Source of the DNA: Limisphaerales bacterium
Lineage (GTDB): Bacteria > Verrucomicrobiota > Verrucomicrobiia > Limisphaerales > UBA11358
Assembly: GCA_043776855.1 (NCBI GenBank)
Contig: JAYVQV010000074.1
Coordinates: forward strand, 1-37,212
Direction: 5' to 3'
DNA: 37,212 bases
The notes under the pieces are model-generated. The model was not told the origin of the DNA. It saw nothing but the letters and a program-made list of their open reading frames with translations, and made no database searches. This document shows, in pieces, positions 1 to 37,212 of this stretch; positions within the stretch are counted from its first letter, which is position 1; every line of letters begins with the position of its first letter. The position numbers and the translations under genes were made by a program.

Positions 1-826
1 CCCAGGCGAGCGCGACATTCGACGGTTTTTCGCCGAGCTCTTGGCACAAGCCTTCCCACGCTTCGAGCTGCGACCGACTGGCGGCGACGCGCTTCTGCAC
101 ATCGGCATTTTGGCGGCGGATGGTAGCTTTCGGATTCGCGCAAACTTGATCGGCGACCGGTGCCAAGATGCCCGCGAGATAACCACCGTCCAGCGGCGAA
201 TACGGCATAACGCCGACGCCATAAGCCTGGCACGCAGGCAACAACTCCAGTTCGGCGAACCGGCACGTCAGCGAGTATTTGCACTGCTCGGAAACGTAGC
301 CGAGAAAGTTGCGCCGCCGCGCGGCTTCGTTGGCCTGCGCGATGTGCCAGCCCGCGTGATTCGACGAACCGGCGTAAAGAATTTTGCCCTGCTGCACAAG
401 CACTTCCATCGCCTGCCAGACTTCGTCCCACGGCGTGTCGCGGTTGACGTGATGCATCTGGAATAGGTCGAGGTGATCGGTGCGCAAACGCTTGAGCGAA
501 CCTTCGACAGCGCGGCGAATGTATTTGGCCGAAGCACCGCGATCATTGACGCCCGTGCCCATGGTTCCCTGGAACTTGGTCGCGAGCACAATCTGGTCAC
601 GCCCGCCGCCCTGCGCGAGCCAGTTGCCGACAATCTGCTCGGTGTAACCCTCGTAATCTTTCCAGCCGTAAACATCGGCGGTGTCGAAAAACTGCACGCC
701 GGTTTCGAGCGCGCGATCCATGATGGCGAAGGCTTCCGGTTCGGTCGCGCGCGGGCCGAAATTCATCGTGCCCAGACAAAGCCGCGAAACTTTCAGGCCT
801 GTTCGGCCAAGATTGGTGAATTGCAT
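1..826 (-). CDS. Aldo/keto reductase family oxidoreductase. The N-terminal ~275 aa are present; the 3' end runs off the left edge of the window.
   Basis: The ORF track omits it because there is no stop codon in the window. I translated the minus frame by hand from the ATG at 826-824 and found no stop down to position 2. It reads MQFTNLGRTGLKVSRLCLGTMNFG...ALETGVQFFDTADVYG...HLDLFQMHHVNRDTPWDE...GKILYAGSSNH, which are typical AKR motifs. It lies 21 nt downstream of the preceding minus-strand gene. Confidence 0.85.
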   Translation of the reverse strand, partial: MQFTNLGRTGLKVSRLCLGTMNFGPRATEPEAFAIMDRALETGVQFFDTADVYGWKDYEGYTEQIVGNWLAQGGGRDQIVLATKFQGTMGTGVNDRGASAKYIRRAVEGSLKRLRTDHLDLFQMHHVNRDTPWDEVWQAMEVLVQQGKILYAGSSNHAGWHIAQANEAARRRNFLGYVSEQCKYSLTCRFAELELLPACQAYGVGVMPYSPLDGGYLAGILAPVADQVCANPKATIRRQNADVQKRVAASRSQLEAWEGLCQELGEKPSNVALAW

Positions 827-847
827 AAATGTTTCTGATTTCCAGGT

Positions 848-2995
848 TCAATTTTTGGATTCCGGCACAACCACATCCGCCTTTCGCTCCGGCGGCGTGA
901 CTTTGAGCGACTCGATTTTGCCGTCGCGCACGCCGCCTTCGACCGTGGTGTTGAGCGGCGCGTGGAGTTTGAAACTGGCGTTCCAATTTTTTGGCCACGC
1001 GGGCAGCAGATAAGTTTTCCGGCCTTCGCTTTGCATCAACATCAATTGCAGCGCGTGAATGCCATGACCGCCGTTGTCCTCATCCGGCACATAATCAGAA
1101 CCGTGCGCCCAGAACGCGGGGAAACGGCACTGCGGTTCTTTGCGCTGGAGCACGAAGGTGACATTCTTGCGTGCCGTCGCCGTGTCGCCGAGCAGCGCGG
1201 CTTGCACCCCGCTCTGCCGCCAGCAGCCGTCTTCTTTGAACCGGCGCGCGGCAAAAGTCGCTTTGGCCAAATCCAGACTTGGTTTTTCCAAACCAAAAAT
1301 GCGGAACGGATAAATCGCGTAGAGTTCCGGATTTTCAAAATTGTGGCCCGTGTCATAAACCTCCGCTGGCAACAATTTTTTGACTCCGTTCGTTTCGCCA
1401 ACCGGCAATTCCGGAATCTCCTTCAAGAATCGCTGCCAGCGTGCGCGTTGTTCCTCGGTGGCTAAATCCGGCGGCAACGCCAGCAGTCCCGGCAGCACCC
1501 AGCGCAGCCCGGCGATGTCCGGCGCGGGATTGCGCGCTTTCCAAAACATCTCAATCGCGTTGTCCGGATCGAGCAGCAGCTTGCCATTTTCGTGTTTCCA
1601 GTGCTGGTCAAAAAACTTCACGCCGGCGTCGGCGATGGGCAGCAGCGTTTCGCGCGCGAATTTTTTGTCGCCGGTGTAGGCATAGTAGTCGAGCATCATC
1701 GCGGAGAGTTCGAGAATCGGCGTGTAATAAAAATCTGTGTATTTGCCAGGTGCGTCGGGCGTCAGTTTGTTTATGCCTCCATAAAATGGTTTTGTCTCCG
1801 CGAAATAAGTGCCGTCGTGATGATAAAAATCGCGCACTTCTTTTTCGTTGTTCGGCAAAATCTCGCGGAACATTTTGAACAGTGGGCGCATCTCGTCGAA
1901 GTCGCCACTTTGCAGCATCGGCCAATACATCGGCCGCGTGTTCTGAAACCAATACTGCCCACCCCAGTCGCGCGCATCGGCGGACACGATGTAGTTCGTC
2001 TCGACGCCCTTGATTTTTTCAGACTTGTGCCAGTCCATCGTGAAAATCGAGCCGTTGAACTTGATCGGATATTCGCCGCGCCCGGCGCACGCACTGACAA
2101 ATCGCTGCAAGACATAGCCGCGCGTGACTTTCACCGCGTCGTCATCGCCAGAAATGAAAAGCCAACTGCGATTCCAAAAAACGTCCCACCATTTCGCGTG
2201 CTCGCTCCGGGCGGTTTCCAAAGGAACCGACGCGGCCTGCGTGGCAACTTGATTCAACTGCGCCAGCCACGCTTCCGGTGTCGGCGTTTGCGCGGTCAAA
2301 ACGCAAATGGAAATTGCGTGATGCTTCGCCGGTTTTGCGGAGTGCAAAACCGTGCTGCTCGCGGAAACCAAACCGTCGCCAGAAATCGCCGCACCGAACG
2401 TGCGATTTGTGAGCTGCGAAATTTGTTTGTTCTGGTTGCGATAAAACCAGACGACGCGATTGGTCTGGTCAGTGAGAAGCGTGTCGGCTTGCAGATTTTT
2501 CTCCGGCACAGGCCGCGTGGTTTCAAACGCTACCTCCATGTCGCGCGGCACGCCGGTTTCCGATTCGATGTGAATCAGCGGGCGGTTCGCATCCACCCAA
2601 ACGCGCAGCGTCGCCGCACCGCTGCGGATTTCAATTTCGCCGGTCGCGAGCTTCAGCGTCTGCACAAAACCGGTGTCCGTCGCCAGCGCCGGCGACAGTT
2701 TCACGCGAACGCGCCCGACCTTCGGCAGACCTTTGTTGCCGCCAACATTGTCGCTCCAGGCATCGGTCTTGGAGATGTAGAAAATCAGGTCGCCACTTTT
2801 CTCGACCCAAACATTCAGGCCAATGTCGCCGTTGCCCAGCGGCATCGAGCCGCGTGAATCTTCGCTCGGCGAGTCCCAGACGACATCGTAAGCCGCGAGT
2901 TCCTTCGCTGGCTGGGCGCTGGCTGAAAATAAAATTGATGAGAAGATAAAAGCGGCGGCAAACCGCGCCGACCGAAGTTGTTTTTGGATTTTCAT
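848..2995 (-). CDS. Secreted glycoside-hydrolase-like protein with a DUF5703 / GH95-related N-terminal signature
   Basis: 715-aa ORF. The N-terminus MKIQKQLRSARFAAAFIFSSILFSASAQP looks like a signal peptide. The block YDVVWDSPSEDSRGSMPLGNGDIGLNVWVE..LIFYISKTDAW matches my recollection of the DUF5703_N/GH95-like N-terminus. Only 8 nt separate it from the upstream gene. Confidence 0.55.
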   Translation of the reverse strand: MKIQKQLRSARFAAAFIFSSILFSASAQPAKELAAYDVVWDSPSEDSRGSMPLGNGDIGLNVWVEKSGDLIFYISKTDAWSDNVGGNKGLPKVGRVRVKLSPALATDTGFVQTLKLATGEIEIRSGAATLRVWVDANRPLIHIESETGVPRDMEVAFETTRPVPEKNLQADTLLTDQTNRVVWFYRNQNKQISQLTNRTFGAAISGDGLVSASSTVLHSAKPAKHHAISICVLTAQTPTPEAWLAQLNQVATQAASVPLETARSEHAKWWDVFWNRSWLFISGDDDAVKVTRGYVLQRFVSACAGRGEYPIKFNGSIFTMDWHKSEKIKGVETNYIVSADARDWGGQYWFQNTRPMYWPMLQSGDFDEMRPLFKMFREILPNNEKEVRDFYHHDGTYFAETKPFYGGINKLTPDAPGKYTDFYYTPILELSAMMLDYYAYTGDKKFARETLLPIADAGVKFFDQHWKHENGKLLLDPDNAIEMFWKARNPAPDIAGLRWVLPGLLALPPDLATEEQRARWQRFLKEIPELPVGETNGVKKLLPAEVYDTGHNFENPELYAIYPFRIFGLEKPSLDLAKATFAARRFKEDGCWRQSGVQAALLGDTATARKNVTFVLQRKEPQCRFPAFWAHGSDYVPDEDNGGHGIHALQLMLMQSEGRKTYLLPAWPKNWNASFKLHAPLNTTVEGGVRDGKIESLKVTPPERKADVVVPESKN

Positions 2996-3003
2996 TTTTT
3001 TAA

Positions 3004-5400
3004 TTAATTTTGTTTTACTGCATCCGTGCCGAGGAGTTGCACTTGTTCCGGCTTGGCAATTAAATGTGGTTCGGCCACGTCCGCAAACTGATTGTTCGCC
3101 AACACGACGTTACGCGCCTGCGGACCAATTTGCACGCCCGCTGACGAGTGTTCGATGCGGTTGCCGTCCACGACCACATCCACGAAACGCACCTTGCCGT
3201 CGTCATGCGGCTTCGCTTCGGCACTCGGCGGAAAAGCGACGCGCTGGTTGTAGCGCAGCAGATTGTCTTTCACAATCACGCCGCGCCCACCGGGCACGGG
3301 ATGCGGCGCGACGTCGTTCACGAAGACGAGTTTCTTGCCGTATTGCGACGAGCCGAATTTCGTGATGCGGAGATTACCATCAGTCAGGCCGACGAAGCTG
3401 AACGGCACGTTGCCTTCGGGGTTGTTGCCGTGCGGCCCGATGCCGGGATGGTAGCTATTGGCAAACGCCACCTCGTTGTAGCAGAAGCGCACGAACCAGC
3501 CGCTTTGTCCCCACAGCCCCTGATTGCGCTCGACGCGGCAACTATCAATCGTGAAATCGTAGTAGCTGCCGTAAAGCTGCGAGAACGCGCTGCAATCGTA
3601 GCCTTCGCACTTGTAAATAATCATGTGCCGCATCAGCGACCACAGGCCGACGATGCTCTCGGTCGTCGGCGGCACGTCCCACGGACGGTCCACGGTGAAC
3701 TCGGTCGGCGTGTTTGCCGTGATGACCCGATACTGCCCCGCGCCCGGGCCGTCGAGAACCATCACCGCCAGTCCGACAAATTCGCCCGGCTGCGCCTTGA
3801 TGCCGGCAAGCGTGAGTTTTTGGCCGTCAACTTTTGTCGGCAGACCGAACCACGCGATGTTGCTCTGCGTCACGGGCGTCGGCAGCGCGCTGATGTCCAG
3901 CGTCATCGCCTCGCGTTCGCCGCGCACGAAGTTGTAACTGCGATTGTAGGCGGAGTAAACCTGCTGCATCGCGATGGCCCCGTAACCCCACGACGACGAG
4001 CCGTGGATTTCGTTGCTCTCGCAAATCATCTGGTGCGCGCCGCCGCCGAGTTCGACGTAGCAATAGCCCATCCCGTTGGCAAAATAATTTCCCGTTTCAC
4101 GCGCGTTGCGCAGATTCTTGAAATGCGTTTGTCCACCTTGCACCTGACAGTCGCTGAACTCAAAATTTTCCATCGCACCCACGCGCACGAGCGTCGCATG
4201 GTCGCCGTCAAACTGGCTGGCAATGAGTTTGCCTTGCGCGTTGGTCGCGGCGTTCCACAATTCCAGGCTGCGGTCGGGATGATTGCACCCGAGCCAGTGC
4301 TGAAAATTCACGCGGCGGAAAAACACGTCGCGCGACACGGCGGGCTTCAGCGGCTTCAATTCGTTTGGCACGCTGCGGTCGCTCAAATCGGTGAAGAGCG
4401 TGTCCACCTTGCGCACAATCATCGTCAAATCCTCCACCGCATAGCGCGCCACGCCGTAGGCTGCGCCCGGCGCAAAATCCGCACGCGTCTTCGGCTCGTC
4501 CACCGGCCATTGCAACACCGTGGCGTCGCGCCCCTGGCCGCGCAGCACGGTGCGCTCGGGAATCACGAAATAATTCGTCAGCCGGTAAGTGCCCCACGGC
4601 AAAAACACGATGCCGCCGCCGTTTTGTTTTGCCGCATCGAGCGCGGCGCGAATCGCGGCGGTGTCATTCACCACGCCATCGCCCTTCGCGCCGAATTCTT
4701 TCACGTTGAAAATTTTGTCCGGCCAGACTTCCGATTTTTTGATTTCCACCGCCAGCGGCCCACCCCAGCCGCTCGCGCCGCCGAAGCCGTTGTGAATCCA
4801 AAGCTCATAGCGACCTTCCGCCACATTTCCCCGCAACTGCGCCCGCAACGAAAAGCGGCCGGCATTCGTGACGGCCAGATCAATCCATTTGCCATCGCCA
4901 GCGCGCAACGCAGCGCACGCCGTGCCGAGGTCGTGCGGCAGCAGGAAATTTTTCCCGACGATTTGAACCAGCGAACCGGGCGGCGCTTGGTTCTTGCTCA
5001 AACCGGGCTGAAGTTGCACCGGCTGCATGAACCAAAGCTCGGGACGATTAAGAATAACCGCCCGGCCTGTGCTGCCGGGTGTTTTAGCCGCAATCTCAAA
5101 AATGCCGGGCGGAAAATTTTCGGGCATCTGAAACTTCGCTGAATTCTCGCACGGTTGAATCGCGGGAACAGTTTGCGTGGCGACCGAAACATCTGTCTTC
5201 GCTCCGGAATGTTGAACCGGTCCGTCCGGCAGCCGGCCAACGGAAAATTTTTCCACCTCCGCCAAACCGCCGCCGTAAAGCAAAACGGTGTTGCCCGGCT
5301 CCACGCTGTCGGGCGACCAGAAAACAACGGGTGCTGCCGGCAAAAGGAATCCAGTTAGCCAAACCGCCAGACAAAACGTCACTAATTTTATTTTAGACAT
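3004..5400 (-). CDS. Secreted right-handed beta-helix protein of the Pectate_lyase_3 / GH28-related superfamily
   Basis: The track ORF 3004..5490 is trimmed to the internal ATG at 5400, which gives a signal-peptide-like start MSKIKLVTFCLAVWLTGFLLPAAP. The block FNVKEFGAKGDGVVNDTAAIRAALDAAKQNGGGIVFLPWGTYRL is the hallmark of the Pectate_lyase_3 domain. Confidence 0.7.
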   Translation of the reverse strand: MSKIKLVTFCLAVWLTGFLLPAAPVVFWSPDSVEPGNTVLLYGGGLAEVEKFSVGRLPDGPVQHSGAKTDVSVATQTVPAIQPCENSAKFQMPENFPPGIFEIAAKTPGSTGRAVILNRPELWFMQPVQLQPGLSKNQAPPGSLVQIVGKNFLLPHDLGTACAALRAGDGKWIDLAVTNAGRFSLRAQLRGNVAEGRYELWIHNGFGGASGWGGPLAVEIKKSEVWPDKIFNVKEFGAKGDGVVNDTAAIRAALDAAKQNGGGIVFLPWGTYRLTNYFVIPERTVLRGQGRDATVLQWPVDEPKTRADFAPGAAYGVARYAVEDLTMIVRKVDTLFTDLSDRSVPNELKPLKPAVSRDVFFRRVNFQHWLGCNHPDRSLELWNAATNAQGKLIASQFDGDHATLVRVGAMENFEFSDCQVQGGQTHFKNLRNARETGNYFANGMGYCYVELGGGAHQMICESNEIHGSSSWGYGAIAMQQVYSAYNRSYNFVRGEREAMTLDISALPTPVTQSNIAWFGLPTKVDGQKLTLAGIKAQPGEFVGLAVMVLDGPGAGQYRVITANTPTEFTVDRPWDVPPTTESIVGLWSLMRHMIIYKCEGYDCSAFSQLYGSYYDFTIDSCRVERNQGLWGQSGWFVRFCYNEVAFANSYHPGIGPHGNNPEGNVPFSFVGLTDGNLRITKFGSSQYGKKLVFVNDVAPHPVPGGRGVIVKDNLLRYNQRVAFPPSAEAKPHDDGKVRFVDVVVDGNRIEHSSAGVQIGPQARNVVLANNQFADVAEPHLIAKPEQVQLLGTDAVKQN

Positions 5401-5416
5401 GATTTCAAAAACGAGT

Positions 5417-8172
<2,756 letters not shown>

Positions 8173-8270
8173 TTTCTTTTTTCCCGTTTCCGGCCTCCTG
8201 CATGAGCCGCGCATCCGGCACGACCTCGCTTGGGTCGAGCTGCTCTGGTAGTATGACGCGCCGAAATAGA

Positions 8271-10538
8271 TCATGCCTTTGTGAACGAAATAATTTCGCT
8301 TTTGTCCGCCTTCACTTCCACTATGCGACAACCAAAAAGATAATTTTCCGGCAACGTTTTTTTTGCCTCGCGACTGGTTTCGGAAAAAATCTTCACTGTC
8401 GCCGGCACTGGCGTTGGGTTGGACAACCGCACGCAAATTTCTTTAGTCCTGTCCGAAACAATTTCCGCCGTGATGTTGTCGAACGCGACCACGAGTGACT
8501 TGTCGGGCTGAACGTAAAGGCCGGGAATTTCAATCGTCGTGAGCATCAGCGACGTTTCCGCCCACGTCGTCATCTTGAGCGTTTCGCCGATGCGCTCCGG
8601 GCCTTCCCAATCCGTCATATTCACGCGTTCACACATCCAGCCGGGCTTGGCGTCGCCGAGCGGCTTGAGCGGATGCGGCAGATACTGCGGCAGACCAAAC
8701 GCAATATCGCGCAGCATTTCTAGATGAAACCGGTCGCCGCTCGCGCGGAAAATTTTCAGCAAGCCGAGGCCGGAAAACGTGCACAGCCCCGGCGCGGAAT
8801 GTTTGTTCTGCGTGTTGGCATACACCGAGCCGGTCGTGCGAATGTCAGCTTTCGCGAACGTGGACTGCGGCGGGAATTGAAAATCGTAGCCGACCACCCA
8901 CGTCGAAAATTGCCGTGAAGTTTCCGCCGCCCGCGTCAGCCAGATTTTTTTGCCGGTCGCCTCGAAAAGCGCGACGTAGGATTCGATGAGCGCATACCAC
9001 GATTCCGAATCAGGATTTTGCAGCGCGTCGCCCGGCCCGCCGCTGCTCAAACCCTTCGCCGTAAATTCACGGTAAAATTTTTCCGCCGCCGCCTGCGCCA
9101 CCGCGAGGTATTTCGGTTCTTTGAAATAATTCGCCGCCAACACCAATGCCGCCGGCACAATTGCGCCGCTGGTTGAACCGCCGACACAAATTTCGCCGGT
9201 CAGCGAATGAACAAACTGCCCGAACTGCTTGTTCTCATTCCACAGCTTCACGAACGCGTCGCAGACTCGCTTCACGCCCTTGCGCCATGAGGGTTTTACG
9301 GCCAGGCCGAGTTTTTCCATCAGCAAAAATTGCTTGATGATAAAAAACACGCCGTCGCCGCTTTTGCGGATGAGATGCCAGTTGCCGGTGTGCGGCTTGC
9401 GGATGTCGCCGCCGATCCACTCGGTGCCGTTGCGGCCAGCGTCCCAGAAAAATCCTGACGGCGCGATCCCATCAGGAAATAGCCAGTCGAAGTTGCGGAG
9501 GACATTCTTACGCGTCTGATCACCGCCGGCGAATAGCAACGGATAGGTGGAAATCATCCCGCCCGTCCAGCCGATCTGCCAGTCCTGCAAAAAATTTTGG
9601 CGCGGCCCGACGGAATAATAGCCGTGCTTGGGAACAAAATTATCACGATTGAATTTCTCCTCCTGCAATTCCATGCACGCAGAAAACGGCAGCGCCGGTT
9701 TTGCCGCGGAAGCTGGAAAAAGTTCTTTGCGCACTTCGGCAAATTTGTCGAAGAAGTCCTGTAGCTTCGGCGCGTCGAACTCGTAAATGCGAAATTCAAT
9801 TTTCACCTCGTCACCGGCTTTGAAATCGCGCGGCTGGTCGAGCGACGGAAATTCGCGGTCGCAAATGCGGTAGTTGTGCAATTCCCGCACAACCGGCGAG
9901 GTGATGGAAATGATGGCGCGGTCACGACGGCGCGTTTCTTCAATGCCAATGCCGTAGTCGCCAAGTTCGTTGCCCTGTTTCGTGAACAGCAAAAAGCCTT
10001 TTTTGTTTTTTGCGTCATGGAATCCGATACCCGGCACGCTCAAGCTGCCGCTGCGTTCCTGAATGCGCGAAACGCCTTCGCCAAGATTAAGTCGCGGCAC
10101 ATCGGTAATAATAATCGGTCTGTCCGGCCCGATGTCCTGCACGAAATAAAGTTTTGGCGAATACGGAATTTTACGAGCGAGAAAGCGGTTTCCGCTGTAA
10201 GCCGCCGCTGGCAGCAGGACATAATTTCCTGGCGACCAATTTCCGAATTCCAACTCCACAGCCACGGCAGCTTGCGGCAAATGGCCTTTTTCACAGCGGA
10301 AACTGATTTGGATTTCGTTGGTCGAAACCGCTTGCTGAACGAACTTGGTCGCGCTCGTCACCCGCCAAGCAGTGTCGGACATACTGATTTTTTCAACATC
10401 GTCTGCTTGCAAAACGGACTTCGCACTGTTGGTCAAAACATTCTGGTGCGCGTGATCAAATTGACGCAACGCCGCGCGCAGTCTGAATTTTACGGAACGA
10501 GTGCCGGGGTGAAAATATTTTGGCGCGACAGGCGGCAT
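8271..10538 (-). CDS. Uncharacterised 755-aa protein with no signal peptide, possibly an (alpha/alpha)6-type glycosidase. First gene of the minus-strand block.
   Basis: Long ORF with ordinary amino-acid composition and no family hallmark that I recognise. The helix-rich C-terminal half (e.g. GGPGDALQNPDSESWYALIESYVALFEATGKKIWL) resembles six-hairpin enzymes. An alternative ATG lies at 10382. The conserved box at 10574..10614 sits upstream of the 10538 ATG, which favours the longer form. Confidence 0.6.
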   Translation of the reverse strand: MPPVAPKYFHPGTRSVKFRLRAALRQFDHAHQNVLTNSAKSVLQADDVEKISMSDTAWRVTSATKFVQQAVSTNEIQISFRCEKGHLPQAAVAVELEFGNWSPGNYVLLPAAAYSGNRFLARKIPYSPKLYFVQDIGPDRPIIITDVPRLNLGEGVSRIQERSGSLSVPGIGFHDAKNKKGFLLFTKQGNELGDYGIGIEETRRRDRAIISITSPVVRELHNYRICDREFPSLDQPRDFKAGDEVKIEFRIYEFDAPKLQDFFDKFAEVRKELFPASAAKPALPFSACMELQEEKFNRDNFVPKHGYYSVGPRQNFLQDWQIGWTGGMISTYPLLFAGGDQTRKNVLRNFDWLFPDGIAPSGFFWDAGRNGTEWIGGDIRKPHTGNWHLIRKSGDGVFFIIKQFLLMEKLGLAVKPSWRKGVKRVCDAFVKLWNENKQFGQFVHSLTGEICVGGSTSGAIVPAALVLAANYFKEPKYLAVAQAAAEKFYREFTAKGLSSGGPGDALQNPDSESWYALIESYVALFEATGKKIWLTRAAETSRQFSTWVVGYDFQFPPQSTFAKADIRTTGSVYANTQNKHSAPGLCTFSGLGLLKIFRASGDRFHLEMLRDIAFGLPQYLPHPLKPLGDAKPGWMCERVNMTDWEGPERIGETLKMTTWAETSLMLTTIEIPGLYVQPDKSLVVAFDNITAEIVSDRTKEICVRLSNPTPVPATVKIFSETSREAKKTLPENYLFGCRIVEVKADKSEIISFTKA

Positions 10539-10573
10539 GGATAGAATCAGACTAGCCGAAGCCGGTGGTCGGG

Positions 10574-10614
10574 CGAGGGTGAAATTTGCGTCGCGAACGA
10601 GTCATTCTACATCG
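10574..10614 (-). promoter_or_regulatory. Conserved direct-repeat box, minus-oriented copy. Candidate AraC/XylR-type operator upstream of the 755-aa gene.
   Basis: The minus strand reads gaTGTAGaatgactcgttcgcgaCGCAAATTTCACCCTCG. The second core plus tail matches the other copies closely. The first core, 21 nt upstream, is degenerate (TGTAG). Confidence 0.35.
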
Positions 10615-10656
10615 AATCCCCTCGGCAAGCGATATCGTTCAAGAAAAACAATGGTG

Positions 10657-10697
10657 CGACGCAAAAATGCACGCGCCCGACGAAATTCAACCCTTTG
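10657..10697 (+). promoter_or_regulatory. Conserved direct-repeat box. Candidate AraC/XylR-type operator upstream of lyase paralog 1.
   Basis: Reads cgaCGCAAaaatgcacgcgcccgaCGAAAttcaaccctttg. The cores start at 10660 and 10681, exactly 21 nt apart. Confidence 0.5.
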
Positions 10698-10788
10698 GCC
10701 CTTCGGCGGATTCAGCTAGCTTAAGCTCACTAGCCAAATTAAAAACAACGGAATTTATTTTTGCCGCCGTTTGACACACTAAAATATT

Positions 10789-13371
10789 ATGAAACAAATT
10801 TCACTGGTTACCGCGTTAAGCGTGCTGTTCGCCGCGCAATTCAGCTCGTTGCTGGCGCAAGTGCCGCGCCACCTTCCCAACGAGTTGGACGCCGAAGCGG
10901 TTTTGAACGGCGCGTATCCGTGGCCCACGTCGCCGAAAGTTGAGGTCAACTACGACACCAACGGTTTTGCCTTCGACCGACTGACCCTGGTTCCGCCCCC
11001 CGGCGTGCATCCGCGCATTTTAATCAGCCCGAGGGAATTGCCGGATTTACGCCGTCGCGTCGCGGACACGGAAATGGGTCGCGCGCTTCTGAAAAATTTG
11101 CGGTCCCGCGTGAACGATGCCATCAAGCAGCCCGGCGCGTGGGGAGCGACATTTTACGATGCGCTCGCCGCCGGGAATTTGGCGGATGCAAAAAAACTGC
11201 TCGCGGAAAAAAACGGCAAGCCGCCTCAGATCGGGCATTACCAGCCGTTCATCGAGGCGTTTGCGATGGAAGCGCTGGATGCCTTGATTTCAAAAGACGA
11301 ACAGCGTGGCCGAAAAGTTGGCGCGGCCCTCGCAAGTTATGCCGCGATTGCCGAGCCGGCGATTGACAGCGCGCTCGCCCAGCCGCTCGGTGACGATGTT
11401 TGGCGCGTGAAATTGAACGGCCCGACCACTGGCGACTGGAGCAGCGATCAGGGCGCGCGTGACCTTGTCGGTTACCACATTCTTGGCTACGCCTACGACT
11501 TTGCCTACAACTTCATGACCGAGGCGCAGCGTTCCCAAGTGCGCAGCGTCATCTCCAAAGTGACGCGCGGCGAACTGTGGATGGGCGCGCGGCTGCCGCA
11601 TCATTTTCGCAACTGGAACTGGTGCGCCGTCGGCTTGAGCCAGCCGCTGCTCGCGCTGGCAATTGAAGGCGAAGACGGCTACGACCCGCGCGTTTTCAAA
11701 ATGGGCGTGGACATCGCGCGCGATTATTTCAGCTTCGGCATTTCGGAAAATGGTTTTTCCACCGAGGCCGTCGGCTACACGCAGTTCGGTTTAGTCTGGG
11801 CAAATCCCTTCGTGGTCGCCGCCGCGCGGCGCGGGGAAAATCTACTCACGCAAAACCATCTTCGCGCGATGATTGAGTGGTATTTGCATTCAATGGAACC
11901 AGCGGCGCTCGCGCTCGGCCAGGTTTCGACGAACGCGGATTTTGAGCAGCTTCAGCGCAGCCTGCCGCAGTTTTGGACGAGTCACGGCGATGGCGGCGAC
12001 GAAGGCCCGGCCATCTGGACGATGGCGCTGTGGAAATATTTTTATCCGCACGACGCGAAAATTGACCTGCTTTGGCGCGTGGTGGTGAACAAGAATCGTG
12101 GCCAGCCTTTCACGGGCAGTTTTCATTTGATCGAGCCTTTGCTGTGGGCTGATGAAGCGCCCATCACGCTGAAACCGGACGCGGCGGAGAAATTGAACCT
12201 GCCGCGCGCACTCTTTGATGCCACGCGCAGTTCGTTCATCGCACACAGCGGCTGGAACACCAATTCGGCAATGTTGCAGTTCGAGTGCCGCACGGATTCA
12301 GTCGGCTCTAGCCACGAACACGCGGATCGCGGCGCGTTCACGTTTTCCGCGCTGGGACGGCAGTGGGCGAGGGATAATTTCCGTTCCGTCGAGACGCGTC
12401 ATCATAATTCCATTTTGATTGACGGCAGGGGACAAGGTTTTTGGCCGGGGCCGGGCAAATGGCTTGGGCTGGATGACAAAGGCTGGGCGCTCGTTGCCGC
12501 CTGCGACGCAAAAGATTGTTACGATTGGTGGTGGCCCAAGGAAATTATAGCGGAAGACCCGAAAAATTTTGAGCGTTTCAAATTTTCGCGCTGGCAAAGC
12601 AATTTGGCCGACGCCGAGCAGTTTCAAATTGATTACGCCAGTCAGACGCCGGAGCAAGACCCGCGCCCGTCAGTCGTCGCGCATTGGAAAGGATTTACCG
12701 CGCACGATCCGCGCCTGTGGGACGAGGATGCCTGGCCCGTGCGTTTGACGAACAATCCAGTGCAGCGCGCCTTTCGCACGATTGCCTTCGTGCGCGAGCC
12801 GCATCCGTATTTGCTGGTCGTGGATGACATCCAGAAGGATTCGCAAGCACGGCTTTACGAATGGCTGATGCAAATGGGCATGAACACTGCCGTCGCGCGC
12901 ATGGCTGGTGGCGAAATCATTTTGTGCGACGCCACCGTGCCGCTGGACGAAAACGGCTTGCCTAAACTGCGCAAGGGCGACCGCGAATTGCTCGTGCGCG
13001 TGCTCGACTGCGGTGTGCCGGCCAATGCGCACGATTTTCAATCCAAGCCGTCATTTCGATTGGAAACGTTCGAGCGCAAAGACACCCTCGTGCCGGAAGC
13101 GCCCAGCACGGCGCTGTCCGGTTCGCGCACGTTTGGATTGGACAAACGACTGGTGATTGCGAGCCGGGCGGTTGCGCCGAATTTTAAAATCATTTTGTGG
13201 CCGATGCGCGAGGGTGAACCTTTGCCGGATACGATTTGGAACGAGTCGAAAACGGAACTGACCGTGATGGGGCAGGGCGCGACGGATAAAATATTGTTCC
13301 GCACTGAAAACGGTGGCCGCACACACGTTGCGTTGGAACGAACCGGTAAAGCAAAAGCGACCATTCCCTGA
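10789..13371 (+). CDS. Heparinase II/III-like polysaccharide lyase family protein (paralog 1), secreted
   Basis: 860 aa. Signal-like start MKQISLVTALSVLFAAQFSSLLAQ. Supporting motifs are GVHPRILISPRELPDLRRR and SSHEHADRGAFTFSALGRQWARD...HHNSILIDGRGQ (the Hepar_II_III hallmark). The C-terminal block is NPVQRAFRTIAFVREPHPYLLVVDDIQKD. Confidence 0.75.
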   Translation: MKQISLVTALSVLFAAQFSSLLAQVPRHLPNELDAEAVLNGAYPWPTSPKVEVNYDTNGFAFDRLTLVPPPGVHPRILISPRELPDLRRRVADTEMGRALLKNLRSRVNDAIKQPGAWGATFYDALAAGNLADAKKLLAEKNGKPPQIGHYQPFIEAFAMEALDALISKDEQRGRKVGAALASYAAIAEPAIDSALAQPLGDDVWRVKLNGPTTGDWSSDQGARDLVGYHILGYAYDFAYNFMTEAQRSQVRSVISKVTRGELWMGARLPHHFRNWNWCAVGLSQPLLALAIEGEDGYDPRVFKMGVDIARDYFSFGISENGFSTEAVGYTQFGLVWANPFVVAAARRGENLLTQNHLRAMIEWYLHSMEPAALALGQVSTNADFEQLQRSLPQFWTSHGDGGDEGPAIWTMALWKYFYPHDAKIDLLWRVVVNKNRGQPFTGSFHLIEPLLWADEAPITLKPDAAEKLNLPRALFDATRSSFIAHSGWNTNSAMLQFECRTDSVGSSHEHADRGAFTFSALGRQWARDNFRSVETRHHNSILIDGRGQGFWPGPGKWLGLDDKGWALVAACDAKDCYDWWWPKEIIAEDPKNFERFKFSRWQSNLADAEQFQIDYASQTPEQDPRPSVVAHWKGFTAHDPRLWDEDAWPVRLTNNPVQRAFRTIAFVREPHPYLLVVDDIQKDSQARLYEWLMQMGMNTAVARMAGGEIILCDATVPLDENGLPKLRKGDRELLVRVLDCGVPANAHDFQSKPSFRLETFERKDTLVPEAPSTALSGSRTFGLDKRLVIASRAVAPNFKIILWPMREGEPLPDTIWNESKTELTVMGQGATDKILFRTENGGRTHVALERTGKAKATIP

Positions 13372-13372
13372 C

Positions 13373-13413
13373 TGACGCAAATCCGTCCCGCACCGATGCA
13401 ACATAGCCCCTAG
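13373..13413 (+). promoter_or_regulatory. Conserved direct-repeat box. Candidate operator upstream of the pseudopilin-led gene chain.
   Basis: Reads tgaCGCAAatccgtcccgcaccgaTGCAAcatagcccctag. The cores start at 13376 and 13397, 21 nt apart. The box begins 2 nt after the stop codon of the preceding gene. Confidence 0.5.
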
Positions 13414-13491
13414 TTACAAAACCATTTTGTAGCCAGCTTATTTCAACCACCTGCCACTCGCTCTAAAAGCCGTGTCTCTTGGTCTAAAAAA

Positions 13492-14292
13492 ATGAAAACC
13501 CTTTCCGCGCCAACTAAAAAGCCGTTCGCCGCCTTTACGTTGATTGAACTGCTGGTGGTCATCGCCATCATCGCCATTCTCGCCGCCATGCTGCTGCCGG
13601 CGCTTTCCCGCGCGAAGCAGACCGCACTGCGCACCCGCTGCCTGAACAACGTCCGCCAGGCCGGTCTGGCGACTACGATGTATGCCATGGATGCCCGGGA
13701 CGCTTTGCCCTACGGTTATGTGCTGGCGGGTGAAGCGTCGCAGAATGCCAATCCCTCCACGGGTAATTGCTGGACAAATTTTACCAGTTCGCTCGGCTTA
13801 AAAGACCAGGCCTCCATCCAAAAATTTTACTCGTGTCCCGCCGCCTCGTCGCAACTTTCGCAGGGAAACAACCCGCGAACTTACGCCGCCAACGCCAACA
13901 TCAACTGGTATGATACTGCGGCGGGAACTTATGCCTTTACCAAAATCACCACGCCCAGAAAGCCGGTCATCACCATGCTCGTTGTGGACGCTGGTGCCGC
14001 CAACAATGGAACGACCTTGCCCATCACGAGCTATCGCACCATGGCCGAGGGCATGAACTACGCGCCGCTCTTCGCGCACTTCGGCCAGACGTTTCAGAAA
14101 ATGGTTTCCAATCCGGGCAATAATTATTTCAACTACGCGAACGGCTCGGCGGTGTTTGCCTTTTTCGACGGCCATGCGGACGTCCGCAAACCGGATCTCA
14201 CCATGGGCAAAACCGATTCCGCCCCGGTGCTGCCGTCGCAAACGCCCGGTCTCGCGACCGATTTCTACAAGCAATTCTGGAACGGCCAATGA
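13492..14292 (+). CDS. Pseudopilin-like protein with a prepilin-type N-terminal cleavage/methylation domain
   Basis: The start [43 protein letters not shown] is the class III signal / N-methylation motif. A C-terminal FFDGHADV motif is typical of the expanded Verrucomicrobia/Planctomycetes pseudopilin-like family. Confidence 0.8.
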
Positions 14293-15233
14293 AATCATTT
14301 ACGCGCCAGTTTTTCTCCAGCCTCACGCTCGCCGCCGCGCTGCCGTTCGGGACATTCCTCCATTCCCCTGCGCCAAACGAACTGATTTACAAGCACGCTG
14401 CACACGGCGATTTGAAATTGTTTTGCTTTGCACCGGCCACAAATTTCGTGGCGAAAAAATCCCCGGCAATTCTCTGGATTCACGGCGGTGGCTGGACGGG
14501 CGGAACCTGTGAATCTTTTTTTCCGCTCGCGCGCTACACCGCCACGCGCGGGGCGGTGAGTTTCGTCGTGGAATACCGGCTGGCAAAAACCAACGGCACG
14601 GTGACCGTGGCGGCTTGCGTCGCGGACTGCAAATCGGCGGTGCGTTATCTTCGCAGTCATTCAGATGAACTGGGCATTGATCCAAACCGCATCGCCGTCA
14701 TCGGCGAATCGGCGGGCGGCCATCTTGCTGGGTGCGTCGGCACGCTCAATGGTTTCAACGATCCGGCGGACGACTTGAAAATCAGCGCGCGGCCTGACGC
14801 GCTCGTGCTTTACAATCCGCTCACGGATTTTACGCAGTCGAGTTTTCTAAAACTGTTCATGAACGGCGAGGCGGCGGGTGACAAACTGAAATGGGCGCGC
14901 GAACTTTCACCGCTGTTTACCATTCGCTCCAATTTGCCGCCGACGATCTGCATCCACGGCCTCGCGGACACGGTAGTTTCGCCGGACAACTCGCGGCTGT
15001 TCGCCGAAGCGATGCACAAAGCCGGCAACCGCTGCGATCTTGTGCTGCTGCCAGAGACGCCGCACGCGTTTCTGATTCCAAATTACAAATGCTCCGAGGC
15101 GACCGTTGTGAACGCGCTGCTCATCGCGGACAAATTCCTGACCACGCTCGGCTGGTTTTCCGGCGAACCAAACTTGGTCGTTTCCGAGCCGCCGTCGTGG
15201 ACACCCAAATGGCCGTTATCAAAATCCAAATGA
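14289..15233 (+). CDS. Secreted alpha/beta-hydrolase esterase (Abhydrolase_3 / hormone-sensitive-lipase-like; likely carbohydrate esterase)
   Basis: Oxyanion motif WIHGGGW. Nucleophile elbow GESAGGH. C-terminal His in PETPHAF. Signal-like N-terminus. Its ATG overlaps the preceding stop codon (ATGA at 14289-14292). Confidence 0.75.
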
Positions 15234-18200
15234 AAAAATTTACTCAAATAATTTTGTTGGCGTCAGCCTTTTCAGGAAGCGGTTTGGCGCAAACCAACTG
15301 GTCGCCCGTGCCGCCGCAAAATCAGGGGCTGCCTTACACGCGCAGCGCGCAAAAATTTGCCGGCGAAAAAATCAAAGACGCCGTTGCCGTGTTTGCCGGC
15401 AGCCGCTATGCCTGGGTTCACGGTTTCAAAGTCCGGCTGGACGACGCGAACTGGCGCGACGAGGCGGTGCTGCGTGACGGAAAATTATTTGTGCCCGCCG
15501 CGTTTGCTGGTGTTTTGGATTTGGCGGAAATCAAACCATCGCCTGCGCCAAGCTATCTGGCTGACCGTTGGGTTTATTCGTTGGAAATTCCAAAATCAAA
15601 AGCTGCGACGATTCAAATTGACGGCAAAGACTACATCGCGCTGGCGGACGAGGCGCAGAAACACGGCTTCAAAGTCTTCCAAAACGAGCGCGGCCTGCTG
15701 CTCATCGGCAAAATGGAAATTTTGTTTTCTGAATCCGAATCCAATTTACTCGACAGCGTGATCGCGCTTTTCGACACGCCGGAAAAATTCGCCGATCCCG
15801 ACATCGCGACGCGCTGGATTCCGGCGTTGACGCGGCAGGGCGCTTGGACGAATCACGTCAAGGTCACGCCGGAGCAATTGAACATTTACAGCGGCCCAGA
15901 AACGAAATGGCCAACCGCGCCGAAGTCGGCCTACGATTTCTCCGGCTTCAACCAAAAGCTCCTCGGCTCGAAAGTCCCGCCGCCGGGTGTTTATCCACGC
16001 GTGTTATTCAGCCCAGAGGACGTGCCGATGCTCGCGGCGCGGGTAAAAAAATCCAAGCTCGGCCAGAAGTCGCTCATCGAGATGCAGTATTTATTCGGGC
16101 AGAGTTTTTGGAACCCGAACACGAGTGACGGCAAAGTTTTTGAGAAACTCGCCAGCAACGATCTGGCCGGACTCGATTGGCCGGACGACGTGCGGCCCGA
16201 ACGGGTCGCCACGTTCAACACCGCGCAGCAGTTCAAGGGCGAGAAGCCGGGCATTTATAATTCCCACGTCGCGTATCTGCCGGAATGCCTGAATGACATC
16301 GCGTTGTATTGTTTGTTGACCGGCGATGATCTTCACGGCCAGCAAGTCGCCACCGCGATTGCCAATTATTACAAACTGCGCGAGCCGTTGATTGACGCGT
16401 GGAACGCGATGAGCGATTCCGAATTCGGCGACGAGCAAAACAACGCCAACGGCTCGGTGACCGGCTGGCGCGGAATGCACGGCCTCGTCGCGCACATGAA
16501 TCTCGGCCTCGCGCTCGACTTCGGCGGCAAATGGATGACCGCCGAGCAAAAGGAAACCATGCGCCGCGTCATTGCCAAGGCGACTTACGGCCGCCGCGCT
16601 TACGGCGAGGACAGCACGGTGCGTTTCCGCGACGTGAACTGGGTGGGTTGGGATTTGCCGCAATTTCTCGCGCTGACGGCCATCGAGGGACTCGAAGGTT
16701 TTGACCGCGAAGCCTGGGAACAAGGGCGCGACACGGTGCGCGCGTTCTGCGATTTCGGCATTGACGATGCCGGCGTGGTGTTCGAGAGCAACGGCAAAAC
16801 GCCCGGCAGTTTACAATTCATCACGCTCTCGCTGGTGGCCTCGGCGCGGCGCGGCGAAAATTATTTCGGCCATCCGCACCTGCGCAAATTGCTGGAAGCG
16901 CAAACGCAAATGACTTCGCCCAACGGCCGCGTGACGGTGAACTGCGGGACGCAATACGAACCCTTCAGCCGGCAGTTTGTATCACCACAGTTGACGGATG
17001 AATTGAAATCGTTTTTCCCGCGCGAGCGCATCGCGGATTATTTGCTGACGAAGATCACCGCTTCGCCGGCACAGGCGGCGAACGAATACACACGCGGCTG
17101 GGCGATCCAAAATTTCGACGCGGCGAAATATCGCGAGCAGGTGAAAAAAAATCAGCGCCTGCGTCTGCCCAGTCCGACTTATCCCGGCTTTGTGCCCGGC
17201 GTGCTTTACGATTCAGATTTTGCGTCGGCGACGCGCGCAGATTTGAATTTGCCGCTGGATTTTAATGCGCCGGTTCACGGCGTCTTCTCCAGTTACAGCG
17301 ACCGCACGACGAATGCCGCGTGGATGAATATCATGGTTCGTCCCGACCATTATCTCGGCGCGGGGCATCACCACGCGGACGCGGGGATGTTCCATTTTTC
17401 CGCGCGCGGCGTGGACTGGTTCACCGAGTCGCCGTTCACGCAGACTTACGACGGCAAATTTCACAATCTCGTTTTGGTGGACGGCGAATCCGAGGCGACG
17501 ACGCTGCCGGACGACAAAATTCTCGGCTGGAATGCAGCGGCGAATTATCTCGGCGCGGTGGAAAATAAATTTGCCGCGAGCGCGGCCGCGGATTTGACCT
17601 CCGCCTATTCGTGGCGGTGGCTGTGCCAGTCGCCGCCGACGTGGAGCGAACATCTCGTTAGCCTCGGCTGGGAAATTGAGCCGTCGCCGCGCGTGCTGGA
17701 AATTTTTGCGGGCACGGCGCGCTACAAAATGCGCCCGTGGTGGGCGAACTACGACTACGCGAATTTTATGCCGACCTGCCGCGCGCCGTTCAACCCGATG
17801 CAACGCGTCTTCCGCACCGTCGGCCTCGTGCGCGGCCAGCATCCTTACGGATTCATCGTGGATGACTTGAAAAAAGATGACGCGCCACACTTGTATCAAT
17901 GGGCGGCGATGCTGAACGGCGGCGTGTGGCCAGCGGAAGTTTCCGGTCTCGCAAAAAATCAAATCGCACTGGCGTTCCGCGCCGGCGATCCCGATGTCAA
18001 TTCTCCCGTCGCCAAAGCGTCAATCAAACCGCAGGCCGGCGAACCGTTGCTCATAGTGACCGCACTCGGCATGGACGAAAGCGGCGATCCGGCAACGCCA
18101 CTGTTTGAAGTCGCGCGGCTCGAAGGACCGAAAGACCACAACGGCAAACCGCAATTTTACGAGCGGCTGGTCATCAACCGTCACGCGGACGCGGCGAATT

Positions 18201-18382
18201 TCCGCGTGCTGCTGCTGCCAGTTCGCGCTGGAGAAAAATTCCCAGAGGTTTCGTTTGCCGATGGAAATACTGCGATAAATTGGAGCGGGCAGCGGGATGA
18301 AATCAAATTCAGTTCCGACGCCAGCCAGCGCACGCGCCTCGTCGTGAAGCGCGGCGACAAAGAAATTCTGGTTTCAAAATGA
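15230..18382 (+). CDS. Heparinase II/III-like polysaccharide lyase family protein (paralog 2), secreted
   Basis: The track ORF 14891..18382 is trimmed to the ATG at 15230, which forms an ATGA overlap with the esterase stop. This gives [21 protein letters not shown]. Supporting motifs are GVYPRVLFSPEDVPMLAARV, GAGHHHADAGMFHFSARGVDWFTE...FHNLVLVDGESE and NPMQRVFRTVGLVRGQHPYGFIVDDLKKD. Confidence 0.75.
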   Translation: MKKFTQIILLASAFSGSGLAQTNWSPVPPQNQGLPYTRSAQKFAGEKIKDAVAVFAGSRYAWVHGFKVRLDDANWRDEAVLRDGKLFVPAAFAGVLDLAEIKPSPAPSYLADRWVYSLEIPKSKAATIQIDGKDYIALADEAQKHGFKVFQNERGLLLIGKMEILFSESESNLLDSVIALFDTPEKFADPDIATRWIPALTRQGAWTNHVKVTPEQLNIYSGPETKWPTAPKSAYDFSGFNQKLLGSKVPPPGVYPRVLFSPEDVPMLAARVKKSKLGQKSLIEMQYLFGQSFWNPNTSDGKVFEKLASNDLAGLDWPDDVRPERVATFNTAQQFKGEKPGIYNSHVAYLPECLNDIALYCLLTGDDLHGQQVATAIANYYKLREPLIDAWNAMSDSEFGDEQNNANGSVTGWRGMHGLVAHMNLGLALDFGGKWMTAEQKETMRRVIAKATYGRRAYGEDSTVRFRDVNWVGWDLPQFLALTAIEGLEGFDREAWEQGRDTVRAFCDFGIDDAGVVFESNGKTPGSLQFITLSLVASARRGENYFGHPHLRKLLEAQTQMTSPNGRVTVNCGTQYEPFSRQFVSPQLTDELKSFFPRERIADYLLTKITASPAQAANEYTRGWAIQNFDAAKYREQVKKNQRLRLPSPTYPGFVPGVLYDSDFASATRADLNLPLDFNAPVHGVFSSYSDRTTNAAWMNIMVRPDHYLGAGHHHADAGMFHFSARGVDWFTESPFTQTYDGKFHNLVLVDGESEATTLPDDKILGWNAAANYLGAVENKFAASAAADLTSAYSWRWLCQSPPTWSEHLVSLGWEIEPSPRVLEIFAGTARYKMRPWWANYDYANFMPTCRAPFNPMQRVFRTVGLVRGQHPYGFIVDDLKKDDAPHLYQWAAMLNGGVWPAEVSGLAKNQIALAFRAGDPDVNSPVAKASIKPQAGEPLLIVTALGMDESGDPATPLFEVARLEGPKDHNGKPQFYERLVINRHADAANFRVLLLPVRAGEKFPEVSFADGNTAINWSGQRDEIKFSSDASQRTRLVVKRGDKEILVSK

Positions 18383-19275
18383 GTGTTGCCGAACCAATGG
18401 TTGAGATGCGTCAGCGCGGAAAGTCGTCCGCGCTGCGGCTGGGCGTGCGCGCGCATGACTTCGGTTGCGCGGCGGCGGCTGATTTGTCGGCACGCATCGC
18501 GGCGCAGGGATTTTCCTGCGTGCAACTGGCGTTGAACAAAGCCATCGCGGGGTTGAATTTGTCGGCGGGCGATTTGCACGCGGAATTGGCGCGCGAAATC
18601 GGCGGCGCGTTTGCGCGGCACGGCGTCGGCATCGAAGTGCTGGGCTGCTACATCAATCCGATTCAACCAGATTTGGCGGCGAGGAAAAAACTGCTGGAAT
18701 TTTTCAAGGACCACTTGCGTTTCGCCCGTGATTTCGGCTGCGGCATCGTGGCGCTGGAAAGCGGTTCGGTGAATGCGGATTACTCGCCGCATCCGGCCAA
18801 TCATGGCGAGGCGGCGTTCAACGAAATGCTGGCGAGCATTGCGGAACTGGCGGCCGAGGCGGAAAAATTTGGCGTAGTCATCGGCTTCGAGGCGGTGCAT
18901 TGCCACACGGTTTCCACAGCGCAGAAAATGCGGCGCGTGCTGGACACGATTCGCTCGAAACACCTGCGCGTAGTTTTTGACGCGGCGAATCTGCTGGCGC
19001 CGGAAAATTTTCGCGAGCAGTCGCGCATCATTCCGGAAGCGCTGGATTTGCTCGGCGAGGACATCGCGGTGATTCACGCGAAGGATTTTGCTTTTGAAAA
19101 CGGCGCCGTGAAAACCGTTCCCGCCGGTTGCGGCGAGTTGAATTTCGCACCGGTGCTGGATTTTGTCCGCGCGCAAAATTCCGGCAGCGCGGTTTTGCTG
19201 GAGGAAGCCGGCGAAAGCGCCGCGCCGGATTGCGCCAAATTTTTACACCGTCAATTTTTACAGGAAGCACCATGA
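18379..19275 (+). CDS. Sugar phosphate isomerase/epimerase (xylose-isomerase-like TIM barrel), cytoplasmic
   Basis: 298 aa. ATGA overlap at 18379-18382. The overall pattern (LGVRAHDFG..., GIEVLGCYINP..., VVIGFEAVH..., VVFDAANL..., VIHAKD) fits the AP_endonuc_2/xylose isomerase-like fold. This is a family-level call only. Confidence 0.6.
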   Translation: MSVAEPMVEMRQRGKSSALRLGVRAHDFGCAAAADLSARIAAQGFSCVQLALNKAIAGLNLSAGDLHAELAREIGGAFARHGVGIEVLGCYINPIQPDLAARKKLLEFFKDHLRFARDFGCGIVALESGSVNADYSPHPANHGEAAFNEMLASIAELAAEAEKFGVVIGFEAVHCHTVSTAQKMRRVLDTIRSKHLRVVFDAANLLAPENFREQSRIIPEALDLLGEDIAVIHAKDFAFENGAVKTVPAGCGELNFAPVLDFVRAQNSGSAVLLEEAGESAAPDCAKFLHRQFLQEAP

Positions 19276-21080
19276 AGCCACCGTTACAAGCCGCCCGTCT
19301 CATCGGCGACAAACTCATCCGCGACACGCCCTTTGCCTACCGGCTGGAGGTCGCGCCGAACAACCGTGCGTTTGACCGGATGCACTTCGTGGATTTTGGG
19401 GGCACGTTCGGTCAGGGCAAACCGGCGGTGGCATTTGCGTGGACGCGGTTGACGGCGGCGAAGGCGGGCAAAATCAAAATCCAGATCGAACACAGCGACG
19501 GCTGCCAAATCTGGTTGAACGGAAAAAATGTTTATGTGCGCGCGGGCAAACGGAAATTGAATCTGCGGCGCGACGAGCGGAGCTTTGAAATGTCGCACGC
19601 GTTCACGGTGGATTTGAAAGCGGGCGCGAACACGCTGCTCCTCAAATCCGAGACGCGCGGCGGCGAGTGGCGCGTGTATCTCCAGCCGCCAAACGCGAAA
19701 GGCGCGGTGGTGAACGGCGCGTCGCATCCGGAAATCGGTTTGCGCGGCGTGCCGAATGTGGATGATAAAGTCGCCGAGCTGACGAACTGGCTGGTCATCG
19801 GGCCGTTCGCGGGCGGACGCGGCGCGCTGGAAAAAATTCTGCCGCTGGAAAAAGAATTCGCTTTTGGGAAAATGTATTCCGGCTTGGACGCGCCGGTGAC
19901 ATGGACGATTCCGAAAATTGAAATCCTCGGCAACCTGATTGACCCGCTGCCGTGGGGCACGAACTACCACTGGAATTATCACAACGGCGGCACGGCGTGG
20001 GCGATGCAGTTGCTGGCGGCGGCGACCGGCGAAAAAAAATACGCGGACTACGCGAACCGGTTTTGTGATTTTCATCTCGAAGGCATTCCGTTTGTCGAGC
20101 ATCAGGTAAAAACTTTGAACGCGGTCGAGTCGGCGAATCACTGGATCATTGAGACACCGTTGCTGGATTTCACGCTCGCGCCGTCGCTGCCGTTTATTCA
20201 ACGGCTGCGCACGGAGAAAAAATTTCCGAAGCGAGCGGCTTACGAAAAATGGATCGCGCGGATGCTGCACTACGCGCGGCACGAACAGATTCGCCTGCCG
20301 GGCAGCGGCATCTTCACACGCACGACGCCGGTAAATTTTACGACGTGGGTGGACGATATGTTCATGGGCATCCCGTTTCTCGTGCAGGCGGCGTTGCTGG
20401 CGAAAGATAAAAAATCACACACCGAATTTCTGAATGACGCGGCGAGCCAGACACTCGCGTTCAACGAACAGGTCTGGGATGCGGACGCGCAGCTTTATAT
20501 GCACGCGCGTTATTCTGGGAATCCCGTGAAACTCCCACACTGGGCGCGCTGCAATGGCTGGGCGATTTGGGCGATGAGTTGCGTGCTGCAACATCTACCG
20601 GCGACGCACCCGAAACGCGCGGCGATTTTGAAACATTTCCAGACGCACGCGGAATCGTTGCGGAAATTACAGGCGAACGACGGCTTCTGGTTCAACGTGC
20701 TGGATCGCAAAGATTCGGCAAAGGAAGTTTCCGGCACGGCAATTTTTGTTATGGCCTTTGCGCGCGGCATCCAACAGGGCTGGCTGGCGCGGGAAAATTT
20801 TTTGGAAGCCGTGCGCCTTGGCTGGTCGGCATTGGATTCGCGCATGGAGGCCGACGGCACAGTGCACGACATTTGCGCGGGGACAATGTGCACGGAAGAC
20901 GAGGAGTATTACGTCACGCGGCCGTTTTACGATAACGACACGCATGGGTTGTTTGCGGCGCTGTTCGCGGCGCTGGAAGTCAGCCGCCTGGGAATGGCGA
21001 CGGAGTTGGACGAACGCAGTGTGAAATCTACTGCGCCGGACGCACCGCACAAAACTTCGCTGGCTTTTCCGCCGGCTTGA
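19272..21080 (+). CDS. GH105/GH88-type unsaturated rhamnogalacturonyl/glucuronyl hydrolase with an extra ~230-aa N-terminal beta-sandwich-like region and no signal peptide
   Basis: The track ORF 19128..21080 is trimmed to the ATG at 19272 (ATGA overlap at 19272-19275). WVDDMFMGIPFLVQAALL and WARCNGWAIWAM are Glyco_hydro_88-family hallmarks. The N-terminal part (GCQIWLNGKNVYV...LKAGANTLLLKSE) looks like a sugar-binding beta-sandwich. Confidence 0.75.
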   Translation: MKPPLQAARLIGDKLIRDTPFAYRLEVAPNNRAFDRMHFVDFGGTFGQGKPAVAFAWTRLTAAKAGKIKIQIEHSDGCQIWLNGKNVYVRAGKRKLNLRRDERSFEMSHAFTVDLKAGANTLLLKSETRGGEWRVYLQPPNAKGAVVNGASHPEIGLRGVPNVDDKVAELTNWLVIGPFAGGRGALEKILPLEKEFAFGKMYSGLDAPVTWTIPKIEILGNLIDPLPWGTNYHWNYHNGGTAWAMQLLAAATGEKKYADYANRFCDFHLEGIPFVEHQVKTLNAVESANHWIIETPLLDFTLAPSLPFIQRLRTEKKFPKRAAYEKWIARMLHYARHEQIRLPGSGIFTRTTPVNFTTWVDDMFMGIPFLVQAALLAKDKKSHTEFLNDAASQTLAFNEQVWDADAQLYMHARYSGNPVKLPHWARCNGWAIWAMSCVLQHLPATHPKRAAILKHFQTHAESLRKLQANDGFWFNVLDRKDSAKEVSGTAIFVMAFARGIQQGWLARENFLEAVRLGWSALDSRMEADGTVHDICAGTMCTEDEEYYVTRPFYDNDTHGLFAALFAALEVSRLGMATELDERSVKSTAPDAPHKTSLAFPPA

Positions 21081-21095
21081 AGCAATTTAAGCGTT

Positions 21096-22277
21096 GTGAA
21101 ACCCAAGCAAAAACGCATCGCGCTGATTGGCCTGCCGGTTTTCCAGTCCATCAACAACCTGGCTTGTGTGGCCATCGCGCGGCACGCGGAGGAAACGGGG
21201 CGCTGGCGGTTTGTGTTTTCGGCGGAGGCGTCGGTGGCGGCGTTCAAGTTTCTGCGCACGCTGGATTGCGACGGCGCGATTGTCCGCATCACGTCGGAGG
21301 CGATGAAGCGTGAGGCAAAGAAAATAAAATTTCCCATCGTCAATGTCTCCTCCTGGCTCGCGGAACCGGGCGTGCCGTCGGTGCGGCATGATTACCGGGC
21401 GCTGGGGCGGATGGGCGCGGAGCATCTGCTGGAAAAAGGTTTTCGCCGCATCGGCTGCGTGATTGTGCCGGGCGGATATTTTATTCAGGAACGGTTCACC
21501 GCCTTCCAGGAAACGCTAAAGGCACATGGGTTGAAGCCGCAATTATTTCACCTGCGGACGACGCAGCCCACCCTGCCCCAGCCCATCGCCGCCGAGGAGC
21601 GGCGGCGTTTCGGCGACTGGCTGCGGACGTTGCAGAAGCCGGCCGCCGTGGCGTTGATGGACGACTGGGACGCGCCGACCCTGATGGCGGTGTGCCGCGA
21701 GGTCGGTTTGGAAATTCCACGCGACCTCGTGATGATCACGACCTGCAATCACAGCGAAGTATTGCCGCAATGCCCGATCCCATTGAGCGCGGCGCTGGAA
21801 AATCACGAACTGCTTGGTCGTCTCGCCGTGGCGTGCCTCGACGATTTGATGTCCGGCAAACGTCTGGAAAATTTCACCGTCACCGTGCCGCCGCTCGGAG
21901 TGGCGGCACGCGCTTCGACCGCGACGATGGCTATTGAAGATCGCGAGGTGGCGCACGCGGTGGAGTTCATCCGCGCGCACGGCTTCGAGCCGATTAACAT
22001 TTCGGATGTGTTGACGTGCGTAAATATTTCCCGCGTGACGCTGGAGCGCCGCTTCCGGCAGGTCATCGGCGACACGCCGCACGAATACCTCATCAAGCAC
22101 CGCATCCGCCGCGCGCAGGAGTTGCTGTTACAGGATCCGCCTCCTAGTTTGCAGGCCATCGCGAAGCAGTCTGGACTGCCGGATCGGCGCCGCTTGAACC
22201 AGGTCTTTCGCCGCGCGACGGGCAAAGCTCCGTCCGTCTGGCGCGAATGGGCGCTGAAGCAGCGTGTGAAACTTTGA
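21096..22277 (+). CDS. XylR-type hybrid transcriptional regulator: a LacI/periplasmic-binding-protein-like sensor domain plus a C-terminal AraC-family HTH
   Basis: GTG start at 21096, 15 nt after the GH105 stop. The N-terminus KRIALIGLPVFQ...GRWRF..., then RIGCVIVPGG, fits a sugar-binding fold. The C-terminus ISDVLTCVNISRVTLERRFRQVIGDTPHEYLIKHRIRRAQELLL...LQAIAKQSGLPDRRRLNQVFRRATGKAPSVWR is a double AraC HTH. Confidence 0.8.
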   Translation: MKPKQKRIALIGLPVFQSINNLACVAIARHAEETGRWRFVFSAEASVAAFKFLRTLDCDGAIVRITSEAMKREAKKIKFPIVNVSSWLAEPGVPSVRHDYRALGRMGAEHLLEKGFRRIGCVIVPGGYFIQERFTAFQETLKAHGLKPQLFHLRTTQPTLPQPIAAEERRRFGDWLRTLQKPAAVALMDDWDAPTLMAVCREVGLEIPRDLVMITTCNHSEVLPQCPIPLSAALENHELLGRLAVACLDDLMSGKRLENFTVTVPPLGVAARASTATMAIEDREVAHAVEFIRAHGFEPINISDVLTCVNISRVTLERRFRQVIGDTPHEYLIKHRIRRAQELLLQDPPPSLQAIAKQSGLPDRRRLNQVFRRATGKAPSVWREWALKQRVKL

Positions 22278-22315
22278 CGCAATTCAGTATGCCGTTGCCG
22301 CAACTTCACCCCTCG
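22275..22315 (+). promoter_or_regulatory. Conserved direct-repeat box. Candidate operator upstream of the LamG-lyase gene.
   Basis: Reads tgaCGCAAttcagtatgccgttgcCGCAActtcacccctcg. The cores start at 22278 and 22299, 21 nt apart. The leading TGA is the regulator's own stop codon. Confidence 0.5.
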
Positions 22316-22358
22316 TGAATTTTCGTTTTAATGTGAGTTTAAGGTTATCCTAAAAATT

Positions 22359-25300
22359 ATGCGCCGATTGACGACTTTAATTTTGTTTCTGGCCGCCGCT
22401 GTAAAAGTTTTTACCGCGCCGGCGATTCTATTTCAGATGAATCAAACGCCCGTGACCGGCAACAACGCCATCACGAACGCGGCGACCACGAACAGCGCTT
22501 ACTGGGGCACGCTGAAAGGTTCCGGCGCGCTGCCCGTGCTCACGAACGGCGCGAGCGCGAACACCGGCAGCGCGTGGCAGTTCAACGCTGGCTACTACCT
22601 TGGCGTCGGGCCGGACGCGGTGACACGCAGTCTGGGCGACATCACGAACACCACTGGCTTGAGCGTGGCGTTCTGGGTGAAATACACGAACAGCGCCACG
22701 TTCGTCCGCGTCTGCGGCTTGGGCGGCAGTGGCGAGACGTTTGATTTTTCCACGCAAAGCGGCGGCAAGATGATGTTCGCCGCCGGCTATCAGCCGACCG
22801 GCACGCGCTGGGTGAGCCTGACGCCGAACAATGTCGTGTTCGACGGCCAGTGGCATCATGTCGTGGGCGCGGTGGATTTTCGGCGGACTGTGAACAACGC
22901 GGTAGTGTTTGTGGACGGCGTGCCGGTGTTGACCAGTTCGGCGACAATTTTCAACTCCATCACTAATTCCGGCACGTTGAACATTGGTGCGCGCGGCAGT
23001 GGCAGTGCGACGGCGTGCGCGATTGACCAGTTCATCGTTTACACGAACGCCCTGCAGGCCGCCGAAGTCGCGCAGCTTTTTGCGCTGGGCAACGTGACGA
23101 ATTACGCGCCGATCATTTCGGTGAGCGCCGCGCAAACTTCACTGGCCTGGACGAACGGCGCGGCGAACATTTCAACCAGTTTGGCAGCGCTCATCAGCGA
23201 CGACGGCCTGCCGAATCCGCCGGGACGCGTGACGAACCTGTGGACGCAGACGAGTGGGCCGACGAATTCCTTTGCGACGTTCGTCTCGCCGACCAACGTC
23301 ACGACGACGGTGACGTTCACCAACACCGGCCTCTACATTCTGCGCTGCACGACGCGGGATGGCGTCTTGAGCAATTGGGATGAGGCGACCATCAACGTTT
23401 TTTCCAACGCCGCACCGGTGGTTGCTGCTTGGGCATCAGTGACAACTTTGCTTTCAACAAATCCGGCGACGATTTCGCTCGCGGGCTGGGCCCAGGACGA
23501 CGGCATGCCGAATCCGCCCGCGCTGACCACGAGCCTGTGGACGCGCGTGAGCAGTCCCGGCAACGTCGCGGTGACATTCGCAAATCCGGCGAGCGTCAAC
23601 ACCAGCGTCACCATCCCGACCAACACCGGCACTTACGTCCTGCGGCTCACGGCGAGCGACAGCCTGTTGAGCGGCTCGGCAGATGTGACGATCAACGTGG
23701 TGACCAATCTCGCGCCGGTTTTAAGCGCATGGACAACCGCCCCCATCGCGCAATGGCCGTCGAATCAATTCACGTTGCAGGCGATGGTGGCTGACGATGG
23801 CCGTCCGAATCCACCCGGCGTGGTGACGAGTTTGTGGAGCAAGGTGAGCGGGTCGGGCGCGGTGACGTTCGGCAATGCAGCAGCGTTGAACACGACTGCT
23901 ACTTGCACGTTGCCGGGTGTTTATCAATTTCGGCTCGTGGCTTCGGACAGTGCTTTGTTCGCGACGAATGACGTCTGGGTGAACATTTGGTCAAACAGTC
24001 CCGGCTGCCTGCCGCCGCCTTCCGTGCGGACGCTCTCCGCCACGCCGCCGCCGTATGTGCATCCCAGAATTTTCTTCACGGACGCGGATCGCCCGGCGAT
24101 GCAGGTGCGCGCGACGAACGACACGATTGTGCAGGAGGGAATTTATCAGGCGACCTATGGTTTGTTTGCCGTGGTCTCGAACACGATTGACAACGCCGCC
24201 AGCACGGTCGGCCAGACGTTCGCGCGGCTTGCAGCCGGCGACACGACGGTGGATACGATGGCGCTGGTGCAGCAGCAATCCACCGGCGAATTTTTGAATG
24301 GCGACGTTGGCTCCGGACTTTACGGGCCGATGGCTTCGGCGTGTTACCTCGCATGGCTCTGGCCGACGAACACCGCGCGCTTGCAGCAGCTCGCCACGGC
24401 GGTCGCCACGGCGGCGACCTGCCATCAGAGCTGGTATGTGAATCTTCCCGACAGCAGCAAGGGCGAGCTGTCGCCGGACGTTTATGCGGACATCGGTTTT
24501 TGCTACGACCTCATGTATAACTGGATGTCGGCGTCACAGCGCGCGACGACGCGGAATTTTATTTCATTGATGACGACCAACCGCCACACGATTGGCTGGA
24601 ATGAAACGGATTATTCTGACTCGACCAACTGGCGCGACTTCCACGATCACCTCATCCTTGCGCAGCTTGCCATCGAGGGCGAAACGGGCTTCGACGCCGT
24701 GGCACTGGCGACGAATGCCGCGTCGCTGAAAACCTTCACGACGCGCTGGGGAATCACCGAGGGCGGTTTCAACCGCGAGGGCATGGGCTATTTCGCGATG
24801 GGCATGAGGAACGGCATCCTCGCCGCCACGGCGCTTTCGCGGCGCGGCGAAAATCTGCTCGTCACCACGCGCCTCTTCAATTCGCAGCAAGAAGCCTTCT
24901 ACGAACTCGCGCCGTGGGGCTATTACATCTACGACCATCAGGACGGCGGCGGCTGGGGCAACGGCGGCGGCGGTGGCATCGCCTACTACTATATGATGAA
25001 ATACCTCTTTGCGGACGACCCGATGGCAGACTGGATTTTTCAGAACAACCGCATCTATACGTCCAACAGCAGCCAGCCGCTGATCAAGGCCATCTTCGGT
25101 GCCGGCCCGCTGACGAACAACCCAAGCTTCGCCGTGGCCGGCCCGGCGAAAAATTTGTCGCTCGGAAAATTTGATCCGCAGCGTGGCTTCGGCGTGGCGC
25201 GCTCGGACTGGGGAACGAATGCCATGCAACTCGACTTCGATTGCCGCTTCGACACGATGACGCTGGGGCATCTGCATTCCGACCGGAACAATTTCACGCT

Positions 25301-26741
25301 GCTGTCGCATGGCCGCGTTTGGATTGGCGACCCCGGCTACCACCTGACGGAAAACGACGGACATGCCACCGTCTTGATTGACGGGCTTGGCCAGGCGGGA
25401 ACGGCGGGCAGCAATCATTGGCCGAGCTTGCCGGCGCACTTCGTGGAATTTCGTGGTCAGCCGATGGTGTCGCTGTTTTCCGGCGATGCCAAGCCGGCCT
25501 ACGATTATTCGTGGGACTGGGCGAATCTCGGCGGCGGTGCCGGCTACCAACCTTACACCAGTTACGTCGGCACCGGCCTCACAACGCCGTGGCGCTGGCT
25601 GGATTTGATGTATGCGCCGCCCAGTGATTTGACCGGCGCGAACGCGTGGATGACCAATTATGTCCGCGCGAATCCGGCAATGTTTAATCCGGTGCAACGC
25701 GCCTTCCGCACGGCGATGCTGCTGCGCGGCACGAAACCTTATGCGCTGATCGTGGACGACATTCAAAAGGACAACGCCACGCACACCTACGACTGGTCGG
25801 CGAACACCATCGGGCTGGATCCGCTTTCCGGCTTTGATGATCCGAATCCTGACGTGAGTTTTGTGTCCGCGCCGGATGCGACGAATGCCGTTCTCTATCA
25901 CGCCGCCGACACGAACGGCTGGCAGCCGCGCCTGCTCGTGCGCGTGCTGGACGCGAAGGGTGTGGCCGTGCCGGTGCAAATCGTGGATACGATCAACGCG
26001 CTCGGCAACCGCACTAAGCGCCTGGTCGTGTCGCGCAGCAACGTCGCCGCACCGGATTTCAAAATCCTCCTCTTCCCGCATCTTGCGGGCGAGGCATTGC
26101 CGGTGACAACGTGGAGCAACAACGTCGTCACCGTCACGATGGCGGACGGACAGATTGATCGAATTTATTTCAACACGAATGCCGATGGCCGCACGCGGAT
26201 TCAGACTTACCGCGTCGCCGGACAAAGCGCGGTGCCAAACATTCCCAGCCTCACCGCAACGGCGGGCGTGGCGCAAGTTTCGCTGAACTGGAACGCCTCA
26301 ACCGGCGCGACGGGCTACGTTCTCAAAGTTTCCACGAACAGCGGCGCGGTTTACTCCGTCGTCGCCAGCAATCTTTTAGCGACAGGTTTCACCAATGTAA
26401 ATTTGTTGCCCGGCACCAATTACACCTACGCCGTCGCCTCCATCAATACGAACGGCGTCAGCGAAGATTCCGCGCCAGCCAGCGCGGTTCCGCTGGCCGC
26501 CGTAACCACGCCACCAGTCATCTCGAACATTCAAATCATCGGTGGCAATCTCGTCATGACCGGCACGAACGGAACAGCGGGCGGAAACTGTTTTGTGCTG
26601 GCAACGACCAATCTCACGCAGCCCATGGCGAACTGGTCGTTCATCGCCACCAACCAATTCGGCGCGGGCGGCGCGGTGATTTTTACTAATCCGCTCAACC
26701 CCAATTCGCCGCAGACATTTTATCGGCTGCGGCTGCCCTGA
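22359..26741 (+). CDS. 1460-aa secreted multidomain protein: LamG/ConA-like domain, three Ig/PKD-like modules, heparinase II/III-like core (paralog 3), FN3 domain, and a C-terminal FYRL module
   Basis: Signal-like start MRRLTTLILFLAAAVKVFTA. LamG-like motifs are FDGQWHHVVGAVD, LNIGARG and IDQFIVY. Three tandem ~100-aa modules each contain DDG[LMR]PNPP....LW (nt 23103-23996). Lyase-core motifs are YVHPRIFFTDADRPAM, LGHLHSDRNNFTLLSHGRVWIGDPGY...HATVLIDGLGQ and NPVQRAFRTAMLLRGTKPYALIVDDIQKD. The FN3 domain lies at nt 26235-26498 (SLNWNASTGATGYVLKVS...YTYAVASINTNG). The last 80 aa end in QTFYRLRLP. Confidence 0.8.
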   Translation: MRRLTTLILFLAAAVKVFTAPAILFQMNQTPVTGNNAITNAATTNSAYWGTLKGSGALPVLTNGASANTGSAWQFNAGYYLGVGPDAVTRSLGDITNTTGLSVAFWVKYTNSATFVRVCGLGGSGETFDFSTQSGGKMMFAAGYQPTGTRWVSLTPNNVVFDGQWHHVVGAVDFRRTVNNAVVFVDGVPVLTSSATIFNSITNSGTLNIGARGSGSATACAIDQFIVYTNALQAAEVAQLFALGNVTNYAPIISVSAAQTSLAWTNGAANISTSLAALISDDGLPNPPGRVTNLWTQTSGPTNSFATFVSPTNVTTTVTFTNTGLYILRCTTRDGVLSNWDEATINVFSNAAPVVAAWASVTTLLSTNPATISLAGWAQDDGMPNPPALTTSLWTRVSSPGNVAVTFANPASVNTSVTIPTNTGTYVLRLTASDSLLSGSADVTINVVTNLAPVLSAWTTAPIAQWPSNQFTLQAMVADDGRPNPPGVVTSLWSKVSGSGAVTFGNAAALNTTATCTLPGVYQFRLVASDSALFATNDVWVNIWSNSPGCLPPPSVRTLSATPPPYVHPRIFFTDADRPAMQVRATNDTIVQEGIYQATYGLFAVVSNTIDNAASTVGQTFARLAAGDTTVDTMALVQQQSTGEFLNGDVGSGLYGPMASACYLAWLWPTNTARLQQLATAVATAATCHQSWYVNLPDSSKGELSPDVYADIGFCYDLMYNWMSASQRATTRNFISLMTTNRHTIGWNETDYSDSTNWRDFHDHLILAQLAIEGETGFDAVALATNAASLKTFTTRWGITEGGFNREGMGYFAMGMRNGILAATALSRRGENLLVTTRLFNSQQEAFYELAPWGYYIYDHQDGGGWGNGGGGGIAYYYMMKYLFADDPMADWIFQNNRIYTSNSSQPLIKAIFGAGPLTNNPSFAVAGPAKNLSLGKFDPQRGFGVARSDWGTNAMQLDFDCRFDTMTLGHLHSDRNNFTLLSHGRVWIGDPGYHLTENDGHATVLIDGLGQAGTAGSNHWPSLPAHFVEFRGQPMVSLFSGDAKPAYDYSWDWANLGGGAGYQPYTSYVGTGLTTPWRWLDLMYAPPSDLTGANAWMTNYVRANPAMFNPVQRAFRTAMLLRGTKPYALIVDDIQKDNATHTYDWSANTIGLDPLSGFDDPNPDVSFVSAPDATNAVLYHAADTNGWQPRLLVRVLDAKGVAVPVQIVDTINALGNRTKRLVVSRSNVAAPDFKILLFPHLAGEALPVTTWSNNVVTVTMADGQIDRIYFNTNADGRTRIQTYRVAGQSAVPNIPSLTATAGVAQVSLNWNASTGATGYVLKVSTNSGAVYSVVASNLLATGFTNVNLLPGTNYTYAVASINTNGVSEDSAPASAVPLAAVTTPPVISNIQIIGGNLVMTGTNGTAGGNCFVLATTNLTQPMANWSFIATNQFGAGGAVIFTNPLNPNSPQTFYRLRLP

Positions 26742-26746
26742 ACGCG

Positions 26747-26788
26747 TGACGCAAATAGACACGCCGTTGCCGCAAGTTTTGCCCTGTG
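26747..26788 (+). promoter_or_regulatory. Conserved direct-repeat box. Candidate operator upstream of the SASA-type esterase gene.
   Basis: Reads tgaCGCAAatagacacgccgttgcCGCAAgttttgccctgtg. The cores start at 26750 and 26771, 21 nt apart. The 13-nt spacer segment gccgttgccgcaa is identical to the copy at 22291-22303. Confidence 0.5.
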
Positions 26789-26818
26789 CGGGTGGAACTT
26801 TCTGGGCAATCTTTAACG

Positions 26819-28555
26819 ATGCTCCCTATTGAACCAAGTCAGCTTCGCCCGCGCTTCGTCGCGAACTTCGTTGGAAATATTTTCCTGAATTGCCTCGTCG
26901 CCGTTGTTCTGCTCACCGCCATTCCAGCGCAGGCGAAAGTCCGCCTGCCGGCCGTGTTTGCCGACCATTTGATTTTGCAGCGCGACGCGGCAGTTTCCAT
27001 CTGGGGCGGCGCGGAGGCCGGAGAAAAAGTCACGGTAAAATTTGCCGGCCAGGAAAAATCAGCGACGGTGGATGCGAGGGGAAAATGGCTCGTGAAGCTG
27101 GAGGCGCTCGCTGCCAGCGCGGAACCGCGTGAACTGACCATCACCGATGCGCACGCATCACGCATCACGCTTCACGATGTCTTGGTTGGCGATGTGTGGC
27201 TGGCCGGCGGGCAATCGAACATGGGCTTCCCGCTGAACTCCGCGCACAACGCCAAAGACGAACTGCCGAAAGCCGGCGATCCGCTGCTTCGTTTTTTCCG
27301 CGTGAAAACCAAAACTGCCGCCGAACCGCAGACGGATTGCACCGGCAGTTGGGAATTAAGCACGCCGGAGACGGCAAAAAACTTTTCGGGCGTTGCGTAT
27401 TTTTTTGCGCAGGAAATCCGCCGTAATCAAAAAGTGCCGGTAGCGGTTTTGCAAGCGCCATGGGGCGGCACAGATATTGAAACCTGGATCAGCCTCGACG
27501 GTTTGAAACAACATCCAATGCTCACGAAGCCGCTGGAGCGCTGGCAAAAAGCTGAGGCGGACTACGAGAAAATCAAGGCGAACCCAAGTCGGGTTGCCGA
27601 CTATGAAAAAGATTTGAAGCAGTGGCAGGCGGAAGTTGGGCCAGCTTACAGCGTGATTCTGAAAAAATACAACGACGACAAGTCGGCGGGAAAAGAAGTG
27701 GGCAAGAAGCCGGAACCGTCGCGCCCGGAACCGAGCAACCCCGACCCGATGGGTATGCCGAGCCCGTCGCGCCGCCCCAGCACGCCGACGGTAAATTTCA
27801 ACGGCATGATCGCGCCGCTCATGCCGTATGCGGTGCGGGGAATCATCTGGTATCAAGGCGAGAACAATGGTGGGCGCGGATTGGAGTATCGTGAATTGTT
27901 TCCGCGATTGATCCAAGACTGGCGCGAACAATGGACGAAAAACGGCGGCGCGGATTTTCCATTTCTGTTTGTGCAACTTCCCTGCAATGGCCCGGACACT
28001 ACGCCTGTCGCGGAAAGCGGCTGGCCGTGGCTGCGCGAGGCGCAGGCAATGACGCTCAAAGTGCCGCGCACGGGCATGGCGGTGACGATTGACGTGGGCG
28101 ACCCCAACAACGTGCATCCGGCGGACAAAATTGACGTGGGCAAACGGCTGGCACTCGTGGCGCGGAAAAAAGTTTATGGCGAGAATGTCGTCGCATCCGG
28201 GCCGATGTTTCAGGATCTCCAAATCAACGACGGAAAAGTGCGGGTGCGTTTTTCGGAAACGGATGGCGGCTTAATCGCTGGTCAGCAGCCGTGGCTGGCA
28301 GCGGGCGTAAAACCGTTTCCGAAAGACAAGCTGATCGGATTTTTCATCGCGGGCGAGGATAAGAAATGGATCGAAGCCGAGGCGAAAATTGACGGCGACA
28401 GTGTCATCGTCTCCCACGCCGACGTGCTGAAGCCGGTGGCGGTGCGCTACGGTTGGGCGAATTCGCCGCGCTGTAATCTCTACAACCAGTCCGGCCTGCC
28501 CGCCGCGCCGTTCCGCACAGATGACTGGCCGCCGGGTGCGCCTAATGGCAAGTGA
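26819..28555 (+). CDS. Sialate O-acetylesterase-like (SASA/DUF303) carbohydrate esterase, exported
   Basis: LPAVFADHLILQRDAAVSIWGGAEAGEKVTVKF...ARGKWLVKL followed by GDVWLAGGQSNMGFPL is the SASA-family signature. I prefer the ATG at 26819 over the track's GTG at 26786, because the GTG lies inside the conserved box. There is a hydrophobic N-terminal segment, FLNCLVAVVLLTAIPAQA. Confidence 0.75.
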   Translation: MLPIEPSQLRPRFVANFVGNIFLNCLVAVVLLTAIPAQAKVRLPAVFADHLILQRDAAVSIWGGAEAGEKVTVKFAGQEKSATVDARGKWLVKLEALAASAEPRELTITDAHASRITLHDVLVGDVWLAGGQSNMGFPLNSAHNAKDELPKAGDPLLRFFRVKTKTAAEPQTDCTGSWELSTPETAKNFSGVAYFFAQEIRRNQKVPVAVLQAPWGGTDIETWISLDGLKQHPMLTKPLERWQKAEADYEKIKANPSRVADYEKDLKQWQAEVGPAYSVILKKYNDDKSAGKEVGKKPEPSRPEPSNPDPMGMPSPSRRPSTPTVNFNGMIAPLMPYAVRGIIWYQGENNGGRGLEYRELFPRLIQDWREQWTKNGGADFPFLFVQLPCNGPDTTPVAESGWPWLREAQAMTLKVPRTGMAVTIDVGDPNNVHPADKIDVGKRLALVARKKVYGENVVASGPMFQDLQINDGKVRVRFSETDGGLIAGQQPWLAAGVKPFPKDKLIGFFIAGEDKKWIEAEAKIDGDSVIVSHADVLKPVAVRYGWANSPRCNLYNQSGLPAAPFRTDDWPPGAPNGK

Positions 28556-28562
28556 ATGGGCC

Positions 28563-28604
28563 GTGTCGCAAAATAGCCCGCGCGCGGCGCAAAATGCACC
28601 CTCG
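28563..28604 (+). promoter_or_regulatory. Conserved direct-repeat box. Candidate operator upstream of the giant beta-strand-repeat protein gene.
   Basis: Reads gtgtCGCAAaatagcccgcgcgcggCGCAAaatgcaccctcg. The cores start at 28567 and 28588, 21 nt apart. The tail CACCCTCG is identical to the minus-oriented copy at 10574-10581. Confidence 0.5.
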
Positions 28605-28711
28605 GCTGGCTTCATAAGATGGATTAGATTCTGCATATCTCAAAGCAACCCTTGAACACTGGGCATCACGGCCAGTGAGTGCCTGTGTCTTTGGTTAAAC
28701 CTAGAAAATTT

Positions 28712-31700
28712 ATGAACCCAAATTTTGTCGCCCGATTTTCCAAGCCGCTGACCGTCTGGTTGGCCTGGCTGCTGACCTCCGCCGTTGCATTGGCCAGCGG
28801 CGGCACGTTCACCTGGAACGGCGGCGGCACCGATGGCAACTGGACGACGGGCGCGAACTGGGGCGGGACGGCACCGACTGACCCGCAAAATTTCCTAAAT
28901 TTTAACGGCGCGACGCGCACGGCCAGCACGAACAACTTTTCCGCCGGTTCGCCGGGTTATCAAATATATTTCAAGAGCGGCGCGAATGCCTTCACCCTCT
29001 CCGGTAACGGCATCAACTTTTTCGACTTCGGCGCGGTTGACCCAAATATCCAAAACGAAGGTGCGTTCACCAACCAGACCATCAATTTTCCCATCACGAA
29101 TGCGAACACGCACGTCCTCGGCTCCATCCGCATATTGAACATCAATTCCAACACCACCACCGCGCAGGGGCCGCTGACCTTCAATGGGCCAATCGGCACA
29201 CCGAGTGACAGTTCTGCCCGCGCGCTCAACGTTTGGGGAACGAACACGGTGACGTTCAACGGCGTGATTTCTGATGGCGGCAGCGGCTCGGCAATGGGGC
29301 TGACACAGGCGGGCACGGGCAACACGGTTTTGAACGCGACGAACACTTACGTCGGCCAGACAACGGTGAACGCGGGCACGTTGACGGTGAATGGCGGGAG
29401 CATCGCGGCAGGCTCGTTGGTAAAAGTAAACACCGGCGGCGCGTTGAGCGTTTCTTCCACGGGCAATATCAATGGCAACGTGCAGATCGCCACCAACACG
29501 ACGGCGGTGCAGAACGCGTCCATTTCGGGAATCATCGCTGGCAACTTGCAGATTGATCCCGGCTCCACGAACAACGTGACGCCGCAAAGCGCAATTTACA
29601 CGTCGCCCGCCTCCGGCTTTGTGCAAATGAACCTTTCCGCATCCATTGCGTCCGGCGGTTTCATCACGAATCAAGGGGTGCTCAATCTCACCGGCAATAG
29701 TGCGCTCACGCTTGGCACGCTCATCGGCCCCGGCAGCGACGCGGCGGGAAACCTCGGCGGCATTCAGGACAACAATACCAACAACAAAACTTTGACGTTG
29801 GGTAACGGCTCGGCGTTTGCTTATTACAAGCCGGCAGGTGGTATTCCGGGGACGACCCTGCAAATTGCGGGCAACGGCTCGGCGTTCATCAAATGGTTTG
29901 GCTACAACGACACAGCCGGCATAGCGCCTTATACCAACGTGCTGAATGGTGGCACCTGGATCATCGCCAACGTTGGCCAGAATAGTGGCGGCTGCCATTA
30001 CATCGGTGTCTGTAACGTGAGCAACAGCGCGACGGTTTCAATCACGAACAACATCAGCTTTGTTCACGGCACTTGGAACGTCATCAGCAATAGCTCGCTG
30101 ACGTTTTTTCAGTCTGGCCAGTCGTTGCAGTCGTTACATACCGCCAATAATTTCGGCCTCAACCTGAACGTCAACAACACGGCCAGTTTGTATGTCGGCC
30201 CCAGCGGGCTGATTCTGGGTTTCCCCACCGGCACCAGCGGCGTGAACACTGCCGCCGAAAACAACAGCCTGACCATTCCCGGCGGTCTGGCTTATGTCAC
30301 CAACAATCTCGTTGTTGGCGTCGGCGCGGACAATCGGTATCCGGAGACCAACACGGTCAGTCTGTCCGCCGGTAAATTAATTGTTTCGGGAACGCTCTCC
30401 ACTAGCTCGGCCAACAACATCATCACCAACGCTACGCCGTGGAATCCCGTTGCGCCGGTGAATATTTTTAACTGGAGCGGCGGTCAGCTCACGGCGGCGA
30501 CCATCACCACTTCCAACGGCCTCGTCATCCTCGGCGTGACCAACACCAGCACCGCGTTCTACGTCACCAACCCGGCGGTGTTTGCCAGCGGGAACATCAG
30601 CAGCACCGCGCTCACTAACACCGGTGGCACGCTGGCGCCGGGCGATGTGGGTTTGAGCGGCAAGACCACCGTCAATGGGTCGTATGTGCAGACTTCCGGC
30701 GGCACGCTGGACATTGACCTCAACGGCACGACGGCGGCCTCGGCTTTTCAAACGGCGTCAGCTTATGATGTGCTCGCGGTCACGAACACCGCCGCGCTCG
30801 CGGGCAATTTGACGGTGCGAACCAACGGCGCGGCAACCATTACCTCGACGACAGGCTTCACCATTTTGACGACGGCGGCGAATGGAGTCAGCGGCACGTT
30901 CAACAACCTTTACAACAATCGCGTGGCCATCACCGGCGCGAAGGGCGGTAGTTTTCGCGTCGTGTTCAACACCGCGAACGTGGTGCTGACCAACTACGCG
31001 GCGCTCTCCGCCAGTTTCACTCCCGTCAGCGGCAGTTCGCCCGCGCCGTTCACGCAAACTTTTGACGCCTCGGCCTCGGTTGGCGCGATCACCAATTACA
31101 ATTGGACGTTCACCGACAACGCGACGATGACGAACGTGGTGAGTTCCGCCAGCACCAGCACCAGCTTCACCTTCACGAATGCGGGAAATTACAGCGTTCG
31201 CTTGGTGGTGACTGCCGCCGACGGCAGCACCGCGACGAACAGTTCCGCTGGCGGCGCATTCGTCGTCACCTCCAACCCGACGCTTGCATGGACGGGAACT
31301 GCTTCGGGAAATTGGAACACCTCGGAACAAAACTGGACGAACCTTACGTCCGGTGGGCTGACGACGCTTTACGTTGATGCCGATCCGGTCATCTTCAACG
31401 AAGCGGGCAGCGCGCGTCCGACCGTGAATCTCGCCAGCATCGTCTCGCCCGCGTCCGTGAGTTTCAGCAACAGCGCGACGGCATACACGTTGCAAGGCGC
31501 GGGCAAAATCAGCGGCGGCACTGCGCTCATCAAGACGCTCGCGGCGCGGACGGTCATCGCCACCACGAATGATTTCACCGGCGGCACGACGATTTCCGGC
31601 GGCACGCTGCAACTTGGCGACGGTGCGACGGCCAACGGCTCGCTCGGCAGTGGCGCGGTTGCCAACAACGCGCTGCTCGCGTTCAATCCGGCGGTGAGTC

Positions 31701-34477
31701 AGAACTTCACGAACCTCGTCACCGGCAATGGCGCGATTGTGGTGCGCAATTCCACTGTGACGTTGAGCGCGGCCAATAGTTTCAGCGGCGGCACGACCGT
31801 CAGTAACGCCGCGACTCTTTCCATTTCTGCCGACAATAATTTGGGCGGCGGCGGCGTGGCGTTGGACAACGGCACGCTCGCCACATCCGGTTCGTTCACG
31901 TTGAGCAACCGCACCGTGACGCTCAACTCTGGCAACGGCACACTTGCACCGACAAACACGCTGACCGTCACAAACCCCGTCATTGGCGCGGGCGGATTGA
32001 ATATGAGCGGCGCGGGCGTGCTGGTTTTGTCCGCCGCAAATTCCTACGGCGGCACGACGACCGTCGGCAGCGGTGTGGTGCAAGTCGGCAGCGCGGGAAC
32101 TTCCGGCGTGTTGCCGGGAAATGTCTCGCTCACCGGCGGCAGTGTGAATTACAGCCGCACGGATAATTTTTCGCAGGCGGGAACAATTGCCGGTTCCGCT
32201 TCGTCCAGTTCCATCACGAACGTCAGCACGGCGGCGGGCAACACGAATACGCTGACATTTGCGGCGGGAATCAACACGCTCGGCACGATCCGAAATTCCG
32301 CTGCCGGGACGCTGGCTTTGAACGCAGCGGCCAACGCCACGAACAACCTCGGCGGCAATCTGGTGAATTCTTCTGGCACGTTGCAAATGAACAGCGGCTA
32401 TTGGTCGGTCACCAACAACCTGAACACCGCCGGAAATAATTTTCTCATCGGCGGCGCGACGGTCGTGGCATCCGGCGGAATGCAAAGCTACGGCGCGACG
32501 AATTTGAACATCACGTCCGGCACGCTGTTTGTCAGCGGCGGCGGAAGGTTTTCATCCACGCTCTCAAATGCGAATTTCGCGCTGACCGGCGGCAGTTTCA
32601 TCGTCTCCAACAGCAGTTTTGGTGTGCGGTTGGGCAACAGTTCTGGCAACAACGCGGCGCAAGGTGGCTACGTCGCGTTCAACGGCACGCAAACCGGTGG
32701 CAGCATCCTCATCGCCAGCAACACAAGCGACAACGTGTTCTCGCTCGGCGGCTACGGGCCGATTGCCTCCGCGCAAAACGCCAGCTTCACGCTTGCGGGT
32801 GGCTCGCTCACGATTCCTTCCGGAAACGGCATCTGGCTGGGCGCGGATTCAAACGCGCTGGCAACGACCACCTTCACGCTCACCGGCAGCGGCAAGGTTT
32901 TTGCGAACAACATCAAGGGCGCACAGCCGGCGGCGAGCGGCGCGAAACAGATTTTCAATTTCTCCGGTGGCACGCTGACAGCGTTCGCGATTGATACGTC
33001 GAATTTGCAGTCCACCAACGCGCCCGGCACTTACGGCACGCTTTACAACAACGGCGGCACGCTTGCGCCCGGCGACATCGGCGCGGCGGGCAAGATCACC
33101 GTCACCGGCAACTTTACCAACCTCGGCGGCGCACTGGCGATTGACCTCGGCGGCAATGTTCAGGCGAACGCATTCCAAAATGGATTGACCAATTATGATT
33201 TTGTTTCCGTCTCCGGCGCGACGCTGCTGGACGGCAGTTTGAACGTGAGTCTCATAAATAGTTTCACCCCGACGGCGACGGACAGCTTCACGATTCTGAA
33301 CAGCGCGAACGGTGTCAGCGGCACCTTCACTAATCTGCTCGCCGGCAACCGCGTCGCGGTCAGCAGTGCCCCGAATTTCAGCTTCCAAGTTGTGAACACA
33401 AGCTCGTCGGTGATTCTGACTAATTATTTGCAGAACGCACCGCTAGTTAGTATCTCGCCCGCCAGCACGAATTTCACCTACGGAAATTCCGTGACGCTCA
33501 CAGCCAATGCCACCGGCGTCAGCCCCTTGTCATATCGTTGGTTTGACAACGCCACCAATGCCATTATCGGCGCGACCAACGCCACGTTGGCGCTGACCGG
33601 GCCGACCGTGGCCGCATCTGGCAACTACACCGTCGTCGTCACCAACAGCTACGGCAGCGCGACGACTGTCGCGTCCGTCACCGTCACGCCGGCATCGCCG
33701 TCCGTCGGTATTTCCTCGTCGGCGAATCCGTCGGGCTATCTCGGAACTGTTTCCTTCACGGCAACGGTCGCGGCTGACGCAGCGGGCAACGTAATTTTTT
33801 CGGCGAACGGAACTCCGTTCAGCACGAACGGCGTTGTCACGGGCAGTTCGACGAGCGCGGGCATCACTTCGCTGCCACGCGGCACCAACACCATCACGGC
33901 AATTTATTCCGGCGATGGAAATTATTTCGGCAGGACGAACACGCTGAATCAGGTCGTCACGAATCATCTGCCAGTCGCGGGCAATGCGACTTACATCCGC
34001 AACGCCGGAATTTTCACCCAGCGCATACTCATCAGCGATTTGCTGACCAACGTGACCGACGCGGACGGCGACACCATCGCGTTCAGTTCCGCCAGCAGCA
34101 GCACCAATGGCGTGACTCTGGTTATCGCTGCCGGCTACTTGAATTACTACAACACGAATAATGTGGCGGACCGCTTCAACTACACCGTGAGCGACGGTTT
34201 TGGCGGCACAGCCAGCGGCAGCGTGATGATAAATCTGAATAGCGGCGCAATTTTTGGTCAAGCCAGCCCGAACATCAGCACCACCGGCGGTGCGCCGACG
34301 ATCAGTTTTGCGGGCATCCCCGGTTACAGCTACAGCGTGCAGCGCTCGACGAACATCAGCTTCATTCCCTTCGACCTCGTATGGACAACCAACGCACCGG
34401 GCGGCGGGGTTTTTAAATATACAGATTTGAATGCCCCCACACCATCCGCTTTCTATCGGTTACAATATAATCCGTGA
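28712..34477 (+). CDS. 1921-aa secreted surface protein with autotransporter-associated beta-strand repeats and PKD, Ig-like and cadherin-like domains. No beta-barrel translocator.
   Basis: I prefer the ATG at 28712 over the track's GTG at 28679. Signal-like start MNPNFVARFSKPLTVWLAWLLTSAVALA, followed by GGTFTWNGGGTDGNWTTGANWGG. Many G-x-G/T-L-x-L/NTYxGxTTV-type beta-strand repeats are present. There are two homologous module ends: GTLAPGD...VSGTF.NL...RVA...VVLTNY at nt 30623-30997 and nt 33050-33427. Approximate domain positions: PKD-like ~31015-31272; Ig (I-set-like, SYRWFDN...GNYTVVVTNSYGSAT) ~33434-33690; Big_3-like ~33691-33963; cadherin-like (DADGDTIAF...FNYTVSDGFGG) ~33964-34236. The C-terminal module ends in SAFYRLQYNP. 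Confidence 0.8.
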   Translation: MNPNFVARFSKPLTVWLAWLLTSAVALASGGTFTWNGGGTDGNWTTGANWGGTAPTDPQNFLNFNGATRTASTNNFSAGSPGYQIYFKSGANAFTLSGNGINFFDFGAVDPNIQNEGAFTNQTINFPITNANTHVLGSIRILNINSNTTTAQGPLTFNGPIGTPSDSSARALNVWGTNTVTFNGVISDGGSGSAMGLTQAGTGNTVLNATNTYVGQTTVNAGTLTVNGGSIAAGSLVKVNTGGALSVSSTGNINGNVQIATNTTAVQNASISGIIAGNLQIDPGSTNNVTPQSAIYTSPASGFVQMNLSASIASGGFITNQGVLNLTGNSALTLGTLIGPGSDAAGNLGGIQDNNTNNKTLTLGNGSAFAYYKPAGGIPGTTLQIAGNGSAFIKWFGYNDTAGIAPYTNVLNGGTWIIANVGQNSGGCHYIGVCNVSNSATVSITNNISFVHGTWNVISNSSLTFFQSGQSLQSLHTANNFGLNLNVNNTASLYVGPSGLILGFPTGTSGVNTAAENNSLTIPGGLAYVTNNLVVGVGADNRYPETNTVSLSAGKLIVSGTLSTSSANNIITNATPWNPVAPVNIFNWSGGQLTAATITTSNGLVILGVTNTSTAFYVTNPAVFASGNISSTALTNTGGTLAPGDVGLSGKTTVNGSYVQTSGGTLDIDLNGTTAASAFQTASAYDVLAVTNTAALAGNLTVRTNGAATITSTTGFTILTTAANGVSGTFNNLYNNRVAITGAKGGSFRVVFNTANVVLTNYAALSASFTPVSGSSPAPFTQTFDASASVGAITNYNWTFTDNATMTNVVSSASTSTSFTFTNAGNYSVRLVVTAADGSTATNSSAGGAFVVTSNPTLAWTGTASGNWNTSEQNWTNLTSGGLTTLYVDADPVIFNEAGSARPTVNLASIVSPASVSFSNSATAYTLQGAGKISGGTALIKTLAARTVIATTNDFTGGTTISGGTLQLGDGATANGSLGSGAVANNALLAFNPAVSQNFTNLVTGNGAIVVRNSTVTLSAANSFSGGTTVSNAATLSISADNNLGGGGVALDNGTLATSGSFTLSNRTVTLNSGNGTLAPTNTLTVTNPVIGAGGLNMSGAGVLVLSAANSYGGTTTVGSGVVQVGSAGTSGVLPGNVSLTGGSVNYSRTDNFSQAGTIAGSASSSSITNVSTAAGNTNTLTFAAGINTLGTIRNSAAGTLALNAAANATNNLGGNLVNSSGTLQMNSGYWSVTNNLNTAGNNFLIGGATVVASGGMQSYGATNLNITSGTLFVSGGGRFSSTLSNANFALTGGSFIVSNSSFGVRLGNSSGNNAAQGGYVAFNGTQTGGSILIASNTSDNVFSLGGYGPIASAQNASFTLAGGSLTIPSGNGIWLGADSNALATTTFTLTGSGKVFANNIKGAQPAASGAKQIFNFSGGTLTAFAIDTSNLQSTNAPGTYGTLYNNGGTLAPGDIGAAGKITVTGNFTNLGGALAIDLGGNVQANAFQNGLTNYDFVSVSGATLLDGSLNVSLINSFTPTATDSFTILNSANGVSGTFTNLLAGNRVAVSSAPNFSFQVVNTSSSVILTNYLQNAPLVSISPASTNFTYGNSVTLTANATGVSPLSYRWFDNATNAIIGATNATLALTGPTVAASGNYTVVVTNSYGSATTVASVTVTPASPSVGISSSANPSGYLGTVSFTATVAADAAGNVIFSANGTPFSTNGVVTGSSTSAGITSLPRGTNTITAIYSGDGNYFGRTNTLNQVVTNHLPVAGNATYIRNAGIFTQRILISDLLTNVTDADGDTIAFSSASSSTNGVTLVIAAGYLNYYNTNNVADRFNYTVSDGFGGTASGSVMINLNSGAIFGQASPNISTTGGAPTISFAGIPGYSYSVQRSTNISFIPFDLVWTTNAPGGGVFKYTDLNAPTPSAFYRLQYNP

Positions 34478-34661
34478 CTGTTCCGTGACGGATTGGAACA
34501 TTAAGTCGCGATTTTTTCGGTGGTAATTACGGTTTATTAATTTGTAGCAGTTTGTTTTCCAACTCGCCCAACCTTTGGCTAGCTGATAACACTTTTTCAA
34601 AAAAACCGTTACGTTCTCCTTTAAATTGATCAATCAAATAATCCTTCCCGCGATTGGCAAT

Positions 34662-34696
34662 TGGTCTGAACCCGTAGTGGTGGACACCTTGGAGGG
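34662..34696 (+). repeat. IS3-family left terminal inverted repeat
   Basis: TGGTCTGAACCCGTAGTGGTGGACACCTTGGAGGG. It differs from the right-end repeat only at position 7. Confidence 0.85.
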
Positions 34697-34719
34697 TGGG
34701 CGCGAAACTGAACGCACCC

Positions 34720-35070
34720 ATGAATAAAAAACTGACGATCCCACTGAACGCAAGCCAGTCCGCAACCCCGGTGGCGCAAAGCAAACGTTACGATGCCGCC
34801 TTCAAACAGGCGGCCGTCGCCAACTGGATCAAGACCGGCCAGTCCGGGACGAAGATTGCCGCCGAACTGGGCATCAGCTATCCGAGCCTCAAGGAGTGGA
34901 AGCGGCGTTACTGGGGTGACGCCACGCCCGCGCGCGCCGATCCCGCCGCCGAAATCCGCGCACTCAAGGCCGAGCTGGCGCGCGTGCGCGAGCAGCGGGA
35001 CATATTAAAAAAAACGGTGGGCATCTTCACCGAACCGTCGCCGCGCGGTATCAAACCATTGAACACATGA
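34720..35070 (+). CDS. IS3-family transposase OrfA (HTH, Transposase_8-like)
   Basis: Reads MNKKLTIPL...KRYDAAFKQAAVANWIKTGQSGTKIAAELGISYPSLKEWKRRY...IRALKAELARVREQRDILKK. This gives an HTH followed by a leucine-zipper-like segment ending at the slippery run. I prefer the ATG at 34720 over the track start at 34696, which lies inside the left inverted repeat. Confidence 0.8.
   Translation: MNKKLTIPLNASQSATPVAQSKRYDAAFKQAAVANWIKTGQSGTKIAAELGISYPSLKEWKRRYWGDATPARADPAAEIRALKAELARVREQRDILKKTVGIFTEPSPRGIKPLNT
35007..35014 (+). promoter_or_regulatory. A8 slippery run. Candidate programmed -1 ribosomal frameshift site joining orfA to orfB.
   Basis: The sequence ttAAAAAAAAcgg lies at the LKK codons of orfA. 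A -1 shift here reads ...LKKNGGHLHRTVAARYQTIEHMKAEHELAALGAALAVTRSG..., which resembles the usual IS3 OrfAB junction (..VSRSGYY.W..). Confidence 0.6.
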
Positions 35071-35931
35071 AGGCCGAACACGAACTCGCCGCCCTCGGCG
35101 CCGCGCTGGCCGTGACGCGCAGCGGCGATCAGGCGTGGCGCACCGCCGAAGCCAGCGCCCGCACGCAGGCCGATGCCGTGCTGCTGCCGAAAATCCAGGC
35201 ATTGCATCGCCAGCACAAAGGCCGCTACGGCGCCCCGCGTATCCGTCAGAACTGGCAGCGCAAGGCCTGAAGCACGGCTGTAAACGCATCGCGCGGCTGA
35301 TGCGGCAGGCGGGTTTGCGCGGCTTAAGCCCCAAGCGGTATGTGCCCTGCACCACGCAAAGCCAGCATGACCAACCCATCGCTCCGAACCGCTTGGCCAC
35401 GGCCCCGCCGCCCACCGGCCCCAATCAAATCTGGGTCAGCGACCTGACCTATGTGCCGACGGACGAAGGCTGGCTGTATGCCGGCGTGGTGATGGACTTG
35501 TGGAGTCGGAAGATCGTCGGCTGGGCCACGGGGGCCAGGCTCCACGCCACCTTGAGCGGGCAGGCGCTCAAGATGGCCTTGGGTCAGCGGCAACCCGCGC
35601 GCGGGTTGTTGCACCACAATGATCGCGGCGTGCAATACGCCAGCCGCGAATACCGGGACTGGCTCCAACTGGCCGGGCTGGAACCCAGCATGAGCCGGGC
35701 TGGCAATCCGTATGACAACGCGGCTATGGAAAGTTTCATGGCCACCTACAAACGCGAGTGTGTCCGTCTGGCGGAAACCGCCGGCGGCTATGCCACGCGC
35801 GCCGCCGCCACCAACGATTTTTTCGACTACGTCGAAAAATACTACAACCGAGCGCGCCGCCACAGCGCACTCAACTATCAAACACCTGTGGACTTCGAGA
35901 ACCCATTAAATAAAACACCCATGCGCCCAGC

Positions 35932-35966
35932 CCCTCCAAGGTGTCCACCACTACGGGTTAAGACCA
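35932..35966 (-). repeat. IS3-family right terminal inverted repeat
   Basis: The reverse complement is TGGTCTTAACCCGTAGTGGTGGACACCTTGGAGGG. Confidence 0.85.
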
Positions 35967-35992
35967 GTTCCGGAACCACCCCTCACCCTCAA

Positions 35993-36019
35993 TCCCTCTC
36001 CCCTCCAAGGGGAGAGGGA
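35993..36019. repeat. Perfect GC-rich palindromic hairpin: a REP-like element, or a possible terminator of the convergent TPR gene
   Basis: TCCCTCTCCCC-tccaa-GGGGAGAGGGA forms an 11-bp perfect stem. It lies 60 nt downstream of the minus-strand gene that ends at 36079 and 27 nt from the IS right end. No U-tract follows on either strand. Confidence 0.5.
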
Positions 36020-36078
36020 AGCCGCTGCGGACGCTGCTGAAATTATCAACCGCGAATTTCCTACTTGGGAATTTGGAA

Positions 36079-37212
36079 TTAACGCAATTCAGGATGCCCC
36101 GCGCGCAGGTCATCCAACTGCTCCTTCGCCCGCGAAAAATCCGGACGCGCACGGACGGCGTTGCTGAAACAATACACCGCGTTCGTCCAGCTTTGCTGCT
36201 TGGCGAAAAAAACGCCGAGGTTGAACTGCACGTCCGCATTGCGCGGCTCCAGCGCGGCGGCGGCCTGCAAATGCTGGAGCGCGCCCGCCTTGTCATTGAA
36301 GGCCAGCAGCATCATCGCGTAATTGAACTGGCTTTGCGGAAAACGCGGCTCCGTCTCCACCGCGCTTTTGTAAAGCACCAGCGCGTGCGTGGCGTCGCCG
36401 CTTTTTTCGTAGGCCTTGCCCAGACAATTCGCCGCGACGTAATTATCCGTCGTCACCTCCAGCGCGTGCCGGAACAGGCTGATGCTGTCGCGCCAGTGAT
36501 TTAGTTGCAACGGCGTGGTCAGCACGCAACCGAGCAATGCCATCCCAGCCAGCGTCGTGCAGAAAATTTTTCCTCGCGGGTGCTTGGAAAACATTTCCGC
36601 CACGCCCCACACCACCACGATGAACAATCCGATGCCCGGCAGATAAGTGTAGCGATCCGCCATGGACTGCGCGCCGACCTGCACGAAACCAATCGTCGGC
36701 ACGAGCGTGCCGAGAAACCAGAACCAGCCCGCCGCCAGCCACGGCCGCGAGCGCAGCACCAGCACCGCCAGCACGGTCATCACCCCGACCAGCAGCACCG
36801 AGCCGATGACCGCCAGCACCGGCCAGTGATAGACATACGGATAAACCAGCGAGAGATTTTCCGGCCAGAACGTTTTGGAAACGTAGCGCGCATACGTCAC
36901 CGGCACATTGGCGAGCCGGTAATACCATTCCACCGGGCTCACCGCGCCGCCGCCGCGCTGCGCCAGAAACGTCCCGACGCAACTGGCGAAGGCGAGCGCG
37001 AAGAACGGAAGTTTCTCAAGCAAAAGCGGAAAGCGGAAAGCGGAAAGCGGAAATCTTTCCAGCCACGGCGTTTTCACATTCTTCATTCTACATTCTACAT
37101 TCTTCATTCTTTGCAGCGGCCACACGTCCAGCAGCAGCAAAACAAACGGCAGCGTTACCGCCATCGGCTTGCTCATCAGCGCGCACGCGAAAAAGAACAG
37201 CGCCGATGCGTA
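36079..37212 (-). CDS. Membrane protein with a C-terminal TPR domain (GT39/PMT-like, TMTC/DUF1736-type). Only the C-terminal part is present; the 5' end lies beyond the right edge.
   Basis: The frame stays open upstream of the track's ATG (37176) to the window end (..YASALFFFACAL-MSKPMAVTLPFVLLLLDVWPL). Several hydrophobic helices are followed by TPR-like repeats (NCLGKAYEKSGDATHALVLYKSAVETEP..., NYAMMLLAFNDKAGALQHLQAAAALEP..., NLGVFFAKQQSWTNAVYCFSNAVRARP). Confidence 0.75.
   Translation of the reverse strand, partial: YASALFFFACALMSKPMAVTLPFVLLLLDVWPLQRMKNVECRMKNVKTPWLERFPLSAFRFPLLLEKLPFFALAFASCVGTFLAQRGGGAVSPVEWYYRLANVPVTYARYVSKTFWPENLSLVYPYVYHWPVLAVIGSVLLVGVMTVLAVLVLRSRPWLAAGWFWFLGTLVPTIGFVQVGAQSMADRYTYLPGIGLFIVVVWGVAEMFSKHPRGKIFCTTLAGMALLGCVLTTPLQLNHWRDSISLFRHALEVTTDNYVAANCLGKAYEKSGDATHALVLYKSAVETEPRFPQSQFNYAMMLLAFNDKAGALQHLQAAAALEPRNADVQFNLGVFFAKQQSWTNAVYCFSNAVRARPDFSRAKEQLDDLRAGHPELR
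37023..37053 (-). repeat. Heptanucleotide tandem repeat (AAAGCGG) x4.4 inside the coding sequence
   Basis: Perfect copies lie at 37023-29, 37030-36, 37037-43 and 37044-50, followed by a partial AAA. On the coding strand it encodes RFPLSAFRFPLL. Confidence 0.9.
37077..37111 (-). repeat. Heptanucleotide tandem repeat (CATTCTW) x5 inside the coding sequence
   Basis: The copies are CATTCTT, CATTCTA, CATTCTA, CATTCTT, CATTCTT, contiguous from 37077. The repeat is AT-rich in a GC-rich gene and encodes RMKNVECRMKNV. Confidence 0.9.

Follow-up and report, generated by a model that had tools for sequence, protein, structure and literature searches.

The window considered here, a stretch of 37,212 nucleotides from a Limisphaerales bacterium (contig JAYVQV010000074.1), carries a gene island that extends from position 848 to position 34477. 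A leftward gene block (848-10538) is headed by the gene of a 755-aa protein, and the genes of an 860-aa protein, a LamG protein, a SASA esterase and a giant PATR/Ig surface protein, together with a pseudopilin-led operon, are read in the opposite direction (Table 1). The 755-, 860- and 1032-aa proteins encoded in the island have no Pfam domain. When the 860-aa and 755-aa proteins were compared with the PDB and NCBIfam to see whether they are lyases, only a faint, sub-threshold HepB-like match came up, for the 860-aa protein, and the 'lyase' label of both is unproven.

No sigma factor, anti-sigma factor or other regulator gene was found in the island beside a single XylR-type gene, whose product combines a LacI-like sensor of the periplasmic-binding fold (Peripla_BP_3, residues 108-275) with a C-terminal AraC double HTH (HTH_18, residues 309-384). 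This is the architecture of the XylR family, namely a LacI/GalR-type sensor followed by an AraC double HTH in a protein of about 390 aa, and the alignment with E. coli XylR (PDB 4FE4) spans the full length of the protein (residues 51-384), being significant though weak (E 6e-28, 101 bits). Among the NCBIfam equivalogs, none passes its cut-off with the regulator. Since xylA, xylB and xylFGH are all missing from the window, and since the genes that it presumably controls are those of GH88, AP_endonuc_2, lyase-like proteins, esterases and surface proteins, the regulator is, judged from its sequence, a XylR-like paralogue or family member and not a xylose regulator.

Table 1. Regulator gene, boxes and putative -10 hexamers of the island (scores from the matrix trained on other genomes)
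Feature	Position	Strand	Sequence	Score (bits)	Context
XylR-type regulator gene	21096..22277	+			393 aa; Pfam Peripla_BP_3 + HTH_18
Box 1	10658..10695	+	GACGCAAAAATGCACGCGCCCGACGAAATTCAACCCTT	20.4	upstream of 860-aa lyase-like gene (ATG 10789)
Box 2	10576..10613	-	GATGTAGAATGACTCGTTCGCGACGCAAATTTCACCCT	16.2	upstream of 755-aa gene (ATG 10538); unit 1 degenerate
Box 3	13374..13411	+		42.6	upstream of pseudopilin-led operon 13492-22277
Box 4	22276..22313	+		32.2	upstream of 1460-aa LamG protein gene (ATG 22359)
Box 5	26748..26785	+		20.0	upstream of SASA esterase gene (ATG 26819)
Box 6	28565..28602	+		16.7	upstream of giant PATR/Ig surface protein gene (ATG 28712)
Putative -10 hexamer	10717..10722	+	TAGCTT		22-23 nt after box 1; predicted from position-specific -10 peak
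Putative -10 hexamer	10549..10554	-	TAGTCT		after box 2; ATG 11 nt past hexamer end; predicted
Putative -10 hexamer	26807..26812	+	CAATCT		after box 5; ATG 7 nt past hexamer end; predicted
Putative -10 hexamer	28625..28630	+	TAGATT		after box 6; predicted

A bipartite direct repeat upstream of the island genes

The original prediction had described six copies of an intergenic element composed of two short cores with a start-to-start spacing of 21 nt. All six copies are present in the sequence, and the spacing is 21 nt in each of them, but the repeated unit is longer than had been described: it reads TGACGCAA-N6-8-CCCC(T), two such units in direct repeat with a period of 21 bp making up a box of 38 bp. 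The C-rich tail that had been assigned to the second core is not particular to it, since each half-site is bipartite, with TGACGCAA followed 6-8 nt on by CCCC, and the C-block of unit 1 is merely more degenerate in the window. The offset of 21 nt also recurs in 67 Verrucomicrobial sites among the matches listed, and base counts by position, over 26 and over 35 sites, reveal conserved bases that are common to both units at that offset (G4/G25, G7/G28, A9/A30, A10/A31 and C17-19/C38-40). The half-sites share one consensus in direct, not inverted, orientation, so that the box is not palindromic; it always points the way of the downstream gene, and the likeness between copies ends at the box edges, flanking sequences being unrelated. 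An independent search of the window for repeats placed the three best copies together in a direct-repeat family of 39 nt.

Further particulars of the earlier description were borne out. The distances from the second core to the start codon are 48, 52 and 60 nt for three copies and 95, 108 and 124 nt for the others, with gene starts called on an identical Logan contig; the TGA of box 4 is indeed the stop codon of the regulator gene (22275-22277); and the lone TGACGCAA at 10462-10469 is partnerless, lies inside the coding region of the 755-aa protein and does not score.

Recognition of the box was also approached with a matrix trained on 35 sites from other Verrucomicrobial genomes, to which the window contributed no sites, although its fixed positions are partly circular because the search pattern came from the window locus and its orthologues. 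At a threshold of 5 bits or more, this matrix detects in the window the six boxes only, while the best score in 200 Markov-simulated sequences of 37 kb averaged -4.8 and never exceeded 9.3 bits; the three window sites that do not fit the search pattern still reach 16-20 bits. Two other candidates were set aside: a minus-strand match at 20913, inside the GH88 gene, which obtains 21 bits with a matrix made from the six window sites and less than 5 bits with the external one, and is attributed to overfitting or chance; and the 270-nt gap at 5491-5760, considered as a promoter region, which holds no box and proved to be a truncated GH43 ORF.

Conservation and distribution of the box

The box is retained in orthologous loci whose regulators are 56-92% identical to that of the window, with a gene order that differs in some of them, and in loci with 80-92%-identical regulators it stays at the starts of operons despite gene rearrangement. 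Individual copies can be followed in this manner. In a related locus (L017), unit 1 of the box 2 counterpart is well formed and the site precedes an 83%-identical orthologue of the 755-aa gene, and near-identical counterparts of box 3 precede N_methyl orthologues in eight loci (L006, L017, L018, L034, L070, L095, L113 and L136). A footprint alignment of box 4 (A1) has GACGCAA, twice, and CCC as its invariant columns, with diverging flanks. Box 5 is kept in L003, L004 and L017, even though the SASA gene of L017 comes after the giant gene, and homologues of the giant protein elsewhere have a box upstream at 12 sites in other genomes among the matches listed. Next to the regulators of 56-62% identity in L011, L015 and L016, the motif takes a variant form (TGYYGCAA...CCTCT).

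When 185,579 genomes were scanned with the pattern, matches being returned as 8-kb blocks of which several are truncated contigs, at least 117 matches were obtained, at least 40 of which fall in Verrucomicrobiota. Among the Verrucomicrobial matches listed, 35 of 40 are evident real sites, displaying the conserved bases at positions that the pattern had left free, and 35 of 40 have an orthologue of an island gene downstream, the ORF-based gene calls in these blocks being crude and the intergenic placement of sites having been assigned by eye. The downstream orthologues among the matches listed are AP_endonuc_2 (12), giant (12), LamG-like (7), N_methyl (6), GH88 (3) and the 1032-aa and 755-aa proteins (1 each); they comprise the AP_endonuc_2-GH88-XylR operon, LamG-lyase-like genes, giant surface proteins and pseudopilin-led operons. 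For 10 of the 40 matches listed from Verrucomicrobiota, and for none of the 77 others, the 8-kb block also contains an orthologue of the regulator (58-69% identity). In Akkermansiaceae and Luteolibacter, one box lies upstream of the AP_endonuc_2-GH88-regulator operon and a second one after the stop codon of the regulator gene, as in the window, and the XylR-type gene is the sole regulator of this minimal cluster (box-AP_endonuc_2-GH88-regulator-box). Related genomes carry boxes on several contigs.

Nearly all intergenic gaps of the window carry a box, and the window by itself is therefore compatible with a generic promoter element, or with a dispersed repeat of the REP or MITE type, devoid of specific regulatory meaning. 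The wider distribution speaks against this reading: in a related genome, the 21 kb of unrelated genes that surround a 72%-identical homologue, which served as a negative control, contain no box, and 60 of 65 genes other than island homologues with an upstream gap of at least 80 nt have none in the Verrucomicrobial blocks listed (Fisher p = 5e-5, from a 2x2 table of box against gene class whose gene calls are crude). The matches in other genomes go with orthologues of island genes. The same reading is likewise at odds with the co-orientation of box and gene, with a direct repeat in place of a palindrome, with the abrupt loss of likeness at the box edges and with the result of an Rfam scan of the window, in which no family was matched. 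The generic or REP-like reading is thereby largely refuted, and is scarcely credible as an account of the box. No boxes were seen in the loci L020-L022, and no good box lies near the homologues at 59-72% identity in L009, L012-L014 and L020. The comparison of orthologous loci and the genome scan, both suggested with the original prediction, came out in its favour: among the matches listed, the box is outside this locus nearly confined to Verrucomicrobiota, where it precedes orthologues of the genes of the island, that of the giant surface protein included.

Predicted promoter architecture and proposed mode of action

Downstream of the box, the log-odds score for a -10 element peaks sharply at 22-23 nt after its end, at -3.0 versus a background near -7 (65 Verrucomicrobial sites among the matches listed); about 21 nt separate the end of the promoter-proximal unit from the hexamer. 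The peak remains when the AP_endonuc_2 class is left out, and is not found at 27 chance matches in other phyla. Putative -10 hexamers can be proposed for four of the window promoters (Table 1), while those of the two others are poor (CCAGCT at 13433 and GAGTTT at 22335); for the SASA gene, the short distance between hexamer and ATG predicts a leaderless mRNA, and a leader of about 4 nt is predicted for the 755-aa gene. A -10-like hexamer 22-23 nt past the box would place the latter at about -71 to -34, adjoining the -35 position. No consensus -35 hexamer follows the box, and a scan of 10400-29000 for consensus sigma-70 promoters gave 7 matches versus 5.9 expected, none of them correctly placed; a poor -35 and a sigma-70 scan at chance level are what is expected of activator-dependent promoters.

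Attempts to read the box itself as a promoter were not successful. If nTGACG is taken as the -35 of a sigma-70 promoter, what follows at 17 nt is a hexamer resembling GCCGCA and no -10, and a sigma-54 promoter on the reverse strand (TTGCG) would direct transcription away from the downstream gene. An ECF or sigma-54 promoter also conflicts with the repetition of one and the same sequence, with the lack, by inspection, of GG-N10-GC or GAAC/CGTC, and with the separate -10-like hexamer downstream.

It could nevertheless be supposed that the box is read by a factor encoded elsewhere, either an alternative or ECF sigma factor, for which unit 1 would be the -35 and unit 2 the -10, or another transcription factor, the XylR-type gene being a mere member of the regulon. 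The 21-nt start-to-start spacing also fits a -35/-10 pair, a transcription start near CCCT would leave ordinary 5' UTRs of 35-110 nt, and for only 10 of the 40 matches listed from Verrucomicrobiota do regulator and box share a block. This low co-occurrence has to be read against blocks of just 8 kb, several of them truncated contigs, and in the minimal cluster, as in the island, the only regulator at hand is the XylR-type protein. Both elements are moreover one sequence in direct repeat, unlike the distinct -35 and -10 elements that are read by different sigma domains, and an additional -10-like hexamer stands at a fixed distance downstream. A factor encoded elsewhere is on these grounds improbable.

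Somewhat less remote, yet still unlikely, is that the regulator binds the box as a repressor or dual regulator, occluding a promoter that overlaps it. Unit 2 holds a -35-like TTGACG/TTGCCG, a LacI-like sensor is characteristic of repressors, and the transcription start positions are predicted ones. However, no -10-like signal occurs 17 nt past the TTGACG/TTGCCG of unit 2, the only position-specific one being that at 22-23 nt after the box end, and the weak downstream -35 with a sigma-70 scan at chance is the expectation for a promoter that depends on an activator. AraC-type DNA-binding domains, and E. coli XylR itself, activate from exactly that box position (PMC3561964).

Very probably, the XylR-type regulator encoded in the island has its operator in the box, which would act as a class-II activator site. 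This operator reading, already put forward in the original prediction, gains support at the level of sequence from the conservation in orthologous loci, the absence from unrelated promoters, the joint occurrence with the regulator over a large phylogenetic distance, and the homology to XylR combined with a like operator layout. In the mechanism proposed, where binding of the box by the regulator, activation rather than repression, the transcription start positions and the ligand are all predictions, the two units 21 bp apart would let two DNA-binding domains of the regulator line up in tandem along the same helical face, and the ligand-bound regulator, seated at about -71 to -34 next to a weak -35, would recruit RNA polymerase in a class-II activation of the AraC/XylR type. 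The whole island (848-34477) would be driven by six box promoters, and the one of box 3, whose operon ends with the regulator gene, implies positive autoregulation. As GH88 belongs to the conserved core, a uronate-containing oligosaccharide, or a product of its breakdown, is the probable ligand.

Significance and comparison with known systems

In lakes, soils, oceans and guts, Verrucomicrobiota rank among the chief degraders of complex polysaccharides. They are not known to possess SusC/D-type loci, and few genetic tools are known for them. Literature searches on the motif and on XylR/AraC regulons of Verrucomicrobiota returned nothing relevant (for TGACGCAA, primers only), and no described transcription factor-operator pair was found for the system of the island. 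The regulator-site pair is apparently the first of the XylR type to be proposed for the phylum. The chances seem about even that the regulon is kept throughout the phylum, from the Pedosphaerales/Limisphaerales of subdivision 3 to Akkermansiaceae/Luteolibacter, with giant PATR/Ig and pseudopilin-like (N_methyl/DUF1559) proteins under common control with a GH88-centred uronate-glycan pathway built on an undescribed lyase-like family, that it is a functional counterpart of a Bacteroidota PUL with a readable cis-code, and that several of its mRNAs are leaderless or near-leaderless. A 38-bp box that can be read from sequence would allow regulon prediction in metagenome-assembled genomes; it links giant surface, pseudopilin-like, 755-, 860- and 1032-aa proteins to one glycan-degradation programme, and together with the regulator it is a candidate for a compact inducible promoter-regulator pair for Verrucomicrobiota. 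The mechanism is classical, an expected variation on XylR/AraC, and its value is therefore practical and annotational rather than conceptual.

PULs of Bacteroidota are regulated by hybrid two-component systems with an AraC output, by SusR and by ECF/anti-sigma pairs. The island would resemble them in that a locus-encoded sensor-regulator with an AraC-type output governs a multi-operon locus for glycan degradation; its sensor, however, belongs to a cytoplasmic one-component regulator and does not span the membrane, and in place of SusC/SusD there are pseudopilin-like (N_methyl/DUF1559) and giant PATR/Ig surface proteins. Class II sites of the AraC/XylS family (araI1-araI2, RhaS, MelR, XylS Om) are tandem direct repeats with a 21-bp period, in which each half-site displays a pair of conserved blocks, separated by about one turn of the helix, for the two HTHs of one monomer, and the proximal unit lies at -35. 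The box is similarly tandem, with the same period and two blocks per unit, whereas the sensor of the regulator is a LacI-like periplasmic-binding fold and not the cupin domain of AraC.

The closest parallel is offered by E. coli XylR (PDB 4FE4/4FE7), to which the regulator is homologous over its full length and with which it shares the LacI/GalR-type sensor and the AraC double HTH. The operator of E. coli XylR measures about 37 bp and consists of two direct repeats adjoining the -35 of weak sigma-70 promoters (PMC3561964), a layout that is matched here by two direct repeats in 38 bp, the position next to the -35 being predicted from the -10-like peak. The E. coli operators (IA/IF) are arranged divergently between xylAB and xylFGH (xylA/xylF) (PMC3561964), just as boxes 1 and 2 form a divergent pair of putative operators between divergent operons. 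The repeat sequences are nonetheless unrelated (TGACGCAA-N-CCCC here versus gaAa-a-a-AAT), and the targets in the island are GH88, AP_endonuc_2 TIM-barrel, lyase-like, esterase, pseudopilin-like and giant surface proteins instead of a xylose isomerase, kinase and transporter. In further distinction from E. coli, the regulon of the island would comprise at least six promoters, with the regulator gene located within a target operon.

Gene content of the island

The window comes from a Verrucomicrobiota bacterium and constitutes an island for glycan degradation. Homologues of its regulator are annotated at source as Pedosphaera sp. or Verrucomicrobiota, and the closest contigs derive from lake metagenomes. 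Island genes were assigned by Pfam (table), and an IS3-family element, located directly after the giant gene and carrying no box in its upstream region, forms the right edge.

Features of the island in the window
Feature	Position	Strand	Assignment
GH95-like/DUF5703 protein	848-2995	-	Pfam
Pectate-lyase-like beta-helix protein	3004-5490	-	Pfam
Truncated GH43 remnant	5417-5764	-	Pfam
Alpha-L-rhamnosidase	5761-8436	-	Pfam
755-aa protein	8271-10538	-	no Pfam domain
Box 2	10613-10576	-	
Box 1	10658-10695	+	
860-aa protein	10789-13371	+	no Pfam domain
Box 3	13374-13411	+	
Prepilin-type N_methyl/DUF1559 protein	13492-14292	+	Pfam
Esterase		+	
1032-aa protein	15284-18382	+	
AP_endonuc_2 TIM-barrel protein		+	
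GH88		+	
Regulator, 393 aa, Peripla_BP_3 + AraC HTH_18	21096-22277	+	Pfam
Box 4	22276-22313	+	
LamG/PKD/fn3 protein, 1460 aa	22359-26741	+	Pfam
Box 5	26748-26785	+	
SASA esterase		+	Pfam
Box 6	28565-28602	+	
PATR/Ig surface protein (giant), 1921 aa		+	Pfam
IS3-family element, two ORFs (HTH_Tnp_1 + rve)	34696-36040		

An apparent 270-nt intergenic gap at the GH43 remnant in fact contains a 115-aa ORF, in which the 84 N-terminal profile positions of GH43 are fused to the final 30 of GH43_C2; the ORF therefore represents an internally deleted GH43 within the leftward operon, and this stretch contains no box. The 860-, 1032-, and 1460-aa proteins are mutually paralogous (26-27% identity), and no Pfam catalytic domain was found in them, only a faint, sub-threshold HepB-like (heparinase) match; given the co-regulated GH88, they may constitute an undescribed polysaccharide-lyase family. 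Within the LamG gene, three direct repeats with a 297-nt period (23199-23841) overlap K319L-like PKD matches, which lie in two stretches of the protein (best, residues 466-542), and are probably tandem PKD-domain repeats.

Boxes of the window and their repeat unit

The original prediction placed six boxes in the window, each with two five-base cores (core1 and core2) starting 21 nt apart; all six are present at the positions claimed, and the spacing holds in every one. A loose regular expression for both cores matches the window 11 times, with 5 of the matches in short intergenic gaps. A weight matrix built solely from 35 non-redundant sites of other Verrucomicrobial genomes finds, at 5 bits or more, only the six claimed sites (42.6, 32.2, 20.4, 20.0, 16.7, and 16.2 bits), while 200 Markov-simulated sequences of 37 kb gave top scores with a mean of -4.8 and a maximum of no more than 9.3. 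Since the copies at 10660, at 28567, and on the minus strand do not fit the pattern used for site collection, their scores are not circular. In addition, an independent repeat search groups the three highest-scoring copies into one 39-nt family of direct repeats, and when the six sites are aligned with their flanks, likeness ends at the box edges, except for one invariant T further downstream.

Sites pooled from orthologous loci reveal a repeat unit, T-G-A-C-G-C-A-A-(A/T) with a C-run 6-8 nt later, that is longer than the predicted core; its two copies are offset by 21 nt, and a nearly invariant T closes the second C-run. The C-rich tail predicted after core2 thus exists as the second half of unit 2, but is not specific to it, as unit 1 has the same block, more degenerate in the window. 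The AraC-type DNA-binding domain comprises two helix-turn-helix motifs, and a tandem pair is expected to occupy two blocks that lie roughly a helical turn from each other and recur with a two-turn period; the box has the layout expected of such tandem domains.

Occurrence in other genomes

Conservation in orthologous loci is borne out: where the regulator is 80-92% identical, boxes are kept at operon starts despite changed gene order. In L017, one such locus, they precede the divergent 755-aa orthologue and the N_methyl, LamG, and SASA genes, the last now lying after the giant gene; in L018 and L019, a pair of N_methyl genes and a Pel9A-like giant protein have boxes in front of them. When the spacer between the regulator and LamG genes is aligned for five genomes, the invariant columns are GACGCAA, twice, and CCC, between diverging flanks, and the TGA of unit 1 is also the regulator stop codon in the subdivision-3 orthologues (the window, L003, L005, and L017). 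Akkermansiaceae and Luteolibacter recurrently show the order box, AP_endonuc_2, GH88, regulator, second box, giant or LamG-like gene, mirroring the window, and in related genomes the boxes are spread over two or three contigs each. Regulators of 56-62% identity (L011 11276, L015 1122, L016 1115) adjoin a drifted box, TGYYGCAA...CCTCT (TGYYGCAAAWTG..CCCC / TGCGGCAAAATG.CCTCT), which suggests that protein and site may be co-evolving.

A pattern derived from the island locus, GACGCAA-N14-GMYGCAA-N6-CCCT, which matches 11 of 26 known sites, was scanned over 185,579 species genomes and gave at least 117 matches, against a chance expectation of about 108 in the whole collection. Among the 117 listed, 40 are Verrucomicrobial (subdivision 3/Limisphaerales, Akkermansiaceae, Luteolibacter, Verrucomicrobiaceae, and others), and 35 of these are evidently real sites because they are conserved also at positions that the pattern leaves free; those from other phyla lie mostly within coding sequence. 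A regulator orthologue (58-69% identity) shares the 8-kb block with 10 of the 40 listed Verrucomicrobial matches vs none of the other 77. At 61 Verrucomicrobial sites outside the window, the downstream genes include orthologues of the island genes for AP_endonuc_2 (12), the giant surface protein (12), the LamG-lyase-like protein (7), N_methyl (6, and a further 2 identified by GFTL(I/V)ELLVV), GH88 (3), the 1032-aa protein (1), and the 755-aa protein (1); 19 genes have no match to island proteins, many of them encoding large proteins with signal-peptide-like N-termini. Glycan-degradation operons linked to a box repeatedly start with an N_methyl/DUF1559 (pseudopilin-like) gene (in the window, L034, L062, L095, L113, and L128).

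The box could alternatively be a generic promoter or REP-like repeat found upstream of unrelated genes, the outcome that the original prediction had named as fatal to it. This reading fails on the negative controls: no box occurs in 21 kb around the 72%-identical regulator homologue of L020, which lies amid glycosyltransferase, exosortase, hyp, and adk genes, and, of 65 genes without island homology whose starts in Verrucomicrobial loci have at least 80 nt of upstream gap, 60 have none (Fisher p = 5e-5; the gene calls were crude). Some regulator homologues at 59-72% identity have no box nearby, a point against the operator assignment. Directly after the L020 regulator stop codon, facing a convergent gene, lies a degenerate 21-nt-phased relic (11198-11240; TGTCGCAAAATAATCGGGGT TGTCGCATCGG).

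Predicted promoters and comparison with XylR

Across 65 Verrucomicrobial sites, the mean log-odds of a -10 hexamer peaks at -3.0, against a background of about -7, 22-23 nt past the T of CCCT; the peak persists without the AP_endonuc_2 class, and is not found in 27 chance matches from other phyla. The -35 region downstream of the box is poor; scanning for the sigma-70 consensus gave nothing above chance. If a 17-bp spacer is assumed, the box would span about -71 to -34, a predicted geometry that is that of class-II AraC-family activation. Four of the window promoters have a good -10-like hexamer (TAGCTT, TAGTCT, CAATCT, TAGATT), and the remaining two a poor one. Transcription is predicted to start at about core2 + 48, which would leave leaders of about 4 nt for the 755-aa gene (ATG 10538) and 12 nt for the LamG gene, and a leaderless SASA mRNA; the last is also predicted from the SASA start codon, 6-7 nt after the hexamer in four of four genomes (the window, 26807-26821; L003; L004; L017). 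It is of note that the AP_endonuc_2 gene heading the conserved Akkermansiaceae/Luteolibacter operon (L087 626, L103, L106, L117, L118, L078) apparently starts at a conserved TTG some 12-13 nt past a -10-like hexamer; in frame, neither ATG nor GTG precedes the conserved RLGIRAHD motif.

The box is thus very likely the operator of the island-encoded XylR-type regulator. Much less probably, a different factor or an alternative sigma reads it; against a sigma stand the two elements identical as a direct repeat, the separate -10-like hexamer downstream, and the conserved cluster itself, where the XylR-type gene is the sole regulator. The XylR-type protein could also bind as a repressor, but on promoter geometry an activator is likelier. 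The ligand-bound activator would bind both direct repeats in tandem and recruit RNA polymerase to six weak promoters, which would jointly transcribe the whole island (848-34477), with positive feedback, since the operon 13492-22277 contains the regulator gene. To our knowledge, almost no cis-regulatory code is known in Verrucomicrobiota, and a well-supported, directly testable predicted regulon in such a phylum, tying giant surface and pseudopilin-like proteins to glycan catabolism, is of corresponding value. The mechanism proposed follows the textbook scheme for XylR/AraC; no account of the motif or regulon themselves turned up in literature searches.

Residues 51-384 of the regulator align to E. 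coli XylR (4FE4; E 6e-28), whose architecture, a LacI-like sensor followed by an AraC double helix-turn-helix, is the same. The regulator reaches no NCBIfam equivalog cut-off and its predicted targets are not xylose genes, which points to a XylR-family member with a different ligand. As a reasonable guess, we infer that the inducer may be an unsaturated uronate-containing oligosaccharide or a downstream product, because the conserved core consists of the regulator, GH88 (an unsaturated glucuronyl hydrolase), and the AP_endonuc_2 protein. In E. coli, each XylR operator spans about 37 bp, contains two direct repeats, and adjoins the -35 of a weak promoter, and the operators are divergent between xylAB and xylFGH (PMC3561964); the boxes of the window would share this geometry at promoters predicted from sequence, and boxes 1 and 2 form the same kind of divergent pair.

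Follow-up and report, generated by a model that had tools for sequence, protein, structure and literature searches.

Diverged heparinase II/III-like proteins of a Limisphaerales locus belong to a large, as yet unnamed family of probable uronate-active enzymes

By sequence comparison, three gene products of a Limisphaerales bacterium and a fourth from the same genome form one discrete, large and as yet unnamed protein family, and the predicted fold of its members is that of the heparinase II/III superfamily. The family enzymes probably cut or unsaturate the uronic-acid sugars of an acetylated, pectin-like glycan. We favor, with somewhat better than even confidence, the reading that they are secreted uronate lyases of this superfamily acting on an acetylated pectic glycan and that members with a lysine in place of the catalytic tyrosine (Lys-type, as opposed to Tyr-type) have an altered specificity. 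The fold, the family boundaries, residue conservation and the gene neighborhood are the results from which we infer this chemistry and substrate. The DNA analyzed (the window) comprises 37,212 nucleotides of a Limisphaerales bacterium (Verrucomicrobiota; UBA11358), positions 1-37,212 of the forward strand of contig JAYVQV010000074.1 in assembly GCA_043776855.1.

The three paralogs and the extent of their family

All three genes are intact open reading frames on the forward strand. ORF1 (P0001, 860 aa; positions 10789..13371) encodes a signal peptide followed by the family core alone and is Tyr-type. ORF2 (P0002, 1050 aa; 15230..18382) encodes a signal peptide, a 224-aa N-terminal module and a Lys-type core (aa 214-1048, nt 15869-18373); the module is conserved. 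ORF3 (P0003, 1460 aa; 22359..26741) combines a LamG domain, three PKD-like modules, a Tyr-type core (aa 555-1286, nt 24021-26216), an fn3 domain and a C-terminal tail. Signal peptides were observed on all three island paralogs, consistent with secretion. The fourth paralog is located on contig C224.

BLASTP alignments over about 800 aa gave 28% identity between ORF1 and ORF2 (E 3e-73), 26% between ORF1 and ORF3 (E 1e-55) and 24% between ORF2 and ORF3 (E 3e-35). Paralogy is well above chance by these comparisons, and the original prediction of three diverged, old paralogs with a heparinase II/III-like fold was upheld. The motifs it quoted were all found where it placed them, including HxHxD, H[NA]x[IV]L[IV]DG and F[KR][IV][IL]L.P..[AE]GE..P. 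The HPR motif, which reads YPR in ORF2, was said to follow the signal peptide; this is true of ORF1, but N-terminal modules of 224 aa and about 545 aa intervene in ORF2 and ORF3, respectively.

The C-terminal signature block (NPxQRxFRT-x8-PYxL[IV]VDDIxKD) occupies nt 12754..12840 of the forward strand in ORF1 (aa 656-684), nt 17792-17878 in ORF2 and nt 25686-25772 in ORF3. Using ORF1 numbering and a set of 134 diverse family cores, Arg663 was present in 134/134, Asp679 in 132/134 and Asp684 in 133/134. The block had been proposed as private to the three proteins; it is indeed common to them, but it extends through the whole family, and its Arg...[VI]xDD skeleton lined up with a hairpin found in canonical Hepar_II_III_C proteins, an equivalence that comes from hhalign only. 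The C-terminal sub-profile by itself (A2) gave no lyase match in the PDB. Ahead of the block lies an insertion specific to the family (about 75 aa, aa 575-650), part of which is helical.

The family comprises at least 1000 clusters at 50% identity: the search found 1012 representative clusters with E<=1e-3, and tightening the cut-off to E<=1e-10 left 609. Members are mostly from Verrucomicrobiota and named hypothetical, and the family stands out in Verrucomicrobiota, Planctomycetota and Lentisphaerota from freshwater and soil. None of 120 orthologues carried a Pfam domain, and weak PF07940 matches were detected in 4 of 32 family members (best E 4.9e-5). Among Flavobacteriaceae, a member was present in only 3 of 301 genomes, with a gap in E-value from 1e-113 to 1e-15. 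Flavobacteriaceae ORFs of about 870 aa with a weak match to the family were considered as PL40 candidates and rejected, as they are DUF4962/HepII proteins. Zobellia galactanivorans (locus around CAZ94334.1), Lentisphaera marina, Asticcacaulis currens and Parasediminibacterium are cultured carriers that would allow the role of the family to be tested; the Zobellia galactanivorans orthologue bears the annotation hypothetical. The family is probably a new clade at the level of a PL family: Pfam, NCBIfam and structure searches place it in no other, and indirect evidence speaks against PL40. If it does lie outside the current CAZy families, a large, environmentally widespread, uronate-active group now annotated as hypothetical would be gained, and the glycan-degradation potential of Verrucomicrobiota, Planctomycetota and Lentisphaerota would then be under-counted.

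Predicted fold and active site

Direct Pfam, NCBIfam and single-sequence PDB searches with P0001-P0003 gave no match that reached threshold. The motifs described as family hallmarks in the original prediction are present, but the sequence similarity was overstated: against a gathering cut-off of 24 bits, Hepar_II_III_C (PF07940) misses ORF1 (12.5 bits) and ORF2 (no match) and is sub-threshold in ORF3 (16.4 bits). The PL21 HepB model (NF045571) scored 22.9 bits vs. a cut-off of 600, which argues against HepB, and the PL21 HepII_C domain (PF18675) was absent from ORF1-ORF3 in Pfam searches. The PL15-associated DUF4962 gave a sub-threshold match (E 0.07). Canonical PF07940 proteins were absent from the genome carrying the window.

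The family profile (A1) found its best PDB match in PL15 Atu3025 (E 1.9e-12), followed by PL35, dermatan-sulfate epimerase, PL21, PL39 and PL17, and its hhalign comparison with 12 canonical PF07940 proteins gave a probability of 99.6% (E 4e-24, 633 columns). An AF2 model of ORF1 (pLDDT 86, pTM 0.88) placed helices at residues 81-468 and strands at residues 474-851. The model thus has both parts expected of a superfamily member, an N-terminal helical toroid, which in the superfamily is of the (alpha/alpha)6 type, and behind it an antiparallel beta-sandwich. The comparison of predicted structures called for by the original prediction matched this superfamily fold, with PL15, PL35, PL39, PL21, PL17, PL12 and PL33 as the top Foldseek hits (E 6e-17 to 1e-10) and a probability of 1.00 to 39 chains of heparinase II/III-type lyase families. 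Identity to the solved families PL12/15/17/21/33/35/39 was 9-13%, and among these solved-structure families the profile and structure searches assigned the proteins to no single characterized PL subfamily with a known substrate.

The predicted catalytic stretch of ORF1 (11617..12315, forward strand) runs from Asn277 (codon 11617-11619) through Tyr330 (11776-11778) to His509 (12313-12315), and the residues of interest are Asn277-Trp278, Glu326-x3-Tyr330, His509-x-His511-x-Asp513, Asp529 and His539. In profile alignments, Atu3025 has Tyr365 at position 330 and His531 at His509, and GAGase II has Tyr246 and His401 there; the residue roles follow PMC12088678. By homology, Asn277 with Trp278 would neutralize the uronate carboxylate, His509, positioned by a metal site of His511, Asp513, Asp529 and His539, would abstract H5, and Tyr330 would protonate the O4 leaving group. 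The expected product of this beta-elimination would be a 4,5-unsaturated uronate.

Asn277 was retained in 129 of the 134 cores and His509 in 131, and position 278 was Trp in 90 and His in 28. Position 330 was Tyr in 62 cores and Lys in 57. From their sequences, ORF1 and ORF3 keep the predicted Asn277/Tyr330/His509 triad and the metal site. ORF2 retains Asn, His and the metal site, but its catalytic Tyr is replaced by Lys; the C224 copy has the same Lys and has also lost the metal ligands. Absence of the catalytic His or Tyr had been named as a sign of non-enzymatic proteins; the His is kept across the family, and the Tyr is kept in ORF1 and ORF3 but replaced by Lys in ORF2. The Tyr/Lys state tracks the clades of the family tree, and since Lys330 does not vary inside its clades, the Lys of ORF2 is read as a clade-specific state and not as decay. 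No residues co-varied with Tyr/Lys330 family-wide. At two other positions ORF2 departs from the family, with Tyr74 for His74 and Leu236 for Tyr236, a pair specific to the clade of ORF2 (lyase2). In ORF2 and the C224 copy, Lys may serve as the proton donor in place of Tyr, and the Lys-type copies may therefore differ in specificity or leaving group. With both forms kept together, the clade-wise alternation offers a natural experiment in how the superfamily works mechanistically.

Gene neighborhood and candidate substrate

The genes around the paralogs encode the company described in the original prediction, namely a GH105-type hydrolase, a GH78 enzyme, a beta-helix protein and two esterases. 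On the forward strand, a pseudopilin-like protein (N-methyl/DUF1559; 13492..14292) is flanked by ORF1 and a BD-FAE/Abhydrolase_3 carbohydrate esterase (14289..15233), which lies directly 5' of lyase2-type genes in a conserved arrangement. A xylose-isomerase-like TIM-barrel protein (18379..19275) is directly 5' of the GH105-like unsaturated uronyl hydrolase (19128..21080; GH88/105 domain at aa 279-621; true start probably nearer 19272), an arrangement that is also conserved, and a hybrid periplasmic-binding/AraC-type regulator (21096..22277) holds a conserved position downstream of it. A SASA-type carbohydrate acetylesterase is encoded at 26786..28555. On the reverse strand are a GH139 protein (DUF5703_N and a GH95-like catalytic domain; 848..2995), a right-handed beta-helix protein whose N-terminal cap is of the RHGA/epimerase type (3004..5490), a GH78 alpha-L-rhamnosidase most similar to RhaB from Bacillus sp. 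GL1 (5761..8436), and P0004 (755 aa; 8271..10538), which has no Pfam or PDB relative and co-occurs with the family in 10 of 45 loci. Recent foreign insertion of the island was considered on composition and rejected, as GC content was uniform (0.55-0.61).

Loci were gathered from a closer set of relatives (A3). The GH105, TIM-barrel, AraC-type regulator and BD-FAE genes were each within 10 kb of a family gene in 12 of 45 loci, and synteny was retained at 72-75% identity in related loci. Orthologue loci also contain GH28, GH43, GH95, GH2, beta-helix proteins and esterases. The Pfam scan of the main ORFs of the window detected no domains of the PL1, PL3, PL4, PL9, PL10 or PL11 type, in agreement with the earlier statement that PL1/PL4/PL9/PL11-type partners are missing, and the beta-helix protein showed only a PF12708 cap and a generic Beta_helix domain.

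The neighbor first described as GH95-like proved to be GH139 (E 1.9e-133) and retains both the Gln-Asn pair and the catalytic Glu known from BT0984. GH139 is described as a feature of degraders of rhamnogalacturonan II (RG-II) (PMC12282258). Literature searches returned nothing for DUF5703 or for locus tags around the Zobellia orthologue, the tags being guessed ZGAL numbers that may be wrong. The substrate proposed originally, an acetylated polymer with rhamnose and uronic acid, is retained, and because GH139 adjoins, it moves toward RG-II-like pectin. The GH105, GH78, GH139 and esterase genes point to an acetylated pectic glycan of the RG-II/RG-I-like type that would contain rhamnose, methyl-fucose and uronate. 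Deacetylation by the esterases would come first, the GH105 of the same operon would remove the unsaturated uronate, and GH78, GH139 and the beta-helix protein would trim rhamnose, 2-O-methyl-fucose and other sugars, with the Tyr-type and Lys-type copies perhaps acting as a conserved pair. The GH139 link suggests a non-Bacteroides dismantling of RG-II-type pectin.

Several points count against the lyase reading. GH105 adjoins the family in only about a quarter of loci. The heparinase II/III superfamily also includes an epimerase and a dehydratase. In RG-II, 4-O-substitution of GalA occurs in the backbone alone, so that a classical lyase would find few targets there.

Alternative readings and known systems

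The side chains of RG-II carry terminal, not 4-linked, uronates, which suits a second and possible, if clearly less probable, reading in which the Lys-type proteins (ORF2 and the C224 copy) are oligosaccharide uronate 4,5-dehydratases and the Tyr-type proteins are true lyases. Such an enzyme would eliminate the 4-OH from a saturated uronate at the non-reducing end, with loss of water, and so open the residue to GH105. The model is P29_PDnc (PL37), which turns GlcA/IdoA-Rha3S into an unsaturated disaccharide for GH105 and requires Lys303, not Tyr306 (PMC8511951, PMC6168547). The clade-wise conservation of Lys330 and the co-occurrence of Tyr-type and Lys-type copies in 26 of 32 multi-copy loci are consistent with such a division of labor, and the alternation may mark the lyase/dehydratase split. 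In PL40, replacing Tyr305 by Lys or Arg (Y305K, Y305R) abolishes activity (PMC12915356); loss of lyase activity in Y305K suggests that natural Lys forms probably act differently, and Lys-type members may thus not be classical lyases. However, the equivalence of Lys303 and Lys330 is one of spacing only (55 residues from Asp248 to Lys303, 53 from Asn277 to position 330), and a catalytic Lys is known in genuine lyases of other folds. An extended form is doubtful, in which the Tyr-type lyases and Lys-type non-reducing-end dehydratases of a new family at the level of polysaccharide lyases are inherited in pairs, or in arrays that reach about 10 copies, and strip the differently linked uronates of RG-II-like acetylated pectins together with GH105; if true, a desaturate-then-hydrolyse route would stand in for the glucuronidases and galacturonidases that Bacteroides employs.

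It is unlikely that an existing CAZy family covers ORF1-ORF3, in which case they would most readily form a remote branch within PL40, whose lyases have about 850 aa and act on ulvan, saccorhizan and heparin, and would be ordinary new members acting on GlcA/IdoA-rhamnose or GlcA-mannose bonds. The PL40 enzyme Uly1040 has 856 aa, the same two-domain build, an Asn245-Trp246 neutralizer in which Trp is sometimes His as at position 278, Glu301-x3-Tyr305 corresponding to Glu326-x3-Tyr330, and His485-x-His487 with Mn and an activating Asp (PMC12915356). PL40 members share only about 30% identity, and the feature neighbors include an Atlas cluster that carries Pfam families of ulvan lyases. ORF1 and ORF3 do show the PL40 layout in motif and spacing, but the same features are found elsewhere, for example in PL35, where GAGase II has the Asn-Trp pair. 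PaUL40 is caught by alginate-lyase/heparinase models that this family escapes, Uly1040 homologues are 92.6% Bacteroidota (PMC12915356) whereas this family is mostly Verrucomicrobiota and nearly absent from the Flavobacteriaceae genomes, the Zobellia orthologue is named hypothetical, and no sulfatase was found within the window.

Polymer-level uronate C5-epimerases, which would share the fold and proton abstraction without elimination as in dermatan-sulfate epimerase 1 (6hzn, among the best profile and fold matches), are very improbable given the conserved adjacency of GH105, which requires an unsaturated uronate, the catabolic setting with esterases and glycosidases, the secretion signals and the full lyase-type triad and metal site of ORF1 and ORF3. 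That the proteins are non-catalytic glycan-binding or scaffolding proteins of lyase descent is hardly credible: the Lys-type copies lack the catalytic Tyr, the C224 copy lacks metal ligands and a GH139 homologue from a Verrucomicrobium isolate has been considered a binding protein (PMC12282258), but Asn277, His509 and Arg663 are retained almost throughout, Lys330 is clade-conserved rather than random, and the triad is complete in ORF1 and ORF3.

The preferred reading, secreted uronate lyases of the heparinase II/III superfamily, is best seen against the closest known systems. PL15 (Atu3025, PDB 3A0O; exoHep, PDB 6LJA) gave the best profile match and the best fold match (E 6e-17) and shares the toroid and beta-sandwich build, the N-terminal HPR motif and the HxHxD block. 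In contrast, identity is 12-13%, DUF4962 and Hepar_II_III_C are below threshold in the family, the family has the insertion ahead of the signature block, and half of its members have Lys for Tyr; the column of the PL15 second base, His311, adjoins Asn277-Trp278 and has no conserved His, so assignment to PL15 fails. The PL35 GAGases (PDB 8KHV, 8KHW) share the Asn-Trp neutralizer motif and the Tyr/His pair, and their Mn site (His-x-His-x-Asp...Asp...His) maps onto His511/Asp513/Asp529/His539, but they are 12% identical, have about 600 aa without the extended C-terminal half, act on GAG and come from Bacteroidota.

PL40 (Uly1040, PDB 9VTK; PaUL40; P10_PLnc) resembles the family in length (about 850-860 aa), in the Asn-Trp(His), Glu-x3-Tyr and His-x-His motifs with Mn and the activating Asp, and in having GH105 and GH78 as partner genes in ulvan loci. 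By description it differs in being caught by Pfam models, marine and mostly from Bacteroidota, and the locus studied here is without sulfatases. P29_PDnc (PL37, Formosa agariphila) has a heparinase-III-like predicted fold, depends on Lys rather than Tyr, feeds GH105 and acts beside GH78 on a rhamnose-uronate glycan, but PL37 enzymes are reported as <60 kDa and work in a sulfated ulvan context, and the likeness of the two lysines is that of spacing. With canonical PF07940 proteins, the HPR, YD, N-[WH], E..G[YK], HxHxD and H..IDG motifs and the Arg...[VI]xDD hairpin all align; the family differs from them in its score below the HMM gathering cut-off and in a signature block that is far more conserved.

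Three old paralogs in the heparinase II/III-like superfamily

Three intact open reading frames were found on the plus strand of the window, P0001 (10789-13371, 860 aa), P0002 (15230-18382, 1050 aa) and P0003 (22359-26741, 1460 aa), each with a hydrophobic, signal-peptide-like N-terminus as read from the sequence. For P0002, a longer frame from 14891 was set aside because the 15230 start shares bases with the esterase stop codon and leads directly into the signal peptide. All motifs listed in the original prediction were present in the three proteins, with YPR replacing HPR in P0002. Pairwise BLASTP over about 800 residues gave 28, 26, and 24% identity (E 3e-73, 1e-55, and 3e-35), and the three are therefore true, old paralogs, as had been proposed. 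A fourth paralog lies on the minus strand of another contig of the genome (locus L012; G000 contig C224, 2-7639) within an incomplete protein (>2546 aa) that has PATR autotransporter-type repeats at each end as well as LamG, PKD-like modules, and two fn3 modules.

Routine searches recognized little in these proteins. P0001 and P0002 had no Pfam match at E<=0.01, and P0003 matched Hepar_II_III_C alone, below threshold (16.4 bits vs. a cut-off of 24). In NCBIfam, a local match to HepB scored 22.9 bits, far short of the cut-off of 600, and a single-sequence PDB search reached heparinase II at E 0.08. Family clusters detected by exhaustive phmmer searching of 1.84 billion representatives numbered 1012 at E<=1e-3, falling to 609 at E<=1e-10 and to 265 at E<=1e-30, and a word-indexed search returned hundreds of P0001 orthologues with more than 50% identity. 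Among the 120 orthologues in the matches listed, 119 had no precomputed Pfam domain, the remaining one had esterase domains only, and every named one was called "hypothetical protein." Copies from cultured Zobellia, Lentisphaera, and Asticcacaulis were mostly named hypothetical (the Z. galactanivorans orthologue, CAZ94334.1, is a "hypothetical membrane protein"); heparinase-type names were carried by one GenBank record (Zobellia russellii) and a few UniRef entries.

The family belongs to the known heparinase II/III-like superfamily. A profile of the 32-sequence family alignment, used for sensitive superfamily tests, reached PL15 Atu3025 (E 1.9e-12), the PL35 GAGases, dermatan-sulfate epimerase 1, PL21 heparinase II, PL39, and PL17, and hhalign of this alignment against 12 canonical PF07940 proteins drawn from related genomes gave 99.6% probability (E 4e-24) over 633 aligned columns. 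In the AlphaFold2 model of P0001 (pLDDT 86.3, pTM 0.88), the N-terminal half is alpha-helical, and the C-terminal half is rich in beta structure and contains a helical insertion. Foldseek matched the model to PL15, PL35, PL39, PL21, DS-epi1, PL17, PL12, and PL33 (E 6e-17 to 6e-10) and then to PL8, at 9-13% identity throughout. The proposed structural comparison with PL12, PL15, PL17, PL21, and PL33 thus revealed a shared fold, but no single PL family stood out.

The C-terminal block NPxQRxFRT-x8-PYxL[IV]VDDIxKD, followed by Y.W, had been described as private to the three paralogs; the block is real, but it characterizes the family as a whole. When searched by itself, a profile covering the last 220 residues matched no solved lyase, so the block is diagnostic of the family at the sequence level. 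In profile-profile alignment, its Arg, [VI]xDD strand, and next aromatic align with the canonical Hepar_II_III_C hairpin (R-x-i ... v-x-DD ... h), which is less conserved than the family block. Upstream of the block lies an insertion of about 75 residues (P0001 aa 575-650) that is specific to the family, and the later F[KR][IV][IL]L.P..GE..P motif had no canonical counterpart in the profile-profile alignment with Hepar_II_III_C proteins.

Catalytic residues and the Tyr/Lys switch

Residue roles in the superfamily have been tabulated (Table 4, PMC12088678). In profile alignments, position 330 of P0001, the predicted catalytic acid, aligns with Atu3025 Tyr365 and GAGase II Tyr246, His509 aligns with Atu3025 His531 (numbering verified with the H531A entry 3AFL) and GAGase II His401, and Asn277-Trp278 falls at most one residue off the Asn192-Trp pair of GAGase II. 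His511, Asp513, Asp529, and His539 fall on the Mn-site ligands His403, Asp405, Asp421, and His457. Among 134 diverse family cores, Asp237 and Arg663 were invariant, Arg76 and Glu326 were each present in 133, His509 in 131 and Asn277 in 129, and position 330 was Tyr in 62 and Lys in 57. P0001 and P0003 have an Asn-Tyr-His triad and a full metal site; P0002 has an Asn-Lys-His triad with the metal site kept, and the C224 copy has the same Lys-type triad with the metal site lost (HSEAD, Gln, Ser).

On the maximum-likelihood tree, Tyr-type and Lys-type members alternate in large blocks, with 16 parsimony changes, most within a few degenerate clades, and the four paralogs of this genome fall in four different clades. 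No column co-varying with residue 330 was found family-wide; a coupled His74Tyr and Tyr236Leu change occurs in the clade of P0002-type genes (lyase2) alone. More than one family gene was present in 32 of 70 loci, which were seeded on the Tyr-type pattern, and 26 of these 32 contained both Tyr-type and Lys-type copies, a co-occurrence spanning Verrucomicrobiota, Planctomycetota, Armatimonadota, Bacteroidota, and Lentisphaerota.

From the fold, the homologous catalytic positions, and the conserved GH105 partnership, we infer beta-elimination at uronate for the Tyr-type P0001 and P0003. Asn277 and Trp278 would neutralize the carboxylate, His509, activated by the metal site, would abstract H5, and Tyr330 would protonate O4, yielding an unsaturated uronate product that would serve as the substrate of GH105. 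The Lys-type enzymes need another account. PL40 mutants Y305K and Y305R are inactive (PMC12915356), and P29_PDnc, a heparinase-like protein of an ulvan pathway, is an oligosaccharide dehydratase that feeds GH105 and requires Lys303, not Tyr306 (PMC8511951). Its Asp248-Lys303 spacing of 55 residues is near the superfamily Asn-Tyr spacing of 53-60, a likeness by spacing alone. These points make a dehydratase role for P0002 a tentative possibility; alternatively, P0002 may be a lyase that uses Lys as the acid.

Gene neighborhood and putative substrate

On the minus strand, the neighbors are an aldo-keto reductase, GH139, a beta-helix protein, GH78, and P0004. On the plus strand, P0001 is followed by an N-methyl pseudopilin-like protein, a BD-FAE esterase, P0002, a xylose-isomerase-like TIM barrel, a GH88/105-domain protein, a PBP/AraC regulator, P0003, a SASA esterase, and a 1932-aa repeat protein. 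Beyond these genes, the edge of the glycan locus carries an IS3-family transposase (35135-36040, +; NF033516, E 2e-72). The window contains no sulfatase. The order from the P0001-type gene (lyase1) to the regulator is kept in MAGs at 72-75% identity. Among 45 loci of at least 15 kb each, GH105, the TIM barrel, the regulator, and BD-FAE were each detected in 12, P0004 in 10, and SASA in 7. The N-terminal module of P0002 (aa 1-224; 15230-15901), which has no Pfam match, is kept at the front of lyase2-type genes in 16 of these loci, from several phyla.

The TIM barrel (18379-19275, +) is immediately upstream of GH105 in 12 of the 45 loci and might process released 4-deoxy-hexosulose-uronate. P0004 (755 aa; 8271-10538, -), with copies of 65-76% identity alongside lyase1-type genes, has no Pfam or PDB relative and may represent a new glycan-active family. 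As listed, with a TTG start, GH78 (5761-8436, -) would share 166 nt with the 3' end of P0004; the true start is probably further downstream.

The closest characterized relatives of the uronyl hydrolase are GH105 enzymes (3k11, 7e-45; YteR, 2e-24), and that of GH78 is RhaB of Bacillus sp. GL1 (1e-52). The neighbor read originally as GH95-like (848-2995, -) is instead GH139, matching two GH139 structures (1.9e-133 for 9HMB and 3.6e-94). It retains the Glu aligned with the catalytic acid Glu561 of BT0984, plus the Gln-Asn pair, whereas an inactive Verrucomicrobium homologue has Thr at the Glu561 position. GH139 has been described as a feature of RG-II degraders (PMC12282258). Other orthologue loci contain GH28, GH43, GH95, GH139-like, GH2, GH29, Pel9A-like, and other beta-helix proteins, together with GDSL, AXE1, and SASA esterases, GFO/IDH/MocA oxidoreductases, and Kelch/NANM-SSF transporters. 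The common denominator of the loci is a putative acetylated acidic heteroglycan with rhamnose and (methyl-)fucose. The best fit is RG-II/RG-I-like pectin, with exopolysaccharides of sphingan or algal type as other possible substrates.

Family boundaries and comparison with PL40

Family members at E<=1e-113 were detected in 3 of 301 Flavobacteriaceae genomes, and 16 others had local matches only (E 1e-15 to 1e-6), with nothing between 1e-113 and 1e-15. Three of the weak matches, when inspected, were DUF4962/Hepar_II_III_C or HepII proteins. By sequence, the family forms a discrete unit. Canonical PF07940 proteins are absent from the genome that contains the window. No member at E<=1e-10 occurred in 24 congeneric or 16 same-order genomes, so the distribution among close relatives is patchy.

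Elsewhere, the family can be expanded (loci L086, L093, and L078). Lentisphaera marina has about 10 copies within 55 kb (G042:C1:1641149-1695704), in an array that also holds a sulfatase, AXE1 and BD-FAE esterases, and a pseudopilin-like gene, and Parasediminibacterium sp. JCM 36343 (G043 contig C3) has about 11 paralogs. In Zobellia russellii (L081, 1-22472), the family occurs inside a classical PUL with a hybrid two-component regulator, SusC, SusD, a Tyr-type member, a 668-aa protein, a 1689-aa Lys-type member fused to PA14 and LamG, a Kelch protein, and DUF7133.

The fold and probable chemistry of the family are already known. The closest layout is that of PL40, with about 850 aa, Asn-Trp, Glu-x3-Tyr, and His-x-His with Mn. 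Membership in PL40 is nonetheless improbable: PL40 is recognized by Pfam alginate-lyase and heparinase models, is overwhelmingly Bacteroidota, and should be frequent in Flavobacteriaceae, a group in which members of this family are rare. No Pfam or NCBIfam model reached its cut-off for the paralogs, and no solved structure exceeded 13% identity. The family is therefore probably a new clade at the PL-family level, and it is improbable that CAZy already files it under an existing family.
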